Part shown: positions 1 to 44,534 of the stretch, in pieces | Numbering within the stretch: position 1 is the first letter of the stretch | Layout of the letters: each line of letters begins with the position of its first letter | DNA from: Vectrevirus LI10P3 | DNA length: 44,534 nucleotides | Sequence record: OZ035807.1 | Strand: one strand, 5' to 3' | Notes under the pieces: generated by a model | The model's input: the letters and a program-made list of their open reading frames with translations, nothing else | What the model was told of the DNA's origin: nothing | Databases searched by the model: none | Translations under genes and position numbers: made by a program

Positions 1-29
1 TGTAAAATACAAAGCTAGGAGAGATAAGC

Positions 30-329
30 GTGAGCGTACACAATAAACATGCAGCTACAGAGGATGAGGTTGGCATTCTGCATGGTGCTATTACCAAAAT
101 CTTCAATAAGAAAGCACAGGCAATACTGGACACTATAGAAGAAGACCCTGATGCAGCATTACATTTAGTGTCTGGTAAGGATATTGGTGCGATGTGTAAG
201 TGGGTTCTTGATAACGGCATTACCGCCACACCTGCTGCACAGCAGGAAGAGTCCAAGTTATCTAAGCGCCTCAAGGCTATCCGAGAGGCATCCAGTGGCA
301 AGATTATTCAGTTTACAAAAGAGGAGTGA
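30..329 (+). CDS. putative terminase small subunit (T7 gp18 position)
   Basis: 99-aa ORF with GTG start and AGGAGAG RBS about 6 nt upstream; lies immediately upstream of the HNH and large terminase genes. Call is by synteny only, no motif recognised. Confidence 0.45.
   Translation: MSVHNKHAATEDEVGILHGAITKIFNKKAQAILDTIEEDPDAALHLVSGKDIGAMCKWVLDNGITATPAAQQEESKLSKRLKAIREASSGKIIQFTKEE
122..144 (+). promoter_or_regulatory. phage RNAP promoter-like sequence inside small terminase gene
   Basis: ACTGGACACTATAGAAGAAG matches the core of the repeated promoter consensus; upstream ATTTAC part is not conserved (GCAATA). Confidence 0.35.
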
Positions 330-330
330 T

Positions 331-774
331 ATGCATAGATGGTGTGAATCTCAAGGTTATACCATCTTACCTTCTGGTGTCATCCTTTCAAAGGGTGGCA
401 CCCCTCTCAAACCATTCAAGGCGGGTAGGGGTTATTTAGCAGTTAAAATTAAAAATAAAGAAGGTAAATGGCGTAATGTCTATGTTCATCAATTAGTGGC
501 TTATAAGTATTTACCTAAAACTAATAATGAAGTAAACCACAAAGACGGCGATAAGCACAACAATGATGTTAGCAACTTGGAGTGGGTAACAAGAAGCGAG
601 AATAACTATTTAAAATGCAATGGAAATGATAGGAGTGCCTTAAATAGCTATTTAGCAAGATTAAAAGATTGCTTCTTGCAAGGTAAGGGTGTAGCAGAAA
701 CCGCTAGACTTACTGGTAAAAGTGAACCAAGAGTTTCTTCTCTCTTTAAGGAGTGGCGAAATGGCAAAGGCTAG
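331..774 (+). CDS. HNH homing endonuclease
   Basis: ATG at 331 with GAGGAG RBS 4 nt upstream; motif NHKDGDKHNNDVSNLEWVTRSENN is a typical HNH signature; sits between small and large terminase genes and overlaps both. Confidence 0.7.
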   Translation: MHRWCESQGYTILPSGVILSKGGTPLKPFKAGRGYLAVKIKNKEGKWRNVYVHQLVAYKYLPKTNNEVNHKDGDKHNNDVSNLEWVTRSENNYLKCNGNDRSALNSYLARLKDCFLQGKGVAETARLTGKSEPRVSSLFKEWRNGKG

Positions 775-2659
775 AGAATCACAGGCAGAGGCATTAAAGC
801 GGTGGGAAAACCTTAAAGAACTACAAGACACTTTTAAATATACAGCGGAAGGTTTGCTTCTCTTTGCAGATACAGTTATTCATAACTTAATTGCAGGCAA
901 CCCTCATCTGATTCGTATGCAGGCGGATATCTTGAAGTTCCTATTTTACGGACACAAGTACCGCCTCATCGAAGCGCCTCGTGGTATCGCTAAGACAACA
1001 CTATCAGCAATCTATACGGTATTCCGTATTATTCATGAACCGCATAAGCGTATCATGGTTGTGTCCCAAAACGCCAAGCGAGCAGAGGAAATCGCAGGTT
1101 GGGTAGTTAAAATCTTCCGTGGCTTAGACTTTCTTGAGTTTATGCTGCCGGATATCTACGCTGGGGACCGTGCATCAGTTAAGGCGTTTGAGATTCATTA
1201 CACCCTACGTGGTAGTGATAAGTCTCCTTCTGTATCCTGTTACTCAATCGAAGCAGGTATGCAGGGTGCTCGTGCTGATATTATTCTAGCGGATGACGTA
1301 GAGTCGATGCAGAATGCTCGTACGGCAGCGGGCCGTGCCTTGCTTGAGGAGCTGACTAAGGAGTTTGAATCTATCAACCAGTTTGGGGATATCATTTACC
1401 TTGGTACACCTCAGAACGTAAACTCTATCTACAACAACCTACCTGCTCGTGGTTACTCTGTTCGTATCTGGACTGCGCGTTACCCTTCAGTAGAGCAAGA
1501 GCAATGTTATGGCGACTTCCTTGCACCTATGATTGTGCAAGATATGAAGGACAACCCAGCACTTCGCTCAGGGTACGGGTTGGATGGTAATAGTGGTGCA
1601 CCTTGTGCCCCTGAAATGTATGATGATGAAGTCCTGATTGAGAAGGAAATCTCTCAGGGTGCTGCTAAGTTCCAGCTTCAGTTCATGCTTAACACTCGCA
1701 TGATGGATGCTGACAGATACCCATTACGCCTGAACAATCTAATCTTCACCTCGTTTGGTACAGAGGAAGTCCCTGTGATGCCTACGTGGAGTAATGATTC
1801 CATAAACATCATTGGTGATGCACCTAAGTATGGTAACAAGCCTACGGATTTCATGTACAGACCTGTAGCTCGCCCATACGAATGGGGTGCTGTCTCCCGC
1901 AAGATTATGTATATTGACCCTGCGGGTGGTGGTAAGAACGGAGACGAGACGGGTGTAGCCATCGTATTCCTGCACGGCACATTCATTTATGTGTATCAGT
2001 GCTTTGGTGTACCTGGCGGATACCGAGAGTCGTCCCTGAATCGCATTGTGCAGGCCGCAAAGCAGGCGGGTGTTAAAGAGGTATTCATTGAGAAGAACTT
2101 TGGTCATGGCGCGTTTGAGGCGGTAATTAAGCCGTACTTTGAACGAGAGTGGCCTGTAACTCTGGAAGAGGATTACGCCACCGGACAGAAAGAGTTGCGT
2201 ATCATTGAGACGCTGGAGCCGCTCATGGCAGCACATAGGCTTATCTTCAATGCAGAGATGGTGAAGTCAGACTTTGAGTCGGTACAGCACTATCCGCTTG
2301 AACTACGCATGTCCTACAGTCTTTTCAATCAAATGTCGAACATAACGATTGAGAAGAACAGCCTCCGGCACGATGACCGCCTAGACGCCCTGTATGGCGC
2401 TATACGGCAATTAACTTCTCAGATAGACTATGACGAGGTTACACGGATTAATCGCCTCAGAGCGCAGGAGATGCGCGATTACATCCATGCTATGAATACA
2501 CCTCATCTACGCAGGGCAATGCTATATGGAGATTACGGTACTGAGCGAAGAGTGACCAACACTTCCGTAGCGATGCAGCAGCGAGTTTACGGGCAGAACT
2601 ACCGAAATAAATCGGCAAGCAGAAATACACTTTCTGCAAGGATTTCAAGGACTTATTAA
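761..2659 (+). CDS. terminase large subunit (T7 gp19-like)
   Basis: 632 aa from ATG 761 with AAGGAG RBS; Walker-A-like EAPRGIAKTT near N-terminus; size and position conserved. Confidence 0.85.
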   Translation: MAKARESQAEALKRWENLKELQDTFKYTAEGLLLFADTVIHNLIAGNPHLIRMQADILKFLFYGHKYRLIEAPRGIAKTTLSAIYTVFRIIHEPHKRIMVVSQNAKRAEEIAGWVVKIFRGLDFLEFMLPDIYAGDRASVKAFEIHYTLRGSDKSPSVSCYSIEAGMQGARADIILADDVESMQNARTAAGRALLEELTKEFESINQFGDIIYLGTPQNVNSIYNNLPARGYSVRIWTARYPSVEQEQCYGDFLAPMIVQDMKDNPALRSGYGLDGNSGAPCAPEMYDDEVLIEKEISQGAAKFQLQFMLNTRMMDADRYPLRLNNLIFTSFGTEEVPVMPTWSNDSINIIGDAPKYGNKPTDFMYRPVARPYEWGAVSRKIMYIDPAGGGKNGDETGVAIVFLHGTFIYVYQCFGVPGGYRESSLNRIVQAAKQAGVKEVFIEKNFGHGAFEAVIKPYFEREWPVTLEEDYATGQKELRIIETLEPLMAAHRLIFNAEMVKSDFESVQHYPLELRMSYSLFNQMSNITIEKNSLRHDDRLDALYGAIRQLTSQIDYDEVTRINRLRAQEMRDYIHAMNTPHLRRAMLYGDYGTERRVTNTSVAMQQRVYGQNYRNKSASRNTLSARISRTY

Positions 2660-2680
2660 TTACTGGACACTATAGAAGGA
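2655..2680 (+). promoter_or_regulatory. phage RNAP promoter
   Basis: ATTAATTACTGGACACTATAGAAGGA directly after the terminase stop; matches 13-copy consensus. Confidence 0.7.
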
Positions 2681-2816
2681 AGGCCCAGATAATAAGAGAA
2701 AATAATAGGTAATATATAGTTTAACCTAGGTTATATAGGTATGCCTTAGTATGGGTGTACTCCTGTACACCCTATTCCTTACTACCTTACTATATTTACA
2801 TAATAGGAGAGAGACA

Positions 2817-3095
2817 ATGGCTAATGATTATAGTAGTCAACCATTAACAGGTAAGTCTAAGAGAAAGCAGGTACAACCTGTAAGTGAAGAACTAATGCTT
2901 CCGGTAATCAAAAAAGAGGAAGCTAGTAAGAAAAGCAATGTCATTAATGATGCCACCAAATCAGGTAAACAGAAAGGGGCCATGGTGTGCCTTGAAGTGG
3001 AAGGTGGTATATTGAAGATTGCTATCGCGGTTGATGGCAAAGAAGATTCAGAGTGGAAGTTAGTAACAGTGGAACCAGCTGTTAACCCAGTTTAA
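2817..3095 (+). CDS. hypothetical protein, paralog A
   Basis: ATG 2817 with AGGAGAGAG RBS; shares the block SGKQKGAMVxLE...L(K/H)IA(I/V)A with the next ORF. Confidence 0.6.
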   Translation: MANDYSSQPLTGKSKRKQVQPVSEELMLPVIKKEEASKKSNVINDATKSGKQKGAMVCLEVEGGILKIAIAVDGKEDSEWKLVTVEPAVNPV

Positions 3096-3113
3096 GATAA
3101 GGAGGAAGATTAC

Positions 3114-3401
3114 ATGGCTAAATATGGTACTACAGGTTCTGTTACTGGTCAGGCTTTTCGAGTAAAAGCAGTACAAACTATTGCAACGGCAATCCCGATG
3201 CCTGTTGTTAAAGAAGCAGACCTTAATAGTAAAGATCACCCTATCAACATCAAACATTTATCAGGTAAACAGAAAGGTGCAATGGTTGCTCTTGAGAAAA
3301 GTGACACAACCTTACATATTGCTGTTGCACGTGGTAGTGAACCAACAGACCCTTGGGATTTAACTGGCATGGAATCGCTCGCTGTCACTCCAGCAGGTTG
3401 A
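3114..3401 (+). CDS. hypothetical protein, paralog B
   Basis: ATG 3114 with TAAGGAGGAAG RBS; clear sequence similarity to 2817..3095 (LSGKQKGAMVALE). Confidence 0.6.
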   Translation: MAKYGTTGSVTGQAFRVKAVQTIATAIPMPVVKEADLNSKDHPINIKHLSGKQKGAMVALEKSDTTLHIAVARGSEPTDPWDLTGMESLAVTPAG

Positions 3402-3406
3402 GAATA

Positions 3407-3751
3407 ATGCTTAACAAATACTTCAAGCGCCGTGAGTTCGCTTGCCGATGTGGGTGCGGTACATCCACTGTTGATGCTGAGTTATTACAGGTAGTCACAG
3501 ATGTGCGTGAGCACTTTGGTGTTCCTGTGGTTATTACTTCTGGTCATCGCTGTGCTAAGCACAATGCTAATGTAGGAGGAGCTAAGAACTCCATGCATCT
3601 TACTGGTAAGGCTGCTGACATTAAGGCACGAGGCATCTTACCATCTGAAGTGCATAAGTATCTTACTGATAAGTACCAAGGCAAATATGGGATTGGTAAG
3701 TACAACTCCTTCACCCACATTGATGTACGGGATGGGTGTGCACGATGGTAG
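3407..3751 (+). CDS. endolysin, zinc peptidase M15 family
   Basis: 114 aa; motif SGHRCAKHNANVGGAKNSMHLTGKAADI ... FTHIDVR is the His/Asp/His zinc-ligand pattern of small M15 peptidases. Confidence 0.75.
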   Translation: MLNKYFKRREFACRCGCGTSTVDAELLQVVTDVREHFGVPVVITSGHRCAKHNANVGGAKNSMHLTGKAADIKARGILPSEVHKYLTDKYQGKYGIGKYNSFTHIDVRDGCARW

Positions 3752-3859
3752 GTTGTGTTGCATGGTGTGAACGCATGGTTGCTAAGGCTTCAGAGGAAGG
3801 CAACTATGAAGATTGGCAGAACTACTCAACTTTATTAGCTCAATGGAAAGGGAGATGCA

Positions 3860-4009
3860 ATGAAAAAGCTGTTCAAATCTAAGAAGGTTGTAGGTGCACT
3901 AGTTGCATTGGCAATTGCTCTTGTTTCTGTAGGTCTTGGTGTAGACCTTGGCTCTGGCACGGAATCCTCTGTGACAGACGTGGTCTGCCAAGTGATCACC
4001 TGTGAATAA
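3860..4009 (+). CDS. small secreted/membrane protein (lysis cassette)
   Basis: 49-aa ORF MKKLFKSKKVVGALVALAIALVSVG... with signal-peptide-like N-terminus; GGGAGA RBS; below ORF-track size cutoff. Confidence 0.4.
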   Translation: MKKLFKSKKVVGALVALAIALVSVGLGVDLGSGTESSVTDVVCQVITCE

Positions 4010-4223
4010 GTTTCTAGAAGTGCTGGCAGGTCTTATTGGCCTGCTTGTCTCTGCTAAGAAGAAACAAGAAGAGAAGGAGGCACAAAGTGAAGCGAATCAT
4101 GTTAGTGACAATCCTGCTGATTGGTTCGCTGACCACTTCCGGGTGTCAGCAGGCGTTACCAGAGAAAGCAATGGTGAAACCCCTGAGGCCGACGCTGACG
4201 GAAGTTTACGAGGTAGACGATAA
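4002..4223 (+). CDS. possible i-spanin-like membrane protein
   Basis: 73 aa, N-terminal hydrophobic segment then charged region; GTG start without clear RBS; contains the lipoprotein ORF in +1 frame. Confidence 0.3.
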   Translation: MNKFLEVLAGLIGLLVSAKKKQEEKEAQSEANHVSDNPADWFADHFRVSAGVTRESNGETPEADADGSLRGRR

Positions 4224-4296
4224 GGTCTGCTTTAGTAAGCCTGACGCTACAAAATTAGGTTTGTATATTCTTTCGCTAGAACGCGGATATAATTAA
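4099..4296 (+). CDS. putative o-spanin (outer-membrane lipoprotein)
   Basis: 65 aa from internal ATG; hydrophobic signal followed by LTTSGC lipobox-like motif and Pro-rich segment; embedded in / overlapping the 4002 ORF, the usual spanin arrangement. Confidence 0.45.
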   Translation: MLVTILLIGSLTTSGCQQALPEKAMVKPLRPTLTEVYEVDDKVCFSKPDATKLGLYILSLERGYN

Positions 4297-4325
4297 TACA
4301 TAGCTTTATGTATCAGTGTCTTACG

Positions 4326-4349
4326 ATTTACTGGACACTATAGAAGAGG
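4326..4349 (+). promoter_or_regulatory. phage RNAP promoter
   Basis: TTTACTGGACACTATAGAAGAG upstream of tailspike 1. Confidence 0.7.
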
Positions 4350-4427
4350 TAAGATAGCGCCGTTCTTTTGAGCGGCCTATTACTAGCCAATCTTCATAGG
4401 GAGGGTTGGAAAGTAATAGGAGATAGC

Positions 4428-6326
4428 ATGGCTAAATTAACCAAACCTAATACTGAAGGAATCTTGCATAAAGGACAATCTTTGTATGAGTACCTTGATG
4501 CGAGAGTTTTAACATCAAAGCCGTTTGGTGCTGTAGGTGACGCCACTACTGATGATACGGAGGTTATAGCTGCTTCATTAAACTCTCAGAAAGCTGTCAC
4601 AATCTCAGACGGTGTATTCTCTAGCTCTGGTATTAATAGTAATTACTGTAACTTAGACGGTAGAGGTAGTGGGGTGCTAAGTCACCGTTCCAGTACAGGT
4701 AATTACTTAGTATTTAACAATCCACGTACAGGTCGCTTAAGTAATATTACGGTAGAAAGTAATAAGGCGACTGATACAACTCAGGGACAGCAGGTATCTC
4801 TTGCCGGTGGAAGTGATGTTACTGTAAGTGACGTTAACTTCTCAAACGTTAAAGGTACTGGTTTCAGTTTAATCGCATACCCTAATGATGCGCCACCTGA
4901 TGGACTTATGATTAAAGGTATTCGAGGTAGCTATTCAGGCTATGCTACTAATAAGGCAGCTGGATGCGTACTTGCTGACTCCTCAGTTAACTCCCTCATA
5001 GATAACGTCATTGCTAAGAACTACCCTCAGTTCGGAGCAGTAGAGTTGAAAGGTACAGCCAGTTACAACATAGTCAGTAATGTTATAGGGACAGATTGCC
5101 AGCATGTAACTTACAACGGCACTGAAGGGCCAATAGCTCCTTCTAATAACCTTATCAAGGGGGTGATGGCTAATAACCCTAAGTATGCAGCGGTTGTTGC
5201 AGGCAAAGGAAGTACGAACTTAATCTCAGACGTGCTAGTAGATTACTCAACTTCTGATGCTAGGCAGGCTCATGGTGTTACCGTAGAAGGGTCTGATAAC
5301 GTCATAAATAATGTGCTTATGTCAGGATGTGATGGTACTAACTCTTTAGGACAAGGGCAGACTGCTACAATTGCACGCTTTATAGGTACAGCTAATAACA
5401 ACTATGCGTCTGTATTCCCTAGCTACAGTGCTACAGGTGTTATTACTTTCGAATCCGGCTCTACCCGTAACTTCGTAGAGGTAAAGCACCCTGGCAGGAG
5501 AAACGACCTTCTCAGTTCTGCTAGTACTATTGACGGTGCAGCTACTATTGACGGCACTAATAATAGTAACGTAGTGCACGCACCTGCCTTAGGGCAGTAC
5601 ATAGGTAGTATGTCAGGTAGGTTCGAATGGCGGATTAAGTCCATGTCACTCCCTTCAGGCGTTCTTACTTCTGCTGATAAGTACAGAATGCTTGGGGATG
5701 GTGCTGTATCATTAGCTGTAGGTGGTGGTACTTCTTCTCAAGTTCGCCTATTTACTTCTGATGGTACTTCTCGGACAGTGGCCCTCACCAACGGTAACGT
5801 GCGTCTTTCTACCAGTAGCACAGGCTATTTGCAGTTAGGTGCTGATGCAATGACCCCAGATAGTACTGGTACATACGCATTAGGTTCCGCCAGTCGAGCA
5901 TGGTCTGGCGGTTTTACTCAAGCAGCATTCACTGTTACCTCAGATGCTCGGTGTAAAACAGAACCTCTTACTATCTCAGATGCCTTACTGGATGCTTGGT
6001 CTGAAGTTGACTTTGTGCAGTTTCAGTATTTGGATCGTGTTGAGGAGAAGGGTGCAGACTCAGCTAGATGGCACTTCGGTATCATCGCTCAGCGAGCTAA
6101 GGAGGCTTTCGAACGTCACGGTATAGATGCACATCGCTATGGCTTCTTGTGCTTCGACAGTTGGGATGATGTATACGAGGAAGATGCCAATGGCTCTCGT
6201 AAACTGATTACACCAGCAGGTTCCCGCTACGGTATTCGTTACGAGGAAGTACTGATATTAGAGGCTGCGTTGATGCGGAGGACTATCAAGCGTATGCAGG
6301 AAGCACTAGCTTCCCTGCCTAAGTGA
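4428..6326 (+). CDS. tailspike 1: beta-helix depolymerase with C-terminal intramolecular chaperone (peptidase S74-like) domain
   Basis: ATG 4428 with GGAGA RBS; N-terminal FGAVGDATTDDTEVIAA is the pectate-lyase-fold signature; C-terminus has SDARCK followed by LDAWSEVDF...WHFGIIAQRAKEAF, as in endosialidase / tail-fibre chaperone domains. Confidence 0.8.
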   Translation: MAKLTKPNTEGILHKGQSLYEYLDARVLTSKPFGAVGDATTDDTEVIAASLNSQKAVTISDGVFSSSGINSNYCNLDGRGSGVLSHRSSTGNYLVFNNPRTGRLSNITVESNKATDTTQGQQVSLAGGSDVTVSDVNFSNVKGTGFSLIAYPNDAPPDGLMIKGIRGSYSGYATNKAAGCVLADSSVNSLIDNVIAKNYPQFGAVELKGTASYNIVSNVIGTDCQHVTYNGTEGPIAPSNNLIKGVMANNPKYAAVVAGKGSTNLISDVLVDYSTSDARQAHGVTVEGSDNVINNVLMSGCDGTNSLGQGQTATIARFIGTANNNYASVFPSYSATGVITFESGSTRNFVEVKHPGRRNDLLSSASTIDGAATIDGTNNSNVVHAPALGQYIGSMSGRFEWRIKSMSLPSGVLTSADKYRMLGDGAVSLAVGGGTSSQVRLFTSDGTSRTVALTNGNVRLSTSSTGYLQLGADAMTPDSTGTYALGSASRAWSGGFTQAAFTVTSDARCKTEPLTISDALLDAWSEVDFVQFQYLDRVEEKGADSARWHFGIIAQRAKEAFERHGIDAHRYGFLCFDSWDDVYEEDANGSRKLITPAGSRYGIRYEEVLILEAALMRRTIKRMQEALASLPK

Positions 6327-6333
6327 GAGACAG

Positions 6334-6358
6334 GCAGTGCGTAAGCACTGCTTTTCAC
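6334..6358 (+). terminator. hairpin between tailspike genes
   Basis: GCAGTGC-GTAA-GCACTGC perfect 7-bp stem followed by TTTTCAC. Confidence 0.4.
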
Positions 6359-6411
6359 GCAACTTTTCTTAAAGGTTATCATGGTGGTAGCCTTTCAGAA
6401 GAGGAGGTTAC

Positions 6412-8124
6412 ATGCTTCAAAGATTAAGTGCTTACTTGGTGAAGTACAAGAGTAAACTAACAGGTACTATTGAGCGCCTGCTATCTGATAAACTATCGGA
6501 TACAATAGATGTTGCGGATTTTGGAGTTACTCCATCTTCCAATGACAACAGGCAAGCACTTCAAGCTGCGTTCAATGCAGTCAGAGTGTTAGGCGGTGGC
6601 ACTGTATTAGTCACTAAAGCTGGCGAATATAAACTCAGTGGTACTGTTGAGATATTTGCTAATACACACTTCAAGGTTGCTAAAGGTGTAACATTTGTAC
6701 GTGACTACGAAACAGGAGATACGCTATTCAGATTATCACAAGGGCAAGCTAGTAATGTAACAGTCAGTGGAGGTATCTATGAAGGCAATGGTCACACTAA
6801 GGGAGATACACCTTTTGTAGTATTTGCATCTACTAGTAATAATGATTTGAAGTTTGAAGGCATAACAGTTAACAATGTAGTGGACTACCACGCCATAGAT
6901 TTAGCAGATTGGAACAACGTAGTTATTCGTGATTGTAAATTCCTAGGTTTTAAGAATACAGGCAGTCGTAACTTCTCAGAGGCTATACAGTTAGACCCAG
7001 GTCTTATTACAGTTGGTCACTATGTACAGTCAAGTGGTATGCTGGTGGAGAATTGCTATGCTGGTCCAAACACAGAATCAGGGTTTGGAGGTTATGGTGC
7101 ACTAATTGGAAATCACGCCTCAGCTTACGGTGTACAGGACAACAATATCCGTATCTTGAATTGCACTACAGATGGTGCTCTCTTTGCAGGTGTACGTGTA
7201 TTTAACTGGAAAAACTGGACAGTGCGTGGTTGCACATTTAGGAACTCTAATGCAAGAGGTGTTCATGTTACACCTGTTTCCTCTCAAACTAAACCGCAAG
7301 GAACTCGACAAGGTAGTATTGTAGATTGTACTTTTGATGGCGTAAGAACACCAGTGCTAATTGCTGCACCATCTTGGCCTTTTACCGATATTAGTGACAT
7401 TTGGCATGACCATATTGAAATTTCTAATAATACTATGATCCTCACAGAGGATGTATCCTATGGTGTAGATGCAAGGTGGTGTAAGAATTTAATTGTAAAA
7501 GGTAATACAGGCTCTGGTGGCTTAGGGTTAATCGGTTTACGCTTTGGGACAAAATACCACATCGAAGGTAATACTTGGGAAAACGGAAGAGGTAGTGGGA
7601 TTTGGTTAGGTGAGTCTGATGCTACTACATTCATTGGTACTGGATTATCGGGCGAAGGTATACTTAGTCGTAATATCCTCTCTAAATTAGGGCAATATGG
7701 TATTCATGTAAACTGCAAGGTTGGCGGTCTAGTGATTAAGGCTAATAATATGAAGGAAGTGTCTACAGCTGAAGCAGGTAGGCGCTTCATTAGCATAGAC
7801 ACAGGAGCTAACAACATCCTAGTAGAAGGTAATATTGGAGTAGATGGAGAAAGCCCTAACAAGCCAAGCCTTGGTATTCGTGTTACTTCTTCTTGTTCCA
7901 ATATTAAACTCATTGGCAATGATTGCTATGGTACACAGGCGCCTCAGAATAACCAAGGAGTCGGTTCTAGTACGGTGATTGTTTATGGACTAAATGGCAA
8001 TCCTACAACTTTAGGCGTAGGTGCACCTGTAGGCTCTTTAGCAACTGATATCAATGGGTCTGGTGGTAGTACATTGTACGTTAAAGAATCTGGTACATCT
8101 GCTCAAGGTTGGGTTGCAAAGTAG
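6412..8124 (+). CDS. tailspike 2: beta-helix depolymerase-like
   Basis: 570 aa, AGAGGAGG RBS; N-terminal VADFGVTPSSNDNRQALQAAFNA pattern typical of pectate-lyase-fold tailspikes; no C-terminal chaperone domain. Confidence 0.75.
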   Translation: MLQRLSAYLVKYKSKLTGTIERLLSDKLSDTIDVADFGVTPSSNDNRQALQAAFNAVRVLGGGTVLVTKAGEYKLSGTVEIFANTHFKVAKGVTFVRDYETGDTLFRLSQGQASNVTVSGGIYEGNGHTKGDTPFVVFASTSNNDLKFEGITVNNVVDYHAIDLADWNNVVIRDCKFLGFKNTGSRNFSEAIQLDPGLITVGHYVQSSGMLVENCYAGPNTESGFGGYGALIGNHASAYGVQDNNIRILNCTTDGALFAGVRVFNWKNWTVRGCTFRNSNARGVHVTPVSSQTKPQGTRQGSIVDCTFDGVRTPVLIAAPSWPFTDISDIWHDHIEISNNTMILTEDVSYGVDARWCKNLIVKGNTGSGGLGLIGLRFGTKYHIEGNTWENGRGSGIWLGESDATTFIGTGLSGEGILSRNILSKLGQYGIHVNCKVGGLVIKANNMKEVSTAEAGRRFISIDTGANNILVEGNIGVDGESPNKPSLGIRVTSSCSNIKLIGNDCYGTQAPQNNQGVGSSTVIVYGLNGNPTTLGVGAPVGSLATDINGSGGSTLYVKESGTSAQGWVAK

Positions 8125-8135
8125 TAGGAAGTTGA

Positions 8136-8285
8136 ATGCCATTAATCAAATCAGTTAAGCAAAGTGCTGTACACCAGAACACAGAAGAACTCATTCAATC
8201 AGGACGTGACCCTAAGCAAGCCTATGCGATTGCCAAGGATGTACAACGTCGTGCTATGAAGAAACCTTCTGCATCTTCTGCGTAA
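8136..8285 (+). CDS. hypothetical small protein
   Basis: 49-aa ORF (MPLIKSVKQSAVHQ...) with AGGAAG RBS; no recognisable motif. Confidence 0.3.
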   Translation: MPLIKSVKQSAVHQNTEELIQSGRDPKQAYAIAKDVQRRAMKKPSASSA

Positions 8286-9131
8286 GCAGGTTAATATCTT
8301 AGTGTACACAAGGGCAGACCTAGGTTTGCTCTTAGTGTATTTACAATGGAGGTCTTATGTATATACCTATGGAAGCAATAGTAGGTTGCCTATGCTTGTT
8401 GATAGGTTTCGTTATAGGCTTACTAGTAAATCCTTAGTCCTGTACAAGGATTAACCAAAGTCAAAATTTTAATATAGGCGTGTGTGAGGTGTCTCGCCCT
8501 CGCCCTCGCCGGATTTCCCCCATATGGGGCCGCGTTGCGGTTGGCTTGGGAATTGGGCTGGGCTGGTCCGTCTTCGACGGGTGGGCCGAGGTCTGCCGAG
8601 GCTTGCTCTTAGTGGGAGCACAAGGAGAACGCCTAGGAAGCGCTAGGGCACGCCTTAGTATTGGACAAGGTGATTGCCTTAGTGAAGCCTCTTAGTGCAT
8701 TCCTGAGGTCATTCAGGGCGCTTATGAGGGATTGACAGGGTGGATGGGCGTGGGCTATCTGTTCGTTTCGTTCACTCCGCTTGCGCTACGTTCACTCGCT
8801 CACGTGTACCTTAGGTTATTCCTTGATGGATAGCTTAGGTTAGCCTTAGTGGATTACCTTAGTTAAAGCCTTAGTGCTTCACTTAGTATCAGCTTAGTAG
8901 TGTACCTTAGTAAGTATTAGTGTCTTCTCTTAGTGATTGCACATGCAAGCATGTAAGATGCCATTAGGTCGCGGTCGGTAGACCGCTAAAGAAGGAGAAT
9001 AGTAATAAGATGCAGTAGGAGGAACACCAGAAACCTAGCCAACCTAGCCTATCCTAGCTCTGTATCTATTGCTTTTCCTTAGTCTAACATGTGAGACAAC
9101 CTAGATTTATCTTAGTGATGATATCTTAGTG

Positions 9132-9160
9132 TTGACAAGGCCATCTCAATATAATACTAT
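9132..9160 (+). promoter_or_regulatory. candidate host sigma70 early promoter
   Basis: TTGACA - 17 bp - TACTAT read directly. Confidence 0.4.
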
Positions 9161-9199
9161 TCATCACGTAGGCAGCACTGAGGTGCTTAGTAGCCAGCT

Positions 9200-9260
9200 A
9201 GTAAGGCATACGAAGAGACTAGCGCTTACATTGCTCTTTAACAATTTGCTTAGTGTAACC
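9200..9260 (+). promoter_or_regulatory. RNase III-like processing element
   Basis: Contains GCTCTTTAACAAT, a motif I recall from the T7 R0.3 RNase III site; recurs three times upstream of early genes. Confidence 0.35.
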
Positions 9261-9303
9261 TATGTATGCCGTGGTTAATTACTTATTGAATGAGGGATTA
9301 ACT

Positions 9304-9483
9304 ATGACATTAAACAACCGTGAACTATCCGTTCTCTTCACTCTGTTGTGCTACATGATTCGTAACAACAAATTGCTTACAGATGACGAGTTGGCACTGT
9401 ATCATCGCTTTCTTAACGAAGGTTGGACCGATACAGTTAATCAACACCGTAACATGATAGATGAGTTGAGGGAGGGTAAATAA
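9304..9483 (+). CDS. hypothetical early protein
   Basis: 59 aa from ATG 9304 with GAGGGA RBS. Confidence 0.5.
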   Translation: MTLNNRELSVLFTLLCYMIRNNKLLTDDELALYHRFLNEGWTDTVNQHRNMIDELREGK

Positions 9484-9707
9484 TGTATCAACATGAGGTA
9501 TTCTTTGAATCAGCTAGCGAAGCTATTCGCTTCTTTGAGGACATGCTGCGAAATGGTGTAGGTGTGCATGTACATAGCTTTCTACTAGATTATGACACTG
9601 AATATCACCGAGTTACCTTAGTATCTGAGTATGACAACCAAGTCATTACTGAGTATCTAGGCAGTGAAGATTACGATTACGATGAAGTAATCACGACAAA
9701 TCTCTAA
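9483..9707 (+). CDS. hypothetical early protein (acidic C-terminus)
   Basis: 74 aa; AGGGAGGG RBS; start overlaps upstream stop (TAAATG). Confidence 0.55.
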   Translation: MYQHEVFFESASEAIRFFEDMLRNGVGVHVHSFLLDYDTEYHRVTLVSEYDNQVITEYLGSEDYDYDEVITTNL

Positions 9708-9715
9708 ATTAACTG

Positions 9716-9744
9716 TTGACAGCCACGGCATACAAGGTTACATT
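9716..9744 (+). promoter_or_regulatory. candidate host sigma70 early promoter
   Basis: TTGACA - 17 bp - TACATT. Confidence 0.4.
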
Positions 9745-9835
9745 AAGCATCAAGACGGCGACGTCTTTAAACATCCCGCTCTTTAACAATACGGTTTGTG
9801 TCTTGATAGGCTAACTAACTAACTAAGGTAATTAT
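9745..9835 (+). promoter_or_regulatory. RNase III-like processing element
   Basis: GCTCTTTAACAAT plus long-range complementarity ATCAAGAC/GTCTTGAT and CTAACTAACTAA tail. Confidence 0.4.
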
Positions 9836-9836
9836 C

Positions 9837-9947
9837 ATGAAAGGTTTAATTTGTGTAGAACGTATGGTCAATGGTAAACTTGAAATATTACCACTGGAAA
9901 ACCAATCTAGCTTCAAAGAGTGGTATGGCTGTTTCTCACTGATTTAA
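9837..9947 (+). CDS. hypothetical small early protein
   Basis: 36-aa ORF (MKGLICVERMVNGK...) between two RNase III-like elements; weak RBS. Confidence 0.25.
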   Translation: MKGLICVERMVNGKLEILPLENQSSFKEWYGCFSLI

Positions 9948-9959
9948 GGTAAAGGCTGG

Positions 9960-10085
9960 CACTAGTCAGCCTATCAAGGCGCAAACCAAGCTCTTTAACA
10001 ATTTGGATGGTAGCTTCTTAGTCTGGATAGGTTAAACCTAGGGGATTCTCTTGAGTCTCCTATAATGTAACCTAACTAACTAAAT
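9960..10085 (+). promoter_or_regulatory. RNase III-like processing element upstream of ocr
   Basis: GCTCTTTAACAATTTGG nearly identical to the motif upstream of T7 gene 0.3 as I recall it; CCTATC/GATAGG complementarity. Confidence 0.45.
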
Positions 10086-10098
10086 GAGGATTAATAAC

Positions 10099-10452
10099 AT
10101 GGCTATGTCTAATATGACTTACTCTCAGGTTTACAACACCGCTCATGCTGCATTAGTTGAACGTATCTGGAATGATGATATTGATTGTATCGATAACGCA
10201 CATGATGCAATCCATGATGTGGCGGATAGCGCTGTACCAATCTATTATGCTGACATCTTCTCCGTGATGGCGAGTGAAGGAATTGATTATTTCTTCGAAG
10301 ACTCCGGCCTGATGCCAGACACTAAGGATGTAACCGTAGTATTGCAAGCCCGTATCTATGAGCAACTCACAATTGATCTATGGGAACATGTTCAGTATAT
10401 GATTGTTGAATACGTCAACTCCGCCGAATATTTAGAAGAAGAAGAGGAATAA
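10099..10452 (+). CDS. ocr: Ocr-like DNA-mimic anti-restriction protein (T7 gp0.3 homolog)
   Basis: MAMSNMTY N-terminus, [19 protein letters not shown], [13 protein letters not shown] and [14 protein letters not shown] blocks match T7 Ocr as I recall it; acidic EEEEE tail; TGAGGA RBS. Confidence 0.85.
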
Positions 10453-10454
10453 GA

Positions 10455-10568
10455 ATGGAAAAGCTATACAACTTCATCTTTTCAGACGGTGTAACCCTGA
10501 AGTGTTCCCTGCGTTTCGCACAAATTCGTGAGGAAGTACTAGGCACTACATACAAACTATTTAGCTGA
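10455..10568 (+). CDS. hypothetical small protein
   Basis: 37-aa ORF with GAGGAA RBS immediately after ocr. Confidence 0.25.
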   Translation: MEKLYNFIFSDGVTLKCSLRFAQIREEVLGTTYKLFS

Positions 10569-10584
10569 CACTATAAGAGAAGGC
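10564..10584 (+). promoter_or_regulatory. degenerate phage promoter-like sequence
   Basis: AGCTGACACTATAAGAGAAGG; core has GA/AG transposition (TATAAGAG vs TATAGAAG). Confidence 0.2.
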
Positions 10585-10644
10585 TTAACAAGGCGTTGCT
10601 ACGGTAGCGCCTGATTAAACTTTCACTTACTAAGAGTTTAGACT

Positions 10645-10872
10645 ATGGATTTAGATAGCATCATTATGGCATTTGCTCTTATTGGCTTAAGCTGGTGCTC
10701 CTATCACCTTTACCGTGAGTTCTTATTTGATAAAGCTAAACGCAAACTAAGAAAGGAAGGCGGTAATTACCTTTGTGTAAGAGGTGGGCTTGTAGAATAC
10801 ATTGCACCTAACGGCACGGAATGCTCCATTAGCAAAGATGCATTTATAGAAACGTGGCATTACATCAAGTAA
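10645..10872 (+). CDS. hypothetical early membrane protein
   Basis: 75 aa, N-terminal hydrophobic helix IIMAFALIGLSWCSY. Confidence 0.5.
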   Translation: MDLDSIIMAFALIGLSWCSYHLYREFLFDKAKRKLRKEGGNYLCVRGGLVEYIAPNGTECSISKDAFIETWHYIK

Positions 10873-10935
10873 CTAGCCTATAGCCTACCTGAGTGGGCTA
10901 TGTGATATTTACTTACACTATATAAGGTGACTATT

Positions 10936-11859
10936 ATGACTACTGAAAACATCCTCCTGTCTGTCCGTGAAGCTGCAACCGCTGAGATTAAGCAGCATTT
11001 GGATAATATCGGCACTTCTTACATCAAAGTTGGCGCTTGTCTGAATGAATTACGCGGTGATTTCGAAGGTCAAAAAGACTTTTTAGCTTATGTAGAATCA
11101 GAGTTCGGCATCAAGAAAGCACAATGCTACAAGCTGATGAGTGTAGCCCGTGTCTTTGAAGGAGACGAACGCTTTAAAGGTGTGGCTATGCGTGTAATGC
11201 TGGCGCTTGTTCCTTTCGCTGATGAAAATATAATCATGGAGAAGGCCGCAGAACTCGCCGCAGAGGGCAAGCTGGACACTAACGCCGTAAACGCCCTGAT
11301 TGATCCTAAGAAAGAGACAAAGGCCGAGACGGTACAATCTAAGGCTGAGGTGGTAAAACCGCAGGAGAATGCGACTGAGGCCGCAGAAACTATGCAAGGA
11401 CATGCGACCTTTGAGGATTTCATCTTAGAGAAGGCGAAAGAGGATTTACAAAGTGTGCCGCCAGTAAGTGAGTCGGGTAACGACGAATCCGCACCGTGGG
11501 AAGATGAAAGCAAGCCGGAAGCGCCTAAGGCCGCGCCACTGGACAACACGGCTAACACTGAAAACGCCGCTATGGCTGGCCTACTGGCACAAATTAAGGC
11601 ACTGACTGAGCAATTACAGGCAGCTAACGACCGCATCGCCGCCCTAACCAGTGCACGTGAAAGCAAGAAGGCAGCCGCGCCTATGCTTCCCCAATTCAAA
11701 TCTAAATGTTTCTATGCTCGCTTGGGTTTAAGCGCTGAGGAGGCAACGAAGAAAACAGCAGTTAACAAGGCACGCCGCGAACTGGTTAAGCTAGGCTATG
11801 GTGAAGGCCATGAAGCATGGGCCTTAATCTCTGAGGCAGTAGAAGAATTAACTAAGTAA
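10936..11859 (+). CDS. hypothetical early protein (T7 gene 0.7 position, no kinase motifs)
   Basis: 307 aa from ATG 10936 (AAGGTGA RBS); low-complexity A/E/K/P-rich centre; no GxGxxG or HRD kinase motifs seen. Confidence 0.6.
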   Translation: MTTENILLSVREAATAEIKQHLDNIGTSYIKVGACLNELRGDFEGQKDFLAYVESEFGIKKAQCYKLMSVARVFEGDERFKGVAMRVMLALVPFADENIIMEKAAELAAEGKLDTNAVNALIDPKKETKAETVQSKAEVVKPQENATEAAETMQGHATFEDFILEKAKEDLQSVPPVSESGNDESAPWEDESKPEAPKAAPLDNTANTENAAMAGLLAQIKALTEQLQAANDRIAALTSARESKKAAAPMLPQFKSKCFYARLGLSAEEATKKTAVNKARRELVKLGYGEGHEAWALISEAVEELTK

Positions 11860-11922
11860 CCTTATCGGTGGCATCTTCTTAGGTGTCACCTATTAAGGTT
11901 TCTTTCACTAGGAGTAAACAAG

Positions 11923-14550
11923 ATGCAAGACTTACACGCTATTCAACTTCAACTTGAAGAAGAAATGTTTAACGGCGGTATCCGTCGCTTTGAAGCGGAC
12001 CAACAGCGCCAGATTGCATCCGGTAATGAATCAGACACGGCATGGAATCGCCGCTTATTGTCCGAGTTAATTGCGCCAATGGCTGAAGGTATTCAGGCAT
12101 ACAAGGAAGAGTATGAAGGCAAGCGCGGTCGTGCACCACGTGCATTGGCTTTCATTAACTGCGTAGAAAATGAAGTGGCAGCGTATATCACGATGAAGAT
12201 CGTAATGGATATGCTTAACACTGATGTAACCTTGCAAGCTATCGCTATGAATGTAGCTGACCGCATCGAAGACCAAGTGCGCTTCAGTAAACTAGAAGGC
12301 CATGCAGCTAAATATTTTGAGAAGGTCAAGAAGTCACTTAAGGCAAGTAAGACTAAATCATATCGCCATGCGCACAACGTAGCGGTCGTGGCTGAGAAGT
12401 CAGTAGCTGACCGTGACGCTGATTTCTCCCGCTGGGAGGCATGGCCTAAAGACACCTTGCTGCAAATTGGGATGACCTTGCTTGAAATCTTAGAGAATAG
12501 CGTATTCTTCAACGGGCAACCTGTCTTCCTCCGCACCTTGCGCACTAATGGCGGCAAACATGGTGTTTACTACCTACAGACTAGTGAACACGTAGGTGAG
12601 TGGATAACTGCATTTAAAGAACATGTAGCGCAACTTAGTCCAGCCTATGCACCTTGCGTTATTCCTCCGCGTCCGTGGGTATCACCCTTTAACGGTGGGT
12701 TTCATACTGAGAAAGTAGCAAGCCGTATTCGTCTGGTAAAAGGCAATCGTGAGCACGTCCGCAAGCTGACCAAAAAGCAAATGCCAGCGGTTTACAAGGC
12801 TGTTAACGCTTTGCAGGCGACTAAGTGGCAGGTTAATAAAGAGGTTTTACAGGTTGTGGAGGACGTTATACGTCTAGACCTCGGCTATGGTGTACCTTCC
12901 TTTAAACCACTCATCGACCGTGAGAACAAGCCAGCTAATCCGGTGCCGTTAGAGTTCCAGCACCTGCGAGGCCGTGAACTGAAAGAAATGCTTACGCCGG
13001 AACAATGGCAAGCCTTTATCAACTGGAAAGGTGAATGTACTAAGCTGTACACCGCTGAAACTAAGCGCGGAAGCAAATCGGCGGCAACCGTTCGCATGGT
13101 TGGTCAGGCCCGTAAATATAGCCAGTTCGACGCAATCTACTTCGTGTATGCACTGGACAGCCGCAGCCGTGTATACGCGCAATCTAGCACACTCTCACCG
13201 CAATCAAATGACTTGGGCAAGGCCTTGCTCCGTTTTACCGAAGGGCAGCGTCTTGATAGCGCTGAGGCGCTTAAGTGGTTTTTGGTGAACGGGGCTAATA
13301 ACTGGGGTTGGGATAAGAAAACTTTTGACGTGCGCACTGCTAACGTGCTGGATAGTGAATTTCAAGACATGTGCCGCGACATTGCAGCGGATCCGCTGAC
13401 CTTCACTCAATGGGTAAATGCCGACTCCCCTTACGGCTTCCTTGCATGGTGCTTTGAATATGCGCGTTATCTGGATGCACTGGATGAAGGCACGCAAGAC
13501 CAATTCATGACGCACCTCCCAGTCCATCAAGATGGTAGTTGTTCTGGTATCCAGCACTACAGTGCTATGCTACGCGATGCAGTAGGTGCGAAAGCAGTAA
13601 ACCTTAAGCCCTCTGACTCTCCTCAAGATATTTATGGTGCCGTTGCGCAGGTAGTAATTCAGAAGAATTATGCATACATGAATGCAGAGGATGCGGAAAC
13701 CTTCACTTCTGGCAGCGTGACTTTAACAGGTGCGGAGCTGCGTAGTATGGCTAGTGCGTGGGATATGATAGGAATCACTCGCGGCCTGACCAAAAAGCCC
13801 GTAATGACACTACCTTATGGCAGCACACGTCTAACCTGCCGTGAGTCAGTGATTGATTATATCGTTGATTTAGAAGAAAAAGAGGCCCAACGGGCTATTG
13901 CGGAAGGGCGTACCGCCAATCCTGTACACCCTTTTGATAATGACCGTAAGGACAGCCTGACACCTAGCGCAGCTTATAACTATATGACAGCTTTAATCTG
14001 GCCTTCTATTTCGGAAGTGGTTAAAGCTCCTATAGTGGCAATGAAAATGATTCGTCAGCTTGCACGTTTCGCAGCTAAAAGGAATGAAGGCTTAGAGTAC
14101 ACCTTGCCTACTGGCTTCATCTTGCAACAAAAGATAATGGCGACAGATATGCTCCGCGTATCTACTTGCTTGATGGGAGAAATCAAGATGAGTCTACAGA
14201 TTGAAACGGACGTAGTGGATGAAACGGCTATGATGGGCGCTGCTGCCCCTAACTTTGTGCACGGTCATGATGCCAGTCACCTTATCTTAACGGTCTGCGA
14301 CCTTGTTGATAAAGGGATTACATCTATCGCAGTAATTCATGATTCTTTTGGCACTCATGCAGGTCGCACCGCAGACCTACGTGATAGTCTAAGGGCAGAA
14401 ATGGTGAAGATGTATCAAGGCCGTAATGCCCTGCAAAGCCTGTTAGATGAGCATGAAGAACGCTGGTTAGTAGACACCGGAATCCAAGTGCCAGAGCAAG
14501 GAGAGTTTGACCTTAACGAAATCTTAGTATCTGACTATTGCTTCGCATAA
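11923..14550 (+). CDS. single-subunit DNA-dependent RNA polymerase (SP6-type)
   Basis: 875 aa; N-terminus [30 protein letters not shown] and motifs [34 protein letters not shown] match the SP6 RNAP family as I recall it; C-terminal ...DYCFA. Confidence 0.95.
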
Positions 14551-14558
14551 TATTAATA

Positions 14559-14590
14559 GGCCATTCCTTCGGGAGTGGCCTTTCTTTTAC
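14559..14590 (+). terminator. early terminator hairpin after RNAP gene
   Basis: AGGCCATTCC-TTCG-GGAGTGGCCT stem-loop (one G-U pair) followed by TTTCTTTT. Confidence 0.55.
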
Positions 14591-14639
14591 CTACTACCGG
14601 TAACATTTCATTAACATAAAGTGTCTCACATGTGAGACT

Positions 14640-14664
14640 TATTTACCGGACACTATAGGATAGC
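14640..14664 (+). promoter_or_regulatory. phage RNAP promoter variant
   Basis: TATTTACCGGACACTATAGGATAG. Confidence 0.5.
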
Positions 14665-14825
14665 CGTCGGAGACGGGAAAGAAAAGGGAAGATAAAGGAT
14701 ATAAAAGGAAGTAATAGGTATTAAAGGCTATATAGGTTATCTAGGAATACCTATTACCTTCTTCCTTCCTCTTATTACTACTTAGAGGAAGGGCAGATCT
14801 AGGTTGTCTCACATGTGAGACTTCG

Positions 14826-14849
14826 TATTTACCGGACAGTATAGATAAG
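14826..14849 (+). promoter_or_regulatory. phage RNAP promoter variant
   Basis: TATTTACCGGACAGTATAGATAAG (two core substitutions). Confidence 0.4.
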
Positions 14850-14874
14850 ACTAACTTACTTTGGAGATTTAACC

Positions 14875-15003
14875 ATGCGTAACTTTGAGAAGATGACCCG
14901 TAAAGCTAACCGTTTTGACATGGAAGAAGGGCAGAAGAAAGGCAAGAAGCTGAATAAACCTGTCCGTGACCGTGCATCTAAACGCGCTGCGTGGGAGTTC
15001 TAA
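14875..15003 (+). CDS. T7 gp1.1-like small basic protein
   Basis: 42 aa MRNFEKMTRKANRF...KKLNKPVRDRASKRAAWEF resembles T7 gene 1.1 product as I recall it; GGAGA RBS. Confidence 0.5.
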   Translation: MRNFEKMTRKANRFDMEEGQKKGKKLNKPVRDRASKRAAWEF

Positions 15004-15006
15004 GTT

Positions 15007-16995
15007 ATGGCTATTATTCAGAATGTACCGTGTCCTGCTTGCCAAAAGAATGGACATGATATTACTGGCAACCATCTTATGATATTTGAGGATGGCGCTG
15101 GTTACTGTAACCGTGGTCACTTCCATGATAATGGGAAGCCTTATTACCATAAGCCAGAGGGTGGCATCGAGATAACCGAGTTACCTATTACTGGCAATAT
15201 CAAATATACACCTTCTCAATTCAAAGAAATGGAGAAGGAAGGGAAGATAAGCGACCCTAAGCTACGCGCCATCGCTCTTGGTGGTATGCGTATGAAAGAC
15301 CGTTGGGAGGTCATGAATGAGCAAGAAAGGGCAGACCAAGAAGCAGAGTGGAAACTTGATGTTGAATGGTTCCTCACGCTTAAGCGTAAGAACCTTGTAT
15401 CCCGTCACATTCGAGGTGACATCGCAGCAATGTACGATGTGCGCGTTGGACACGATGAAGAGGGAAGAGTCAACCGTCACTATTATCCACGATATGAAAA
15501 GGGTGTGCTTGTTGGGGCAAAATGCCGGACGTTGCCGAAGGATTTTAAGTTCGGACACCTAGGTAAACTCTTTGGTATGCAAGATCTTTTCGGTATGAAC
15601 ACTTTGTCTCACGTGTTAGACAAGGGGAGACGAAAGGATTGCTTGCTTATTGTAGGCGGTGAACTTGATGCACTAGCAGCGCAGCAGATGCTCCTTGATT
15701 CTGCCAAGGGTACTAAGTGGGAAGGCCAGCCATACCATGTATGGTCTGTCAACAAAGGCGAGTCTTGTCTTGAAGAGATAGTGCAAAACCGTGAGCATAT
15801 CGCCCAATTCAAGAAGATTATATGGGGTTTTGATGGAGATGAGGTAGGGCAGAAGCAGAATCAGCAAGCGGCTCGCCTGTTTCCTGGCAAATCCTATATC
15901 CTTGAATACCCCTCTGGTTGCAAAGATGCTAACAAGGCATTGATGGCTGGCAAGGCCAAAGAGTTTGTTGATGCATGGTTTAATGCCAAGTCATCTGATG
16001 AAGTCTTTGGTAGCCAGATTAAATCTATCGCCTCTCAAAGGGATAAGCTCAAGGCTGCACGTCCAGAGCAAGGACTATCATGGCCTTGGCCTAAGCTGAA
16101 CAAGGTAACGCTAGGTATTCGTAAGAACCAACTTATCATTGTAGGCGCAGGCTCTGGTGTAGGTAAGACTGAGTTCCTTCGTGAAGTAGTTAAGCACCTC
16201 ATTGAAGAACACGGTGAATCTGTAGGCATCATTTCTACAGAAGACCCGATGGTCAAGGTGTCCCGTGCTTTTATCGGCAAGTGGGTTGATAAGCGTATTG
16301 AGTTACCGCCAACCAACGACCCGAAAGAAGATGGATACCGTGAGGTGTTCGACTACACCGAGGAAGAGGCTAACGCCGCCATTGATTATGTAGCTGATAC
16401 AGGTAAGCTGTTTGTAGCTGACCTAGAGGGTGACTATTCGATGGAAAAGGTAGAGCAAACTTGCCTAGAGTTTGAGGCTATGGGCATTTCTAATATCATC
16501 ATTGATAACTTAACGGGGATTAAATTAGATGAGCGTGCTTTTGGTGGGAAGGTTGGTGCACTTGATGAATGCGTCAAGCGGATTGGTACTATCAAAGACC
16601 GACACCCGGTTACTATATTCCTTGTATCACACCTTACACGTCCTCCGGCAAACCGTACCCAACACGAAGAAGGTGGCGAAGTTATCCTTTCTGACTTCCG
16701 AGGCTCAGGCGCTATCGGATTCTGGGCATCTTACGCCTTGGGGATTGAGCGTAATACAAGAGCTGAAACGCTTGACGAAAGGACTACCACGTACATCTCA
16801 TGTGTCAAAGACCGCGACCAAGGTATCTACACTGGAACCAAGGTCATGCTTAAGGGTGACATTCAAACCGGACGTTTAATGGAACCACAAGCCCGTACTA
16901 AGTCATTTGATACAGGTGAAGCAAGGCAACAAGAAGTGCCGGATTTACCGGACACTATAGAAGAGACAACCTTTGACGATGAACAGGAGTTTTAA
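15007..16995 (+). CDS. DNA primase/helicase (T7 gp4-like)
   Basis: 662 aa; N-terminal zinc ribbon CPACQ...C..GH; Walker A GAGSGVGKTEF; DnaB-like C-terminal half. Confidence 0.9.
   Translation: MAIIQNVPCPACQKNGHDITGNHLMIFEDGAGYCNRGHFHDNGKPYYHKPEGGIEITELPITGNIKYTPSQFKEMEKEGKISDPKLRAIALGGMRMKDRWEVMNEQERADQEAEWKLDVEWFLTLKRKNLVSRHIRGDIAAMYDVRVGHDEEGRVNRHYYPRYEKGVLVGAKCRTLPKDFKFGHLGKLFGMQDLFGMNTLSHVLDKGRRKDCLLIVGGELDALAAQQMLLDSAKGTKWEGQPYHVWSVNKGESCLEEIVQNREHIAQFKKIIWGFDGDEVGQKQNQQAARLFPGKSYILEYPSGCKDANKALMAGKAKEFVDAWFNAKSSDEVFGSQIKSIASQRDKLKAARPEQGLSWPWPKLNKVTLGIRKNQLIIVGAGSGVGKTEFLREVVKHLIEEHGESVGIISTEDPMVKVSRAFIGKWVDKRIELPPTNDPKEDGYREVFDYTEEEANAAIDYVADTGKLFVADLEGDYSMEKVEQTCLEFEAMGISNIIIDNLTGIKLDERAFGGKVGALDECVKRIGTIKDRHPVTIFLVSHLTRPPANRTQHEEGGEVILSDFRGSGAIGFWASYALGIERNTRAETLDERTTTYISCVKDRDQGIYTGTKVMLKGDIQTGRLMEPQARTKSFDTGEARQQEVPDLPDTIEETTFDDEQEF
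16943..16965 (+). promoter_or_regulatory. phage RNAP promoter (inside 3' end of helicase gene)
   Basis: ATTTACCGGACACTATAGAAGAG. Confidence 0.6.
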
Positions 16996-17156
16996 TGGAA
17001 ATTATTAAACCAGTATTGAATATCGGTATTGAGATCCTATTCATGCTTGTGATCGCAGATTATGCTGCACGATATGGATTCAAGAAAGCTGTGAAACTTA
17101 TCGTTGCATCTGGTTTTCTTATGTCAATGTTCTTTATTGTAACACGCCTTATCTAG
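16995..17156 (+). CDS. small two-helix membrane protein
   Basis: 53-aa ORF MEIIKPVLNIGIEILFMLVIADYAARYGFKKAVKLIVASGFLMSMFFIVTRLI; start overlaps primase stop. Confidence 0.4.
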   Translation: MEIIKPVLNIGIEILFMLVIADYAARYGFKKAVKLIVASGFLMSMFFIVTRLI

Positions 17157-17228
17157 TGTATTTATCAGGGCTTGTCTCACATGTGAGACAGGCTCTTATT
17201 AAGTACATTAAATAACTGGAGATTGATT

Positions 17229-17912
17229 ATGTATAAATTAGTATTGAATGTAGGTGATTATGTTCGTAACATCAATGAAGCCTCACGTCGTTATCGTTGC
17301 CGTGGTGTAGTGGCTCGTGTAAGTGAGAACATGTATCATGTAGAATATGATGATGGTATTAAGGCTTCTTATCACAAGAAAACCGCACATAAATATCTTG
17401 AAAAGGTTGTAGAGGTAAACAATCAATGTAAGTGCATACATGATGAGGTTTGCGATAAATGTGCTCGCCAGATGCTTAAGAATTTCCTAGCCCCTCTTTA
17501 TTATGGTGCTGGTCCTCAAACACTAGCAGAGTACATGGCAGAAAAGAAAACCACACTCAAGAAAGAGCGTCGCAATGTAATCACTGGTAAGACTCAAAGT
17601 GAGATGATTAAGCAATGTGGCACTGCATTAGGTGTTACACAGTTCAATACTCGTGCATTGGGTAAATCCACAGGGCAAGCTATGGTGAAAATTGGTGAAG
17701 CTATGATGCAACCAAATGTACCTGTGCGAATCGTGGATATTGACCATGCAATCACAGAGCATGGTACACCACGCCGTGTAGCTAACAATCATTTTGCCGA
17801 CACTATAGAAGACATTATTCGTAAGCAAGGGTTGAAGGGTCTTCACATCTTAAATGGTGAAGAATTACTGTACCTACCTATCGTTACTGAAGAAACCTAC
17901 GTGAATATCTAA
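17229..17912 (+). CDS. hypothetical protein
   Basis: 227 aa from ATG 17229 with GGAGA RBS; Cys cluster CKCIHDEVCDKC; contains an internal phage promoter. Confidence 0.6.
   Translation: MYKLVLNVGDYVRNINEASRRYRCRGVVARVSENMYHVEYDDGIKASYHKKTAHKYLEKVVEVNNQCKCIHDEVCDKCARQMLKNFLAPLYYGAGPQTLAEYMAEKKTTLKKERRNVITGKTQSEMIKQCGTALGVTQFNTRALGKSTGQAMVKIGEAMMQPNVPVRIVDIDHAITEHGTPRRVANNHFADTIEDIIRKQGLKGLHILNGEELLYLPIVTEETYVNI
17791..17813 (+). promoter_or_regulatory. phage RNAP promoter (internal to CDS)
   Basis: ATTTTGCCGACACTATAGAAGAC. Confidence 0.45.
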
Positions 17913-17922
17913 GGAGTTAATC

Positions 17923-18141
17923 ATGACTAAAGTATTAATTTATATGCGTGGACCTCATAAATGCTATGCAGTTGTAGCACCAAATGGTGTTAAGCCCTAT
18001 AGTACTTCAAAAGGATTGGCATTAATAGGTGCTAGTAGTAGTGCAAGTTTCCAAATGGAACTTTTTGGTCATTGGACTGAATGGCAATTCCGTGAGGATT
18101 TTAAAGTCATTGGCAGCTTCATGGTGAAACATGCAGAATAA
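17923..18141 (+). CDS. hypothetical protein
   Basis: 72 aa, strong RBS TAAGGAG. Confidence 0.6.
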   Translation: MTKVLIYMRGPHKCYAVVAPNGVKPYSTSKGLALIGASSSASFQMELFGHWTEWQFREDFKVIGSFMVKHAE

Positions 18142-18307
18142 ACATAGTCTTAAAATGTTCGATGGTCATGAAGACCTGCAAGCCAAGATTACTAACCAAG
18201 CCTTCCTGTTCGCACAGTTAACTATGGCTGAAGCAAAGAAGAATAGCCTGACGCGTGAACAGGTTATCAAGGAAAGTGAAGTGAAACGTAAGATTCGCAG
18301 TCGATAA
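18131..18307 (+). CDS. hypothetical small protein
   Basis: 58-aa ORF overlapping upstream stop; no clear RBS. Confidence 0.25.
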   Translation: MQNKHSLKMFDGHEDLQAKITNQAFLFAQLTMAEAKKNSLTREQVIKESEVKRKIRSR

Positions 18308-18364
18308 GTCAAGGGTTGTCTCACACGTGAGACAGCCTTTCATCATATTGATTGGAGGTGCATT

Positions 18365-18472
18365 ATGCCACGTGATTATGATTCTGATTGGGATTTCCAA
18401 GATTCAATGAATCCAAAACCAGAACGTTCAGATGATTACTACGAAACAGAGGCAATGTATGAAGACTATTAA
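18365..18472 (+). CDS. hypothetical small acidic protein
   Basis: 35-aa ORF MPRDYDSDWDFQDS... with GGAGGTG RBS. Confidence 0.35.
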   Translation: MPRDYDSDWDFQDSMNPKPERSDDYYETEAMYEDY

Positions 18473-18677
18473 ATTAAGCAAGGTTTGCTCTTGCGGTAAA
18501 GGTTATCGCAGTCGTATTGATGGTAAGTGTGGGCATTGCAGGTCTAAGAAAGAGGCTGCTTTGTTTGATAAGTACCACAATGAATTAGCATATAACTATC
18601 CTCATCTAACACCTAATTCTTTATTAGGACTTGGTTATAGGGTTAAATACTTTGGAGCAATCTATGAAATCAATTGA
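18459..18677 (+). CDS. hypothetical zinc-ribbon protein
   Basis: 72 aa with CSCGKGYRSRIDGKCGHC motif; overlaps DNA polymerase start. Confidence 0.4.
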   Translation: MKTIKLSKVCSCGKGYRSRIDGKCGHCRSKKEAALFDKYHNELAYNYPHLTPNSLLGLGYRVKYFGAIYEIN

Positions 18678-21210
18678 TTGGAAGAAGGAGGCAGAAGGTC
18701 GTATCCTCGTGATGGATGCGGAAGCTAAAGGACTCCTTGACGCTATCCGATATGGACACCGTGAAGATGTGCATATCATTTGCTGCATGGATTTGCTTAC
18801 TACCGAGGAGTTTCTCTTCTTTGACCCGTATGAGATGCGTGACCCTGAAGCAAGAGAACGCCTGAAGGAATGGGAAGGTCATCAAGACGGAACCTTGGTT
18901 GATGGTGTTAACTTCCTGAAGCATTGTGAAGCTATTGTGTCACAGAACTTCCTAGGGTATGACGGACTTCTCTTTGAGAAAGCATTCCCTGATATTTGGA
19001 AAGGCTTTAACTATACCGAGAAGCGCGGTAAGGGCAGACTCCGTGCTGACCTGTGTCCGGTGCGAGTCATGGATACGCTGGTGATGAGTCGCCTGTTAAA
19101 CCCTGATAGACGCCTTCCTCCGCAAGCATATGCCAAAGGTATGGGTAACGTCGCCCCTCACTCAATTGAGGCGCACGGCATCCGTATAGGCCGCTATAAA
19201 CCGGAGAACGAGGACTGGTCTAAACTAACTGACCACATGGTTCACCGTGTACGTGAGGACGTGGCGATTGGTCGTGACTTGTTCCTCTGGCTCTTTAACG
19301 GGGAATGGATGGAGCACAAACGCCGTGGCGTGAATAAACGCACTGGCCTAGGTATTGAGACAGCCTTCCACATGGAGTCCATTGTGGCGCTGGAGATGAG
19401 CCGTCAGGCAGAGCGTGGATTCCGTCTGGATATTGACAAAGCACTAGCGCGATGCGAAGAACTGGACGCTAAGATTGATGAGACAGTCGCAGCGTTCCGC
19501 CCTCACATGCCTATGCGTATCAAGTCTAAACCTTTTAAACCGGAAGAAAAGAATGAAGTATGCCAACGCGCAAATGAGTATGGAGCTAGCAACAATATAC
19601 CTACTGTCCTTGACCCCTCACACTTTCTTCATGCCGAGAGACGAGGAGATCGCAAGACAGTATGGAGTGTCACTACTAAGTCTGGTGATTGGTCGGCTAG
19701 TGTCAAGAAAGACTTTCCTCACCTTAGAGGAAACCGTAATGACACGCCAAGCATCAAGTGGATTGGCGCTTACTCGCCTGTTACTTTCGAAGAGATTCCC
19801 TTGGGTAACAGGGATACAGTTAAGCAAGTGCTCTATGAGTATGGATGGAAAGGTGTTGAATTTAACGATACCGAGCAAGCTCATCTCGATGAGCACGGAG
19901 TGTTACCAAAACCTTGGAGTGGTAAGATAAATGAAAAGTCCCTCACTTTATGGCAAGAAAGAGCCGCACGTGAAGGTAAAACAGTCCCTGATTGGTGCTT
20001 GGGTATCGCTGCATGGTACATACTCGTATCCCGTCGTGGTCAGATACTCAACCGTGGTGACGTTGAAGCCTTCAACGAGAAGGGAACGTGGCCCTCGCAG
20101 GCTGGTGTACGAAAGTGTCGCGGCCTTGTACCTGTAGCATTCAACAAGGAGCTAGGAATCAATGCGCAGCAATACTACGAGAGGTACGGATGTTGGCCTA
20201 CGTCTGACAAAGATGACGGAGAGTGGCGTGTTCCAGCTGTTGCTATTAGTATTGGCACTTCTACGTTCCGTATGCGTCATCGTAACGTGGTTAATATTCC
20301 TGCCCGTGGCTTGTATCCTTTACGTGATTTATTCATAGCAGGGAAAGGCAAGCTAATCCTTGGTTGTGACGGTGCAGGTCTTGAACTGCGTGTCCTGTCT
20401 CACTTCATGAATGACCCTGAGTACCAAGAGATTGTACTGCACGGTGATATTCATACGCATAACCAGATGAAGGCTGGTCTTCCTAAGCGTGATATGGCGA
20501 AGACGTTTATATACGCCTTCCTCTATGGTTCTGGTATAGCCAACCTTGCAGCAGTCTGCGGTGTTACTGAGGAAGAAATGAAGGAAGTTGTGGCAAGATT
20601 CGAGATTGAACTACCGTCTCTTGCACGTCTTCGTGAGAATGTTATCGCACAAGGTAACAAGTTTGGCTACCTGCAAGCACCTGATGGGCATTGGGGTCGC
20701 ATCCGCATGTCTGGTGGTGAACTTAAAGAGCACACGATGCTTAACGTATTACTCCAGATGACTGGCTCTTTGTGTATGAAATATGCATTAGTCAAGGCAT
20801 TTGCAGTAATGCGCAAGGAAGGTGTAGCTTTGGATGCTATGGGAAATCCTTGTGGTGTGGCTAACGTGCATGATGAAATCCAGATGGAAGTTCCTGAAGA
20901 GGAGGTCTTGTATCTTAACTACGACCTACCTTTCACCTTAGATGGGTTCGAAACAGAGAAGGCTGCTGTGAAAGCAGTTTTCGATGCAGAGGAGAAACGT
21001 GTTCATGTGGATTCTGAAGGACGTATGTGGTCTGCTGCAAACCTCGTTAGCGTTGATGCTGATGCTGGTGTATTGCATTGCCAGCGCCGTTATCACCGTG
21101 CAGGTCATATCATTGCCGACGCCATGACTTGGGCAGGGCAGTATCTGAAGATGCGTTGCCCGATGGCAGGAGAATATAAGATTGGCGCAAGCTGGAAGGA
21201 AACACACTGA
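18664..21210 (+). CDS. DNA polymerase, family A (T7 gp5 / SP6-type)
   Basis: 848 aa from ATG 18664 (GGAGCAA RBS); exo motif VMDAEAKGL; pol motifs DGAGLELR, KTFIYAFLYGSG, VHDE. Confidence 0.9.
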   Translation: MKSIDWKKEAEGRILVMDAEAKGLLDAIRYGHREDVHIICCMDLLTTEEFLFFDPYEMRDPEARERLKEWEGHQDGTLVDGVNFLKHCEAIVSQNFLGYDGLLFEKAFPDIWKGFNYTEKRGKGRLRADLCPVRVMDTLVMSRLLNPDRRLPPQAYAKGMGNVAPHSIEAHGIRIGRYKPENEDWSKLTDHMVHRVREDVAIGRDLFLWLFNGEWMEHKRRGVNKRTGLGIETAFHMESIVALEMSRQAERGFRLDIDKALARCEELDAKIDETVAAFRPHMPMRIKSKPFKPEEKNEVCQRANEYGASNNIPTVLDPSHFLHAERRGDRKTVWSVTTKSGDWSASVKKDFPHLRGNRNDTPSIKWIGAYSPVTFEEIPLGNRDTVKQVLYEYGWKGVEFNDTEQAHLDEHGVLPKPWSGKINEKSLTLWQERAAREGKTVPDWCLGIAAWYILVSRRGQILNRGDVEAFNEKGTWPSQAGVRKCRGLVPVAFNKELGINAQQYYERYGCWPTSDKDDGEWRVPAVAISIGTSTFRMRHRNVVNIPARGLYPLRDLFIAGKGKLILGCDGAGLELRVLSHFMNDPEYQEIVLHGDIHTHNQMKAGLPKRDMAKTFIYAFLYGSGIANLAAVCGVTEEEMKEVVARFEIELPSLARLRENVIAQGNKFGYLQAPDGHWGRIRMSGGELKEHTMLNVLLQMTGSLCMKYALVKAFAVMRKEGVALDAMGNPCGVANVHDEIQMEVPEEEVLYLNYDLPFTLDGFETEKAAVKAVFDAEEKRVHVDSEGRMWSAANLVSVDADAGVLHCQRRYHRAGHIIADAMTWAGQYLKMRCPMAGEYKIGASWKETH

Positions 21211-21326
21211 TGGATAGGCTTGACATTATTTGCCTATTCTTCACTCTCTTTCTTACACTCCTTATGCTTGCTTGTTATGGGAGTCTGAGACTAGATATAC
21301 CTGATGAAGAAGAGGGTTACGACTAA
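21210..21326 (+). CDS. small hydrophobic peptide
   Basis: 38-aa ORF MDRLDIICLFFTLFLTLLMLACYG...; ATG overlaps DNA polymerase stop. Confidence 0.3.
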   Translation: MDRLDIICLFFTLFLTLLMLACYGSLRLDIPDEEEGYD

Positions 21327-21424
21327 TGCAAACTGCTTTTATTATTCTTGGTATCATATTATTTATGGTAGTACTCTGGGCCTTCTCTGGCATTGACCCG
21401 GATTGTGATGGTAACTACGACTGA
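21326..21424 (+). CDS. small hydrophobic peptide
   Basis: 32-aa ORF MQTAFIILGIILFMVVLWAF...; ATG overlaps previous stop (TAATG). Confidence 0.3.
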   Translation: MQTAFIILGIILFMVVLWAFSGIDPDCDGNYD

Positions 21425-21492
21425 GTTATACTCAAGGTCACTTACGAGTGGCCTTTATGGATAACTTATCCCTACTTATTTTGTCTAACATG

Positions 21493-21518
21493 ATTTACTG
21501 GACACTATAGAAGGAAAG
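21493..21518 (+). promoter_or_regulatory. phage RNAP promoter
   Basis: ATTTACTGGACACTATAGAAGGAAAG. Confidence 0.7.
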
Positions 21519-21579
21519 CCTAGACAATCTAGGTTTATAAGGTAGTATAGGTAATTAAGTAAATATAGGAGATATAAAC

Positions 21580-21957
21580 ATGTCTATGGTAACTACTCTG
21601 GTATTTGTAGCTCAATACTTTCGTGGTCTGGCTAATAAGTTCAAGTCCAAGGCTATCAAAGCTATTGAGTCTCGCATCGAGGCAGTACAGGCAGAGCAAG
21701 TTAAAGTTGAAGAACATCGTAGTTCTAAAATGATTGACTGCCATAACCGCTACTATGCATCTCGTGATGACCTTAATGCACGCCAAGTCAAAGAGGTTGA
21801 AGAGATGCTGGCACGTCACCAGCAAGAGCGCGACAGTCTGAAAGCTGAATTTGAAGAGAACAAGGCATCCATCGCCCTTGTACATCAAGCCGCATCTGAC
21901 AGCCTGAAGAAAGAGATTGTTATGCTTGAAATTGAGTTAGACAACCTGACCAAATAA
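21580..21957 (+). CDS. hypothetical coiled-coil protein
   Basis: 125 aa, RBS ATAGGAGA; heptad-like K/E-rich sequence. Confidence 0.55.
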   Translation: MSMVTTLVFVAQYFRGLANKFKSKAIKAIESRIEAVQAEQVKVEEHRSSKMIDCHNRYYASRDDLNARQVKEVEEMLARHQQERDSLKAEFEENKASIALVHQAASDSLKKEIVMLEIELDNLTK

Positions 21958-21979
21958 TTACTGGACACTATAGAACAAT
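21956..21979 (+). promoter_or_regulatory. phage RNAP promoter
   Basis: AATTACTGGACACTATAGAACAAT. Confidence 0.6.
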
Positions 21980-22119
21980 AGGTCGGCTTAGTTCGGCCTA
22001 TGATTGTAAAGTGTTGAACCTTATTGTGCATCTTGCACAACCCGATGCTATATCGGGCTTTCTAGTGAGTACATGCTTGTGCTCAGTACAAAGCTAACTG
22101 ACAATAGGAGACTAAATAA

Positions 22120-22926
22120 ATGGCACGTGGTGATTTTGATTTTGGTGCTCAGGTTACTAAGGCTGAAGGTAAAGTATTTAAGAACCCTGAAGTTGGTGAT
22201 CATGAAGCAGTAATCTCTGGCATCATTCATGTTGGTTCCTTCCAAGATATCTTTAAGAAAGGTAATACCACTGAAGTTAAGAAGCCAGCAAACTTTGTTC
22301 TTGTTAAGATTGTCCTGATGGGCGACGATGATAAGAACGAAGATGACTCTCGCATGGAACAATGGATGGCTGTGCCTCTGAAGTCTGGTGATAAGGCAAC
22401 ACTAACTAAGTTCCTGAATGCAGTTGACCCTAAAGAGTTGCTGGGTGGCTTCGATGATTTTATCGGTGAATGTCTGACTGCAACTATGGTTGGCTCTGGC
22501 GACAAGAATGATGATGGTACTTTCAAGTATGTTAACTGGAAAGGCTTTGGCGGTATGCCTGATAAGTTGAAGAAGCTTGTACTGGCTCAGGTAGAAGAGG
22601 AAGGTCTGTCTATGACAGGTCATATCACCTTCGACAAGCTGACCAAAGAAATCCTTGATGACATCCCAGCTAACTTGGTGCGTCAATACTTCCTTAATGA
22701 AACACCTCGTGGTAAGAACCTGTCTGTTGCTGGTTCTCACGTAGAAGCAATCATTAAAGCTGCTCGTGAAGAAGACCCAGAGTGGAAGAAAGCCAAGAAG
22801 AAAGATGACGAGGATGCTACTCCAGCTAATCGTAAATCTCTGGATACTGGTGAGTCTGTTCCACAGGAAGTACCTGAAGCAGAAGATACTCCTGCACCGG
22901 AGATGGATGAGGACGCGGAATATTAA
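22120..22926 (+). CDS. hypothetical protein with acidic C-terminal tail; possible ssDNA-binding protein
   Basis: 268 aa, codon usage of a highly expressed gene, C-terminus ...PEMDEDAEY; SSB call is by analogy to T7 gp2.5 only, no sequence match verified. Confidence 0.4.
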   Translation: MARGDFDFGAQVTKAEGKVFKNPEVGDHEAVISGIIHVGSFQDIFKKGNTTEVKKPANFVLVKIVLMGDDDKNEDDSRMEQWMAVPLKSGDKATLTKFLNAVDPKELLGGFDDFIGECLTATMVGSGDKNDDGTFKYVNWKGFGGMPDKLKKLVLAQVEEEGLSMTGHITFDKLTKEILDDIPANLVRQYFLNETPRGKNLSVAGSHVEAIIKAAREEDPEWKKAKKKDDEDATPANRKSLDTGESVPQEVPEAEDTPAPEMDEDAEY

Positions 22927-22935
22927 GGAGAAAGG

Positions 22936-23154
22936 ATGAAAGTACAAATCGTAACCCTGCACTGCAAGAAAGGTATCACAACGCTCGGAGGTAGCACTTT
23001 CCACTCTTTCTCCGAAGGGGAGATTTATGCTGACCTGCACTACATCTGGCGCGACGGACAGCACGTGGTGAACTACAGCGACCCAGCTACGGGGAAACGC
23101 CACGGCGTATCGCTTCCTGCGCATGACATTGCTCAGGTGAACACAGTTTTATAA
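22936..23154 (+). CDS. hypothetical protein
   Basis: 72 aa, RBS TAAGGAGAAAGG. Confidence 0.55.
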   Translation: MKVQIVTLHCKKGITTLGGSTFHSFSEGEIYADLHYIWRDGQHVVNYSDPATGKRHGVSLPAHDIAQVNTVL

Positions 23155-23186
23155 AGTCTCACATGTGAGACAAATCGGTGTCCGGT

Positions 23187-23210
23187 ATTTACTGGACACT
23201 ATAGAAGAGA
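23187..23210 (+). promoter_or_regulatory. phage RNAP promoter
   Basis: TATTTACTGGACACTATAGAAGAG, preceded by the GTCTCACATGTGAGAC palindrome. Confidence 0.7.
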
Positions 23211-23258
23211 AGAATTTTAATCGGCGATAATGCCACAACTAACAAAGGAGAATTTAAT

Positions 23259-23636
23259 ATGTTCAAGATTGAAACTATCGTAAACCGTGTTGTTAAAGGT
23301 GCTGCTCTGGTATCCGTTGAGTCTTTCATTATCGTCGATGAAGCTGATCAACTGGTAGCTGGTACTAAGGCTTATGATACTCGTGAAGAAGCTCAGGCTA
23401 AGATTGACAGCATGGGTAACTTCGCTGCGGGTCTGGAGTTCGCTCGTGCTTGCTTCCCTGAGCAGGCTGACAAAGCTCAGATTGGTAAGGCTAATATCGT
23501 AGCTGAATATCTGGATTGGATTGCTGCCGGTAAGCCGGTGAAAGAAGTTAAGTCTGCTGAAGAAGCTGAAGCTCAGGCAGTAGAAGAAGTAGCTGCACCG
23601 GTAGGTGCTCCGGTAAGCGAAGAAGAAGAGTTTTAA
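23259..23636 (+). CDS. highly acidic hypothetical protein (abundantly expressed)
   Basis: 125 aa, about 24 acidic vs 12 basic residues, C-terminus SEEEEF; strong RBS AAAGGAG; codon usage strongly biased to cgt/ctg/ggt/gct; own promoter and terminator. Confidence 0.7.
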   Translation: MFKIETIVNRVVKGAALVSVESFIIVDEADQLVAGTKAYDTREEAQAKIDSMGNFAAGLEFARACFPEQADKAQIGKANIVAEYLDWIAAGKPVKEVKSAEEAEAQAVEEVAAPVGAPVSEEEEF

Positions 23637-23641
23637 TTGAT

Positions 23642-23676
23642 GCCCTGTCTGCCTTAGTGTAGGCAGGGTCTTTTGC
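23642..23676 (+). terminator. terminator hairpin after acidic protein gene
   Basis: GCCCTGTCTGCC...TAGGCAGGG stem followed by TCTTTTG; near-identical in sequence to the hairpin after the capsid gene. Confidence 0.5.
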
Positions 23677-23700
23677 GTAATAGTTATTGGAGAATGAATT

Positions 23701-24006
23701 ATGCCGACTATTAAATCTCGTTTAGTAGCAGACTATGTGTATGGTCGTGACTTAAAGTTAATGCAAGATTACTTTAAAGTAATCATCCTGCTGGATGGAG
23801 AAGTGTTTCACACTAAAACATTCACCCTTCCTGAATTGTTTGATTTAGGTTATTGGGGTTATACATATCAGGCCATAGCAGACAAGGTGCTACTCAGTGT
23901 ATTAGAGGAGTGGCCTACATGCGACCAAACTTCGACTTCGGAGCTACAGTATCGGAAGACAATAACCTGTTGCTGTGGCCAACTGAAGGTAATAGAATCG
24001 CTTTAA
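23701..24006 (+). CDS. hypothetical protein
   Basis: 101 aa; 3' end overlaps the exonuclease gene by about 88 nt in another frame. Confidence 0.45.
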   Translation: MPTIKSRLVADYVYGRDLKLMQDYFKVIILLDGEVFHTKTFTLPELFDLGYWGYTYQAIADKVLLSVLEEWPTCDQTSTSELQYRKTITCCCGQLKVIESL

Positions 24007-24947
24007 TAGATGCTGACATGTTACCCTACATCGTAGGTTATACAATCAGTGACATGACTTATGTACGAGCCACAACTCGTGTTAAGTCAGGACAAGTCCC
24101 ATCAATCAAAGATACACCTGAGTGTAAGCAAGCGTGTGACCGTGTGAACTCCTTGCTCAACTCTTGGGTGTATGCAGCAGAGTGTGATGCAGCTAAGTTA
24201 TTCATGACGAAATCAGAAGCTAACTTCCGTGTTCGCCTAGCCTTCACCAAGCCTTATAAGGGTCAACGTAAGACCGAGAAGCCTCCGTTCTTCTATGAAT
24301 TGCGAGAGCATCTCTTAGAGGTTCATGGTGCAATCTTGGCAGATGGAGAAGAGGCTGATGACCTCATGAGCATTGCACAATGGGACAGCCACCGCCGCTT
24401 CCAGCAAGATACAGGTAACGAGTTCCCTATCGGTAGTCCAGAGCATAAAGCATTCTCTGATACTTGCATCGTTTCCTTAGATAAGGATTTGATGATTGTT
24501 CCCGGTTGGCATCTTCAGCCGGGTCAAGAGAAGAAATGGGTAGAGCCTATGGGTTGGCTTGAGCTACGCCGTAAGGCTAATGGTCAGGTTAAAGACCTTA
24601 AAGGTGCTGGCCTCATGTTTCATTATGCACAGATGATTATCGGTGATGATATTGATAACTATGCTGGCATACCTGGACGTGGTGCTAAATACGCCTATGA
24701 TCTTCTCAAAGATTGTAAGACAGAGAAAGAGTTGTACATGGCAGTGCTTGGTGCTTACAAGGCTAAGTTCGGACATGGACAAGTTAAGATTAAGAATTAC
24801 CGAGGTGGTTATCGTATCGGCAAGGCTTTTGACCTGATGCTCGAATGTGGTCGCCTAGCCCACATGGCAAGATTCAAAGGTGATATATGGCGAGCCGATA
24901 AGAACCCAATCTTGTGGGGAGATGATGCGAAATGGTTAGCAAATTAA
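23919..24947 (+). CDS. 5'-3' exonuclease (T7 gp6-like, FEN/PIN fold)
   Basis: ATG 23919 with GAGGAG RBS; acidic clusters LIDADMLPY, DGEEADDLM, VSLDKDLM typical of FEN-type nucleases; position after DNA polymerase. Confidence 0.75.
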   Translation: MRPNFDFGATVSEDNNLLLWPTEGNRIALIDADMLPYIVGYTISDMTYVRATTRVKSGQVPSIKDTPECKQACDRVNSLLNSWVYAAECDAAKLFMTKSEANFRVRLAFTKPYKGQRKTEKPPFFYELREHLLEVHGAILADGEEADDLMSIAQWDSHRRFQQDTGNEFPIGSPEHKAFSDTCIVSLDKDLMIVPGWHLQPGQEKKWVEPMGWLELRRKANGQVKDLKGAGLMFHYAQMIIGDDIDNYAGIPGRGAKYAYDLLKDCKTEKELYMAVLGAYKAKFGHGQVKIKNYRGGYRIGKAFDLMLECGRLAHMARFKGDIWRADKNPILWGDDAKWLAN

Positions 24948-25342
24948 AATCATCGGAGGTAGCAGCTTATAAGAGGGAATTGCTAGAGAAGCAAGGGTGG
25001 AAGTGCCCACTATGTGGCGGCAGTCTCAAGGCTGTTACTCCTATAAACCGTGTACTTGACCATGACCATGAGACAGGATTCTGCCGTGCTGTTGTATGCC
25101 GAGGCTGCAATGGTGCAGAAGGAAAGATTAAGGGTGTTATCTCTGGTTACGGTAAGGCTGGTAACAACCGTTACTTCCAGCTTCAATGGTTAGAGCGACT
25201 ATATGAATACTGGAAGTTACATAGTACGCCTCAGACAGATAAGTTATATCACAAACATCAAACGGAGGCAGAGAAGCGCGAGGCTAAGAACCGTAAGGCA
25301 CGCCTTGCTTATGCAAGAAAGAAGGAGGTTAAAGTTGGGTAA
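24932..25342 (+). CDS. endonuclease VII-type Holliday junction resolvase
   Basis: 136 aa; CPLCGG ... DHDHETGFCRAVVCRGCNGAEGK zinc/His-Me finger signature of T4 endo VII family. Confidence 0.75.
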   Translation: MVSKLKSSEVAAYKRELLEKQGWKCPLCGGSLKAVTPINRVLDHDHETGFCRAVVCRGCNGAEGKIKGVISGYGKAGNNRYFQLQWLERLYEYWKLHSTPQTDKLYHKHQTEAEKREAKNRKARLAYARKKEVKVG

Positions 25343-26342
25343 GCTTCGCAGCTTGTACAAAGACTCCGAGGTACTTGATGCAATCGAGCAAGCTACCGAC
25401 GAGAAAGGTAATGTTAATTATAATGAGATGGCACGTGTATTATCGTGTCACCCTGTGGGTAAGAAGATTACCCGCCAGTTGGCTCGATACTGGCATGGTC
25501 AATTCAAGAAGACCAAGAAGAATGGTGATTATTACCAGACCCTTCTGCAAGAAGATAAGCGTATCAAAGAAGAGCGTAAGCTCAGGACTCCTGACCGCTA
25601 CGAGGATTTGGCTATTGTACCATTGCCTGACTCGCCTCATCGAAGTGTACTGGTAATCCCTGATACTCATGCACCTTATGAGCATCCAGATACCTTAGAG
25701 TTCCTTGCAGCAGTCGCGGCACGTTACCGTCCAGATACAGTGGTTCACTTAGGAGATGAGGCAGATAAACACGCCCTCTCCTTCCATGACTCTGACCCTA
25801 ATCTGGATAGTGCTGGCATGGAGCTAGAGAAGGCTCGTGTCTTCATGCACAAGTTGCACAAGATGTTCCCTGTGATGCGCCTGTGTCATTCTAATCACGG
25901 CTCTATGCACTTCCGTAAGGCAAGCGCCAAGGGTATTCCAGTACAATATCTTCGCACCTACCGTGAAGTCTTTTTCCCAAATGGAGGTGGCGACCAGTGG
26001 GATTGGCAGCATACACATGTTCTTGAGTTGCCGAATGGTGAACAAGTGGCATTCAAGCATCAACCTGCTGGCTCTGTCCTAGCAGATGCAGCGCATGAGC
26101 GTATGAACCTTGTGTGTGGTCACTTGCACGGTAAGATGTCTGTGGAGTACGCACGTAATACACATGAACAGTATTGGGCTGTGCAAGGTGGCTGCTTAAT
26201 TGATGAGTCATCCCGTGCATTTGCCTATGGTCGTGAGTCTAAATACAAGCCAGCATTAGGTTGTGTGGTCATTCTGGAGGGTGTGCCTCACATTGTCCCG
26301 ATGCAAACCAATAGCGACAACCGTTGGATTGGCAAGATTTAG
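25335..26342 (+). CDS. calcineurin-like metallophosphoesterase
   Basis: TTG start preceded by GAAGGAGG RBS; motifs IPDTHAPYEHPD, HLGDEADKH, HSNHGSMHF match the metallophosphatase signature. Confidence 0.65.
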   Translation: MGKLRSLYKDSEVLDAIEQATDEKGNVNYNEMARVLSCHPVGKKITRQLARYWHGQFKKTKKNGDYYQTLLQEDKRIKEERKLRTPDRYEDLAIVPLPDSPHRSVLVIPDTHAPYEHPDTLEFLAAVAARYRPDTVVHLGDEADKHALSFHDSDPNLDSAGMELEKARVFMHKLHKMFPVMRLCHSNHGSMHFRKASAKGIPVQYLRTYREVFFPNGGGDQWDWQHTHVLELPNGEQVAFKHQPAGSVLADAAHERMNLVCGHLHGKMSVEYARNTHEQYWAVQGGCLIDESSRAFAYGRESKYKPALGCVVILEGVPHIVPMQTNSDNRWIGKI

Positions 26343-26361
26343 TTGACACTATAGAACAAAG
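26340..26361 (+). promoter_or_regulatory. phage RNAP promoter
   Basis: TAGTTGACACTATAGAACAAAG. Confidence 0.5.
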
Positions 26362-26442
26362 GGCTAGGTAAGACTTTATCGGCTGGCGTATCCAAATGAT
26401 ATTGCACTAGCCCTTGATTGTATAGTGAATGGAGGATTCAAT

Positions 26443-26946
26443 ATGTCACACTATGAATGTAAGAAGTGTCATAAGCGTTATGATTACTGTACTTGTGGTC
26501 AAGAGAAAACATCTTTTAAAGTTGGAGACAAGGTATTTCGTAATGAAAAAGATTCGATTCCTTGGAATCAATACTGCAAAGAAGCTGGTATTGACCCTGA
26601 TAGCCCTGTAACCATAGATGATATTGATGGCATTAACTTGTGCTTTCGTGAGGTGAGAGGTACAGGTTGGGATTCCAAAAAATTCAAACTTGCATCTGAT
26701 AAGTTAGACAACAATATGGTAACTCAGCCTAAGCACTACGAGTTCTTTGATGGTGTAGAGGCAATCACTATCATTGCCCGCAGTATGACTGAAAAGCAAT
26801 TCGCTGGGTACTGCATGGGTAATGCCCTTAAGTATCGCCTGCGTGCAGGTAAGAAGTTCAATACTGAAGAAGACTTGAAGAAGGCAGACTATTATAAAGA
26901 GTTATTCCAGAAGCATCGTCACGAATGTATTGATGAGGATATTTAA
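26443..26946 (+). CDS. hypothetical protein, DUF3310-like
   Basis: 167 aa from ATG 26443 (GGAGGA RBS); N-terminal Cys-rich CKKCHKRYDYCTCG; KHYEFFDGVEAITII...GNALKYRLRAGKK resembles the phage DUF3310 family as I recall it. Confidence 0.5.
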   Translation: MSHYECKKCHKRYDYCTCGQEKTSFKVGDKVFRNEKDSIPWNQYCKEAGIDPDSPVTIDDIDGINLCFREVRGTGWDSKKFKLASDKLDNNMVTQPKHYEFFDGVEAITIIARSMTEKQFAGYCMGNALKYRLRAGKKFNTEEDLKKADYYKELFQKHRHECIDEDI

Positions 26947-26947
26947 T

Positions 26948-27121
26948 ATGGAAGGTAAACTGTATAGAGGGTACTTCGGTAACTTATATAAAGTAAGCTC
27001 TCGCGGTTTTGTATTGACCTCTGATGATGAAGGTGCAATGTGGCACCTAAGTGCACATGGTTCTAACTTAGCATACTTTAAAGAGGCAATAGTCAAAGGT
27101 GTGATGAAGGAGGTGAAATGA
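26948..27121 (+). CDS. hypothetical small protein
   Basis: 57 aa, stop overlaps ligase start. Confidence 0.35.
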   Translation: MEGKLYRGYFGNLYKVSSRGFVLTSDDEGAMWHLSAHGSNLAYFKEAIVKGVMKEVK

Positions 27122-28065
27122 ACATCTTCCAATTCCTAGGTCTTCCAGAAGACCACCGCAATCATCCATTCATGCTGGTGAAGCATCGCGGTGAAGTTCC
27201 TGAGAAGAAACTTACTTTTCCATGTTATGCACAGGTGAAACGAGATGGAATATTCAGTGCTGTTGTGGTGCGTAATGATGGTGCTGTTGCCATCTTTGGT
27301 CGTACTGGTAAGAAGCTCGCAAATGTTGAATCCTTGGAAAAGACGTTTAGTGTATTTCCTGTCGGGTTGTATCTTGGTGAGTTGCAATCTATGGCTGTTG
27401 ATGTTTATCTTGAAGCTCTGTCAGGAGTGGTAAACCCTAATCGTACCGAGCCACTTGATTTCATAGGCCAGCAGATTAAAGACAACCTGTATATCGACTT
27501 CTTCGATATGTTAACCATTAAGGCATTCCATGATGGATTCACTGATGTTTCTTATCTCAAACGTTACGATGCTTTACATCGCCGCATCGGCGCTCATCTT
27601 AGCGGGTACAACGCTATCCTTCCTATTACTCCTTGCCATAATGAGCGAGAAGTTGAAGCGTTTGCGCAAGAGCAAATAGATGCAGGCCGAGAGGGTGCTG
27701 TGTTTAAACTTGACGTGGAGTATGAAAGTGGGCACAAGGGCTATCGTCAAACGAAGATCGTTCGTATGGTATCTTACGACCTCACCTGTATTGGGTGGGA
27801 GGAAGGAAAAGGTAAGTATAAAGGTAAAGTAGCTAATTTAATCTTTAAATGGAAAGGTGGTAAGTCCGTTAAGGCTATGCTGGGGCGTGGCTGGTCACAT
27901 GAGGATGCAGCACAGATGTATCACGATATTAAACACGGTGGCGAACTAAACGTCATTGGGAAAATCTTCGCTGTTAAGGCGTTACAGGAATCTAGTAAGG
28001 GAGTCCTGAGACTTCCCAAGGTTTCTGAACTTAGGTTTGATAAGGAAGTCCCTGATGTCTTCTAA
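27118..28065 (+). CDS. ATP-dependent DNA ligase
   Basis: 315 aa; adenylation motif KRDG (AQVKRDGIFSAVV); RBS GGAGGTG. Confidence 0.75.
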   Translation: MNIFQFLGLPEDHRNHPFMLVKHRGEVPEKKLTFPCYAQVKRDGIFSAVVVRNDGAVAIFGRTGKKLANVESLEKTFSVFPVGLYLGELQSMAVDVYLEALSGVVNPNRTEPLDFIGQQIKDNLYIDFFDMLTIKAFHDGFTDVSYLKRYDALHRRIGAHLSGYNAILPITPCHNEREVEAFAQEQIDAGREGAVFKLDVEYESGHKGYRQTKIVRMVSYDLTCIGWEEGKGKYKGKVANLIFKWKGGKSVKAMLGRGWSHEDAAQMYHDIKHGGELNVIGKIFAVKALQESSKGVLRLPKVSELRFDKEVPDVF

Positions 28066-28540
28066 TCCAAATTACCGAAAACCACCTCGTACACCGCCAA
28101 GACCACTTGCCTACTGTCCTTTTACTGGAAAGCTTTTCCGTAAGTTCAAAGATGGCTGGAGAGAAACAGGACTTAGCAGAAAGAGTGATGGATATTTACA
28201 GTGTAAAGTCGATGGTAAGACTGTAAGTGTTCATGTTTTAGCAATGAATATGATGGGTTATGACACTACCGGCTTTACAGTAGATCACATAAATCATATA
28301 CGCTGGGATAATAGGTTTATTAATCTACGTCTATTATCTCATAAAGATAATTGTTTAAATAGAGAGGCGATACATATAAGTAAGCTGCCGAGTGGTAACT
28401 ACAGAGCGCGATGTGGAAATGTTCATCTTGGCGTATTTGAGGATAAGTTACTTGCTCGTGGTGCTATCCTATGGTATCGCCATAGGAGATTTAATAATGT
28501 TAAATTCAATGAAGGCAACGCGTGCCGTAGAAGTAGCTGA
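28055..28540 (+). CDS. HNH homing endonuclease
   Basis: 161 aa from ATG 28055; motif VDHINHIRWDNRFINLRLLSHKDNCLN; overlaps ligase 3' end. Confidence 0.65.
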   Translation: MSSNPNYRKPPRTPPRPLAYCPFTGKLFRKFKDGWRETGLSRKSDGYLQCKVDGKTVSVHVLAMNMMGYDTTGFTVDHINHIRWDNRFINLRLLSHKDNCLNREAIHISKLPSGNYRARCGNVHLGVFEDKLLARGAILWYRHRRFNNVKFNEGNACRRSS

Positions 28541-28691
28541 AGCTATATTTGAAACTTTATCCTGTGGCATGGAAGTGCCATATACTTTACTTGCTGATGC
28601 AGAAGAACTTGGTCTTTCTGTAGAAGCTATCCAAGAGAAGGTTGACGAATTATATGGTACAGACGAAGAAGAAACCGACGATTTCATTTGA
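28497..28691 (+). CDS. hypothetical small acidic protein
   Basis: 64 aa from ATG 28497 with AGGAGA RBS; C-terminus TDEEETDDFI. Confidence 0.45.
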   Translation: MLNSMKATRAVEVAEAIFETLSCGMEVPYTLLADAEELGLSVEAIQEKVDELYGTDEEETDDFI

Positions 28692-28695
28692 AGGA

Positions 28696-28824
28696 ATGGA
28701 GATGCTTGAGATGATTCTCAAGCCTTCTTCTCCGAAGGTGACTAAGACTCATGAAGAGTTAATCGTTGATGAAGTGAAGCGTTACATCATGGATTGTGTC
28801 AGAGCACAACTGGTGGTCCAATGA
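28696..28824 (+). CDS. hypothetical small protein
   Basis: 42 aa; stop overlaps GNAT start (ATGA). Confidence 0.3.
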   Translation: MEMLEMILKPSSPKVTKTHEELIVDEVKRYIMDCVRAQLVVQ

Positions 28825-29282
28825 TACGTCCAGCTTCCTTCCTAGATATTCCTGAGATTATAAACCTTGGGAATAAATATGTGGAAGAGGAAGTCAAGGT
28901 AGTGGCCCATCACTCAGCATCATGGAATGCAGAACAAAGCGCACATAACCTTTGCGCATCTCTTAGTAGAGAAGATTTATTCCTATGGGTTGCTGTAGAT
29001 GAAGGGCGGATTGTAGGGTTCCTGTGGGCTGGCTATCACGAGTTGGCCCCTTGGACACCTGTAAGGGTTGCCTCTGACATTCTCTTTTATATTATACCAG
29101 AGAAGCGAGGAACCCTACTTGGTATGCGTCTCATCAAAGCCCTAAAGCAATGGGCTAGTGATAATGAATGCTCTGAGGTTCGCCTGTCTATCGCCTCTGG
29201 TATCAATGAAGAACGTGTCGGACGTATGTATAAGCGACTTGGCTTTGAACCGTTTGGCACTGTGTATAACCTGAAGTTCTAA
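28821..29282 (+). CDS. GNAT-family N-acetyltransferase
   Basis: 153 aa; RIVGFLWAGY and EKRGTLLGMRLIKALKQWA resemble GNAT acetyl-CoA-binding motifs; ends ...YKRLGFEPFG. Confidence 0.6.
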   Translation: MIRPASFLDIPEIINLGNKYVEEEVKVVAHHSASWNAEQSAHNLCASLSREDLFLWVAVDEGRIVGFLWAGYHELAPWTPVRVASDILFYIIPEKRGTLLGMRLIKALKQWASDNECSEVRLSIASGINEERVGRMYKRLGFEPFGTVYNLKF

Positions 29283-29291
29283 GGAGATAAC

Positions 29292-29501
29292 ATGGGTGTT
29301 GTAAAGAAAGCATTTAAGGCTATCGGTCTTGCTCAAGATGCACCACGTATTGAAGCGAAAGTGCCAGCACAGCAGCTTGAGCGTAAGCCAGAGACTGAAG
29401 CTGAAGATATTCAGATTGGTGCAGGAGATGATGATGCTACTGCATCTGCAAAAGGCAAGCGTGGCCTTGTCCGTCCGGTAGCTTCTAGCTTGAAGGTGTA
29501 A
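29292..29501 (+). CDS. hypothetical small protein upstream of portal
   Basis: 69 aa, RBS AAGGAGA. Confidence 0.5.
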   Translation: MGVVKKAFKAIGLAQDAPRIEAKVPAQQLERKPETEAEDIQIGAGDDDATASAKGKRGLVRPVASSLKV

Positions 29502-29502
29502 T

Positions 29503-31053
29503 ATGAAACAGAGCACAGATTTGGAGTATGGAGGTAAGCGGTCTAAGATACCTAAGCTATGGGAGAAATTCTCCACTAAACGTAGCTCTTTCCTTGATAG
29601 GGCGAAGCATTACTCCAAATTAACCTTGCCCTATCTGATGAATGACAAAGGTGATAACGAGACTTCGCAGAATGGATGGCAAGGTGTAGGTGCTCAGGCA
29701 ACCAACCATCTAGCCAACAAGCTAGCGCAAGTACTATTCCCTGCACAGCGTTCCTTCTTCCGTGTAGACTTAACTGCACAAGGTGAGAAGGTTCTTAATC
29801 AGCGTGGCCTGAAGAAGACAGAGCTAGCTACCATCTTTGCTCAAGTGGAAACACGGGCAATGAAAGAGTTAGAGCAACGTCAATTCCGGCCTGCTGTAGT
29901 AGAAGCATTTAAGCATCTTATTGTTGCTGGCAGCTGTATGCTATACAAGCCGAGCAAAGGTGCAATCAGTGCTATCCCAATGCATCACTACGTAGTTAAC
30001 CGTGATACCAATGGCGACCTGTTAGACATTATCTTGCTACAAGAGAAAGCCTTACGTACCTTTGACCCAGCTACACGTGCTGTAGTAGAGGTTGGCCTGA
30101 AAGGTAAGAAGTGCAAAGAAGATGACAGCGTTAAGCTGTACACACATGCTAAGTATCTTGGTGATGGATTTTGGGAACTCAAGCAATCTGCTGATGATAT
30201 CCCTGTGGGTAAGGTGAGTAAAATCAAATCAGAAAAGCTACCTTTCATCCCATTAACTTGGAAGCGAAGCTATGGTGAGGATTGGGGTCGCCCTCTTGCA
30301 GAGGATTACTCCGGTGATTTATTCGTTATCCAATTCTTATCTGAAGCGGTTGCCCGTGGTGCTGCGCTGATGGCAGATATCAAGTACCTGATTCGTCCGG
30401 GTGCTCAAACTGATGTTGACCACTTTGTTAACTCTGGCACTGGTGAGGTTATCACTGGTGTAGAAGAAGACATCCATATTGTACAGCTAGGTAAGTATGC
30501 AGACCTCACACCTATTAGCGCGGTTCTAGAGGTATACACTCGCCGTATCGGTGTTGTCTTCATGATGGAGACAATGACACGCCGTGACGCCGAACGTGTT
30601 ACTGCTGTAGAAATCCAGCGAGATGCGTTAGAGATTGAGCAGAACATGGGTGGTGTATACTCCCTCTTTGCTACCACTATGCAATCGCCAGTAGCGATGT
30701 GGGGTCTGCTGGAGGCGGGGGAGTCCTTCACTAGTGACCTAGTGGATCCTGTGATTATCACAGGTATTGAAGCTTTAGGACGCATGGCTGAGTTGGATAA
30801 ACTGGCTAACTTTGCTCAGTATATGTCACTGCCATTACAATGGCCTGAGCCTGTCCTAGCTGCTGTGAAATGGCCTGACTATATGGATTGGGTGCGTGGT
30901 CAAATCTCTGCTGAACTGCCGTTCCTTAAATCGGCTGAAGAGATAGCACAAGAACAGGAAGCACAGATGCAAGCACAGCAAGCACAGATGCTTGAAGAAG
31001 GTGTGGCTAAGGCCGTGCCGGGTGTAATTCAACAAGAACTTAAGGAGGCGTAA
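29503..31053 (+). CDS. portal / head-tail connector protein (T7 gp8-like)
   Basis: 516 aa directly upstream of scaffold and capsid; size and synteny. Confidence 0.8.
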   Translation: MKQSTDLEYGGKRSKIPKLWEKFSTKRSSFLDRAKHYSKLTLPYLMNDKGDNETSQNGWQGVGAQATNHLANKLAQVLFPAQRSFFRVDLTAQGEKVLNQRGLKKTELATIFAQVETRAMKELEQRQFRPAVVEAFKHLIVAGSCMLYKPSKGAISAIPMHHYVVNRDTNGDLLDIILLQEKALRTFDPATRAVVEVGLKGKKCKEDDSVKLYTHAKYLGDGFWELKQSADDIPVGKVSKIKSEKLPFIPLTWKRSYGEDWGRPLAEDYSGDLFVIQFLSEAVARGAALMADIKYLIRPGAQTDVDHFVNSGTGEVITGVEEDIHIVQLGKYADLTPISAVLEVYTRRIGVVFMMETMTRRDAERVTAVEIQRDALEIEQNMGGVYSLFATTMQSPVAMWGLLEAGESFTSDLVDPVIITGIEALGRMAELDKLANFAQYMSLPLQWPEPVLAAVKWPDYMDWVRGQISAELPFLKSAEEIAQEQEAQMQAQQAQMLEEGVAKAVPGVIQQELKEA

Positions 31054-31973
31054 TGTCTTTCTCATTTACTGAACCGTCAACCACTCACCCTACTGCTGAA
31101 GAGGGTCCGGTAGAAACCAAGGAGGTAACAACTGATGCTGCTACTACTGATGCTACTGCTGACGCTGGCACTGCTGTACAAGATGACAATGCTGGTGCAC
31201 AACCTACTGAAGACACCGGAGGAGAGGCTTCTGGACAGCCTTCAGAAAAAGGAGACAATGGCGGAGAGAATGGTGAATCTAAGCCAGATGATACCGCGAC
31301 CGACACTGAGGAAGTGCAATACTTCTTCGGAGAACATGAAGTAACAATAGACATCCCACAGGATGTAACTGACAGCCTTAAAGAGAAAGGCATTGATGCC
31401 AAGCAGGTTGCCAAGGAACTCTATTCCAAAGGTGGCAAGTTTGAACTGTCAGATGCAACCAAGCAGAAATTGTATGATGCTTTTGGCAAGTTTGCGGTAG
31501 ATGCTTACCTGTCAGGTCTTAAGGCTCAAAATGAAGCCTTCTTCCTGAAAGAAGCCAACGCAGCTAAAGAGTTGGAAGCAGCTAACACCCAACGCTTCTC
31601 TGATGTTTCTAAGGAAATTGGTGGCGAAGAAGGTTGGTCCCGTCTTGAGGAGTGGGCGCTTGAAACGCTATCCGATGACGAACTCACGGCATTCAATGCT
31701 GTGATGGAGTCTGGCAACCAGTACCTCCAGCAGTACGCTGTGCGTGAACTGGAGAGCCGCCGTAAGACTGCACAGGGTGATGATAGGCCATCCCTGATTG
31801 AGCCATCAGCACCTGCTAAGGCTAATGAAGAGAATGGCCCACTGACGCGAGATCAGTACGTTCAAGCAATCGCAACTCTTAGCCAGAAGTACGGCAATGA
31901 CCGTAAAGCTATGGCAGAAGCTCAGGCTAAACTGGACGCCCGTCGCCGTGCTGGCATGGCTCGCGGTATCTAA
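31053..31973 (+). CDS. scaffolding protein (T7 gp9-like)
   Basis: 306 aa, acidic low-complexity N-terminus; between portal and capsid. Confidence 0.7.
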   Translation: MSFSFTEPSTTHPTAEEGPVETKEVTTDAATTDATADAGTAVQDDNAGAQPTEDTGGEASGQPSEKGDNGGENGESKPDDTATDTEEVQYFFGEHEVTIDIPQDVTDSLKEKGIDAKQVAKELYSKGGKFELSDATKQKLYDAFGKFAVDAYLSGLKAQNEAFFLKEANAAKELEAANTQRFSDVSKEIGGEEGWSRLEEWALETLSDDELTAFNAVMESGNQYLQQYAVRELESRRKTAQGDDRPSLIEPSAPAKANEENGPLTRDQYVQAIATLSQKYGNDRKAMAEAQAKLDARRRAGMARGI

Positions 31974-31977
31974 TTCA

Positions 31978-32004
31978 GTATTTACTGGACACTATAGAAG
32001 GGAG
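31978..32004 (+). promoter_or_regulatory. phage RNAP promoter upstream of capsid gene
   Basis: GTATTTACTGGACACTATAGAAGGGAG. Confidence 0.75.
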
Positions 32005-32052
32005 AAAAGTTCTCCCTAGTTATCAATTTGATTTATAAGGAGATTATAATAC

Positions 32053-33264
32053 ATGTCTACACCGAATACTCTGACTAACGTTGCTGTATCTGCATCCGGT
32101 GAGGTTGACAGCCTTCTCATTGAGAAGTTTAATGGTAAGGTCAATGAGCAGTACCTGAAAGGTGAGAACATTCTGTCCTACTTTGATGTACAAACTGTTA
32201 CTGGCACTAACACAGTGAGCAACAAATATTTGGGCGAAACTGAGTTGCAGGTGCTAGCACCGGGTCAGTCTCCTAATGCCACCCCTACTCAGGCGGATAA
32301 AAACCAGTTGGTAATTGATACCACTGTCATTGCTCGTAACACTGTGGCTCACATCCACGATGTACAAGGTGACATCGATAGCCTGAAACCAAAATTGGCT
32401 ATGAACCAAGCCAAGCAACTGAAACGTCTGGAAGACCAGATGGCAATTCAGCAGATGCTGTTAGGCGGTATTGCTAACACCAAGGCCAAACGTAACAAGC
32501 CGCGTGTTAAAGGGCATGGCTTCTCTATCAACGTTAACGTAACTGAGAGTGAAGCACTGGCTAACCCTCAGTATGTTATGGCTGCGGTAGAGTATGCTCT
32601 GGAGCAACAGCTTGAGCAGGAAGTGGACATCTCTGATGTAGCTATCATGATGCCGTGGAAGTTCTTCAATGCTCTGCGTGATGCAGACCGAATTGTAGAT
32701 AAGACTTACACTATCAGCCAGTCTGGTGCAACCGTTAATGGCTTCGTTCTCTCTTCTTATAACTGCCCTGTGATTCCGTCTAACCGATTCCCTACCTTCG
32801 CTCAGAATCAGGCTCACCACCTGTTGTCTAATGAAGATAATGGCTATCGTTATGACCCTATCGCAGAGATGAATGGTGCAGTTGCTGTTCTGTTCACTGC
32901 CGACGCACTGCTGGTGGGTCGTACCATTGAAGTGACTGGTGACATCTTCTATGAGAAGAAAGAGAAGACTTATTACATTGACACCTTCATGGCTGAGGGT
33001 GCAATCCCTGACCGTTGGGAAGCAGTGTCTGTAGTTACCACTAAACGTAATGCAACTACTGGTGCTGCTGAAGGTTCTGGTGGTGATGATCACGCAACCG
33101 TACTGGCTCGTGCACAGCGTAAGGCTGTATATGTCAAAACCGAAGGTGCTGCGGCTGCATTCTCTTCTACCCCAGCAGGTATCCAAGCGGAAGACCTTGT
33201 AGCGGCGGTACGTGCTGTAATGGCAAATGACATCAAGCCGACTGCAATGAAACCTGCTGAGTAA
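32053..33264 (+). CDS. major capsid protein
   Basis: 403 aa; highly biased codon usage; strong promoter upstream and terminator downstream, as for T7 gene 10. Confidence 0.85.
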   Translation: MSTPNTLTNVAVSASGEVDSLLIEKFNGKVNEQYLKGENILSYFDVQTVTGTNTVSNKYLGETELQVLAPGQSPNATPTQADKNQLVIDTTVIARNTVAHIHDVQGDIDSLKPKLAMNQAKQLKRLEDQMAIQQMLLGGIANTKAKRNKPRVKGHGFSINVNVTESEALANPQYVMAAVEYALEQQLEQEVDISDVAIMMPWKFFNALRDADRIVDKTYTISQSGATVNGFVLSSYNCPVIPSNRFPTFAQNQAHHLLSNEDNGYRYDPIAEMNGAVAVLFTADALLVGRTIEVTGDIFYEKKEKTYYIDTFMAEGAIPDRWEAVSVVTTKRNATTGAAEGSGGDDHATVLARAQRKAVYVKTEGAAAAFSSTPAGIQAEDLVAAVRAVMANDIKPTAMKPAE

Positions 33265-33271
33265 TACCTAT

Positions 33272-33306
33272 GCCCTATCTACCTTGCGTAGGTAGGGTTC
33301 TTTTTG
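33272..33306 (+). terminator. late terminator hairpin after capsid gene
   Basis: GCCCTATCTACC-TTGCG-TAGGTAGGG stem-loop followed by TTCTTTTTGTT. Confidence 0.6.
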
Positions 33307-33318
33307 TTAGGAGGATTC

Positions 33319-34056
33319 ATGCCTGTTATTAAACAACAAAGTTACACTGGCTATACTGTCTCAGATGTAGCCTTTCAAGTGATTGATAGTAAGCTGGAGG
33401 CTGTTAACCTTTGTATGCGAGCCATTGGTCGTGAGGGTGTGGATTCTCTCGACTCAGGCGACCTTGATGCTGAAGATGCTAGCAAAATGATTGATATCGT
33501 CTCCCAACGTTTCCAATACAACAAAGGCGGTGGCTGGTGGTTCAATCGTGAACCTAACTGGCAGCTTGCACCAGACACGAACGGTGAGATTAACTTGCCT
33601 AATAACTGCCTAGCTGTATTGCAGTGCTACGCATTGGGTGAGAAGAAAGTGCCTATGACTATGCGTGCAGGTAAGCTCTACTCTACTTGGAGTCACACCT
33701 TTGATATGCGTAAGCATGTTAATGCTAATGGTATGATTCGTCTTACCTTACTCACCTTACTACCCTACGAGCATTTACCTACAAGTGTAATGCAGGCTAT
33801 TGCCTATCAAGCTGCTGTAGAGTTTATTGTGTCTAAGGATGCAGATCAGACTAAGCTAGCCACTGCGCAGCAGATAGCCACTCAGCTTCTTATGGATGTA
33901 CAATCTGAGCAAATGTCACAGAAGCGATTAAACATGCTGGTACATAACCCCACTCAGCGTCAGTTTGGTATCATGGCTGGTGGCTCTCAGAATGTACCTG
34001 CTTACTCTCATTCACCTTATGAGAGTTGGGCGCTCCGTCCGTGGGAGGATCGTTAA
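33319..34056 (+). CDS. tail tubular protein A (T7 gp11-like)
   Basis: 245 aa from ATG 33319 with AGGAGGA RBS; position after capsid. Confidence 0.7.
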   Translation: MPVIKQQSYTGYTVSDVAFQVIDSKLEAVNLCMRAIGREGVDSLDSGDLDAEDASKMIDIVSQRFQYNKGGGWWFNREPNWQLAPDTNGEINLPNNCLAVLQCYALGEKKVPMTMRAGKLYSTWSHTFDMRKHVNANGMIRLTLLTLLPYEHLPTSVMQAIAYQAAVEFIVSKDADQTKLATAQQIATQLLMDVQSEQMSQKRLNMLVHNPTQRQFGIMAGGSQNVPAYSHSPYESWALRPWEDR

Positions 34057-36458
34057 TGGAAGTACAAGGTTCATTAGGTAGACAAATCCAAGGGATTAGC
34101 CAGCAGCCGCCAGCGGTACGCTTGGATGGTCAGTGCACAGCTATGGTTAATATGATACCTGATGTAGTGAATGGTACTCAATCACGCATGGGTACAACTC
34201 ATATTGCAAAGATACTTGATGCTGGGACTGATGACATGGCTATTCATCATTATCGCAGAGGTGATGGTGATGAAGAGTATTTCTTCACGTTGAAGAAAGG
34301 ACAAGTTCCTGAGATATTTGATAAGTATGGGCGCAAATGTAATGTGACTTCACAAGATGCACCTATGACCTACCTCTCTGAGGTTGTTAATCCAAGGGAA
34401 GATGTACAATTCATGACGATAGCTGATGTTACTTTCATGCTTAATCGTAGGAAAGTAGTTAAAGCTAGTAACAGGAAGTCACCTAAAGTTGGAAACAAAG
34501 CCATTGTGTTTTGTGCGTATGGTCAATATGGTACATCTTATTCCATTGTAATTAATGGGACCAACGCTGCTAGTTTTAAAACACCGGATGGTGGAAGTGC
34601 AGACCATGTTGAACAAATTCGAACTGAACGTATCACTTCTGAATTGTACTCTAAGTTGCAGCAATGGAGCGGTGTGAGTGACTATGAAATACAAAGAGAC
34701 GGTACTAGTATATTTATCGAGAGACGGGATGGTGCTAGCTTTACAATAACAACCACCGATGGTGCAAAAGGTAAGGACTTAGTGGCTATCAAGAATAAAG
34801 TTAGCTCTACTGACCTACTCCCTTCTCGTGCGCCTGCTGGTTATAAAGTACAAGTGTGGCCTACTGGCAGCAAACCTGAGTCTCGTTACTGGCTGCAAGC
34901 TGAGCCTAAAGAGGGAAACCTTGTATCTTGGAAAGAAACAATAGCTGCCGATGTATTACTTGGGTTTGATAAAGGCACAATGCCTTATATCATTGAACGT
35001 ACAGGTATCGTAGACGGCATAGCTCAATTCAAGATAAGACAAGGCGATTGGGAAGATCGTAAAGTAGGAGATGACCTGACTAACCCTATGCCTTCTTTTA
35101 TTGATGAAGAAGTACCTCAGACAATAGGTGGGATGTTCATGGTGCAGAACCGCCTATGCTTTACAGCAGGTGAAGCTGTTATTGCTTCTCGTACATCATA
35201 CTTCTTCGATTTCTTTCGTTATACGGTTATCTCTGCATTGGCGACTGACCCATTTGATATTTTCTCAGATGCTAGTGAAGTCTACCAGCTAAAACATGCA
35301 GTGACCTTAGATGGCGCTACCGTGTTGTTCTCTGATAAGTCACAATTCATACTGCCAGGAGATAAGCCTTTAGAGAAGTCAAATGCATTGCTTAAGCCTG
35401 TTACAACATTTGAAGTGAACAATAAAGTGAAGCCAGTAGTAACTGGTGAATCGGTAATGTTTGCCACTAATGATGGTTCTTACTCTGGTGTACGAGAGTT
35501 CTATACAGACTCTTATAGTGACACTAAGAAGGCACAAGCAATCACAAGTCATGTGAATAAACTCATCGAAGGTAACATTACCAACATGGCAGCAAGCACC
35601 AATGTCAACAGGTTACTTGTCACTACCGATAAGTATCGTAACATAATCTACTGCTACGATTGGTTATGGCAAGGAACAGACCGTGTACAATCAGCATGGC
35701 ATGTGTGGAAGTGGCCTATAGGTACAAAGGTGCGAGGTATGTTTTATTCTGGCGAATTACTTTATCTGCTCCTTGAGAGAGGCAATGGTGTCTATCTGGA
35801 GAAGATGGATATGGGTGATGCATTAACCTATGGTTTAAATGATCGCATCCGAATGGATAGACAGGCAGAGTTAATCTTCCAGCATTTCAAAGCAGAAGAT
35901 GAATGGGTATCTGAACCACTCCCTTGGGTTCCTACTAACCCAGAACTTTTAGATTGCATCTTAATCGAGGGTTGGGATTCATATATTGGTGGTTCTTTCC
36001 TATTCAAATACAACCCCGGTGATAACACCTTGTCTACAACCTTTGATATGCATGATGATAGCCACGTAAAAGCGAAGGTTATTGTTGGTCAGATTTACCC
36101 TCAAGAGTTTGAACCAACACCTGTAGTTATCAGAGATAGGCAAGACCGTGTATCCTATATTGATGTACCTGTTGTGGGATTAGTTCACCTTAATCTTGAT
36201 ATGTATCCTGATTTCTCCGTGGAGGTTAAGAATGTGAAGAGTGGTAAAGTACGCAGGGTGCTAGCGTCAAACCGTATAGGTGGTGCTCTCAACAATACAG
36301 TAGGTTATGTTGAACCAAGAGAAGGTGTCTTCAGATTCCCACTGAGAGCTAAGAGTACGGATGCTGTTTATCGTATTATTGTAGAATCACCTCACACATT
36401 CCAGCTTCGTGATATTGAGTGGGAAGGGAGCTACAATCCAACCAAAAGGAGGGTCTAA
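34056..36458 (+). CDS. tail tubular protein B (T7 gp12-like)
   Basis: 800 aa; N-terminal GISQQP motif shared with T7 gp12 as I recall it; start overlaps upstream stop (TAATG). Confidence 0.8.
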   Translation: MEVQGSLGRQIQGISQQPPAVRLDGQCTAMVNMIPDVVNGTQSRMGTTHIAKILDAGTDDMAIHHYRRGDGDEEYFFTLKKGQVPEIFDKYGRKCNVTSQDAPMTYLSEVVNPREDVQFMTIADVTFMLNRRKVVKASNRKSPKVGNKAIVFCAYGQYGTSYSIVINGTNAASFKTPDGGSADHVEQIRTERITSELYSKLQQWSGVSDYEIQRDGTSIFIERRDGASFTITTTDGAKGKDLVAIKNKVSSTDLLPSRAPAGYKVQVWPTGSKPESRYWLQAEPKEGNLVSWKETIAADVLLGFDKGTMPYIIERTGIVDGIAQFKIRQGDWEDRKVGDDLTNPMPSFIDEEVPQTIGGMFMVQNRLCFTAGEAVIASRTSYFFDFFRYTVISALATDPFDIFSDASEVYQLKHAVTLDGATVLFSDKSQFILPGDKPLEKSNALLKPVTTFEVNNKVKPVVTGESVMFATNDGSYSGVREFYTDSYSDTKKAQAITSHVNKLIEGNITNMAASTNVNRLLVTTDKYRNIIYCYDWLWQGTDRVQSAWHVWKWPIGTKVRGMFYSGELLYLLLERGNGVYLEKMDMGDALTYGLNDRIRMDRQAELIFQHFKAEDEWVSEPLPWVPTNPELLDCILIEGWDSYIGGSFLFKYNPGDNTLSTTFDMHDDSHVKAKVIVGQIYPQEFEPTPVVIRDRQDRVSYIDVPVVGLVHLNLDMYPDFSVEVKNVKSGKVRRVLASNRIGGALNNTVGYVEPREGVFRFPLRAKSTDAVYRIIVESPHTFQLRDIEWEGSYNPTKRRV

Positions 36459-37204
36459 TGGCTATAGGTTCAGCCGTTATGGCTGGTATGTCTTCTATTG
36501 GTAGTATGTTTGCAGGTAGCGGTGCAGCAGCCGCTGTTGGTGGTACTGCCGCAGCAGCAGGAGGGACAGCCGCCGCAGGTGGCGGAGGTTTGCTTGGCTC
36601 CCTTGGTAGTTTCTTAGGAGGTTCTTCTGCTGGCTTCTCTAATGCAGGACTGCTTAGTGCAGGTATGCAAGGTCTTGGTCTTCTAGGCAATCTTTTTGGT
36701 GGAAGTGATGAAGCCAAAGCTATGAAGAAAGCTCAGGAGGAGCAATGGCGGCAGCAGTTAATTGCTACACAAGAAGCATATAAGACAGTAACAGATGCAG
36801 AACGCTCTGCTGCTAAACAGTATCATGCAGATGCAATCAGTAATCAGGCTTCACTGCTACAGCAAAGAGCACAGGTTGCATTACTTGCTGGTGCTACTGG
36901 TACTGGTGGTAACTCTGTGTCTTCTATGCTGAATGACTTAGCAGCAGAAGGCGGAAGGAACCAGAGTACAATTATCGATAACTATGAGAATCAGAAGATT
37001 AACTTCACCAACCAGCTTAAGTCCATCCAACGGGGTGGTCAGATGCAGATGCGTGAGTTTAAGAAACCTTCTGCCGTGAGCACCTTGGTGCAAGGTATAC
37101 CGAGTCTGGCATCTGCCTATGTAACAGGTAGTAAGTCCGGCATGGCTTTAGGTAAAGCTTTAACTGATTCTCGTACATATTCATCTGGAACAAGAGGTAT
37201 TTAA
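36458..37204 (+). CDS. internal virion protein (small, Gly/Ala-rich)
   Basis: 248 aa from ATG 36458 with AGGAGGG RBS; Gly/Ala-rich N-terminal half; first of three ejection-protein genes. Confidence 0.6.
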   Translation: MAIGSAVMAGMSSIGSMFAGSGAAAAVGGTAAAAGGTAAAGGGGLLGSLGSFLGGSSAGFSNAGLLSAGMQGLGLLGNLFGGSDEAKAMKKAQEEQWRQQLIATQEAYKTVTDAERSAAKQYHADAISNQASLLQQRAQVALLAGATGTGGNSVSSMLNDLAAEGGRNQSTIIDNYENQKINFTNQLKSIQRGGQMQMREFKKPSAVSTLVQGIPSLASAYVTGSKSGMALGKALTDSRTYSSGTRGI

Positions 37205-40152
37205 TGGCAATTGAGCGACAAGCAGTACAAGGTCTGCCACAAGTGCAGGCCACTTCTCCTAATGTCATGACCTTTGCACCTCAGCGAGTTGGAGGTGTGG
37301 AGGCTGGCGTAGCTTCTACCTCCGGTAGTCGATTTATCGAAGACCTTATTCGAGCAGCCAGTAGTGTAGCTGATGTAACCACTGGTATCCTTAATCAAAA
37401 GATTGAGGAAGATAAGGTTGTTCAAATGGAGCGGGCATATAACGGATTAATGCCTTCTGAGGATGCAACTCGTGGTGGCGCTCGTGCTAACATGCTTGTC
37501 AAAGCTCAACTGCTAGCTAATGATGAAGCAGCACGAATGAAAGACATGGCTACTCGTTTCCAAGGAACGGATGACGAGTGGACACAACTTATGGTTAATT
37601 CTCGTAATGAGATGCAGAATAAGCTGTTCCAGCAATACCCTGAGTTGCAAGGTGACAAAGATACTATGCGTATGGTCACTAATGTCTTCCAAGAACAGCA
37701 GCCTCAGATTTGGGCGACACGAACCCAGCATAAACTTGACCGTGAACAAGCAGACCGTGAGGATACCTTTGACGGGCGAGTGGCTTCTACTTGGGATTCT
37801 AATATTGACCCTGAAGCATCTGGCTATGCTTTACAGGAACGAATCCGCGAAGGTCTTACTCAAGGATTACTACCTGAACAGATGCACAAGAAGTTAGTCC
37901 AGCGAGCAATTTCACTTGCACAAGGCGGTGATGTTAGCATGGCTGAAGCCCTGAAGTATGTGAAGGACGATAAGGGTGTTTCTGTTTATGCTAAGAATCC
38001 ACAGCTTATCACAGCCATCACTAGTGGTAATGCAGTTTGGGCTAGGAATAATGTAGCTGATGTAACTCGTATGTCTTTCGAAGTTAAAGAATCCTACCTT
38101 GCAGGGGATTTAACTGATGAAGAATTGTTGGAACGAGCACAGCACATTAATAATCTGACAGGTAACTCTGTCTTCTCTAATCCAGAGCTAGAGGTACTGA
38201 TGCGCCAACGGGCTAAGCAGAATGCAGAGCTAGGTGCAATGCAGGATATGCGACGTGAGCTTTACTCCGACCGCCTGACTGGCTTCCAAGGTAAGACTGA
38301 TAAAGAGAAGAAGGCTTACATTGATGTTATCAAACAGGATAGCCAACTTTATGCAGACCAGCAAATCAAACAACGTGGCTTGGACCCTTATAGTCAAGAG
38401 GCTGAAGCTATTCGTGGTGCAGTGGAAGTGCAGCGCCTACAATTCATGAACTCCAAAGGCTTAGTGGATGATACCTTTGAGTCTCGTATCAAAGCCATGG
38501 AATCTATGCTATCTCCTGAGCACTTTGCCAAGGGCGAACCACAAGAGTTGATGACTATTCGCCAGTTGTGGGAACAGTTGCCAGAAGAGGGCCGAGGTGT
38601 CTTTGGTGACACGGTGAATGGCTACATGGATAACTACAACACTGCACTACAAATGGGAGAGACACCTTTGCAGTCTGCAAGGTTTGCGCGTGAAGCACAG
38701 CAGAAATTCTCTCGTACTGAGAAGGAAACCAAGAAGTTCAACTCAGCTATTGGAGATGCACTGGATGAGGTATCTGGTGCTGGCTGGTTCGATGGTAAAA
38801 CCGAAGTGTCAGACTTAGGTAAAGCTATTGCAGAAGAGGAGTTACGAGCTAAGGCTAATATGCTGTGGTCTAGTGGTATGCGTAACATGGATTCCATCAA
38901 GAAGGCTTTAATTACTTGGGGCAATAAACGCTACACTCAAACAGAGGATGCAAAGACTTCCGGTGGCTATTTCATTAAAGGTGATTACACTTCTGCATCT
39001 GATATGCTTATGTCAGTTGGGAAAGGCGTAAATCCTACCGATGTACCTCTGGCGCTTGGTAGGTATGTAGAAACACAGATGCCAGAATTGAAGAAGGAGC
39101 TTCAAGAGTGGGAAACTAAAGATGATATATACATTGATTACAATGAACAGAAAGGTACTTTCGTGATTCGTGCTGGTGCAGCAGGTCGCCCTCTTTCTGG
39201 AGTAATCCCTGTAACCTCTTTAGATACCACTTCACTACTAGATTCTGCCTATCAGAAGAAAGTAGAGGAACGAGATAAAGGCGAGTATGTTCACCCTTAT
39301 CGTACAGATATTGGTGCACAAGAGCCTATGCCAGCTAAACCAACTGCCAAAGATATTGGTAAATTTGGACTAGCTAACTTCCTCATGTCTTCTGCTTTTG
39401 CTTCTGGTGAGAATCTGCCTTCTAACTTCGAGATTAACTATCGAGGTAATATGCAACAATTCTATGACAAGCTAGCTATGGATGAGAATAAAGATAAAGT
39501 TGGCTTTAATAAGGCAACTGGAACCTTTACTCCATATAAAGATGCTCACGGTGAGTCTATCGGTTACGGTCATTTCTTAACGGAAGAAGAGAAGCGAAAC
39601 GGGTATATTAAGATTGGTGATGAACTAGTTCCCTATCGAGGGTCTATGTCTCAGCTTACAGAGAGCAAGGCTCGCGCTCTTATGGAGCAAGATGCCAAGA
39701 AGCATGTGCCTCCTACTCGTGACTGGAAGATTCCGTTTGACCAGATGCATCCTGCACAGCAACGTGGCTTGATGGATTTAACCTACAATTTAGGTAAAGG
39801 TGGAATCCAGAACTCACCGCGTGCTCTTGCTGCATTCAAAGCTGGTAAGCTTACGGAAGGCTTTATCGAAATGCTGGGCACTGCATCAAGTGAAGGTAAG
39901 CGTATCCCTGGTCTACTGAAGCGACGCGCTGAGGCATACAATATGGCATCTGCTGGTGGTGTGCCTAAGATTACCGAAGTGGAGACTCGTGAAGATGGCT
40001 CCATGTGGGTTAGGTTTGGTGGACCTATGCCAACAGGTTCTGTCTCGGCATGGACTCATAAACGTATTGGCGCGGATGGTTGGTATCAGGTTTATGAGGC
40101 TGCACCTACCAAGTTAGCTAAAGGTTCTAAGGTAGGTAAATTTAAGTTGTAG
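37204..40152 (+). CDS. internal virion protein with C-terminal lysozyme-like domain
   Basis: 982 aa; C-terminal TPYKDAHGESIGYGHFLT resembles the T4-lysozyme YKDTEGYYTIGIGH block; GLLKRRAEAYNM further downstream. Confidence 0.65.
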   Translation: MAIERQAVQGLPQVQATSPNVMTFAPQRVGGVEAGVASTSGSRFIEDLIRAASSVADVTTGILNQKIEEDKVVQMERAYNGLMPSEDATRGGARANMLVKAQLLANDEAARMKDMATRFQGTDDEWTQLMVNSRNEMQNKLFQQYPELQGDKDTMRMVTNVFQEQQPQIWATRTQHKLDREQADREDTFDGRVASTWDSNIDPEASGYALQERIREGLTQGLLPEQMHKKLVQRAISLAQGGDVSMAEALKYVKDDKGVSVYAKNPQLITAITSGNAVWARNNVADVTRMSFEVKESYLAGDLTDEELLERAQHINNLTGNSVFSNPELEVLMRQRAKQNAELGAMQDMRRELYSDRLTGFQGKTDKEKKAYIDVIKQDSQLYADQQIKQRGLDPYSQEAEAIRGAVEVQRLQFMNSKGLVDDTFESRIKAMESMLSPEHFAKGEPQELMTIRQLWEQLPEEGRGVFGDTVNGYMDNYNTALQMGETPLQSARFAREAQQKFSRTEKETKKFNSAIGDALDEVSGAGWFDGKTEVSDLGKAIAEEELRAKANMLWSSGMRNMDSIKKALITWGNKRYTQTEDAKTSGGYFIKGDYTSASDMLMSVGKGVNPTDVPLALGRYVETQMPELKKELQEWETKDDIYIDYNEQKGTFVIRAGAAGRPLSGVIPVTSLDTTSLLDSAYQKKVEERDKGEYVHPYRTDIGAQEPMPAKPTAKDIGKFGLANFLMSSAFASGENLPSNFEINYRGNMQQFYDKLAMDENKDKVGFNKATGTFTPYKDAHGESIGYGHFLTEEEKRNGYIKIGDELVPYRGSMSQLTESKARALMEQDAKKHVPPTRDWKIPFDQMHPAQQRGLMDLTYNLGKGGIQNSPRALAAFKAGKLTEGFIEMLGTASSEGKRIPGLLKRRAEAYNMASAGGVPKITEVETREDGSMWVRFGGPMPTGSVSAWTHKRIGADGWYQVYEAAPTKLAKGSKVGKFKL

Positions 40153-40216
40153 TATCTAACTCAAGGCTTGTCTCACATGTGAGACAGGTCTTTATGATAG
40201 GCACTATGGAGGAATT

Positions 40217-43200
40217 ATGGAACAAGACATTAAGACTAATTGGGCTGGATATGTCCAGTCTACTCCTGAGCCGTTTTCTATTGAGGCGGCTCCGGTATCG
40301 GCTCCTACGATACGCCAGCGTAATGAGTTACAAGAGCAAGTTCTTGAAGCTAAAGCTGATGCTGATATCTTAGGTGCTGTAGGTGCTGCCTTCCAGAATG
40401 AGTGGTTGGCATTCGGAGGCAAGCGGTGGTATGACCGTGCCACTGCTGATTTCACACCTCAACCAGACTTCGAGATACAACCTGAGCAACGTGAAGCACT
40501 ACGTTTCAAATATGGTACAGATATGATGCAGACAATCACTGAGGGTGTTCGTTCTGAGGATGAATTGAACTTCCGTATTCAGAATGCTGATGAAGACCTT
40601 GAGCGCAATAAGCGCATTGCTCAGGCTGGCTGGGTTGGCTCTGTGGCGACGATTGGCGCTGCTGTGCTTGACCCAGTGGGTTGGGTTGCCTCTATCCCAA
40701 CTGGCGGTGCAGCCAAAGTCGGCCTCGTAGGTCGTGCCGTGCGTGGCGCTATCGCCGCTGGCGTGAGCAATGCCGCTATTGAATCCGTATTGGTCCAAGG
40801 TGACATGACTCGTGATTTAGATGACATTATGGTAGCACTAGGTTCCGGTATGGCTATGGGTGGCGTTATTGGCGCTGTAGCGCGTGGTAGGGCCACTAAG
40901 CTCAGTGAGCAAGGGGATGACAGGGCTGCGAGCATTGTGCGCAGTGCAGACGCAGGGGACCGCTATGTGCGTGCTGTTGCTGATGACAGTATCGGTGCGA
41001 TGCGTGTTAAGGGCGAAGAGGTACTCACTGAGGGCGCATTTGATATATCTAGTAAAGGCGAAGACTTGCTGAAAACATTGCAGAGGGAGGGGAACTCTAT
41101 TGATATGACCCCTCGCCGCTGGGCCGGAACCATGTCTGCCCTTGGGACTGTCGTGCACTCCTCTCATGATGCTAGTGTTCGTGGCCTCGGTGCTCGCCTG
41201 TTTGAGTCTCCGCAAGGTTTAGGTATGCAAAAGGCATCTGCCAGTCTTATGCAGAATACCAACTTGAATCGACTGAAGTCTGCTGATATGAACCGTTTCA
41301 ATGACGGGTTTGACTTATGGCTCAAAGAAAATAATATCAATCCAGTTGCAGGCCATACTAACTCTCACTATGTGCAGCAATATAATGAGAAGGTATGGGA
41401 AGCTGTACGCATCGGTATGGATGAGTCTACGCCTAAGTCTATCCGTATGGCAGCAGAGGGGCAGCAAGCTATGTACCGAGAAGCCTTAGCTTTAAGGAAG
41501 CGCTCCGGTGAAGCTGGCTTTGAAAACATTAAAGCAGATAGTAAGTATATGCCTGATATCTTTGACACTATGAAAGCTCGCCGTCAATTTGATAGGATAG
41601 GAAAGGATATAGATAAAGAAGATATCATTGAGTTATTCTCTCGTGCTTATCAGAACGGCGCTCGTAAAATTCCAAAAGAAGTAGCGGATGAAATTGCACG
41701 AGCACAAGTAAACCGTGTTGTGGATGCCACTCTGACAGGACGTATGAGTTTCGAAAAGGCTATGTCTGGTCAGACTAAAGCCGAGTATGAAGCAATAATG
41801 CGCAAGGCAGGCTTCAGTGATGAAGAAATTGAAAAGATGGTAGAAGCTCTGGATAACAAAGAAACCAGAGATAACATCTCTAACCGAGCTAAAATGAGTT
41901 TAGGACTAGATGTTACTCAAGAATACAATGGTATTCGTATGCGTGACTTCATGAATACCAACGTGGAAGAGCTAACAGATAACTATATGAAGGAGGCAGC
42001 AGGTGGCGCTGCATTGGCCCGTCAAGGATTCTCTACCTATCAGGCTGCACTTAATGCAATTGACCTTGTAGAGCGAAATGCACGAAACGCGGCTAAGGAT
42101 AGCAAGGCTAGCTTAGCACTAGATGAAGAGATTCGTCAAATGCGAGAAGGGCTTCGCTTGATTATGGGTAAATCTATCGATGTAGACCCACAGGCTTTGT
42201 CTACTAAAATGCTGCGACGTGGTCGTGACATTACAGGTGTACTTCGCTTAGGTCAGATGGGCTTCGCACAGCTAGGCGAACTTGCTAACTTCATGGGTGA
42301 GTTTGGTATTGCTGCAACCACTATAGCTTTAGGTAAGCAATTCCGCTTTACATCTAAGGCTTTGCGGAGCGGTGATGGCTTCTTTCGAGATAAGAACTTG
42401 GCAGAAGTAGAGAGAATGGTAGGTTACATTGGTGAGGATAACTGGCTAACAACCAAGGGTGCACGTCCAGATGAGTTTGGTGATGTAACCACAGTAAAAG
42501 GAATGATGGCTCACTTTGACCAATCCATGAACTCAATACGTCGTGCTCAGACCAACCTATCACTTTTCCGCATGGCACAGGGTTCTCTGGAGCGAATGAC
42601 CAATAGGCAAATAGCTTTGTCTTTCATTGACCACCTTGAAGGCAAGAAGATTATTCCTCAGAAGAAACTGGAGGAACTTGGTCTTACTCAGGAGTTCGTG
42701 ACTAATCTACAGAAGCACTATGATGCTAACTCTAAAGGTTCTGGCTTGCTTGGCTTTGATACAATGCCTTATGCCATGGGTGAAACTTTAGCTAATGCTA
42801 TTCGTCGTAAGTCAGGTCTAATTATCCAACGTAACTTCATTGGTGATGAAGGTATCTGGATGAACAAAGCACTAGGTAAGACATTTGCACAGCTTAAGTC
42901 ATTCTCTCTTGTATCTGGTGAGAAGCAATTTGGTCGAGGGATTCGCCACGATAAAATTGGTCTTGCTAAGAAGACAGCTTACGGGTTTGCTTTGGGTTCA
43001 ATAGTGTATGCGGCAAAAGCCTATGTGAACTCTATTGGGCGAGAAGACCAAGATGAATATTTGGAAGAGAAGTTATCTCCTAAAGGGTTGGCCTTTGGTG
43101 CAATGGGTATGATGAGTACAACTGCTGTATTTAGTCTAGGTGGAGATTTCTTAGGTGGCCTAGGTGTTCTACCTTCTGAGTTAGTACAATCCCGTTATGA

Positions 43201-43414
43201 GGCTGGCTTTCAGACTAAGGGTTTGATAGACCAAATACCACTAGTAGGTGTTGGTCAAGATGCATATCGTTTAGCAGATTCTATAACTAAATATGCAGAG
43301 GGTGATACAGAAGGTGTAGATGTGGCACGTAGGGCTTTACGCTTAGTGCCTCTAACTAATGTAATAGGAATCCAGAACGCATTGCGTTATGGCTTAGATG
43401 AACTGGAGGATTGA
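40217..43414 (+). CDS. internal virion protein (large, T7 gp16-like)
   Basis: 1065 aa; last of the three ejection-protein genes before the tail-fibre adaptor. Confidence 0.7.
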   Translation: MEQDIKTNWAGYVQSTPEPFSIEAAPVSAPTIRQRNELQEQVLEAKADADILGAVGAAFQNEWLAFGGKRWYDRATADFTPQPDFEIQPEQREALRFKYGTDMMQTITEGVRSEDELNFRIQNADEDLERNKRIAQAGWVGSVATIGAAVLDPVGWVASIPTGGAAKVGLVGRAVRGAIAAGVSNAAIESVLVQGDMTRDLDDIMVALGSGMAMGGVIGAVARGRATKLSEQGDDRAASIVRSADAGDRYVRAVADDSIGAMRVKGEEVLTEGAFDISSKGEDLLKTLQREGNSIDMTPRRWAGTMSALGTVVHSSHDASVRGLGARLFESPQGLGMQKASASLMQNTNLNRLKSADMNRFNDGFDLWLKENNINPVAGHTNSHYVQQYNEKVWEAVRIGMDESTPKSIRMAAEGQQAMYREALALRKRSGEAGFENIKADSKYMPDIFDTMKARRQFDRIGKDIDKEDIIELFSRAYQNGARKIPKEVADEIARAQVNRVVDATLTGRMSFEKAMSGQTKAEYEAIMRKAGFSDEEIEKMVEALDNKETRDNISNRAKMSLGLDVTQEYNGIRMRDFMNTNVEELTDNYMKEAAGGAALARQGFSTYQAALNAIDLVERNARNAAKDSKASLALDEEIRQMREGLRLIMGKSIDVDPQALSTKMLRRGRDITGVLRLGQMGFAQLGELANFMGEFGIAATTIALGKQFRFTSKALRSGDGFFRDKNLAEVERMVGYIGEDNWLTTKGARPDEFGDVTTVKGMMAHFDQSMNSIRRAQTNLSLFRMAQGSLERMTNRQIALSFIDHLEGKKIIPQKKLEELGLTQEFVTNLQKHYDANSKGSGLLGFDTMPYAMGETLANAIRRKSGLIIQRNFIGDEGIWMNKALGKTFAQLKSFSLVSGEKQFGRGIRHDKIGLAKKTAYGFALGSIVYAAKAYVNSIGREDQDEYLEEKLSPKGLAFGAMGMMSTTAVFSLGGDFLGGLGVLPSELVQSRYEAGFQTKGLIDQIPLVGVGQDAYRLADSITKYAEGDTEGVDVARRALRLVPLTNVIGIQNALRYGLDELED

Positions 43415-44376
43415 TGAGTTATACTTTCACAGAACATATAGCCAACGGTACGCAAGTAACCTATCCCTTTAGATTTGCTGGCAGGGATAAAGGCTATCTT
43501 CGTGCCTCAGATGTGATAGTGGAATCTCTTCAAGGTAACACTTGGATTGAGGTTACATCTGGCTGGCAACTAACTGGCACGCACCAGATTACTTTTGATG
43601 TAGCACCAGTTGCAGGTTTGAAGTTCCGTATTCGAAGGGAAGTACAAAAGGAGTATCCATACGCTGAGTTTGACCGTGGTGTTACCTTGGATATGAAGTC
43701 TTTAAATGGTTCTTTCATTCATATACTGGAGATTACACAGGAGTTACTTGACGGGTTTTATCCAGAAGGATACTTCATTAAACAGAATGTAAGCTGGGGC
43801 GGCAATAAGATTACTGATTTGGCTGATGGCACAAATCCTGGAGATGCAGTAAATAAAGGGCAGCTTGATGCCATCGACAAGAAGCATACAGATTGGAACG
43901 CCAAACAGGATATTGAGATTGCTGGCCTTAAGGCTGGTATGACTTCTGGTATTGCGCACAGAACTGTTCCTTGGTACACGATAGCCAAAGGTGGTGAGAT
44001 TTCCGTAAAACCACCTTATGAATTTCAAGATGCACTAGTTTTCCTTAATGGGGTATTGCAGCACCAAATTGTAGGCGCATACTCTATAAGCAACAACACT
44101 ATCACTTTCGCAGAGCCGCTTGTGGCGGGTACAGAGGTGTATGTGCTGATGGGTAGTCGTGTGGCTACATCTGAACCTAATATTCAGTTAGAGTTGAACT
44201 TTGACTTAGTAGAAGGCCAACAAGTAGTACAGATTGGCTCTGCATTTAAGTACATTGAGGTCTACCTTGATGGATTATTACAACCTAAACTTGCTTATCA
44301 GGTAGACGGTGACATTGTTACTTTCTCAGAGGGAGTGCCAGAATGCCGGATGACTGCTAAGATTATCACAGCATAA
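43414..44376 (+). CDS. tail-fibre N-terminal adaptor protein (T7 gp17 N-domain-like)
   Basis: 320 aa; N-terminus MSYTFTEHIANGTQVTYPFRFAGRDKGYLRASDVIV resembles the T7 gp17 tail-attachment domain pattern; lacks a receptor-binding C-terminal part. Confidence 0.65.
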   Translation: MSYTFTEHIANGTQVTYPFRFAGRDKGYLRASDVIVESLQGNTWIEVTSGWQLTGTHQITFDVAPVAGLKFRIRREVQKEYPYAEFDRGVTLDMKSLNGSFIHILEITQELLDGFYPEGYFIKQNVSWGGNKITDLADGTNPGDAVNKGQLDAIDKKHTDWNAKQDIEIAGLKAGMTSGIAHRTVPWYTIAKGGEISVKPPYEFQDALVFLNGVLQHQIVGAYSISNNTITFAEPLVAGTEVYVLMGSRVATSEPNIQLELNFDLVEGQQVVQIGSAFKYIEVYLDGLLQPKLAYQVDGDIVTFSEGVPECRMTAKIITA

Positions 44377-44385
44377 GGAGGTAGG

Positions 44386-44534
44386 ATGATTAACTCCGAA
44401 CTGGTAGATAGTGGTGTGAAGCTTGCGCCACCTGCATTAGTCTCAGGTGGGTACTTCCTCGGTATCAGTTGGAATGATTGGGTTCTTATAGCTACATTCA
44501 TTTATACTGTATTACAAATTGGCGATTGGTTTTA
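44386..44534 (+). CDS. class II holin (T7 gp17.5-like), truncated by window end
   Basis: RBS TAAGGAGG; ...GISWNDWVLIATFIYTVLQIGDWF resembles the T7 holin transmembrane segment; reading frame continues into positions 1-46 if the sequence is circularised. Confidence 0.55.
   Translation, partial: MINSELVDSGVKLAPPALVSGGYFLGISWNDWVLIATFIYTVLQIGDWF

Follow-up and report, generated by a model that had tools for sequence, protein, structure and literature searches.

Repeated boxA motifs and long-range RNA helices in the early region of a Vectrevirus suggest a layout like that of ribosomal RNA operons

Genes and promoters of the early region

The window, i.e., the entire 44,534-nt stretch of Vectrevirus LI10P3 analyzed here (OZ035807.1), holds a circularly permuted Vectrevirus genome (K1-5/K1E-like) with 98% identity to Escherichia phage 6948. 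Positions 9132–11859 form the early region of this E. coli K1-5-like phage, and the true left end of the genome would correspond to about window position 8492, some 640 nt from the first promoter, P1. The following genes and promoters, two of the latter matching TTGACA-N17 as originally predicted, lie at the locus (H1 and H2 are the long-range helices described below):

9132–9160, + strand: P1, early sigma-70-type promoter, TTGACA-N17-TACTAT (consensus match)
9304–9483, + strand: 59-aa ORF, H1 cargo, phrog_9275 (67% identity with SP6 gp3)
9483–9707, + strand: 74-aa acidic ORF, pI 4.2, H1 cargo, phrog_6403 (homologues)
9716–9744, + strand: P2, early sigma-70-type promoter, TTGACA-N17-TACATT (consensus match and conservation)
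9837–9947, + strand: 36-aa ORF, H2 cargo (100% identical in 34 records)
10099–10452, + strand: ocr, DNA-mimic anti-restriction protein, T7 gp0.3 homologue (Pfam PF08684)
10455–10568, + strand: 37-aa ORF, gene 4 of K1-5/K1E, phrog_11746 (homologues)
10559–10579, + strand: SP6-type phage RNA polymerase promoter, ATTTAGCTGACACTATAAGAG (consensus match, conserved position)
10645–10872, + strand: 75-aa ORF with an N-terminal hydrophobic helix, K1E gene 5, phrog_21597 (homologues)
10936–11859, + strand: 307-aa protein of the SP6 gp7 family, phrog_4571 (family profiles)
11923–14550, + strand: gene for the single-subunit phage RNA polymerase, bounding the early block on its downstream side

All features named in the original prediction, which had assigned the locus to a T7-supergroup early region, are present, and the assignment itself is supported. 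The promoters were called from consensus matches together with conservation; sites matching ten of the twelve consensus bases are no more frequent in the early region than expected by chance (8 versus 7.9). P2 is conserved in SP6, LL11, Proteus, Klebsiella K44, and Salmonella pSL2 relatives. The SP6-type promoter, about 1.3 kb before the polymerase gene, occupies the same position in phages 6948, KMB14, LL11, and SP6, and because of its presence the early block is not purely host-transcribed.

The ocr gene is genuine (PF08684, E = 4.4e-42, score 143 bits, cut-off 25), and its product shares 73% identity with T7 gp0.3 over 96 aa. The other six ORFs, starting at 9304, 9483, 9837, 10455, 10645, and 10936, each have relatives in other phages and are, as had been proposed, uncharacterized early genes. 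The 59-aa ORF has a GAGGG 8 nt upstream of its ATG at 9304, while an alternative ATG at 9262 lacks a Shine-Dalgarno sequence. For the 74-aa ORF, tblastn gave a match overlapping gp2 and gp1.5 as annotated in K1E, and AlphaFold gave a beta-alpha-beta-beta-alpha-beta fold resembling CutA/PII, with one of five models confident. Many database records that include the 36-aa ORF do not annotate it; a copy in Kayfunavirus EV136_1, located upstream of a SAM hydrolase gene, is 75% identical and carries many synonymous changes. The 37-aa ORF, found in 134 phage records, is positioned suitably for translational coupling to ocr and differs from its Proteus phage copy by 19 synonymous and 5 non-synonymous codons. 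The 75-aa ORF is almost confined to E. coli Vectrevirus phages.

The 307-aa ORF sits in the slot of the T7 gp0.7 kinase without being a kinase, as originally noted, and no kinase match was obtained in Pfam, NCBIfam, or PDB sequences. The accompanying statement that the ORFs lack recognizable motifs was too strong for this protein, which consists of a DUF3102/ParB-like HTH domain (residues 8–124), a disordered acidic linker, a coiled coil (205–247), an invariant LPQF, and a J-like domain without HPD (248–307). Pfam DUF3102 is matched by 24 of 35 family members. The HTH resembles the DNA-binding domains of ParB, Spo0J, KorB, and SopB and is putatively DNA-binding, and its succession by a coiled coil recalls KfrA; unlike ParB, however, the protein has neither an N-terminal CTPase domain nor a partner ATPase gene, and it has no sequence-level match to any solved ParB. 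The family profile matches J-domains (E = 4e-7), as found in the DnaJ family and in phage RB43 Rki. Pfam DnaJ is matched by 19 of 36 family members and is not reached by the 307-aa sequence alone. Unlike in the DnaJ family, the HPD tripeptide needed for DnaK stimulation is replaced, by a GYGEGH that is near-invariant in the close family; the J-domain of RB43 Rki is functional (PMC3486835).

boxA copies and long-range RNA helices

Between and around these genes lie the following sequence elements and RNA structures, of which two long-range helices and the hairpins upstream of ocr and between the 307-aa and polymerase genes are predicted to be of the RNase III type:

9233–9245, + strand: boxA1, GCTCTTTAACAAT (exact copy, identical to the rrnB leader boxA)
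9247–9276, + strand: H1 leader (5′) strand, beginning 1 nt after boxA1 (duplex search)
9721–9749, + strand: H1 trailer (3′) strand, overlapping the P2 spacer and −10 hexamer (duplex search)
9752–9767, + strand: small hairpin AAGACG-GCGA-CGTCTT between P2 and boxA2, at the boxB position (sequence inspection)
9778–9790, + strand: boxA2 (exact copy)
9793–9824, + strand: H2 leader strand, beginning 2 nt after boxA2, continuous 20-bp core 9793–9812 (duplex search)
9954–9987, + strand: H2 trailer strand, core 9967–9986, ending 2 nt before boxA3 (duplex search)
9990–10002, + strand: boxA3, the last copy, without a long-range partner (exact copy)
10014–10089, + strand: two-tier hairpin between boxA3 and ocr, upper stem 10039–10062 (z = −3.2)
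10574–10629, + strand: stable hairpin just 3′ of the phage promoter (z = −3.6)
10867–10914, + strand: hairpin overlapping a promoter-like site at 10906–10926, whose upstream element is one base closer than in the consensus (fold)
11858–11900, + strand: two-tier hairpin with a U-rich tract after it, immediately ahead of the polymerase gene (fold and conservation)

The 13-mer GCTCTTTAACAAT is identical to the boxA of the E. coli rrnB leader. The boxA consensus GYTCTTTAANA (PMC5725501) occurs at three sites in 44.5 kb, all in the early region and on the transcribed strand, against 0.32 expected, and none of 100 shuffles reached three. Two to three copies, each with zero to one mismatch, are kept amid diverging flanking sequence in SP6, Salmonella, Klebsiella, Proteus, Erwinia, Pantoea, Vibrio, and Pseudomonas relatives; the consensus was not found in the retrieved stretches of the Marinomonas, Aeromonas, and Roth32 relatives. 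Small hairpins similar to that at 9752–9767 precede many of the boxA copies in relatives, although this boxB-like feature is not universal.

H1 comprises 29 bp, including two G.U pairs, with a duplex energy of −48.1 kcal/mol, compared with a mean of −13.4 and a minimum of −28.2 kcal/mol over 4572 genome windows; for H2 the energy is −40.7 kcal/mol and the background minimum −26.0. The best duplex following boxA3 (−26.3 kcal/mol) lies within the background. Both helices are part of the minimum free energy (MFE) structure predicted for the 871-nt transcript (z = −6.1) and of its centroid structure, and each brackets a cassette that holds one or two small genes, with the trailer ending 2–28 nt before the next boxA. 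Ten related phages from at least seven host genera have the same layout with fully compensatory changes. All 18 helices in the resulting 11 phages start 0–2 nt after a boxA, are 20–34 bp long with arms 98–695 nt apart, and are paired at positions +3 to +22 in 16–18 of the 18 cases, with three to six pair types at most positions. A downstream boxA was detected for 14 of them, 13 ending 1–32 nt and one 70 nt before it, and the annotated CDSs of every relative sit inside the helix loops. For 123 exact matches to the motif in viral contigs, the best duplexes had a median of −23.9, and seven of the nine strongest (−39 or better) were followed by another boxA. T7 and one Kayfunavirus have a boxA, yet no such long-range helix was detected there by the duplex search. 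We regard the long-range pairing as a new result; part of the overall explanation may already have been described.

Across the 18 helices, 51 G.U pairs stand against seven A.C-type mismatches, which points to selection on + strand RNA and would be expected only under such selection on pairing. This weighs heavily against an action of the inverted repeats in DNA alone, as recombination joints for swapping early cassettes or as protein-binding palindromes with no RNA role. The same helix type does enclose unrelated cargo in different phages, the order of module types is swapped between Vectrevirus and Zindervirus, and one trailer overlaps a promoter, all of which would suit such an explanation. 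However, the arms are too far apart for a simple operator palindrome, the helix sequences covary between genera, and their position relative to boxA is fixed, so that we consider a purely DNA-level role highly improbable.

Two of the local hairpins have further comparative support. The hairpin between boxA3 and ocr shows compensatory changes in SP6, and the leader from boxA3 to ocr aligns with that from boxA to gene 0.3 in T7, where we take the hairpin region to be the RNase III site R0.3, presumably cut near nt 890. For the hairpin before the polymerase gene, which could be an R1-like RNase III site or alternatively an attenuator, the SP6, Salmonella, Klebsiella, Proteus, and Vibrio relatives retain the structure with different stem sequences.

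The original prediction had labeled the three GCTCTTTAACAAT elements, which are indeed exact copies at 9233, 9778, and 9990 on the + strand, as RNase III-like sites in a T7-style region, with the surrounding ORFs as new anti-defense inhibitors. In this combination the proposal appears quite improbable. RNase III-type hairpins exist in the region, every motif copy adjoins a strand of a double-stranded element, Ocr is a true anti-restriction protein, and takeover genes abound in the early regions of T7-like phages. Nevertheless, the motif is the rrn boxA, a loading site for NusB/NusE, and it lies next to rather than inside the RNase III-type structures: all copies fall outside the predicted long-range helices and local hairpins, with the first alone partly paired in the global fold, and in T7 the 13-mer is upstream of the pre-0.3 hairpin. 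We therefore reject the RNase III label for the 13-mer. No link to a defense system was detectable for the small ORFs or the 307-aa ORF, with PHROGs listing their function as unknown and Pfam and NCBIfam yielding nothing, and to call them candidate inhibitors is a guess.

Comparison with rrn operons and T7-like phages

In rrn operons, boxB, boxA, and boxC are followed by leader-trailer helices of 25–40 bp that are cleaved by RNase III (PMC10250234). The phage arrangement resembles that of E. coli in the identical 13-nt boxA, in the long helix that opens close behind it and holds the cargo between its 5′ and 3′ strands, in the similar helix length, in the fresh boxA after the first helix, and in the small hairpin often found just upstream of boxA. 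It differs in that the cargo consists of short protein-coding cassettes instead of structural RNA, that the leader strand follows boxA almost immediately, that several trailer strands double as sigma-70 promoters, and that boxC is not clearly present, the enterobacterial phages having no more than a GUGU at +8 to +11.

The closest relatives are the Molineuxvirinae SP6, K1-5, and K1E, which have direct homologues in a shared gene order (small ORFs, Ocr, 37-aa gene, phage promoter, gp7 family protein, polymerase) and the same boxA and helix modules, such that only the cargo ORFs and the module order differ. In their database records these genes are "hypothetical", without boxA, helix, or domain annotation. 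The T7-style architecture of the original prediction holds at the level of the supergroup and fails as a simple likeness to T7. The T7 early region comprises promoters A1–A3, boxA, the RNase III sites R0.3 to R1.3, and genes 0.3 to 1, and both phages have host promoters close to the left end, an identical boxA upstream of ocr (a single copy in T7), an alignable local hairpin in the boxA-ocr interval, and a hairpin ahead of the polymerase gene. Unlike the present phage, T7 has no long-range helix, carries the gp0.7 kinase where the DUF3102/J-like protein is encoded here, and has as the sole T7 promoter upstream of gene 1 in its record phiOL near the left end, with none near gene 1. The remaining small ORFs are unrelated to those of T7; no alignment was obtained, for example, between the 37-aa protein and T7 gp0.4.

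A boxA close to a start codon can repress translation, as documented for suhB (PMC5725501), and boxA2 and boxA1 lie 47 and 59 nt upstream of the next start codon. The phage boxA might thus serve chiefly as a Nus-dependent translational repressor, or as an abundant decoy for NusB/NusE that lowers host rRNA synthesis, since early RNA that is strongly transcribed and carries several copies could titrate these factors. We find both distinctly unlikely: the fixed boxA-leader layout and the boxA after each trailer are better suited to reloading during elongation, boxA3 is separated from the ocr start by 97 nt that include a large hairpin, and repression by a phage of its own early anti-defense genes would seem counter-productive.

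Perfect duplexes of 20–30 bp are classic RNase III substrates, and T7 relatives process their early RNA with this enzyme, which argues for H1 and H2 as processing sites. The helices, real and conserved as they are, might instead act without RNase III, as structural insulators that hold untranslated spacer RNA in double-stranded form and so prevent loading of Rho or RNase E, or by bridging the mRNA ends, and an essential RNase III-independent role is known for the rrn leader-trailer helix (PMC10250234). This alternative, which differs from the explanation we prefer in a single step, is in our view unlikely.

Under the preferred explanation, E. coli RNA polymerase would start at the two sigma-70 promoters at 9132 and 9716, and each transcript would present a boxA identical to that of rrn within 30–70 nt. 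NusB/NusE and other Nus factors would load there and convert the polymerase into a fast, Rho-resistant complex of the rrn antitermination type, which could pass the many tiny ORFs and structured spacers up to the phage polymerase gene; complexes of this type counter chiefly Rho. H1 and H2 would act like the 16S and 23S leader-trailer helices, in that the leader, tethered at boxA, pairs with the emerging trailer and RNase III cuts the stem, freeing the cassette as an mRNA with paired and possibly stabilizing ends, after which the next boxA would reload the complex; ribosomes on the cargo ORFs could hinder or unwind this pairing. The last boxA would be followed by the local hairpin at the presumed R0.3 position, ocr, and the tightly coupled 37-aa gene, and the SP6-type promoter would add transcription by the phage polymerase of the small membrane protein, the DUF3102/J-like protein, and the polymerase gene itself. 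The early block thus probably follows the plan of a ribosomal RNA operon, with transcription by the host polymerase, boxA antitermination, and leader-trailer processing.

boxA signals and promoters of the early region

The stretch 9100-11900 is 98.1% identical over its full length to Escherichia phage 6948 (OL362272; genus Vectrevirus, Autographiviridae; Molineuxvirinae), and its DNA is common to a hundred phage records. Nucleotide 1 of SP6 corresponds to window position ~8492 (tctcgccctcgccctcgccgg...), i.e., the physical left end of the genome, and the genome right end, with the tailspike gene (6412-8124) and a basic 49-aa ORF (8136-8285), was placed before this point; judged from this match, the window is a circular permutation of the 44.5-kb genome. 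With the left end at ~8492, the block at 9132-11859 lies 0.6-3.4 kb from it and is the early region of the phage. The gene block is ordinary, being "hypothetical" in >100 sequenced phages, and its genes and gene order are already known from SP6, K1-5, and K1E. The motif CTTAGTR clusters across the genome ends (17 plus strand copies in ~960 bp, 8298-9255; 38 copies in the whole window vs 15.7 expected), which recalls the short repeat arrays that adjoin the terminal repeats of T7.

Features of the early block
9132-9160: P1, predicted sigma-70-type promoter (TTGACA-N17-TACTAT)
9233, 9778, and 9990, plus strand: boxA1, boxA2, and boxA3, copies of the 13-mer GCTCTTTAACAAT
9247-9276 (leader) and 9721-9749 (trailer), plus strand: H1, predicted long-range RNA helix, 29 bp with 2 G.U; -48.1 kcal/mol, background minimum -28.2
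H1 loop, 444 nt: 59-aa and 74-aa ORFs
9304: 59-aa ORF, phrog_9275; 67% identical to SP6 gp3
9483: 74-aa ORF, acidic, pI 4.2; in Vectrevirus and a few Klebsiella and Lelliottia phages
9716-9744: P2, predicted sigma-70-type promoter (TTGACA-N17-TACATT)
9793-9824 (leader) and 9954-9987 (trailer), plus strand: H2, predicted long-range RNA helix, 29 bp with a 20-bp core; -40.7 kcal/mol, background minimum -26.0
H2 loop, 129 nt: 36-aa ORF
9837: 36-aa ORF, without annotation in many database records carrying it; 100% conserved in 34 of these
10099-10452: ocr
10455-10568: 37-aa ORF, gene 4 of K1-5 and K1E; 134 records; starts 2 nt after the ocr stop codon
10645: 75-aa ORF, N-terminal hydrophobic helix; ~30 phage records, nearly all E. 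coli Vectrevirus
10936-11859: 307-aa ORF, SP6 gp7 family
11923-14550, plus strand: phage RNA polymerase gene, which bounds the early block downstream

The original prediction took the 13-mer GCTCTTTAACAAT for an RNase III-like element. There are indeed exactly three copies, all on the plus strand, but comparison with the E. coli rrnB leader showed the whole 13-mer to be identical to rrnB boxA, which stands 30-odd nt after the rrnB promoter P2 and is preceded by the boxB hairpin. The 13-mer also fits GYTCTTTAANA, the gammaproteobacterial consensus of boxA, an element that binds NusB/NusE (PMC5725501). This consensus has only these three perfect matches in the window (0.32 expected), and boxA1 and boxA2 lie on the transcribed strand ~66 nt and ~27 nt, respectively, from the predicted P1 and P2 start sites. 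The same 13-mer occurs in T7 at 813-825; it follows promoter A3 and comes before both gene 0.3 and the hairpin in front of this gene. boxA in the T7 early region is presumably already noted in the T7 literature. With zero or one mismatch and in two or three copies per early region, boxA recurs in SP6, Salmonella phage pSL2, and Klebsiella phages K44 and F4M1D, and likewise in Proteus Premi, Erwinia phiEa100, Pantoea Nufs112, Vibrio VEN, and Pseudomonas Achelous phages, and the sequence flanking it in these relatives is completely diverged. The consensus was not found in the fetched 6 kb of Marinomonas, Aeromonas, and Klebsiella Roth32 phages, which do carry a gene of the gp7 family (relatives of the 307-aa ORF product); these phages may rely on another early signal, or have boxA elsewhere than in those 6 kb.

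Taken together, the rrnB identity, the consensus fit, the T7 copy, and the conservation in relatives indicate that the 13-mer is an antitermination signal and not an RNase III site. The reading of GCTCTTTAACAAT itself as an RNase III site was rejected, as the RNase III-type structures lie beside boxA and not in it; what stands of the predicted RNase III-like sites are these neighboring structures. The boxA copies of the window are putative rrn-type NusB/NusE loading sites, from which we infer Rho-resistant elongation. Small, possibly boxB-like hairpins precede boxA2, boxA3, and many, not all, boxA copies in relatives. Resemblance to boxC is confined to GUGU at +8 to +11 after boxA (window 9253-9256 and 9798-9801); this GUGU, which recalls rrn boxC (UGUGUGGG), is found in most enterobacterial phage leaders and is missing from the Erwinia and Pseudomonas phages.

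Both host-type promoters that had been foreseen are present, and P2 including its spacer is conserved in SP6, LL11, and Proteus, Klebsiella, and Salmonella relatives; by themselves, sigma-70-like matches do not exceed their frequency in shuffled sequence. A third sigma-70 promoter before boxA3 was rejected, the window having a decayed CTGGCA...GCGCAA; at the position upstream of boxA3, the Vibrio phage has TTGACA-N17-TAAGAT. Also rejected was TTGACA at 8732, which has a poor -10 (CTATCT). A predicted SP6-type phage promoter at 10559-10579 (ATTTAGCTGACACTATAAGAG) departs at 2 of 21 positions from the 21-nt promoter consensus of this genome and is one of its 10 matches (0.01 expected). It lies at the end of the 37-aa gene, likewise in phage 6948, KMB14, LL11, and SP6, and its predicted +1 base is A, not G. 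Because of this promoter, the membrane-protein, 307-aa, and polymerase genes are predicted to be readable by the phage polymerase too, whereas the T7 record lists just one T7 promoter, phiOL near the left end, before gene 1. Another sequence that resembles the phage promoter (ATATTTACTTACACTATATAAGG, 10906-10926) stands just before the 307-aa gene. Compared with the consensus, its upstream element is one base too close; phage 6948 and KMB14 have this sequence as well, and in LL11 it was not picked up.

Long-range helices and local hairpins

The sequence GGTTTGTGTCTTGATAGGCT just 3' of boxA2 is the wobble-tolerant complement of AGCCTATCAAGGCGCAAACC just 5' of boxA3, and the sequence 3' of boxA1 is complementary to the P2 spacer. 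The two predicted helices, H2 and H1, each join a leader strand after boxA to a trailer strand downstream; both are longer than the ~17-20 bp by which we defined a long-range leader-trailer duplex, and both surround a discrete cargo of small ORFs. Duplex energies (in kcal/mol) were compared with a background of 4572 windows from the rest of the genome (mean -13.4 for the H1 leader), and both helices are contained in the minimum-energy as well as the centroid fold of the whole 871-nt transcript (z = -6.1). For boxA3, no long-range partner beyond background was found (best duplex -26.3). Rfam, searched with permissive thresholds over 8100-12100, returned only a spurious miRNA-like match on a hairpin and no family for these elements.

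The same boxA-helix scan was run on ten relatives, which together with the window gave 18 helices in 11 phages. In the Salmonella, Proteus, Vibrio, Pseudomonas, and Klebsiella K44 phages and the window, every boxA but the last is followed by a leader strand (21-34 bp) that starts 0-2 nt after boxA; a helix also follows the last consensus-detected boxA of Klebsiella F4M1D, Erwinia phiEa100, and Pantoea Nufs112. A downstream boxA was detected for 14 of the 18 helices, with the partner strand ending 1-32 nt before it (70 nt in one case), and helix energies are between -32 and -58 kcal/mol, compared with -20 to -30 at the next-best site. Helix sequences vary between genera (e.g., GCCUUACUAGUGCGCCCUUGAU in Erwinia and GGUCAUGAUAUGCAGUGCUUAGCAGGUUGUC in Pseudomonas); pairing at +3 to +22 after boxA is kept in 16-18 of the 18 helices, and most of these positions show three to six pair types, i.e., compensatory change. 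The 51 G.U pairs found in these helices against 7 A.C-type mismatches form an asymmetry that is expected only if pairing is selected in plus strand RNA.

The loops enclose annotated CDSs in every relative, and the cargo varies: for the type of helix that contains the 36-aa ORF in the window, the cargo is gp1 in SP6 and another ORF in LL11, and the order of the two module types is reversed in Zindervirus. No such helix accompanies the boxA of T7 or of a Kayfunavirus. As an outside control, 123 exact GCTCTTTAACAATT matches in IMG/VR contigs gave a median best duplex of -23.9, and another boxA follows seven of the nine strongest duplexes (-39 or better). On the minus strand of the unrelated contig IMGVR_UViG_3300035181_002381 (~3801-4170), a boxA 14-mer is followed by a long-range duplex of -53 kcal/mol with no second boxA consensus downstream, an arrangement that may be a variant of the boxA-helix design.

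The trailer of H1 is at the same time the spacer and -10 hexamer of P2 (window 9716-9749), and such an overlap of trailer and sigma-70 promoter apparently also occurs in the Pseudomonas (~1501-1535) and Vibrio (~1224-1261) phages. With the promoter inside the trailer, transcripts from that promoter would be without the trailer, and its double use as a trailer strand would explain why the P2 spacer is so conserved.

Two local hairpins are predicted as well. The first, a two-tier hairpin between boxA3 and ocr (10014-10089, z = -3.2), has a conserved structure with compensatory changes in SP6. The leader from boxA to ocr aligns along its whole length with the leader from boxA to gene 0.3 in T7, which has a comparable hairpin and is presumably the location of the RNase III site R0.3. 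The second, a two-tier hairpin before the polymerase gene (11858-11900, z = -4.9), has the same shape, built from different stem sequences, in SP6 and in Salmonella, Klebsiella, Proteus, and Vibrio relatives; since MAFFT/RNAalifold aligned it poorly and gave partial support only, its conservation was judged from individual folds. Because of the U-rich tract that follows it, this hairpin may be an R1-like RNase III processing site or an attenuator. The hairpin at this place starts with a -35-like TTGAC(A/T)TAT in several relatives, the copy in the window being without it; this start recalls the minor E. coli promoter C, which lies just before T7 gene 1.

Proteins encoded in the early block

The Ocr homologue predicted at 10099-10452 was confirmed by Pfam PF08684 (E = 4.4e-42, 143.1 bits vs a cut-off of 25) and phrog_2568 (E = 2.3e-46). 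The protein (117 aa, pI 4.05, 25 Asp+Glu vs 3 Lys+Arg) is 73% identical over 96 aa to T7 gp0.3, and Ocr proteins inhibit type I restriction enzymes (and BREX) by DNA mimicry. The six ORFs listed around ocr are present as well; remote homology and structure prediction yielded domains for the 307-aa protein and a ferredoxin-like model for the 74-aa ORF, and no functions for the small ORFs. Single-ORF searches of Pfam, NCBIfam, and PDB sequences returned nothing beyond Ocr, and the 59-, 74-, 36-, 37-, and 75-aa ORFs had no detectable link to known function in Pfam, NCBIfam, and PHROGs. To regard the ORFs as putative new inhibitors is an ordinary, reasonable idea. The generic ferredoxin-like fold (CutA/PII) of the 74-aa ORF was confident in one of five models; ribosomal protein S10 was among the fold matches, to which we attach no significance.

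A 75%-identical copy of the 36-aa ORF with many synonymous differences was found in Enterobacter phage EV136_1, a T3/T7-like Kayfunavirus. There, 709-960 comprises boxA, hairpins, and the unannotated homologue just before the SAM hydrolase gene. This implies that the micro-gene travels between subfamilies, ahead of different anti-restriction genes, and we read the 36-aa ORF as a real, mobile micro-gene. The 37-aa protein is 86% identical in Proteus phages (42% for Ocr and 50% for the 307-aa protein), and the codon differences are 19 synonymous and 5 non-synonymous; its last codons overlap the phage promoter. Evidently, this gene is under strong purifying selection and in conserved pairing with ocr. 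Homology to T7 gp0.4 was considered and rejected, as the two do not align. As a strongly constrained microprotein gene, it offers a lead for joint study with Ocr.

In Molineuxvirinae, Colwellvirinae, and unclassified relatives, the gene of the gp7 family comes directly, or almost directly, before the polymerase gene; it is found in 213 phage records and 130 clusters at 50% identity. As originally predicted, the 307-aa ORF is without kinase motifs: Pfam, NCBIfam, and PDB sequences contained no kinase match, and since its predicted fold combines an HTH, a coiled coil, and a J-like domain, a gp0.7-type kinase was rejected. The AlphaFold model, built from 40 diverse sequences, has a seven-helix N-terminal domain (8-124) and a disordered acidic linker that leads to a long helix (205-247); its C-terminal domain (248-307) is modeled with confidence (pLDDT ~90). 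DUF3102 (PF11300), an HTH fold like that of ParB or KorB, is matched by 24 of 35 family N-domains; a profile of 36 family C-domains matches DnaJ J-domains (E = 4e-7), 19 of the 36 match Pfam DnaJ, and an invariant LPQF precedes the J-like domain.

The HPD tripeptide between helices II and III is replaced by GYGEGH in the 307-aa protein, and G287, Y288, G289, and H292 are invariant in the close gp7 family; distant members have HYNPD or HYTPE, rarely HHPDK, and a true HPD is rare and restricted to them. With HPD replaced, the protein is J-like and not a canonical co-chaperone, and its module should not stimulate DnaK in the canonical way. A BFVD fold search with the model retrieved only uncharacterized or DUF3102 proteins. 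Model and motifs indicate that the protein probably binds DNA and oligomerizes and contains a J-like module, and this fold assignment provides an initial clue to what is, in this phage group, the most conserved of the unknown early genes. Likely mis-annotations are the "protein kinase" label of the Ocr gene in record OR424384 and the names "endolysin" or "andolysin" for gp7-family proteins in records P0050 and OQ818708.

Likeness to rRNA operons and a proposed mechanism

The spacer of rrn operons contains a second boxA that precedes the 23S helix. In these operons, a 25-40-bp leader-trailer helix that RNase III cleaves encloses the 16S rRNA, its 5' strand coming after boxB, boxA, and boxC; around the 23S rRNA there is a similar helix of 27 bp (PMC10250234). 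The phage early region shares this grammar in a compact form, but the cargo of the phage consists of protein-coding cassettes. Nus factors would load at boxA, the leader strand would stay by the polymerase and pair with the trailer once this emerges, RNase III would excise the cassette, and the next boxA would reload the Nus complex; the evidence for this mechanism consists of its sequence and structure parts, from which we infer factor binding and cleavage.

Tentatively, and holding it a little less probable than its opposite, we propose that SP6-like phages, i.e., Molineuxvirinae, Colwellvirinae, and unclassified relatives, copied the grammar of host rRNA operons. Their boxA/leader/cassette/trailer units would recruit the rrn antitermination complex, which would drive fast, Rho-proof transcription and chaperone the RNase III-cut helices; the cassettes would be freed as end-protected mRNAs, and the frame would act as a plug-in slot for unrelated small genes exchanged between phages. 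The possible novelty seems to lie in the RNA layer, where the logic of the host rRNA operon is reused for short protein-coding cassettes; in the material searched, this layer appears neither annotated nor discussed, and full-text searches, outside the SP6 and K1-5 genome papers, found nothing that ties boxA or leader-trailer helices to T7-like or SP6-like phages.

If true, the proposal would provide a simple natural system for testing the part that the rrn antitermination complex plays in the pairing of distant RNA strands, and it would account for the high conservation of promoter spacers and intergenic sequences in these phages. It would also give exact cassette borders for swapped early anti-defense and takeover genes, which would help gene mining, and it would be relevant to the engineering of therapeutic K1/K5 capsule-specific phages, in which "non-coding" early edits could break expression.

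Follow-up and report, generated by a model that had tools for sequence, protein, structure and literature searches.

The textbook developmental programme of the T7-supergroup phages is run by an RNA polymerase switch; control in T7 is lysozyme-based, and the SP6-like phages are without lysozyme-based control. To our knowledge, no site-specific DNA-binding regulator is part of this programme. The window analysed here, the whole stretch of 44,534 nt in record OZ035807.1, is a K1E-like Vectrevirus genome of the SP6/K1E type that carries a repeated palindrome, and the candidate reader of this palindrome is a gp6-like protein (gp6 in K1E, gp7 in SP6). KorB and its operator OB belong to the IncP plasmid RK2, whereas the genome studied here is that of a lytic phage of the T7 supergroup, in which a single-subunit RNA polymerase carries out transcription. 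The OB half-site, TTTAGC/GCTAAA, is unlike the phage core and, in contrast to KorB, the gp6-like protein is predicted to have a coiled coil and a J-like domain, and neither a CTPase domain nor a ParA/IncC partner was found. Compared to the ParB-parS systems (Spo0J, P1 ParB, F SopB), the half-sites in the phage are set apart by 2-3 extra central bases, neither the CTPase domain nor ParA was found in the phage, and it is not obvious why a lytic phage would need partition. The T7 RNase III sites and terminators (TE, Tphi) are alike in being intergenic stem-loops past stop codons in a T7-supergroup genome, but the RNase III sites are about 20 bp long with internal loops whereas the phage stems are 13 bp with weak U-tracts, and a shared core, coding copies and bare copies are foreign to RNase III sites and intrinsic terminators. 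SV40 large T antigen combines a J domain with an origin-binding domain. The gp6-like protein differs from SV40/polyoma large T antigen and from the J-domain protein Rki of RB43 (PMC3486835) in the HPD motif (G-H-E), in domain order and in the DNA-binding fold, and it has no helicase domain. A full-text literature search, the scope of which excluded the original SP6 and K1-5 genome papers, gave no description of the palindrome or of a DNA-binding layer in SP6-like phages.

Copies of the palindrome in the genome

The original observation of a repeated palindrome was borne out: GTCTCACATGTGAGAC occurs exactly five times in the window (S1, S2, S4, S6 and S7 in Table 1) and not once in 100 dinucleotide-preserving shuffles, and when up to three mismatches are allowed there are 8 matches compared to 0.45 expected. 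Six perfect copies had been claimed; five are exact, whereas the sixth, read at 18317 as a perfect palindrome centred on CACGTG, is GTCTCACACGTGAGAC at 18318, in which both arms are perfect and the centre is AC. The imperfect copy in the primase gene was found as described and is one of two one-mismatch copies; the other (S0), close to the physical left end of the genome, was missed in the earlier inventory, in which the listed sites are real and the coordinates are right to within 1-2 nt. The placement given for the copies, after stop codons and/or 5' of phage promoters, was upheld, as S4 to S7 lie 2-18 nt 3' of stop codons and S1, S2 and S6 end 20, 23 and 33 nt, respectively, before the +1 of phage promoters, which were recognised in the window as being of the type TTTACYGGACASTATAG. 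Half of the sites are not close to promoters and the spacing of the rest varies. Relative to the start of the early promoter, the centre of S0 is at -55 to -110, and no helical phasing was seen between S0 and the early promoters.

Table 1. Positions of the palindrome copies and associated features in the window
Feature	Position	Strand	Remarks
S0, one-mismatch copy GTCTAACATGTGAGAC	9082..9097	.	34 nt 5' of the -35 of the first sigma70-type early promoter
Early promoter, sigma70-like, TTGACA-17-TACTAT	9132..9160	+	3' of S0; consensus match only
Candidate reader gene, K1E gp6/SP6 gp7 family, phrog_4571	10936..11859	+	just 5' of the RNA polymerase gene
Decayed ancestral copy CTGCTAACGTGCTGGAT	13335..13351	.	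within the RNA polymerase gene
Hairpin and T-run, terminator-like	14558..14581	+	directly 3' of the RNA polymerase gene, 5' of S1
S1, exact copy, bare core	14623..14638	.	end at -20 of the first phage promoter
Phage promoter TTTACCGGACACTATAG	14642..14658	+	+1 = 14658
S2, exact copy, bare core	14806..14821	.	end at -23 of the second phage promoter
Phage promoter TTTACCGGACAGTATAG	14828..14844	+	
S3, one-mismatch copy GTCTCACGTGTTAGAC	15606..15621	.	in the primase/helicase gene; frame G TCT CAC GTG TTA GAC = S-H-V-L-D
S4, exact core 17174-17189 capping a 13-bp hairpin	17167..17196	+	-20.3 kcal/mol
S5, core 18318-18333 with AC centre capping a 13-bp hairpin	18311..18340	+	-17.9 kcal/mol
S6, exact copy, bare core	23156..23171	.	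2 nt past a stop codon; end at -33 of a phage promoter
Phage promoter TTTACTGGACACTATAG	23188..23204	+	
S7, exact core 40170-40185 capping a 13-bp hairpin	40163..40192	+	-18 kcal/mol; between two large internal-virion-protein genes

Conservation in related phages

Conservation in relatives had been proposed as a check, and three lineages of SP6-like phages were found to have this element in the same places. The palindrome that ranks first among the repeated ones is of this family and lies at orthologous slots in 12 of 12 SP6-like genomes compared, drawn from the Molineuxvirinae, the Colwellvirinae and Gajwadongvirus, and an ortholog of S0 is also present in all 12. The relatives carry 5-11 copies each and the window carries 8. 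Since these slots are orthologous across subfamilies at 30-45% protein identity, the sites are ancient and not recently spread. In T7 both the palindrome family and the gp6-like gene are absent. Within any one genome every copy has one core and the cores differ across lineages (GTCTCAC, GTCCAAC, GTCTAAC, GTCTAGT, GTCTACA and GTTTCAC), with a non-cognate GTCCAAC core kept at S7 of ACG-C91 alongside a protein of the K type described below. Palindromy reaches the centre (R8/Y9 or A-S-T), asymmetric centres are seen both ways round (ACT and AGT; AC and GT), and the centre is 2 or 3 nt long, differing even inside a single genome. One-sided T.G asymmetries, mostly in one orientation, are seen in SP6 and L377. 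A fork polarity, in which the T.G wobble is always on the lagging-strand template, was considered from the inverted left-end copy of SP6 and was not sustained, as the asymmetry at S1 of K22 runs the other way and the S0 copies of K44 and POP72 are in the + orientation; the 6:1 split of orientations in SP6 is by itself not significant. The decayed copy in the RNA polymerase gene of the window is intact in POP72, BD5, Nifs112/VyarbaL, L378 and L379.

Copies inside coding sequence are conserved in the RNA polymerase, primase and ligase genes, and they match the core type of the genome even where this alters the protein. Thus, the primase of Vectrevirus and the RNA polymerase of Eracentumvirus have His in place of Asn, following the core type, and the peptide S-[N/H]-V-L-D is found only where the DNA motif is present. 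A perfect 3' arm in S3 would make a TGA stop codon. The sites, including the copy in the primase gene, are probably functional.

The candidate reader protein

Every genome that bears the motif has the gp6-like gene, the family of which has roughly 450 members. The conserved start of the gene, MTTEN, is the ATG at 10936, and residues are numbered here from the GTG at 10927. The protein is predicted to consist of a ParB/KorB-like helix-turn-helix (HTH) domain (13-125), an acidic linker, a coiled coil (208-248) and a J-like domain (255-309), and the predicted recognition helix is residues 64-77, KAQCYKLMSVARVF. In the model the N-terminal domain looks like the DNA-binding domains of ParB and KorB; a Foldseek search of the model against the PDB gave no significant match. 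The ParB/Srx-type CTPase domain with its GxxRxxA box was not found: the model has only a single long helix before the HTH, and there was no ParBc match in Pfam. No ParA-type ATPase was found in the ORFs of the window, in the gene annotation of K1E and SP6 or in the ortholog families. Two family members are named DUF3102 domain-containing in UniRef; the N-domain of the window had no Pfam match to DUF3102 (PF11300) at E up to 1, and L101, L183 and L021 score 12.8-16.7 bits against it, which is under the Pfam gathering threshold of 24.4. The C-terminal domain has the helical fold of a J domain in the model. The HPD tripeptide between helices II and III is missing, the family having G-H-E, H-D-A or H-K-D there, which makes it similar to Tim16 and other J-like proteins.

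Other candidates for the reader were rejected. The phage RNA polymerase does not fit, as K1E and the Erwinia phages have the same core but different promoters, and SP6 and K44 have the same promoters but different cores. A metallophosphoesterase with an extra N-terminal domain, annotated as HTH in Nifs112, found no support.

Correspondence between helix and core

The core type tracks residues 66 and 69 (Q66 and K69 in the window) of one helix in the gp6-like protein. The rule is that K or R at residue 69 goes with C5:G12 and N or H with A5:T12, and the correspondence between helix type and core type is perfect over about 45 distinct loci, although in the SP6-like phages this covariation is partly confounded by common ancestry and truly independent cases are few. 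The helix KKAQxYKLM is found with the core GTCTCAC, KKAQCYNLM with GTCCAAC, KKAWAYRLM with GTCTAGT, KKAYVYRLM with GTCTACA, and the H-type helix with GTCTAAC. When unrelated contigs were picked solely for the palindrome (L101, L183, L021 and L206, the last with 4 copies), the palindrome was inside or abutting a gene with the same N-terminal domain and the K/R-versus-N rule held. Some of the E-values among the independent cases are weak, being 0.02 for L021, 0.05 for L206 and 0.18 for L312. ParB and ParA labels for genes of L206 were dropped, as Pfam gave no family. In a prospective test, all four family members that had been selected by helix type before the DNA was read obeyed the rule, and one of them has the canonical parS half-site GTTTCAC. 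The 18-mer TGTCTCACATGTGAGACA recurs in some bacterial genomes without such a gene close by, and a scan of bacterial genomes for it gave chiefly unrelated repeats and one weak extra case, L312. In a blind column-partition test of 27 ortholog families no single protein stood out, because the signal is drowned by common descent and by the divergent gp35/gp36 module; K69 was present as a column in this test and was unflagged under a strict filter. The substitutions A87S and D117T, common to PM116 and Alpheus, were uninformative as markers of centre length, as similar convergent columns occur in many proteins. At the level of sequence, these data, which include 4-5 unrelated contigs, point to a specificity link between helix residues 66 and 69 of the gp6-like protein and positions 5-7 of the palindrome core.

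RNA hairpins at the palindromes

At S4, S5 and S7 the palindrome caps a 13-bp hairpin on the + strand, the outer 7 pairs of which covary. In the alignment of these stems 98.6% of the cells are paired compared to 85.9% in shuffles, 43 cells compared to 13 in shuffles are changed on both sides, and all slid registers are at most 51% paired. Many of the G.U pairs are valid on the + strand only, and the folding energies are -18 to -20 kcal/mol on the + strand versus -10 to -12 kcal/mol on the - strand. S0, S1, S2 and S6 are without an extended stem and reach only -7 to -9 kcal/mol, and a stable G+C-rich terminator hairpin is found at S4, S5 and S7 only, and not at S0, S1, S2, S3 and S6. The stems are not followed by the U run of a terminator, the tails UUAUUAAG, CAUCAUAU and UAUGAUAG having 3-4 U in 8 nt. 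A terminator scan flagged only the bare cores S1 and S2, where T-rich promoter DNA happens to come next. A T7-type RNase III site, with about 20 bp of double-stranded RNA, was not found at the palindromes, where the maximum is 13 contiguous pairs and a tetraloop, and an Rfam scan of the window gave no match at the motif. Elsewhere in the window, 10574-10628 is a better candidate for an RNase III site. An RNA role is likely at S4, S5 and S7 as an additional layer, but it is not taken to explain the core.

Probable operators and alternative explanations

The predicted ParB/KorB-like domain, the tracking of the core by the helix and the joint absence from T7 argue that the palindromes are most likely duplex-DNA operators, similar to parS and OB, of the early gp6-like protein, and we give this reading a good, though not overwhelming, probability. 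The palindrome had been proposed to be an operator, an RNA processing signal or a terminator; comparison of sequences strongly supports the operator, whereas termination or processing holds in part, for 17174, 18318 and 40170 only. The gp6-like protein, presumably made from the first DNA entering the cell, probably binds as a symmetric dimer via its putative ParB/KorB-type HTH. Each recognition helix would read one half-site, (T)GTCTCAC(R), with K69 reading the C5:G12 pair and Q66 the inner positions 6-7. The difference between centres of 2 and 3 nt is awkward for a rigid dimer. Of the sites that would be bound, one is 5' of the early host-type promoters, one is in the primase gene, three lie against the 5' edge of phage promoters at the early/middle boundary, and three also tip intergenic RNA hairpins. 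Above all it is the regulatory consequence that we infer: the protein would be a global regulator or insulator that binds DNA in the manner of KorB, and it may be linked to DnaK through its J-like C-terminal domain. We put forward only tentatively, as possible but doubtful, a wider version of this, namely a KorB-like genome-wide system in which a ParB-type HTH joined to a J-like domain would act on 8-10 parS-like sites through a simple, re-programmable code and replace the T7-style lysozyme control. In its code residue 69 would specify G:C when K or R and A:T when N or H, and residue 66 (Q, W or Y) the inner bases; using host DnaK or steric roadblocks, it would set when the phage RNA polymerase takes over from that of the host, when origins fire or when genome entry is completed.

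If the core were primarily an RNA hairpin, it would terminate or pause the phage RNA polymerase, protect 3' ends or direct processing, and would be read by a sequence-specific RNA-binding factor. The covarying hairpins at S4, S5 and S7 with their greater stability on the + strand fit this, as do the GenBank record of PM116, in which the S4 ortholog is annotated as a Rho-independent terminator, the variable centre length, which suits a loop, and the T.G asymmetries of SP6 and L377, which resemble + strand wobble pairs. We consider it unlikely, however, because four copies lack an extended stem, because two copies are in essential genes and copies are kept in the genes for RNA polymerase, primase and ligase, in which ending or cutting the transcript would do harm, and because asymmetric centres occur in both orientations, the U-tracts are weak and Rfam has no match. 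Moreover, the central R/Y symmetry is kept although it is not required of a loop, and a hairpin demands structure and not a common sequence whose copies change together and follow an HTH helix; the earlier argument that identical sequence exceeds what a hairpin needs therefore stands. A role in replication or genome entry, in which the gp6-like protein, or the primase through the outer 5'-GTC triplets, would use the palindromes as origin-like sites or priming sites to organise initiation or the resumption of DNA entry, with the J-like domain recruiting DnaK by analogy with SV40 large T antigen, is a variant of the operator explanation rather than fully separate, with the same binding and another consequence. 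It is improbable in our judgement, since the outer GTC is invariant whereas it is the inner positions that co-vary with the HTH, S7 and S0 are distant from the presumed origin, and the HPD for activation of Hsp70 is replaced by G-H-E. An identical sequence at many intergenic sites could also come from a short repeat, either mobile or a recombination linker (similar to REP/MITE elements or the target of a homing endonuclease), that has no trans-acting reader and owes its uniformity to recent spread or gene conversion, and the SP6-like genomes are indeed mosaic, with the gp35/gp36 module swapped beside S7 and HNH genes inserted close to S1 in PM116 and Nifs112. But no transposase or RAYT gene is present, 16 bp is too short for efficient conversion, and the helix-core code and the coding copies are left unexplained, which makes this origin very improbable.

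Significance

If the palindromes are operators, the SP6/K1E branch gains a site-specific DNA-binding layer on top of its RNA polymerases, the conserved early gene SP6 gp7/K1E gp6 gains a testable role, and conserved palindromes, some of which are now annotated as terminators, are explained. The protein-operator pairs would be compact, naturally orthogonal and have a readable code, and could be used beside the K1E and SP6 RNA polymerases in synthetic biology. Genome engineers should heed the sites, including those in primase genes. It is our conjecture that the palindromes might be mistaken for promoters by repeat-based promoter finders (compare PMC5014404). The gp7/gp6 gene is found in hundreds of therapeutic-candidate coliphages and Klebsiella, Salmonella, Vibrio and Pseudomonas phages.

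Repeated palindromes in the window and in related phages

The window genome belongs to the SP6 supergroup, as a Vectrevirus similar to K1E and K1-5, and is circularly permuted relative to K1E; Escherichia phage vB-Eco-KMB14 is 97% identical to it over 5 kb. The repeated palindrome of the original prediction was confirmed as an observation, with five exact copies of GTCTCACATGTGAGAC in the window and none in 100 shuffles. The copy that had been read at 18317 with a CACGTG centre has an AC centre, the imperfect copy in the primase gene was borne out, and the copy at 9082 had been overlooked. The intergenic placement that had been described also stands: S4 to S7 lie 2-18 nt past stop codons, and S1, S2 and S6 end 20, 23 and 33 nt, respectively, before the +1 of a phage promoter, the promoters mapped in the window being of the TTTACYGGACASTATAG type.

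Palindrome sites (S0 to S7) and other features of the window
Feature	Position	Description
S0	9082	One mismatch; genome left end, upstream of early host-type promoters
S1	14623	Exact; past the RNA polymerase gene and its terminator, phage promoter after it
S2	14806	Exact; placed as S1, phage promoter after it
S3	15606	One mismatch; primase codon ~200
S4	17174	Exact; 3' of primase operon
S5	18318	Arms perfect; ahead of DNA polymerase gene
S6	23156	Exact; ahead of exonuclease-operon promoter
S7	40170	Exact; between two large internal-virion-protein genes
Decayed copy	13335	RNA polymerase gene
Putative reader-protein gene	10927/10936-11859	K1E gp6, SP6 gp7, phrog_4571
Promoter-like TTTAGCTGACACTATAA, then hairpin	10560-10639	SP6-type; long irregular hairpin at 10574-10628
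Hairpin CCGUCGGAGACGG	14664-14676	Small; opens first phage-promoter transcript
gp35, gp36	37204-40152, 40217-43414	K1E names
K1E position 1	about 8450	
Physical genome ends, terminal repeat	near 8300-8700	Roughly 630 bp left of S0

The element is conserved in relatives. Twelve genomes were compared, namely Vectrevirus (the window and K1E), Zindervirus SP6, Axomammavirus POP72, Acadevirus PM116, the unclassified Molineuxvirinae Klebsiella phages K44PH129C1 and K22PH164C1, Eracentumvirus VyarbaL and Nifs112, the unclassified Vibrio phage BD5, Colwellvirinae Alpheus and Gajwadongvirus ECBP5, and a de novo repeated-palindrome scan put the same family top in all 12, in orthologous slots. All copies in the same genome carry a single core (the 7-nt half-site), which differs between lineages: GTCTCAC in Vectrevirus, Eracentumvirus and Alpheus, GTCCAAC in K44, K22, POP72 and PM116, GTCTAAC in BD5, GTCTAAC with a GTTGGAC right arm in SP6, and GTCTAGT in ECBP5. 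The outer GTC...GAC is kept in 12 of 12 genomes, and position 3 varies to T in two relatives examined later, contigs L377 and L379 (Vibrio phage 15E36.1). The centre between the half-sites is R-Y, or A-S-T when 3 nt long, and its length varies even inside one genome. The Vectreviruses ACG-C91 (31564) and L120 (11357) combine a K-type reader protein (see below) and K1E-type flanks with a GTCCAAC core that is non-cognate and confined to S7, and thus two core types can coexist in one genome; the ACG-C91 site suggests that structure matters most at the S7 slot. Identity to the SP6 counterparts is only 42% for K1E gp35 and 39% for gp36, in contrast to 64-95% for most other genes, and the two genes look like a swapped module with the S7 palindrome exactly between them.

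An early protein as the candidate reader

When viral contigs were scanned for the exact palindrome, unrelated high-GC contigs were also returned. In the actinomycete contig L206 (Bailinhaonella), a 334-aa gene has four copies of TGTCTCACGCGTGAGACA adjoining its stop codon, and when its protein was searched against all 1,314 ORFs from the 12 phage genomes the best matches all belonged to one family, the conserved early protein encoded directly upstream of the RNA polymerase gene (hhalign: 60 columns, 33% identity, HTH-like segment, E = 1e-3). An HMM of the N-terminal domain of this putative reader protein detected N-domain-only homologs in L101 (6e-8), L183 (9e-6) and L021 (0.02), three non-SP6-like contigs fetched solely via the palindrome. 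In these three the palindrome lies inside the homolog gene itself; its place with respect to the HTH varies, and its reading frame differs from that of the phage coding copies. A copy within the reader gene is also present in ECBP5 (1372) and L379 (8705), and this arrangement in all five hints at autoregulation. T7 lacks both the reader domain and any repeated palindrome family.

An AF2 model built from an 86-sequence alignment has pLDDT >90 at residues 13-125 and 255-309 (numbered from the GTG at 10927), with moderate fold scores. It predicts a helix-turn-helix (helix 49-60, turn G-I-K, helix 64-77), a disordered acidic linker, a coiled coil at 208-248 and a J-like domain with G-H-E in place of the HPD motif; neither a ParB CTPase domain nor ParA is present. 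The core covaries with residues 66 and 69 of the helix K64-A-Q-C-Y-K-L-M-S-V-A-R-V-F77; this covariation is partly phylogenetic inside the SP6-like clade, and independent cases are few and some weak. Classically, Lys or Arg prefers a G:C pair and Asn an A:T pair. In a prospective test, four more family members were picked by helix type alone and their contigs were fetched afterwards, and the rule held in all four. The half-site of L379 is the canonical parS half-site.

Helix residues 66 and 69 and the palindrome core
Residues 66, 69	Core	Loci
Q, K	GTCTCAC	16 distinct loci, five lineages (Vectrevirus, Eracentumvirus, Alpheus-like, L149, L155)
Q, N	GTCCAAC	16 loci, L101 and L021 among them
Q, N	GTCTAAC	BD5
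W, R	GTCTAGT	3 loci
Y, R	GTCTACA	3 loci; 11 copies in L277
Q, H	GTCTAAC	SP6
H, R	GTCTCAC	L206
Y, K	GTCTCAC	L183
Q, K	GTCTCAC	L380 (prospective)
Q, K, with Y68S	GTTTCAC-(2-3 nt)-GTGAAAC	L379 (prospective), 6 sites
Q, R	GT(T/C)CCAC...GTGGGAC	L377 (prospective)
Q, H	GTCTAAC	L378 (prospective), 7 sites

RNA hairpins and probable duplex operators

The copies are of two kinds. At S4, S5 and S7 the cores are flanked by UU...AG and five more pairs, whose sequence differs between phages with pairing kept: in an alignment of 27 distinct sites 98.6% of cells are paired as compared to 85.9% when shuffled (0 of 500 shuffles reach 98.6%), 43 cells have changed on both sides as compared to 13 in shuffles, and slid registers are all at or below 51% paired. 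The stems hold many G.U and U.G pairs, which are A.C mismatches on the opposite strand, with folding energies of -18 to -20 kcal/mol for the + strand versus -10 to -12 for the - strand. Covariation, G.U pairs and + strand folding thus establish S4, S5 and S7 as real + strand RNA hairpins, which probably add an RNA-level function there; the PM116 record labels its S4 a Rho-independent terminator, and the U-tracts are weak. S0, S1, S2 and S6 are bare cores (-7 to -9 kcal/mol) with A/T-rich, non-complementary flanks.

RNA structure alone fails to explain the conserved core, because all copies change in concert, because asymmetric centres occur in both orientations with R/Y symmetry kept at the centre, and because copies persist within genes (primase, RNA polymerase at codon ~471, ligase and others). 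Every coding copy in the SP6-like phages is in the frame G TCN MAC GTG TTR GAC, where the Asn/His codon and the third position of the Ser codon vary with the core type of the genome, Asn having changed to His in Vectrevirus primase and independently in Eracentumvirus RNA polymerase. The encoded peptide is part of a variable primase loop and is present only where the DNA motif is present, and the primase copy is imperfect because a perfect K1E-type 3' arm would make an in-frame TGA stop. The evidence best supports viewing the palindromes as parS/OB-like duplex operators for the early protein, and from sequence and model this protein is likely to bind them. A symmetric dimer does not explain the one-sided T.G asymmetry at position 3:14 in L377 (4202, 7810, 8211) and 4:13 at six SP6 sites, mostly in one orientation; it may stem from C-to-T mutation biased to one strand or from a hairpin role on the + strand.

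What such binding would serve is less certain. The layout of promoter-abutting, promoter-distant and intragenic copies is most like the KorB regulon of RK2, and from this resemblance the reader could act at the early/middle boundary as a KorB-like global regulator or insulator whose J-like domain may engage DnaK; we hold this regulatory role only tentatively. The main alternative is that the same binding serves replication or genome entry; a T7-origin-like promoter and an AT-rich region lie between S1 and S2.

Other hairpins and palindromes

The small hairpin CCGUCGGAGACGG is kept in K1E, SP6, K44 and PM116 and holds its own GTC...GAC mini-palindrome. The hairpin at 10574-10628 (about -30 kcal/mol, z -3.7; sub-threshold Rfam miRNA matches on both strands) resembles a T7-style RNase III site; it lies between the ocr-like and gp6-like genes, in the early transcript.

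The 18-mer TGTCTCACRYGTGAGACA occurs on many contigs of single bacterial genomes (L286-L365) with no gp6N-type gene nearby, examples being the Bacteroidaceae MAGs RGIG4467, RGIG4948 and RUI084, Tropicimonas marinistellae SF-16, Pseudoalteromonas rubra, Pseudoalteromonas ardens and several Streptomyces; these could form a repeat family of their own, or belong to a regulon with its reader encoded elsewhere. In L209, a 129-kb high-GC viral contig, the 18-mer occurs twice at 960-1030, tipping long perfect palindromes cgccgtctggcg...cgccagacggcg. The 'phage promoters' reported for Aeromonas phage Ahp1 from the PHIRE program, TGGCTGCACTTGCAGATGGT and similar (PMC5014404), have dyad symmetry (CTGCA..TGCAG) and could represent a further operator family mistaken for promoters.

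Follow-up and report, generated by a model that had tools for sequence, protein, structure and literature searches.

The primary replication origins of phage T7 are phi1.1A and phi1.1B, a T7 promoter being needed at every T7 origin (PMC8373140). Both lie in the interval between T7 genes 1 and 1.1, phi1.1A at position 5848 and phi1.1B at position 5923. In the T7 sequence, a bipartite hairpin (fold z = −3.2), which we take to be the RNase III site R1.1, stands between the tandem promoters, and an AT-rich tract of 84 nt with 28.6% GC follows phi1.1B.

The window, i.e., the whole stretch of DNA that was analysed, corresponds to a complete, circularly permuted genome of a K1-5/K1E-like coliphage (Vectrevirus, Molineuxvirinae, SP6 supergroup) with a size of 44,534 bases. 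The segment from position 14300 to 15300 showed 93–99% identity to dozens of Vectrevirus genomes. The 234 bp terminal repeat of K1-5 mapped to positions ~8494–8757 of the window, and the physical left end was therefore placed at ~8494. The interval that carries the promoters P1 and P2 (Table 1) thus lies to the right of this end by 6.1–6.4 kb, or approximately 14% of the genome. Since the genes of the RNA polymerase and of the gp1.1 homologue flank it, it corresponds in position to the T7 gene 1/gene 1.1 interval. All the genes of the genome are on one strand, and no + strand ORF of at least 30 aa was present in the segment 14551–14874.

Table 1. Location of the promoters, hairpins, repeats and genes of the module and of the related leaders in the window.
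Feature	Position	Strand	Description
Paralogous leader module	2658–2816	+	Promoter 2658–2675, purine-rich period-10 repeats 2687–2719, GC hairpin 2753–2772, CCT-rich arm, ribosome-binding site, ATG 2817
Single-subunit phage RNA polymerase gene (875 aa)	11923–14550	+	Left flank of the module; ORF, annotated as RNA polymerase in the relatives K1-5, K1E and SP6
Intrinsic terminator	14558–14590	+	Terminator scan; 10-bp stem 14558–14581, TTCG loop, T-rich tail
Near-consensus ArcA-type box	14601–14615	-	GTTAATGAAATGTTA; two TGTTA direct repeats 11 bp apart; 14/15 to GTTAATTAAATGTTA
Palindrome copy 1	14623–14638		Exact GTCTCACATGTGAGAC; 2 nt upstream of P1
Predicted promoter P1	14641–14658	+	ATTTACCGGACACTATAG; −17 to +1, start G 14658; 0 mismatches to the window's 18-nt promoter motif
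Mini-hairpin	14664–14676	+	CCGTC-GGA-GACGG; +7 to +19 of the P1 transcript; RNAalifold
AGG array	14683–14751	+	7 units WWAGGNWWW; AGG at 14685, 14696, 14706, 14716, 14725, 14734, 14743; steps 9–11 nt
Inverted repeat/hairpin	14705–14763	+	Arms 14705–14722 and 14746–14763, 18 nt, 89% complementary, 23 nt between
Second short hairpin	14764–14792	+	CCTTCCTCT ... AGAGGAAGG, then conserved GGAAGGGCAGAYCTAGGTT; folding; 9 bp
Palindrome copy 2	14806–14821		Exact GTCTCACATGTGAGAC; 5 nt upstream of P2
Predicted promoter P2	14827–14844	+	ATTTACCGGACAGTATAG; start G 14844; 1 mismatch, C to G at −5
gp8 (42 aa), homologue of T7 gp1.1	14875–15003	+	Right flank; tblastn 56% identity to T7 gene 1.1, E = 2e-4
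Primase/helicase gene	15007–16995	+	Contains a degenerate palindrome copy at 15606–15621
Third leader	21493–21582	+	4–5 TAGGTA-type units running in phase into a real ribosome-binding site and ATG

A preliminary description of this DNA had reported tandem variants of the phage promoter at about 14640 and 14826, and both sites were recovered as P1 and P2. The window contained 12 promoter-like sites, every one on the + strand, as compared to 0.03 expected by chance. In sequence comparisons P1 was conserved in four genera, as was P2, and both are predicted to be phage promoters. The P1 transcript would begin with GGA, the usual start being GAAG, and the P2 transcript with GATAAG. P2 departed from the consensus in every genus, but differently: a G was present at −5 in Vectrevirus and in the Proteus phages of the genus Acadevirus, and a T at −1 in Zindervirus and Ulipvirus, the P2 of SP6 and of the Klebsiella relatives carrying TATTGA (A to T at −1). 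P2 is the weaker-looking promoter of the pair. The distance from its start to the ATG of gp8 is merely 31 nt, with a GC content of 30%.

The module shares with the T7 primary origin its flanking genes (RNA polymerase and gp1.1 homologue), its map position at ~14–15%, two tandem phage promoters pointing rightward, a promoter followed by an AT-rich tract, and a stable hairpin within the interval. The arrangement of these elements is different. The T7 interval starts with a promoter, to which a hairpin, the other promoter and the 84-nt AT-rich tract succeed, whereas here a promoter is followed by an AT-rich array with a hairpin, a second promoter and the 31-nt leader. The promoter starts are 186 nt apart here and 75 nt apart in T7. 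The two 16-bp palindromes, the 5' mini-hairpin, the AGG array and the ArcA-like box of the present interval were not seen in the T7 sequence, and here an intrinsic terminator directly precedes the module. Origin function is proven in T7, and it is proposed for the present locus. The preliminary description had assigned to this interval the same layout and position as the T7 primary origin. The position agreed, both in the distance from the left end and in the flanking genes. The layout agreed in part: at least one rightward phage promoter, as judged by sequence, is directly followed by an AT-rich tract, but this tract lies between P1 and P2 and not after both promoters. Should replication start here, the site would be the relative of the T7 origin that one would expect, its layout having been rearranged.

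The non-coding interval could be aligned from end to end, with approximately 70% identity, with those of the Salmonella SP6-type phages (Zindervirus) and of the Klebsiella phages (Ulipvirus), and the same architecture was observed in the Proteus Acadevirus phages. Over the aligned columns, the identity of the window was 73% with SP6 and 69% with ULIP33. Third codon positions in the polymerase and primase genes on either side reached only 47–62%, which places the interval under purifying selection. The conserved order was terminator, a block of ~27 nt, palindrome, P1, mini-hairpin, AGG array, pyrimidine arm, palindrome 2, P2, leader and gp8. P1, the mini-hairpin and the array were intact in three natural variants, PST_H2 (with an HNH insertion), SE29 (with an extra promoter) and PM93 (with an HNH gene after P2). 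Sequence comparison establishes that the middle transcription unit, that of the replication genes, has its conserved start here, with two predicted tandem promoters and a structured leader under selection. In the public records of the relatives, no promoter or origin was annotated in this interval.

Upstream of P1, the stem of the intrinsic terminator covaried across genera in the alignment (GGCCATTCC/GGAGTGGCC, GGGCCAGCC/GGTTGGCC and GGGAGGC/GCCTCCC), and a terminator is annotated at this spot in phages KAW1A4500 and PM93. It probably ends early transcription by the host polymerase. The ArcA-type box is situated between this terminator and palindrome 1, 43–57 bp upstream of the P1 start, within the conserved block of ~27 nt which was nearly invariant in three genera. 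The classical consensus of ArcA sites is the 15 bp sequence GTTAATTAAATGTTA (PMC4173790). The orthologous spot matched it at 14 of the 15 positions in the window, at all 15 in SP6 and at 13 in ULIP33, and in each of these three genomes it was the sole match with at most two mismatches. The box was absent from the Proteus relatives. Its likeness to an operator of phosphorylated ArcA (ArcA-P) resides in the two TGTTA direct repeats, 11 bp apart centre to centre, with ATGTTA in both; the candidate differs from it by being carried by a phage genome, near the start of a phage-polymerase promoter and on the opposite strand. A sigma-70 promoter scan of 14400–15000 found none, and the conserved block is therefore not an obvious host promoter.

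Downstream of P1, the AT-rich segment reported earlier between the promoters proved to be real and of moderate extent. Against a GC content of 44.9% for the genome, windows of 50–100 nt from ~14678–14689 had 26–30%, which puts them among the lowest 0.3–0.5%; approximately 20 nt past the P1 start begins a 100-nt tract of 30% GC (lowest 0.3%). A low GC content after the P1 start was also observed in K1-5, SP6 and ULIP33. About eight other spots of the genome were as AT-rich or more, and the P1-to-P2 interval as a whole had 39.6% GC. On the sense strand, purines made up 88% of the 50 nt just after the P1 start, the maximum of the whole genome. This purine peak was also present in K1-5 and was near the maximum in the Klebsiella relative ULIP33. 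Purine richness is a stronger compositional signal than AT-richness.

We propose that, as in T7, the phage RNA polymerase would start at P1 and transcribe into the AT-rich, purine-rich tract. The RNA may stay paired with the template strand in the tract, because a purine-rich RNA on pyrimidine-rich DNA makes a stable RNA–DNA hybrid. The phage DNA polymerase would extend the hybrid RNA rightward, and the primase/helicase would load on the displaced strand and prime the leftward fork. In this model gene expression and the initiation of replication would share a single region. A mechanism of this type is suggested by the T7 precedent and by the matching annotations of the replication genes: primase/helicase and DNA polymerase genes are annotated in the relatives, the correspondence with T7 being by annotated function only. 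The recognition sequence of the SP6 primase is probably 5'-GCA-3'. One GCA is present at 14793–14795, a motif of 3 nt being too short for statistical evaluation.

The purine-rich tract contains the AGG array, with units of ~9.5 nt and a consensus of roughly ATAGGTAAT. In all four genera the array begins approximately 28 nt past the P1 start and comprises 6–8 units. The chain of seven AGG at steps of 9–11 nt is far from random, none of 200 shuffles per genome having reached six, and the copy number changed by whole units in KAW1A and K44PH129. Arrays of at least five units were found only downstream of phage promoters, in the sense orientation, with three per genome. The promoter at 2658, located after the terminase gene, has counterparts at 37773 in SP6 and 39502 in ULIP33, with 7–8 AGG units at steps of ~10 nt. 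The third leader has counterparts at 12542 and 13022, respectively. Several other promoters possess equally AT-rich leaders. Repeats of the CTTAG type, located at the left end, also matched the array motif spuriously on the minus strand and were discarded as a different repeat. Motifs for CsrA (GGA), CpxR (GTAAA-N5-GTAAA), IHF and DnaA were searched by eye in the array; none of them was conserved between genera, the AGG alone being so.

It could be imagined that the 9–11-bp direct repeats and their inverted copies constitute DNA sites bound by an initiator or a host factor, which would open the duplex without any need for transcription, as in iteron-type origins. The 6–8 direct repeats spaced by about one helical turn, the inverted copies in an AT-rich tract, the change in copy number by whole units and the vicinity of a box resembling the site of a host DNA-binding regulator are compatible with such an organization. 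Against it, the arrays always follow a phage promoter in the sense orientation, there are three of them in each genome, and one runs into a ribosome-binding site, so that the repeats are not specific to an origin. No initiator-like gene that would match them is annotated in the gene tables of the relatives, and to our knowledge T7-type replication needs no iteron-binding initiator. We consider this explanation very improbable. Since the arrays follow three promoters, and one of them runs in phase into a ribosome-binding site, they point to a role in the transcript, or merely to a preferred type of AT-rich leader, rather than to origin-specific iterons. Purine-rich, ribosome-binding-site-like motifs act as 5' mRNA stabilizers in the leaders of Bacillus phage SP82 and cryIIIA. 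The present arrays resemble them in their composition and in their location near 5' ends, behind strong promoters. They differ in having 4–8 units at a regular step of 9–11 nt, sometimes with a complementary pyrimidine arm, and in belonging to enterobacterial phages.

The main alternative is that the interval is an expression module and nothing else. P1 and P2 would be the first middle promoters, and the palindromes, the mini-hairpin and the array together with the pyrimidine arm would act on the RNA, through 5' protection, ribosome holding or message stabilization, and processing or partial termination, whereas replication would start elsewhere or at several promoters without preference. The presence of the arrays behind three promoters in every genus examined, once in phase with a true ribosome-binding site, is in favour of it. 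The distance of the leader from any start codon is left unexplained, as approximately 130 nt and a second promoter separate the array from the gp8 ribosome-binding site, and PST_H2 tolerates an insertion of 430 bp between the two.

Additional evidence for structures formed by the RNA came from folding. RNAalifold applied to 17 sequences from four genera recovered the mini-hairpin at the 5' end of the P1 transcript with five pairs, none of them broken, and an invariant GGA loop. The third pair was GC in 13 sequences, AU in three and UA in one, that is, two kinds of double change. A similar hairpin, CCGTCTTCGACGG, is present in the terminal repeat (8568–8580); it was restricted to Vectrevirus and the link was dropped. 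The extended inverted repeat previously noticed between the promoters was confirmed. As RNA, it folded with z values of −2.0 to −2.4, its 3' arm being a pyrimidine-rich run of inverted units. When each genus was folded separately, a comparable hairpin between a purine arm and a pyrimidine arm was obtained in each of the four (z = −2.4 to −2.6), which is explained by the pyrimidine arm being made of inverted units. The long hairpin was not recovered as a consensus structure by RNAalifold on the 17 sequences, and its sole support is the folding by genus; arms built from repeats shift register between genera, so no alignable consensus is left. A hairpin comparable to the second short one also forms in SP6, the sequence block being common to Vectrevirus and Zindervirus. 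With 17–18 bp and the neighbouring 9-bp hairpin, the structure between the promoters has a size like that of known RNase III sites, without their bipartite form. A search of Rfam at a permissive threshold over 14400–15100 gave chance-level matches only.

The 16-nt palindrome was present as an exact copy before each of the two promoters, as the preliminary description had stated. It is not specific to this interval. Eight sites with at most three mismatches were found in the window as compared to 0.22 expected, and the family comprises 8–10 sites per genome, syntenic in K1-5, SP6 and ULIP33. Sites of the family are found near the left end, ahead of both P1 and P2, within the coding sequence of the primase/helicase, in front of a further promoter and of two small genes that lie upstream of the DNA polymerase gene, and between two internal-virion-protein genes. 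Copy 1 was syntenic in K1-5, SP6, ULIP33 and the Proteus phages, with compensatory variants, and copy 2 was missing at P2 in the Proteus phages. The dyad was kept in the variants (GTCTCAC/GTGAGAC, GTCCAAC/GTTGGAC and GTCTAAC/GTTAGAC), and within the primase/helicase coding sequence synonymous positions covaried (TCC/TTG and TCT/TTA). In the RNAalifold alignment of the 17 sequences from four genera, stem pairs switched between U-A, C-G and U-G, and between A-U and C-G. Six palindromes of SP6 have a T·G on the + strand, corresponding to a G·U wobble in the mRNA. From these patterns, the dispersed palindrome is best read as an RNA hairpin. No mention of it was found in the searchable literature.

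At positions 17174, 18318 and 40170, the palindrome caps a bipartite hairpin in which a small internal loop separates an upper stem of 13 bp from a lower stem of 11 bp, with z values of −7.9, −5.8 and −3.6, respectively, 25–45 nt ahead of a start codon. RNase III substrates span two helical turns, with internal loops restricting cleavage (PMC1540722). The three intergenic structures are candidate sites of this type and resemble the T7 RNase III sites in form, each being a bipartite hairpin that spans about two helical turns, contains an internal loop and stands before a gene. The palindromes beside P1 and P2 differ from T7 RNase III sites in having no extended stem (z ~0), and they scored as weak sites of the hairpin-plus-T-tail type in the terminator scan. 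The hairpin between P1 and P2, with its 18-bp stem, 23-nt loop and no palindrome cap, is also unlike the three bipartite sites.

A third possibility is that P1 produces a separate small non-coding RNA of ~165–180 nt, extending from the mini-hairpin to palindrome 2 and a U-rich tail, which would act in trans, its 6–8 AGG motifs sequestering, for example, ribosomal subunits or an RNA-binding protein of the host. The shape is suitable, with a stem-loop at the 5' end, a body rich in repeats and, at the 3' end, a hairpin followed by TTCGTATTT, terminator-like in the terminator scan; the segment has no ORF and is conserved in four genera, and P2 directly downstream would supply the mRNA. However, a conserved 3' end is doubtful because the palindrome of SP6 has no direct U run and the Proteus phages lack palindrome 2. 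No Rfam family matched, the GGA motifs of CsrA type are not conserved between genera as the AGG is, and elsewhere arrays of this kind simply form the 5' leader of a gene. Such an RNA appears distinctly unlikely. The compensatory changes in the mini-hairpin and the palindromes, typical of base-paired RNA, the G·U wobbles of SP6 and the three capped hairpins resembling T7 RNase III sites favour a module devoted to expression, as does the existence in T7 itself of a bipartite hairpin between the two promoters. This reading is nevertheless compatible with an origin role, the T7 interval doing both, and it does not account for the conserved ArcA-like box. A purely expression role is a serious possibility, short of being probable.

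The composition of the genomes was also considered. Cumulative GC, AT, purine and keto skews calculated on the re-linearized genome and on K1-5, SP6 and ULIP33 rose monotonically, with no turning point, the GC skew being positive throughout. As all genes are on one strand, these curves are uninformative on the origin. Detrended skews at four-fold degenerate sites showed no step or consistent turning point near 6 kb, and the G-C minima were scattered. The T-A minima were found near 11 kb, inside the DNA polymerase gene, in three genomes and not in SP6; gene-specific codon usage dominates these four-fold-site skews. In a later article, Dobbins et al. 2004 are cited as placing a bidirectional origin near the DNA polymerase gene of SP6 (PMC4837284), which speaks against an origin at P1. 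Beyond this secondary citation, no statement on an origin in the SP6 group was found in the searchable literature.

Taken together, the interpretation of the interval as a primary origin is partly supported, as a reasonable argument from homology that proceeds through the position, the promoters and the AT-rich tract after P1. The other elements cited in favour of an origin are present without being specific to it: the palindrome is dispersed in the genome, and the AGG array follows two other promoters too. Elements of this kind being generic in these phages, the origin reading gains no weight from the palindromes or the inverted repeat. It may further be held against an origin that features looking special here are generic elements at the transcript level, and that other promoters with AT-rich leaders could be the preferred start. 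By analogy with T7, we regard origin function at this place as the likeliest of the readings considered and as plausible, although tentatively so.

A more speculative model would combine the new elements. The module may be a host-sensing switch to replication in the gut phages of the SP6 group, in which the conserved putative ArcA-P site, the operator of the anaerobic response regulator, beside the first middle promoter or origin would adjust transcription-primed initiation to the oxygen supply of the host cell. The dispersed 16-nt palindrome would be a sequence-specific hairpin recognized by a common factor, and the AGG arrays multi-unit leaders resembling ribosome-binding sites, the two representing previously undescribed classes of transcript-level signals common to at least four genera. 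We consider this model as a whole rather unlikely.

Phages of the K1-5, K1E and SP6 types are therapeutic and engineering chassis, and the SP6 polymerase and its promoters are in standard use as tools. No mapping of the origin of the SP6 group was found in the searchable literature. If the module is the origin, its description tells engineers what to leave undisturbed. It would also be, if true, a second natural example of polymerase-primed initiation, comparable with T7 and mitochondrial DNA. The less expected part of the findings is the set formed by the dispersed palindrome, the hairpin at the 5' end of the P1 transcript, the AGG arrays and the box of ArcA type. Wherever replication starts, these elements define conserved non-coding signals for which no function has been described.

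The module formed by the two phage promoters P1 and P2, between the RNA polymerase gene and gp8, was naturally rearranged in three relatives. In the Salmonella phage PST_H2, a decayed HNH endonuclease ORF, starting within the array of AGG units downstream of P1, displaced P2 by approximately 430 bp. The Proteus phage PM93 carried an HNH gene insertion downstream of P2, and SE29 possessed a third promoter accompanied by its own palindrome. P1, the mini-hairpin near the start of its transcript and the array were retained in all three. A candidate ArcA operator was visible in the window, in SP6 and in the Klebsiella relative ULIP33, as a near-perfect to perfect match across the three genera to the classical 15-bp sequence GTTAATTAAATGTTA. 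Its position was kept, and it was the sole match of its kind in each of the three genomes. The box was not present in the Proteus relatives.

Coordinates of the features in the window and in related phages
Feature	Genome and coordinates	Strand	Location or remark
ArcA-like box	window 14601-14615	-
ArcA-like box	SP6 6076-6090; ULIP33 6532-6546
HNH endonuclease ORF	PST_H2 534-975		span of the rearrangement
Third promoter	SE29 620-720		span of the rearrangement
HNH gene insertion	PM93 486-899		span of the rearrangement
16-nt palindrome	window 9082, 14623, 14806, 15606, 17174, 18318, 23156, 40170
Second promoter and AGG array	window 2658-2816; SP6 37773-37920; ULIP33 39502-39686		directly after terminase gene
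Third AGG-type leader	window 21493-21582; K1-5 ~12580-12670; SP6 12542-12615
Direct terminal repeat	window 8494-8757
Hairpin CCGTC-TTC-GACGG	window 8568-8580		inside terminal repeat
CTTAG(T/G)-type short repeats	window 8800-9140		dense; between terminal repeat and early promoters
24-nt unit, x2.9	window 8807-8876
9-10-nt unit	window 9032-9058
Promoter sub-type ATTTACCGG	window 14641, 14827, 16943		near replication genes
Promoter sub-type ATTTACTGG	window 4326, 21493, 23187, 31980		at other sites
Weak promoter variant, TATAA end	window 10559-10576; SP6 2104-2121; ULIP33 2579-2596		conserved

The 16-nt palindromes preceding P1 and P2 belonged to a dispersed family with syntenic sites in K1-5, SP6 and ULIP33, the variants being compensatory. 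Three copies capped bipartite hairpins before start codons, in a form resembling RNase III sites. Another lay within the primase/helicase coding sequence, where the covariation was synonymous. No mention of this family was found in the literature searched.

Arrays of AGG units were also present in two other leaders. The second module comprised 7-8 units with a step of about 10 nt in SP6 and ULIP33. Beyond the array came a GC-rich hairpin, then an arm rich in CCT, and finally the start of the next gene. In the third leader, 4-5 TAGGTA-type units were spaced by 9 nt or multiples of 9 nt, in phase with the true ribosome-binding site (TAGGAG) and the ATG and reaching into both.

The direct terminal repeat was present as a single copy, and the window is therefore a permuted assembly. 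Its ending, GGGCTATCTGTT, was identical in K1-5 and SP6; we take it to resemble ATCTGTT, the signal at which T7 polymerase pauses or terminates at the concatemer junction. One hairpin inside the repeat shared its stem with the mini-hairpin of P1; it was kept in K1-5 and was not found in the terminal repeats of SP6 and ULIP33. The CTTAG(T/G)-type repeats adjoined the left-end copy of the palindrome.

The promoters of the window fell into two sub-types, distinguished by positions -12/-11. Only the P1 transcript started with GGA, not GAAG. The variant ending in TATAA was located upstream of the genes lying ahead of that for the RNA polymerase, and it would be the earliest phage-type promoter to enter the cell.

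Follow-up and report, generated by a model that had tools for sequence, protein, structure and literature searches.

We propose that the 268-aa protein encoded at positions 22120–22926 (+ strand) is the replicative single-stranded DNA-binding protein, or SSB, of this phage, and that it adopts a fold resembling those of the N4 SSB and the DUF669 proteins rather than that of T7 gp2.5, a reading that draws on sequence comparison and a predicted structure and to which we assign a probability of about 0.7. A function as SSB is supported by the OB-like fold of the model, the position of the gene in the replication module, the conserved acidic tail ending in Tyr or Phe, and the lack of any other recognisable SSB. 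The first-pass annotation had suggested an SSB of the gp2.5 type; the function it named is probably right as a prediction, but the family is wrong.

The window, by which we mean the whole 44.5 kb stretch of DNA analysed, is a complete or near-complete Vectrevirus genome (Autographiviridae, Molineuxvirinae; K1-5/K1E group, near SP6), and between positions 21000 and 24000 it is 98.2% identical to Escherichia phage VEc3. All of its long genes lie on the + strand, among them the RNA polymerase (11923–14550, +), the primase-helicase (15007–16995, +) and the family-A DNA polymerase (18631–21210, +; Pfam DNA_pol_A, E 5e-23). Several small genes separate the DNA polymerase from the 268-aa ORF, which is followed by a 72-aa ORF, a 125-aa acidic ORF (23259–23636, +), a 101-aa ORF, the 5′–3′ exonuclease (23853–24947, +), endonuclease VII (24932–25342, +) and then, in the order of the block, a phosphoesterase, a nucleotide kinase and a ligase. 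The candidate gene thus sits ∼0.9 kb downstream of the DNA polymerase and upstream of the exonuclease and endonuclease VII, in agreement with the position after the polymerase that had been claimed for it. Upstream of it, the ORF at 21580–21957 (125 aa) carries the RefSeq label ‘polysaccharide chain length determinant protein’, which we reject as it looks like a coiled-coil false match. A scan of 28 ORFs with Pfam and/or PHROGs, covering the early, middle and packaging regions and, in part, ORFs shorter than ∼70 aa, returned no second recognisable SSB in the window.

Sequence comparison indicates that the 268-aa ORF is a real, conserved gene and no chance ORF. It starts with ATG, runs for 268 codons and ends in …PAPEMDEDAEY, so that the reading frame and acidic C-terminus (…EMDEDAEY) described in the first pass are both present at 22120–22926 on the + strand. 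A word-indexed search found 47 homologues at E ≤ 1e-3 and an exhaustive search 94 cluster representatives; the product of K1-5 gene 16, its orthologue, is 98% identical and that of the SP6 orthologue ∼82%. The protein matches phrog_862, a PHROG without assigned function, at E 1.9e-60, as do all 83 of the relatives compared. Among the 60 listed of 215 phage records the gene is annotated as ‘hypothetical’ or not at all, bar one record that evidently mislabels it as an HNH endonuclease, and we found no SSB named for SP6, K1-5 or K1E in the literature.

The signals around the gene are those of a transcription unit with a promoter of its own. An SP6/K1-5-type phage RNA polymerase promoter, ATTACTGGACACTATAGAACAA, can be read at 21957–21978 (+), and its core TACTGGACACTATAG occupies 21959–21973; the motif has 14 matches in the window where 1.27 are expected by chance. 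RNA folding predicts a structured 5′ leader of four hairpins (21974–22105, +) that leaves unpaired the strong Shine-Dalgarno sequence AGGAG (22106–22110, +), which lies 9 nt before the ATG. The minimum free energy of this leader is –45.8 kcal/mol (z –3.36), and none of 200 shuffled sequences folded equally well; by analogy with T7, we infer that it may influence how stable the mRNA is or how RNase III processes it. The high-expression codon bias noted earlier is broadly borne out: at 0.619, the gene ranks fourth of 26 by its fraction of E. coli-preferred codons, below the major capsid protein (0.669) and above the scaffold protein (0.607); these fractions are approximate and indicative only.

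An AlphaFold2 model built from 28 homologues (mean pLDDT 78.7, pTM 0.71) divides the protein into four parts. The N-terminal segment (aa 1–18; 22120–22173, +) is predicted to be disordered (pLDDT 35–40) and contains the invariant residues M1, F6, G9, A10 and G17. It is followed by an OB-like beta core (aa ∼19–147; 22174–22560, +; pLDDT 78–94) with strands at 26–47, 50–53, 57–66, 80–86, 118–129 and 135–144 and helices at 94–102 and 111–114, in which beta1–3, a helix and beta4–5 follow one another in the OB order of elements. A family-conserved, mildly basic (pI 8.2) helical domain (aa 148–228; 22561–22803, +) comes next, with helices modelled at 148–161, 176–181, 184–190 and 207–218 (pLDDT about 87–92), and the protein closes with a disordered acidic tail (aa 229–268; 22804–22923, +; pLDDT <50 for residues 229–253) that ends in …MDEDAEY. 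The OB core is itself acidic overall (pI 4.8), so charge by itself gives no clear indication of where DNA would bind.

An OB fold, which the gp2.5-type suggestion had entailed, is therefore predicted, and the nearest folds in the PDB are those of PrgE, RPA, SSB and PriB. When the model was compared with the PDB by Foldseek, the best matches were free and ssDNA-bound PrgE of plasmid pCF10 (PDB 8S4S/8S4T; E 1e-4 and 4e-4, probability 1.0), followed by RPA–ssDNA complexes, bacterial SSBs and PriB. The TM-scores against these solved OB folds are low (0.26 over the query length, 0.47–0.49 over the target length), partly because the OB core makes up only about half of the query. PrgE has an OB fold and binds ssDNA as beads-on-a-string monomers joined by their N-terminal tail; in the 268-aa protein the N-terminal peptide is invariant yet predicted to be disordered. 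PrgE differs, however, in being 144 aa long, lacking a helical domain, being plasmid-encoded and binding dsDNA as well as it binds ssDNA, and the two share only 12% sequence identity with TM-scores of only 0.26/0.47. It is also dispensable for conjugation. Sequence searches are silent at this distance: no Pfam family, DUF669 included, matches the 268-aa protein (E ≤ 0.1) or its 83 relatives (E ≤ 5), and phmmer and hmmsearch comparisons of the protein and its family with PDB sequences gave chance matches only.

If the 268-aa protein belonged to the gp2.5 family, as was first suggested, family-level comparison should be expected to link the two, and HMM, profile and structure-neighbour comparisons with T7 gp2.5 were all negative, leaving the acidic tail as the one feature of that claim that was found. 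Neither Pfam SBB_T7 (PF21265) nor Enc34_ssDNA-bd (PF10991, formerly DUF2815) matches the 268-aa protein or any of 83 relatives, whereas T7 gp2.5 itself, run as a positive control, scores 1.1e-89 on SBB_T7. Aligning the two families with hhalign gave a null result (E 0.48 over 13 columns), as did a 121-sequence gp2.5 alignment (E 0.18 over 14 columns), and the comparison with the single T7 gp2.5 sequence was not significant. Foldseek agrees: other OB-fold SSBs appear among the top 50 neighbours in the PDB and BFVD searches, but gp2.5 (PDB 1JE5) in neither list. What the proteins do have in common is a comparable size (268 versus 232 aa), an origin in an autographivirus with the same kind of replisome (a family-A polymerase and a fused primase-helicase), the same proposed role, a dedicated phage promoter (phi2.5 in T7) and an acidic tail with a final aromatic residue (…DEDGDF in gp2.5). 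The genes nevertheless occupy different positions, following the DNA polymerase here but preceding the genes for the endonuclease and the amidase in T7, and gp2.5 has no extra helical domain. We therefore consider it very improbable that the protein is a divergent member of the gp2.5/DUF2815 family.

The sequence signal that does emerge leads to the N4 SSB. An hhalign comparison of the 268-aa family (83 representatives) with the N4 SSB family aligned 101 core columns (E 1.1e-3, probability 20%), and larger alignments gave a score of 31.6 (P 7e-4), against 12.2 for a reversed N4 alignment and at most 20.7 for 100 block shuffles, none of which reached 31.6. These scores point, weakly, to a profile similarity that is real and non-random, for which the hhalign probability is only 20–26%. 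The aligned region is the OB-like core, which is also the region aligned with Xp10 37L, and its beta4–beta5 stretch (…IG..v.v.v....dG..Y.N…) aligns in independent comparisons with the single N4 and phiAT3 sequences too. The hhalign runs of the family against single N4 SSB, HK620 SSB or phiAT3 ORF29 sequences were not significant; single DUF669-type sequences gave E-values of 0.013–0.36. The DUF669 side was represented by single sequences in these comparisons, and searches with HK620 SSB and phiAT3 ORF29 had yielded only relatives at least 85% identical.

The predicted structures tell a similar story. Of the top 50 BFVD neighbours of the N4 SSB model (pLDDT 84), 16 are also among the top 50 of the 268-aa model, an indirect link that runs through common neighbours. 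These shared neighbours include the DUF669-annotated proteins A0A6J5MBI5 and A0A6J5S462, one annotated SSB, and F2W640, which ranks second for the 268-aa model. The BFVD neighbours of the 268-aa model as a whole include many uncharacterised phage proteins, some labelled DUF669, one labelled SSB, and Xp10 37L, and Foldseek connects the model to DUF669-annotated viral proteins at E 5e-5 and 1.6e-4.

The N4 SSB (gp45, 265 aa) resembles the 268-aa protein in length and, in the models, in its arrangement of a disordered N-terminus with a conserved aromatic motif, a beta-rich OB-like core, a short helical region and a disordered C-terminus; its gene, too, lies in the replication module, and N4 likewise has no second recognisable SSB. 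It differs in that an HMM-level sequence match to the 268-aa protein is absent, its core is bigger, with extra strands at 150–187, and its C-terminus is Gly/Ala/Lys-rich and ends in …SLFGKK with no acidic tail. Its gene adjoins a Sak4-like gene, of which there is none in this window, and the protein also works as an activator of late promoters, a function that a phage encoding its own RNA polymerase does not evidently require.

The family in which we place the protein has been delineated in the literature. Kazlauskas et al. tied the experimentally characterised N4 SSB to DUF669 by HHsearch and put forward the view that DUF669 proteins are OB-fold SSBs that have diverged strongly, carry acidic tails and occur in viruses without other SSBs (PMC4889955), and in vitro work by Hutinet et al. 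showed the DUF669-type HK620 protein to be an SSB (PMC5928155). The Pfam DUF669 model (PF05037) does not match the 268-aa protein or its 83 relatives at E ≤ 5, although it detects phiAT3 ORF29, the positive control, at 1.6e-11. It also misses the N4 SSB, the HK620 SSB, Xp10 37L and Bolek p30, which indicates that this HMM spans only part of the superfamily. With phiAT3 ORF29 as the query, PDB sequences offered no connection from DUF669 to PrgE or any other solved structure. Besides the Foldseek link, the DUF669 SSBs (phiAT3 ORF29 and HK620 SSB, also named HkaK) resemble the 268-aa protein in their N-termini, by eye only (MAITMDYS / MSNVIFTY / MARGDFDFG), and the acidic tail of phiAT3 ORF29 likewise ends in an aromatic residue, Phe (…DDDLPF). 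By contrast, the 268-aa family adds a helical domain of ∼80 residues, and its gene lies between polymerase and exonuclease instead of adjoining sak4, as DUF669 genes typically do (PMC5928155).

A replication or recombination OB protein need not have generic coating of ssDNA as its main job, and the 268-aa protein might instead be a strand-annealing or recombination mediator, a PrgE-like former of filaments on dsDNA and ssDNA, or a regulator of the polymerase or of transcription. Precedents exist among its relatives and neighbours: PrgE, the nearest solved fold, does not discriminate between the two forms of DNA; DUF669 proteins have been described as distant homologues of annealing proteins (PMC9145550); and N4SSB, which is essential for N4 DNA replication, activates the host RNA polymerase at late promoters and has through its C-terminus a second role that is independent of DNA binding (PMC4496689). 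The helical domain at 148–228, to which no function is assigned, and the net acidic charge of the OB core would fit such a role as well. Set against this are signals of high expression such as a stoichiometric coating protein typically shows, the conservation of an SSB-type acidic tail and the finding that the window has no other recognisable SSB to do the coating. On balance we regard a main function other than coating as unlikely. The two kinds of role are not exclusive in any case, as T7 gp2.5 both coats and anneals.

For the replicative SSB that we favour, the C-terminal tail is one line of support. The last 40 residues contain 15 D/E against 2 K/R (pI 4.05). Among 28 aligned homologues, with identities as low as 33%, 26 have an acidic tail whose last residue is Y or F, and two end in …DFS. 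An acidic tail with an aromatic end is common to E. coli-type SSBs and some DUF669 SSBs, and so it is not diagnostic of gp2.5. The primase-helicase of this phage has a C-terminus of the same kind (…TFDDEQEF), just as the T7 helicase has a tail similar to that of gp2.5; in T7 the tails of gp4 and gp2.5 both bind the polymerase. The …DDEQEF end of the primase-helicase thus suggests a T7-style use of acidic tails in the replisome. As the N4 SSB has no acidic tail, this logic is taken from gp2.5 and E. coli SSB and not from the nearest family, and the tail appears to be a feature of the type of replisome rather than of the SSB fold.

A third tail of this kind raises the question of whether the 268-aa protein does something else and the real SSB is the acidic protein downstream, which the first-pass annotation had named as the alternative candidate. 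The 125-aa protein at 23259–23636 (+) is indeed real and acidic, but an SSB signal in Pfam or PHROGs is absent: it has no Pfam match and hits only phrog_4429, which has no assigned function. Its tail carries a terminal Phe (…SEEEEF) and is kept in the Tola homologue (39% identical; …PDETF), its preferred-codon fraction of 0.746 is the highest in the window, it has a promoter of its own at 23190, and it is conserved alongside the 268-aa gene, in 212 phage records, the two being distributed alike over the genera. Conservation, however, is limited to residues 1–91, which by eye read as a short beta segment and then helices, about half helical, and do not look like a five-stranded OB barrel, making an OB fold unlikely. 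Moreover, Xp10- and Bolek-type modules keep the large protein beside the exonuclease, with no homologue of the small protein listed between them. The chance that this protein is the SSB of the phage therefore seems to us slight in the extreme, and it is more interesting as a possible third tail-bearing partner in the replisome.

The large protein can be followed well beyond the SP6-like phages. Profile comparison with the 268-aa family gave a probability of 97.8% (E 1e-12) for Xp10 37L and of 99.6% (E 3e-24) for p30 of Aeromonas phage Bolek, where the alignment extends into the helical domain, through column 213; the authors of Bolek had listed p30 as ‘DUF669 domain containing protein’. At the level of sequence, Xp10-like and phiKMV-like phages unambiguously hold remote homologues of the family. 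The gene order is retained too: DNA polymerase, X, 5′–3′ exonuclease and endonuclease VII follow one another in Xp10, Bolek, Tola (p36) and two metagenomic contigs, and the phrog_862 slot between DNA polymerase and exonuclease occurs in SP6-, phiKMV- and Xp10-like phages. In one deposited record the phiKMV-type homologue is labelled ‘ssDNA binding protein’.

If the 268-aa protein is the replicative SSB, its dedicated phage promoter would provide for abundant synthesis, its OB core would coat the ssDNA of the lagging strand and of recombination intermediates, and its acidic tail with the terminal Tyr would, by analogy with gp2.5 and E. coli SSB, dock onto the phage DNA polymerase and/or the primase-helicase. 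A broader picture, which we put forward tentatively and think rather doubtful as a whole, is that the replisome of SP6/K1-5-like phages is T7-style, with acidic tails as its organising element, but uses an SSB scaffold unrelated to gp2.5. In such a model a DUF669/N4-like OB protein would have gained its aromatic-ended acidic tail independently of gp2.5, and the tails of the SSB, the primase-helicase (…DDEQEF) and the 125-aa protein (…SEEEEF) would be rivals for one set of basic sites on the polymerase. Cooperativity of the beads-on-a-string type, as in PrgE, would be brought about by the invariant, disordered N-terminal peptide FDFGA, and the 125-aa protein would be a previously unrecognised accessory factor of the replisome.

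K1-5, K1E, SP6 and related phages commonly serve as chassis for therapy and engineering and are the source of SP6 RNA polymerase. The assignment introduces no new mechanism, as members of the wider DUF669/N4 group had already, in 2016, been predicted to be SSBs, and biochemical work has shown this for N4 and HK620; its value lies in filling an annotation gap in a much-used group of phages, and it will not surprise a specialist. If true, it completes the replication set of primase-helicase, polymerase, SSB, exonuclease, endonuclease VII and ligase, and it would extend to the many homologues found in phages of the phiKMV-, Xp10- and Okabevirinae-like types (Xp10 37L is matched by 262 records). 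The two branches of the Autographiviridae would then share a tail logic while differing in SSB fold.

Outside its OB-like core, the 268-aa SSB candidate (predicted product of 22120-22926, + strand) carries two further conserved elements. The first is an N-terminal peptide, MARxxFDFGA (aa 1-18; 22120-22173, +), delineated from the alignment and the structure model, in which M1, F6, G9, A10 and G17 are invariant across the 28 aligned homologues, although the model predicts this segment to be disordered (pLDDT 35-40). By eye, it resembles the aromatic N-termini of three N4-SSB/DUF669-like phage proteins, N4 SSB (xxLFGNL), HK620 SSB (VIFTY) and phiAT3 ORF29 (TMDYS). In PrgE, the OB-fold protein of plasmid pCF10 and best solved structural neighbour, the N-terminal tail joins adjacent subunits on ssDNA. 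The second element, C-terminal to the OB core in the structure model, is a domain confidently predicted to be helical (aa 148-228; 22561-22803, +), which is mildly basic (pI 8.2), has conservation reaching as far as the remote homologue Bolek p30, and is without a counterpart in either T7 gp2.5 or PrgE.

RNA folding of the 5′ leader of the SSB candidate gene (21974-22105, +) yields four stable hairpins, with an MFE of -45.8 kcal/mol and a z of -3.36, and the Shine-Dalgarno sequence stays unpaired in the computed fold; the leader may serve as an mRNA-stabilising element or as a site of RNase III-type processing. Motif matching places copies of a recurrent phage promoter core (TAC[TC]GGACACTATAG, plus one variant) on the + strand at 124, 2661, 4329, 14644, 16946, 21496, 21959, 23190, 26340 and 31983, and a looser pattern matches 14 times versus 1.27 expected. 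Three of the copies (21496, 21959 and 23190) fall within the 1.7 kb surrounding the SSB candidate, and another lies directly upstream of the capsid gene.

RefSeq and PHROGs give a 125-aa ORF upstream of the SSB candidate (21580-21957, +; phrog_7450) the label 'polysaccharide chain length determinant protein', which looks like annotation carry-over because the ORF's Pfam matches are only weak and of coiled-coil type. Downstream of the candidate, a 101-aa ORF labelled 'DNA repair protein' (23701-24006, +; phrog_10319) extends into the longest exonuclease ORF (23853-24947), covering its 5′ end; in Escherichia phage VEc3 the annotated exonuclease start lies farther downstream. Elsewhere in the window, two HNH endonuclease ORFs probably encode homing enzymes; one (184-774, +) shares its first part with the tail end of the small terminase ORF (30-329) and its last part with the beginning of the large terminase ORF (722-2659), and the other (28037-28540, +) follows the ligase gene.

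Acidic C-termini recur in the replication block. The primase-helicase (15007-16995, +) ends in ...TIEETTFDDEQEF, an acidic tail whose last residue is Phe, as in T7 gp4, and such tails are therefore common to three replication-block proteins. The 125-aa protein downstream of the SSB candidate (23259-23636, +; phrog_4429 match) likewise has an acidic C-terminus (...SEEEEF), retained in its homologue from phage Tola (...PDETF), and contains a conserved GKAN[IV]VAEYLDW motif. Its gene is preceded by its own phage promoter (23190-23204, +) and ranks first in the window for preferred-codon fraction (0.746), and the protein and the SSB candidate are conserved together in 212 phage records. This small protein may act as a hitherto unrecognised accessory factor of the replisome.

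Follow-up and report, generated by a model that had tools for sequence, protein, structure and literature searches.

A TTG-initiated metallophosphoesterase gene that overlaps the endonuclease VII gene of Vectrevirus LI10P3: comparative support for the start codon of a homologue of K1-5 and SP6 gene 22

Immediately downstream of the endonuclease VII gene of Vectrevirus LI10P3 lies an open reading frame with the motifs of a phosphoesterase that seems to begin with TTG, and the locus therefore raises two questions: where does translation of this gene start, and on what substrate does its product act? Both were addressed by computational analysis of the 44,534-nucleotide stretch of record OZ035807.1 (hereafter the window), which belongs to the Vectrevirus phage group (K1-5/K1E-like; Autographiviridae, Molineuxvirinae); the endonuclease VII and phosphoesterase genes, their start signals and the promoter that follows them lie on the plus strand. 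The region 24900-26450 displays 99.9% DNA identity to Escherichia phage vB-Eco-KMB47 and 96-99% identity to many Vectrevirus genomes, the value for K1-5 being 96%. The metallophosphoesterase coding sequence occupies positions 25335-26342, from the TTG to a TAG at 26340-26342, and specifies 335 amino acids plus stop; its boundaries are identical in the deposited coding sequences of every annotated relative that was inspected, K1-5, SP6, AAPEc6 and KMB47 among them.

The gene is a genuine middle-class (DNA-metabolism) gene and a homologue of gene 22 of K1-5 and SP6. It is designated "22" in the original K1-5 (AY370674) and SP6 (AY370673) records, and later records use the names "metallo-phosphoesterase", "phosphoesterase" and "protein phosphatase 2a-like protein". 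The K1-5 (AAR90064 / YP_654123, "metallo-phosphoesterase") and SP6 (AAR90014) proteins are orthologues of the window protein, which shares 94% identity with its SP6 counterpart and 99.1% with that of K1E. Like the window gene, those of K1-5 and SP6 start with TTG, overlap the endonuclease VII gene by 8 nt and are followed by a phage promoter; there is no difference of substance between them, and the window simply represents another Vectrevirus isolate. GenBank has thus contained the gene, with its TTG start and family assignment, ever since the genomes of K1-5 and SP6 were submitted, and what is new here is the comparative support for the start, the remainder being a rediscovery of existing annotation.

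The original prediction placed initiation at a TTG at 25335, 6 nt downstream of a Shine-Dalgarno sequence, and both elements are present as described: the TTG (25335-25337) is in frame with the reading frame ending at 26340-26342, as in the deposited gene 22 sequences of K1-5 and SP6, and GAAGGAGG is found at 25321-25328 with a spacer of 6 nt. The complete Shine-Dalgarno element, GAAGGAGGT, extends over 25321-25329 and includes an 8-nt match, AAGGAGGT, to the anti-Shine-Dalgarno sequence that ties for the longest in the K1-5 genome (RefSeq record). Among the 52 coding sequences of that record, 49 start with ATG, two with GTG and one with TTG, the sole TTG being that of the phosphoesterase gene. 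A sample of close relatives, comprising 18 distinct start-region sequences with at least 77% protein identity, carries an initiation codon at the homologous position in every case (TTG in 10, GTG in five, ATG in three), and AAGGAGG is conserved 5-7 nt before the start in the TTG and GTG forms. Such interchange of TTG, GTG and ATG at a single position is what classically marks an initiation codon. At the same N-terminus, which reads M-[SGA]-K-[ILV]-R, more distant homologues (about 42-58% identity) from phages of Aeromonas, Vibrio, Pseudomonas, Pectobacterium, Proteus and Klebsiella begin with ATG. Comparison of codons 2-32 with SP6 revealed eight synonymous and no non-synonymous changes, and with Proteus phage PM85 13 synonymous and three non-synonymous changes, so that the 31 codons following the TTG are, as judged from these substitutions, under purifying selection. 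In three relatives (loci L007, L036 and L037) an in-frame TAA directly precedes the GTG start. The alternation of start codons, the purifying selection and the stop codons just upstream in relatives together provide strong support for TTG 25335 as the true start. The predicted RNA fold around the start (25290-25380) was no more stable than that of shuffled sequences (z = -0.36), and a regulatory hairpin at this site is therefore not proposed.

Two in-frame ATG codons compete with the TTG on paper: one downstream at 25428 (codon 32), and one upstream at 25203, which overlaps the endonuclease VII gene out of frame. The existence of the former contradicts, taken literally, the original statement that no in-frame ATG follows the endonuclease VII stop, whereas the choice of the TTG made in that prediction stands, since both ATGs were rejected as starts on the comparative data. 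Initiation at 25428 would yield a 304-amino acid protein and reduce the TTG and its Shine-Dalgarno sequence to coincidence. It finds a precedent in orf30 of the SP6-like phage UAB_Phi78, annotated as 304 amino acids (PMC4837284), and Met32 is nearly invariant in the family. We nevertheless consider this start very improbable: it would remove 31 codons whose protein sequence remains conserved in homologues with as little as about 48% identity (R5, V13 and A16 being nearly invariant in the family) and whose changes relative to SP6 are exclusively synonymous, and the first helices of a domain modelled with confidence (pLDDT 84-94) are built from these residues. In addition, no Shine-Dalgarno-like sequence precedes 25428, and in distant homologues an ATG occupies the position of the TTG. 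Initiation at 25203, giving 379 amino acids and a 140-nt overlap with the endonuclease VII gene, has in its favor that it produces the longest ATG-initiated reading frame in a mechanical list of open reading frames; however, its likelihood is close to nil. The ATG is missing from SP6-type relatives, none of which has any in-frame start codon 5' of the TTG, the stop codons of L007, L036 and L037 close the frame immediately 5' of the start, the 44 additional residues have no counterpart in any homologue, and the codon is not preceded by a Shine-Dalgarno sequence. The misleading 379-amino acid "longest ORF" arises because the phosphoesterase frame has no stop codon in the 44 codons before the TTG (25203-25334); SP6-type and Klebsiella relatives either lack this extension or have it closed.

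These comparative data settle a conflict among annotated starts, in which a 335-amino acid protein stands against versions of 304 amino acids or truncated and split forms. The 304-amino acid length given for UAB_Phi78 orf30 (PMC4837284), the K1E UniProt entries split into 104 and 237 amino acids, and the RefSeq coding sequence of Klebsiella phage NTUH-K2044-K1-1 (NC_025418.1), truncated to a GTG 40 codons downstream, all look like annotation artefacts. The last of these belongs to the KP34-like Drulisvirus clade, in several genomes of which TTG also starts the N-terminus L-A-K-[IV]-S-L-I-K-L-[FW]-T-K-E; the loci concerned are L014 (NC_025418.1, 475-1455), L067, L068, L080 and L086-L090, and sister Drulisvirus genomes (L064, L066, L069 and L075) have ATG at that N-terminus. 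Because several KP34-like genomes begin in this way, the TTG start recurs in a second subfamily, and N-termini of the family are often mis-annotated. A correct start is of practical use in curating the genomes of therapeutic Autographiviridae phages.

The endonuclease VII gene (K1-5 gene 21; 24932-25342), which is annotated in K1-5 and KMB47 and matches Pfam Endonuclease_7 with E = 1.5e-12, ends with a TAA at 25340-25342, 3 nt past the TTG, so that the two genes overlap by 8 nt and the phosphoesterase Shine-Dalgarno sequence is embedded in the last endonuclease VII codons. Translation starts at TTG 25335 by means of this near-perfect Shine-Dalgarno sequence and, because the endonuclease VII stop lies 3 nt past the TTG, termination-reinitiation probably helps initiation there. 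The weak start codon and tight coupling may keep phosphoesterase levels low and tied to that of endonuclease VII. Within the close clade, a TTG or GTG start accompanies a phosphoesterase gene that overlaps the endonuclease VII stop or directly adjoins it (distance -8 or 0), and in the ATG variants L032 and L034 another reading frame lies between the two genes, a pattern that comes from a small sample of sequences that are not phylogenetically independent. That a start codon other than ATG recurs together with a strong Shine-Dalgarno sequence and with coupling to endonuclease VII makes this gene a testable example of translational tuning.

The wider neighborhood is conserved as well. Within the class II block the gene comes immediately after endonuclease VII, as is characteristic of the PHROG 221/gene 22 group; it is preceded by gene 18, gene 19, the 5'-3' exonuclease and endonuclease VII and followed by a DUF3310 nucleotide-kinase-like gene and an ATP-dependent ligase. 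Of 81 non-redundant related loci, 50 have an endonuclease VII homologue no more than 300 nt upstream and a further 10 have one at up to about 600 nt, and several Autographiviridae lineages share the gene order exonuclease, endonuclease VII, phosphoesterase. PHROG 221, a family widespread in Autographiviridae, has the same neighborhood in most cases; its distant members start with ATG, in contrast to the TTG of the SP6/K1-5 clade and part of the Drulisvirus clade. At one locus (L038; IMGVR_UViG_2595698666_000001, 1276-2325) a single reading frame joins residues 1-76 of endonuclease VII, in frame, to residues 62-335 of the phosphoesterase through a deletion of roughly 400 nt that costs the former its C-terminus and the latter its N-terminal domain; this is either a natural fusion/deletion variant or an assembly artefact. 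The gene following the phosphoesterase in the window (26443-26946) encodes the DUF3310 protein (Pfam E = 3e-25), called "nucleotide kinase (gp1.7-like)" in some records and represented as two hypothetical proteins in AAPEc6, and in some relatives a polynucleotide kinase/phosphatase takes its place.

Promoter cores of the SP6/K1-5 type (TAC/GNNGACACTATAGRA) number 12 in the window as against 0.12 expected by chance. One of these phage RNA polymerase promoter cores, TAGTTGACACTATAGAA at 26340-26356, overlaps the phosphoesterase TAG and drives the DUF3310 gene. Others on the plus strand lie at 124, 2661, 4329, 10562, 14644, 16946, 21496, 21959, 23190 and 31983, and one is on the minus strand at 10058. 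The promoter at 23190 lies upstream of the phosphoesterase gene, and the next is that at 26340-26356. Just past the gene 18 homologue (23259-23636) there is a strong terminator-like hairpin at 23642-23669, with an 11-bp stem followed by a T run. Lying between promoter 23190 and the three genes for the exonuclease, endonuclease VII and the phosphoesterase, it might attenuate their transcription.

Members of the metallophosphoesterase superfamily share the motifs DxH, GD, a GNH(D/E)-like sequence, H and GHxH, whose residues serve as ligands of a binuclear metal center. All five motifs of this calcineurin-like superfamily (Pfam PF00149) are found in the catalytic domain of the window protein (about residues 104-335; 25644-26339): D110-x-H112 (motif I, 25662-25670), G140-D141-E-A-D144-K-H146 (motif II, 25752-25772), S186-N187-H188-G189 (motif III, 25890-25901), H242 (motif IV, 26058-26060) and G262-H263-L-H265 (motif V, 26118-26129). 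The peptides DTHAPYEHPD, GDEADKH and HSNHG, on which the family had initially been recognized, are all present in the translation, motif III thus reading SNHG rather than GNHD/E. Residues D110, H112, D141, N187, H188, H242, H263 and H265, and also G140 and G262, are invariant in 36 family sequences. The assignment, and with it the motifs, is upheld both by profile searches and by fold. Pfam Metallophos PF00149 is matched at the borderline (21.6 bits against a cutoff of 21.5, or 22.6 bits with the catalytic domain alone) and recognizes 16 of the 36 family members at E <= 0.01; the PHROGs family phrog_221, "metallo-phosphoesterase", matches residues 1-334, essentially the full length, with E = 3.4e-105. 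An AlphaFold2 model built from the 36-sequence alignment (pLDDT 87.6, pTM 0.83) has the four-layer alpha/beta-beta/alpha sandwich of the superfamily. The phrog_221 match and the modelled fold are decisive for a metallophosphoesterase assignment, and since the canonical metal-binding and catalytic residues are all invariant, this divergent binuclear metallophosphoesterase is expected to be an active enzyme.

The NCBIfam matches were all below threshold and were confined to PdeM, the ligase-associated DNA-damage-response endonuclease (TIGR04123; 21.9 bits against 150, over 33 residues around motif II), and YfcE (TIGR00040; 11 bits against a cutoff of 56), and no solved relative emerged when the PDB was searched by sequence, either with the protein itself or with a family profile. 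Homologues were identified by tblastn in at least 642 phage records, from phages of Klebsiella, Pectobacterium, Pseudomonas, Aeromonas, Vibrio and Proteus among others. Between motifs II and III the family has an invariant segment of its own, H146-x-x-S149-x-H151-x-S153-x-P155-x-L157-x-x-A160-G161, modelled at low confidence (pLDDT about 56-60), which may form a substrate lid.

The catalytic domain is preceded by a helical N-terminal domain (about residues 1-85; 25335-25589), in which L36, L49, Y52, W53 and G64 are invariant and which reaches a pLDDT of 86.6 when modelled alone. The shortest homologue, that of Pelagibacter phage HTVC026P, is without it. A Pfam search with the domain found nothing, and an exhaustive phmmer search of 1.84 billion representatives found it essentially only in the phosphoesterase family. 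Its fold matches are mostly DNA-binding three-helix domains, weakly suggesting a three-helix Myb/SANT-like fold in the model, and it is a reasonable if weak suggestion that the domain possibly binds DNA.

Taken as a whole, the most convincing explanation, and one that we consider likely, is that the locus is a gene 22 homologue that starts at TTG and encodes a two-domain phosphoesterase, which may be expressed at a low, coupled level and have a DNA-directed role. The product combines a conserved helical N-terminal domain of about 85 amino acids (possibly Myb-like and DNA-binding) with the metallophosphoesterase domain. The enzyme would work together with the 5'-3' exonuclease and endonuclease VII, attacking DNA or DNA ends as a phosphodiesterase or nuclease, perhaps in host-DNA breakdown, recombination or end processing. 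The gene neighborhood lends circumstantial support to such a role. The best fold matches of the phosphoesterase include DNA nucleases, but the fold search does not favor nucleases in particular, the generic small phosphodiesterases YfcE and MJ0936 scoring as high as DP1. The nuclease-type enzymes, namely archaeal PolD DP1 (5ihe), SbcD/Mre11 (7dog, 3av0) and T4 gp47, share 13-16% sequence identity with the window protein, in which no Mre11 capping domain was identified; no Rad50/SbcC partner is annotated in the K1-5 genome, and there is no DP2-type polymerase partner. YfcE (1su1) and MJ0936 (1s3l) are single-domain proteins of about 170-180 amino acids, whereas the phage protein has large family-specific insertions such as the invariant loop that begins at H146. 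A literature search found no functional, proteomic, biochemical or genetic study of this phosphoesterase family and no experimentally determined N-terminus.

The sole experimentally studied phage analogue found in the literature is Gp48 of mycobacteriophage A10ZJ24, a metallophosphoesterase with demonstrated phosphodiesterase activity that is reported to damage host DNA and so to blunt defence-gene expression (PMC12287305). Gp48, which is from a Cluster A phage and expressed early or in the middle phase, resembles the window protein in being a phage metallophosphoesterase with all five motifs (PMC12287305), but its phage belongs to another group and infects another host, and reports on it mention no N-terminal helical domain. 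Gp48 was not detected as a sequence relative, since no mycobacteriophage was among the tblastn matches listed; it may plausibly be a functional analogue of the window protein.

The alternatives differ in the substrate they assign to the enzyme. The names found in some records would make it a PPP-type (lambda-phosphatase/PP2A-like) protein Ser/Thr phosphatase that reprograms host proteins, and lambda phosphatase is indeed a phage-encoded member of the same superfamily fold. However, the PPP signature GDxHG...GDxVDRG...GNHE is missing, the window protein having PDTHAP, GDEADKH and SNHG instead, and the residue after D144 varies across the family where PPP enzymes have Arg, which makes this reading improbable. 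Because the signature is absent, the "PP2A-like" names were most likely taken from the Pfam title "Calcineurin-like phosphoesterase" and the label is probably misleading for a two-domain family represented in at least 642 phage records. For the same reason, among the activities originally put forward, namely a protein phosphatase or a nuclease acting on host or cyclic-nucleotide signals, a PPP-type protein phosphatase is the least supported by sequence, and a nuclease or phosphodiesterase appears to fit better.

A hydrolase of small-molecule phosphodiesters rather than DNA, serving in counter-defence or nucleotide salvage, is possible, although we think it unlikely. Candidate substrates would be immune-signalling nucleotides (cyclic di-, tri- or oligonucleotides and cNMPs), Ap4A and 2',3'-cyclic phosphates. 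To our knowledge there is no anti-CBASS, anti-Pycsar or anti-Thoeris enzyme with a metallophosphoesterase fold. The protein had no match among the PADLOC models, a library of defence rather than anti-defence proteins, and the linkage to endonuclease VII together with the possible DNA-binding N-terminal domain points to nucleic acid instead. A related proposal, which we regard as rather doubtful, is a host-directed effector, either a DNA nuclease or phosphodiesterase guided by the Myb-like domain, in the manner of mycobacteriophage Gp48, or a hydrolase of immune-signalling nucleotides, with weak TTG and GTG starts keeping a toxic enzyme low. If it were correct, the weak starts coupled to endonuclease VII in two Autographiviridae clades would reflect selection for a low level of the toxic enzyme. 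The DNA-directed phosphodiesterase or nuclease acting beside endonuclease VII remains the reading we prefer.

One member of the family departs from the others in its architecture. The 635-amino acid protein P0124 carries a 299-amino acid insertion exactly within motif II (GDE / insert / DNHAISFHDS); the insert has Cys as its first residue and Asn as its last, the next residue being Cys, and includes a LAGLIDADG-like stretch. Judged by these sequence features it looks like an intein with a homing endonuclease, for which Pfam and PDB sequence searches gave no confirmation. P0124 is similar to the 637-amino acid protein A0A514CY74 of Proteus phage vB_PmiP_RS8pmA.

Follow-up and report, generated by a model that had tools for sequence, protein, structure and literature searches.

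A probable free-standing HNH homing endonuclease gene between the DNA ligase and gp25 genes of a Vectrevirus

The stretch of DNA analysed here (the window), 44,534 nucleotides of Vectrevirus LI10P3 from sequence record OZ035807.1, is that of a phage of the SP6 group (Autographiviridae, Molineuxvirinae) that resembles K1E and K1-5. Between its DNA ligase gene and its homologue of K1E gene 25 lies a gene that very probably encodes a free-standing, HNH_3/I-HmuI-like homing endonuclease with a short tail predicted to be AP2-like. This HNH gene shows every computationally testable property of a free-standing HNH homing endonuclease gene (HEG), and from comparisons among related phage sequences we infer that its product cleaves DNA and homes. 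It is an unannotated yet typical free-standing HEG, an ordinary kind of phage passenger.

The HNH gene at the ligase/gp25 junction

The features of the junction and of the rest of the window that bear on this gene are collected in Table 1. An original prediction, made from the nucleotide sequence, had placed an HNH endonuclease gene here, starting within the last codons of the ligase gene and followed by overlapping small open reading frames. Both overlaps are real: the ligase and HNH genes share 11 nt (the ligase stop codon, TAA, is at 28063-28065), and the gp25 homologue starts 44 nt before the HNH stop codon, with a Shine-Dalgarno (SD) sequence of its own, AGGAGA, inside the HNH gene. The HNH start is preceded by an SD-like sequence that lies within the ligase D-K-E codons, and translation of the HNH gene is probably coupled to that of the ligase gene. 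In the two annotated records that carry the HNH gene, EEc2 and 6949, it is labelled "hypothetical protein" and the overlapping gp25 homologue is omitted.

Table 1. Positions of features discussed in the text, numbered from the first nucleotide of the window
Feature	Position	Strand	Basis or remarks
First HNH gene	184-774		Between the terminase small and large subunit genes; Pfam HNH_3 E 4.4e-11; PHROG 59
Terminase large subunit gene	722-2659		
SP6-type phage promoter	26337-26357	+	SP6 promoter consensus search; heads the unit with the ligase gene, the HNH gene and downstream genes
ATP-dependent DNA ligase gene (K1E gp24 homologue)	27118-28065	+	315 aa; Pfam DNA_ligase_A_M and DNA_ligase_OB_2; PHROG 114 E 2.6e-70; 3' end is the predicted target/co-conversion region
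Left flank travelling with the HNH gene	27948-28061	+	14 sites with a base common to four HNH+ Vectreviruses and absent from five HNH-minus genomes
SD-like sequence AAGGAAG	28042-28048	+	6 nt before the HNH start; read from the sequence and the junction comparison
HNH endonuclease gene	28055-28540	+	161 aa; ATG at 28055, stop TGA at 28538-28540
Cassette-specific DNA	28062-28508	+	447 bp; no counterpart in HNH-minus Vectreviruses (alignment); GC 0.37
HNH_3 catalytic core	28229-28351	+	Residues 59-99, with D77, H78, N80, N86, N90 and N99; Pfam match
Predicted AP2-like DNA-binding domain	28367-28492	+	C-terminal, residues ~105-146; three-stranded sheet and helix, ~10 residues shorter than canonical AP2
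Regenerated ribosome binding site and ATG for gp25	28484-28499	+	AGGAGA at 28484-28489; within the cassette 3' end
K1E gp25 homologue, function unknown	28497-28691	+	64 aa; phrog_5860 E 3.1e-37
Right flank travelling with the HNH gene	28520-28550	+	7 sites diagnostic of HNH+ genomes

The SP6 promoter consensus has eight matches in the window where none is expected. One of these lies upstream of the ligase gene (Table 1) and the next is at 31980; since the same search found no SP6-type promoter between 26357 and 31980, the HNH gene has no phage promoter of its own and must be co-transcribed with the nucleotide kinase and ligase genes. Sigma-70-like and terminator-like matches are at chance level only, and a separate promoter for the cassette was rejected on the strength of both searches. 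The gene lies between two intact open reading frames and not within an intron or intein. An intron-encoded HEG was likewise rejected, as both flanking reading frames are intact and a search of Rfam gave no group I intron or other family at E values up to 1, barring one chance-level miRNA match. Foreign base composition was dropped as an independent line of evidence because the gap between the GC content of the cassette and that of its flanks (0.37 versus 0.41-0.46 in the composition profile) is too small.

The portal gene is only about 1 kb downstream of the HNH gene, and this recalls HK97 gp74, an HNH protein that works with terminase and portal in cos-type phages. A packaging-associated protein of that type would lie next to the terminase genes and be conserved in all relatives, but the terminase genes (722-2659) are not adjacent to the HNH gene, and nearly all close relatives, which package their DNA normally, lack it. 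Moreover, an I-HmuI-like N-terminal part joined to an AP2-like tail is the architecture of a site-specific HEG. The dispensability of the gene by itself effectively refutes a packaging role, and we give that reading almost no credence.

Protein family, predicted fold and selection

The assignment of the protein to the HNH endonucleases, made in the original prediction from its motif, is upheld by profile searches. The protein matches Pfam HNH_3 (PF13392) with an E value of 7.5e-9 and 35.5 bits over residues 59-99 (the curated cut-off is 24.8 bits), PHROG 99 "HNH endonuclease" with an E value of 7.7e-27 and the PADLOC "HEase" model with an E value of 5e-5, and a profile made from its close homologues finds more than 4800 relatives, many of which have both Pfam AP2 and HNH_3 domains. 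The motif originally quoted is present, with VDHINHIRWDNRF at residues 76-88 and HKDNCLN at residues 96-102. In an alignment of 60 family members D77, H78, N80, N86 and N90 never vary and N99 is conserved to 90% or more, and all six are present in the window protein; their catalytic roles are assigned by analogy with I-HmuI. A defence or anti-defence role was considered and rejected, as PADLOC gave only its generic homing endonuclease model and NCBIfam gave nothing.

An AlphaFold2 model of the protein has a mean pLDDT of 89 and is confident through residue 146. It contains N-terminal beta strands (residues 18-58) that form an I-HmuI-like N-terminal sheet, a beta-beta-alpha HNH core (residues 75-103), and a three-stranded sheet with a helix (residues 107-146), followed by a low-confidence tail (residues 147-161). 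The predicted AP2-like domain falls below any Pfam AP2 score, and its identification is based on alignment to AP2-bearing relatives and on the model. A sequence search of the PDB gave I-HmuI as its sole match, at a non-significant level (phmmer E 0.79), and the link to I-HmuI therefore rests on the predicted fold.

The stop codon of the homologue that is 81% identical to the window protein has been lost in the window, which gives the window protein a 12-amino acid extra tail that is modelled with low confidence; in the window and EEc2 together, loss of the ancestral stop adds 12-16 residues. Such an extension, the rarity of the gene (three records) and an SD sequence weaker than that of the empty-site phages might be taken to mean that this is a decaying or inactive HEG, a non-cutting relic awaiting deletion. 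We consider this improbable, since the catalytic and family-invariant residues are all intact, the reading frame is unbroken by frameshifts, the proteins encoded by the four Vectrevirus copies share 98.8-100% identity, and the model is confident through residue 146. In addition, pN is far below pS across a long divergence: for the HNH gene pN is 0.15-0.27 with pS saturated at 0.72-0.85, values given in place of dN/dS ratios because synonymous saturation makes the latter not computable for most pairs. The ligase gene gives a similar pattern. These values indicate that the HNH gene evolves under purifying selection.

The window contains another HNH gene, the first HNH gene of Table 1, to which the one studied here was originally said to be unrelated. 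This was too strong. It is true that BLASTP finds no similarity between the two proteins and that they belong to different PHROGs (59 and 99) and occupy different sites, but both match Pfam HNH_3, and the first HNH protein aligns to the family profile of the second in the catalytic core, though not beyond it, with an hhalign probability of 80% and an E value of 1.4e-5. Both genes are free-standing and sporadic, and the first overlaps the start of an essential gene. The further suggestion that the two were acquired independently is supported by their independent distribution, since the first HNH gene is present in 17 of 77 records, and phages VEc3, KMB47 and EC120 have it and lack the second.

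Distribution, empty sites and flanking substitutions

The region from 27000 to 29600 of the window is matched by 85 related phage records at 80-98% identity. Conserved presence of the HNH gene across the genus, which the original prediction had set against a homing endonuclease, is not what is seen there: three of about 85 Vectrevirus-like records carry the gene, and about 96% of the related genomes lack it. At 95% identity or more, tblastn finds it in three phage records only, EEc2, 6949 and one of two "LI10P3" assemblies, and in each it is at the same locus. The other Vectrevirus-like records have one of two alternative arrangements: in about 63 records (KMB47 type) a ligase gene with a divergent 3' end adjoins gp25 directly, and in 17 records (VEc3/K1E type) a 41-codon open reading frame begins at the very same ATG; these tallies count records, among which there are GenBank/RefSeq duplicates. 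The 41-codon frame was considered as a decayed HNH gene and rejected, because its local alignments to four HNH cassettes score like shuffled sequences in both protein and DNA; what likeness there is to the cassettes is confined to a region of about 14 nt comprising the SD and ATG.

More distant homologues are faithful to the same site. Those that are 58-81% identical to the window protein are all at the ligase/gp25 junction of other SP6-like phages, directly after the ligase gene and before the gp25 homologue. The one at 81% is in a Logan contig, those at 67-69% are in Klebsiella phage ZK1, an IMG/VR contig and a second Logan contig, and those at 58% are in two short contigs. Relatives at 43-47% identity are found in other genomic contexts. 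Among 21 ZK1-like records one has the gene. Identities of the HNH protein and of the neighbouring ligase run in parallel (81/83, 69/68, 67/68 and 58/50%, respectively), and because HNH divergence tracks that of the ligase and the pN and pS pattern is as described above, the HNH lineage is an old, functionally constrained resident of this junction in SP6-like phages and not a recent import from afar. The parallel is explained equally well by repeated homing and by prolonged vertical inheritance of the two genes together, with frequent loss. It would thus also suit a domesticated nuclease, that is, a former HEG inherited vertically in this position, lost in most lineages, and kept for the benefit of the phage, either to cut competitors in co-infections or to act with the ligase in DNA metabolism; purifying selection equal in strength to that on the ligase and the conserved position and translational coupling point the same way. 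A gene that about 96% of related genomes do without is, however, dispensable, and the empty sites described next carry marks of horizontal spread, so that we hold domestication to be unlikely.

The clearest empty site is in phage KPN7, whose flanks are about 99% identical to those of ZK1 and which lacks exactly 430 bp. In KPN7 the ligase stop codon overlaps the gp25 start codon (GATGCGTAG). In ZK1 a clean 430 bp insert directly follows that gp25 ATG, which has become the start codon of the HNH gene; the insert ends ...GGAGAATTAATGA, immediately before the original ATGCGTAG, and in this way gp25 is again provided with an SD and a complete start. The same design is seen at the window junction, AGGAGATTTAATAATG. 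Its HNH ATG is the start codon used by the next gene in empty-site phages, with the SD before it in the ligase D-K-E codons, and the 3' end of the cassette brings a fresh SD and ATG, so that gp25 is still made, its first four codons being cassette-derived according to the alignment. The equivalents of this regenerated ribosome binding site are GGAGAATTAATGAATG at the right end of the ZK1 insert and GGAGATTTAATAATG in L017.

The differences between occupied and empty sites are strongly clustered. ZK1 and KPN7 have 29 mismatches in 3.3 kb, of which ten fall within the 33 nt of ligase gene that abut the insert; the 760 nt to the right of the insert are free of mismatches. In the Vectreviruses the sites that distinguish HNH+ from HNH-minus genomes in the left flank (Table 1) reach their highest density at 28030-28050, within the ligase codons E-L-R-(F/H)-D-K-E-V, the same codons that contain the ten ZK1/KPN7 substitutions. 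Beyond the left and right flank tracts the Vectrevirus genomes are a 98-100% identical mosaic. Among HNH+ genomes the 447-bp cassette has one to four differences, whereas the kilobases on either side differ by 2-3% (pairs involving the window give Fisher p values of 0.001-0.02, although the tests are not independent of one another and p exceeds 0.02 in three of the six pairs), and the cassette therefore has a more recent common ancestor than its surroundings. Horizontal spread typically leaves a clean empty site with a substitution cluster at the insert and, in mosaic backgrounds, a cassette that varies less than its flanks, and both observations count against a domesticated nuclease.

The flank substitutions are consistent with co-conversion, though no proof of it. 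The SD at empty sites is mostly AAGGAGG, which is stronger than the variants of the HNH+ alleles (AAGGAAG, AAAGAAG, AAAGAGG or AAGACAG), and the decamer GATAAGGAGG is present exactly in five of eight empty-site lineages and in none of the four HNH+ lineages. The clustered changes may give self-immunity, may have hitch-hiked in from a diverged donor, or may reflect selection for a weaker SD. The segment they affect codes for the conserved L-R-x-P...R-H-D-K-E stretch at the ligase C-terminus, which may resemble nucleotidyl-transferase motif VI. HEGs favour conserved catalytic motifs as targets.

Taken together, the patchy presence, the single site, the near-isogenic empty site and the clustered ligase substitutions are the pattern expected of an HEG in a comparison of the ligase region, as the original prediction of a homing endonuclease insertion had proposed.

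Proposed mechanism and relation to known systems

The target of the enzyme is probably the 3' end of the ligase gene; it is placed in or near that end because the substitution tract is asymmetric to the left of the insert. Homing would begin when an HNH+ and an HNH-minus phage co-infect one cell. Within its last ~40-115 nt or close by, the ligase gene of the HNH-minus genome would be nicked or cut by the enzyme, and recombinational repair with the HNH+ genome as template would bring in the cassette and, with it, neighbouring codons of the ligase and gp25 genes. Owing to the substitutions inherited along with the cassette, the HNH+ allele would be cleaved poorly, or a nuclease that may be toxic would have a weaker SD, or both would hold. 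The precedents of I-HmuI and T4 MobE make a strand-specific nick just as likely as a cut through both strands.

A single reading that joins these observations can be offered tentatively, and we think it possible but on balance doubtful. In it, one HEG lineage would have remained faithful to one junction across several SP6-like genera while the ligases diverged (to 50% identity), by capturing the downstream start codon and SD and restoring both at its 3' end. The enzyme would recognise the DNA coding for the conserved C-terminal ligase segment R-H-D-K-E, which also serves as the SD (GATAAGGAGG). The majority ligase 3' allele, the KMB47 type, whose D-K-D codons resemble those of the HNH+ alleles of ZK1 and L017, would be the cleavage-resistant descendant of a phage that lost the HEG, and pressure from the HEG would diversify the Vectrevirus ligase C-terminus.

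The find leaves the understanding of HEGs unchanged. Its points of note are the start-codon capture, the long time for which the lineage has kept to one junction in several genera, and the possible shaping of ligase C-terminal alleles by an HEG. The HNH and gp25 annotations can now be corrected, and the ligase/gp25 junction can be recognised as a recombination hot spot with at least three alternative alleles, which helps to explain the mosaicism of K1-capsule-specific therapeutic phages. We note that in another phage an unrelated HNH gene is present one gene further on. A predicted target of only ~40-115 nt and the existence of HNH+ and HNH-minus isolates that grow on E. coli suit this system to the study of intronless homing in the T7/SP6 supergroup, and the protein might yield a small site-specific nickase. 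A paper on Vectrevirus mentions homing endonucleases for T4-like phages only (PMC11162368).

The closest structural relative of the window HNH protein, judging from the predicted fold, is I-HmuI of Bacillus phage SPO1 (PDB 1u3e), the structural archetype of the Pfam HNH_3 homing endonucleases, which nicks one strand. I-HmuI is encoded inside a group I intron of a DNA polymerase gene and has a C-terminus of helices and a helix-turn-helix, whereas the window gene is free-standing at the ligase/gp25 junction and its product has a short, predicted AP2-like domain.

The combination of HNH and AP2 is a recognised HEG architecture adjoining essential phage genes (Barth et al., PMC10448857). Those HEGs and the window gene are alike in being free-standing, in lying next to essential replication or structural genes, and in having an N-terminal HNH part; the C-terminal AP2-type domain of those HEGs would have its counterpart in the predicted AP2-like part of the window protein. 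They differ in that the AP2-like part of the window protein is about 10 residues short and has no Pfam AP2 score, and in that the ICP1 IPA-HNH domains are too divergent for Pfam HNH_3, which the window protein matches directly.

In function the nearest counterpart is T4 mobE, a free-standing HNH HEG without a promoter, whose product nicks the neighbouring nrdB gene in a strand-specific manner in phage T2, which lacks the HEG (PMC2790892). The two systems differ in phage family (T4 is a T4-like myovirus), in target gene and in DNA-binding modules, and the mobility of mobE has been shown by experiment whereas that of the window gene is deduced from sequence comparison. Both genes are promoterless and need transcription from upstream, both lie between two conserved DNA metabolism genes, and both are (in the window gene, apparently) mobile with their flanking markers; the logic of MobE, a nick in the neighbouring gene, is what we propose by analogy for the window HNH protein at the ligase 3' end.

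The ligase/gp25 junction

The 41-aa ORF that VEc3 carries at the site of the HNH gene (window 28055-28540) is present in 17 records and has an equivalent location in K1E, EC120, 6948 and the LI10P3 record OZ035735. It has no relatedness to the HNH gene at the protein or DNA level and no PHROG match, and, as the HNH gene does, its 3' end also regenerates a Shine-Dalgarno sequence and ATG (GGAGGTTAATTATG) for gp25. The stop codon of the HNH gene itself is variable (window 28500-28540, compared with P0001 and P0002); the 81% identical homologue terminates with ...RRFNNV, a TG-to-AA change in the window abolishes that stop and adds 12 residues, and the EEc2 protein passes the next stop as well and reaches 165 aa.

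The gp25 homologue (window 28497-28691, phrog_5860) is left unannotated in the GenBank records of 6949 and EEc2, both of which carry the HNH gene; its overlap with the 3' end of that gene presumably explains the omission. The Era103 record labels its own gp25 homologue "DNA endonuclease-like protein"; despite this label, a search for Pfam domains in the window gp25 homologue found none.

Features of the window and of related phages (window coordinates unless a locus is named)
Feature	Coordinates	Strand	Location or remarks
First HNH_3 endonuclease gene	184-774	+	Between terminase small- and large-subunit genes
Terminase large-subunit ORF	722-2659		Start overlapped by first HNH_3 gene
Mosaic block	23555-24054		Sharp-edged
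Endonuclease_7 core gene	24932-25342		Matches Pfam Endonuclease_7 and PHROG 423
63-aa ORF	26930-27121		Between nucleotide kinase and ligase genes
Mosaic block	27220-27460		Sharp-edged
Mosaic block	27700-28060		Sharp-edged
Mosaic block	31555-33554		Sharp-edged; capsid region
41-aa ORF (VEc3 gp30)	L002 1556-1681		Insertion at exactly the ATG used by the HNH gene
HNH gene, Klebsiella phage FBKp16	L022 1436-1864		After gp25, one gene beyond the HNH site
HNH_3 gene, contig with the 81% homologue	L017 1132-1569		Between endonuclease VII and phosphoesterase genes

Mosaicism and the LI10P3 records

At least two alleles of each mosaic block circulate within the genus: identity falls from 98-100% to about 70-84% in some relatives while others are near-identical, as in the capsid region and in the ligase 3' half of KMB47-type phages (Vectrevirus-like records with a direct ligase/gp25 junction). 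The 63-aa ORF, which is missing from EEc2 and 6948 (matches begin at query position 115), is another small presence/absence polymorphism. We note that the two records named LI10P3 are discordant for carriage of the HNH gene. The first base of the window lies in the late region, just ahead of the terminase genes (window 1-1500 compared with OZ0357xx records), and this permuted start is identical to that of the unannotated "Vectrevirus ..." assemblies OZ035733-OZ035822, which suggests that the window belongs to an assembly set of this kind.

Other endonuclease genes

The Endonuclease_7 gene is named "HNH endonuclease motif protein (Gp2.8/Gp7.7)" in several GenBank relatives; it was found in every relative inspected and does not count as a sporadic homing endonuclease gene. 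Of the 77 related records, just 17 have the first HNH_3 gene, and K1-5, LL11 and EEc4 are among the phages without it; the gene is therefore a second sporadic free-standing homing endonuclease gene, at another essential-gene junction. Neighbouring junctions in related phages hold other HNH genes: that of FBKp16, whose product has no BLASTP-detectable similarity to the HNH protein encoded at window 28055-28540, and a further HNH_3 gene in the contig that encodes the 81% homologue.
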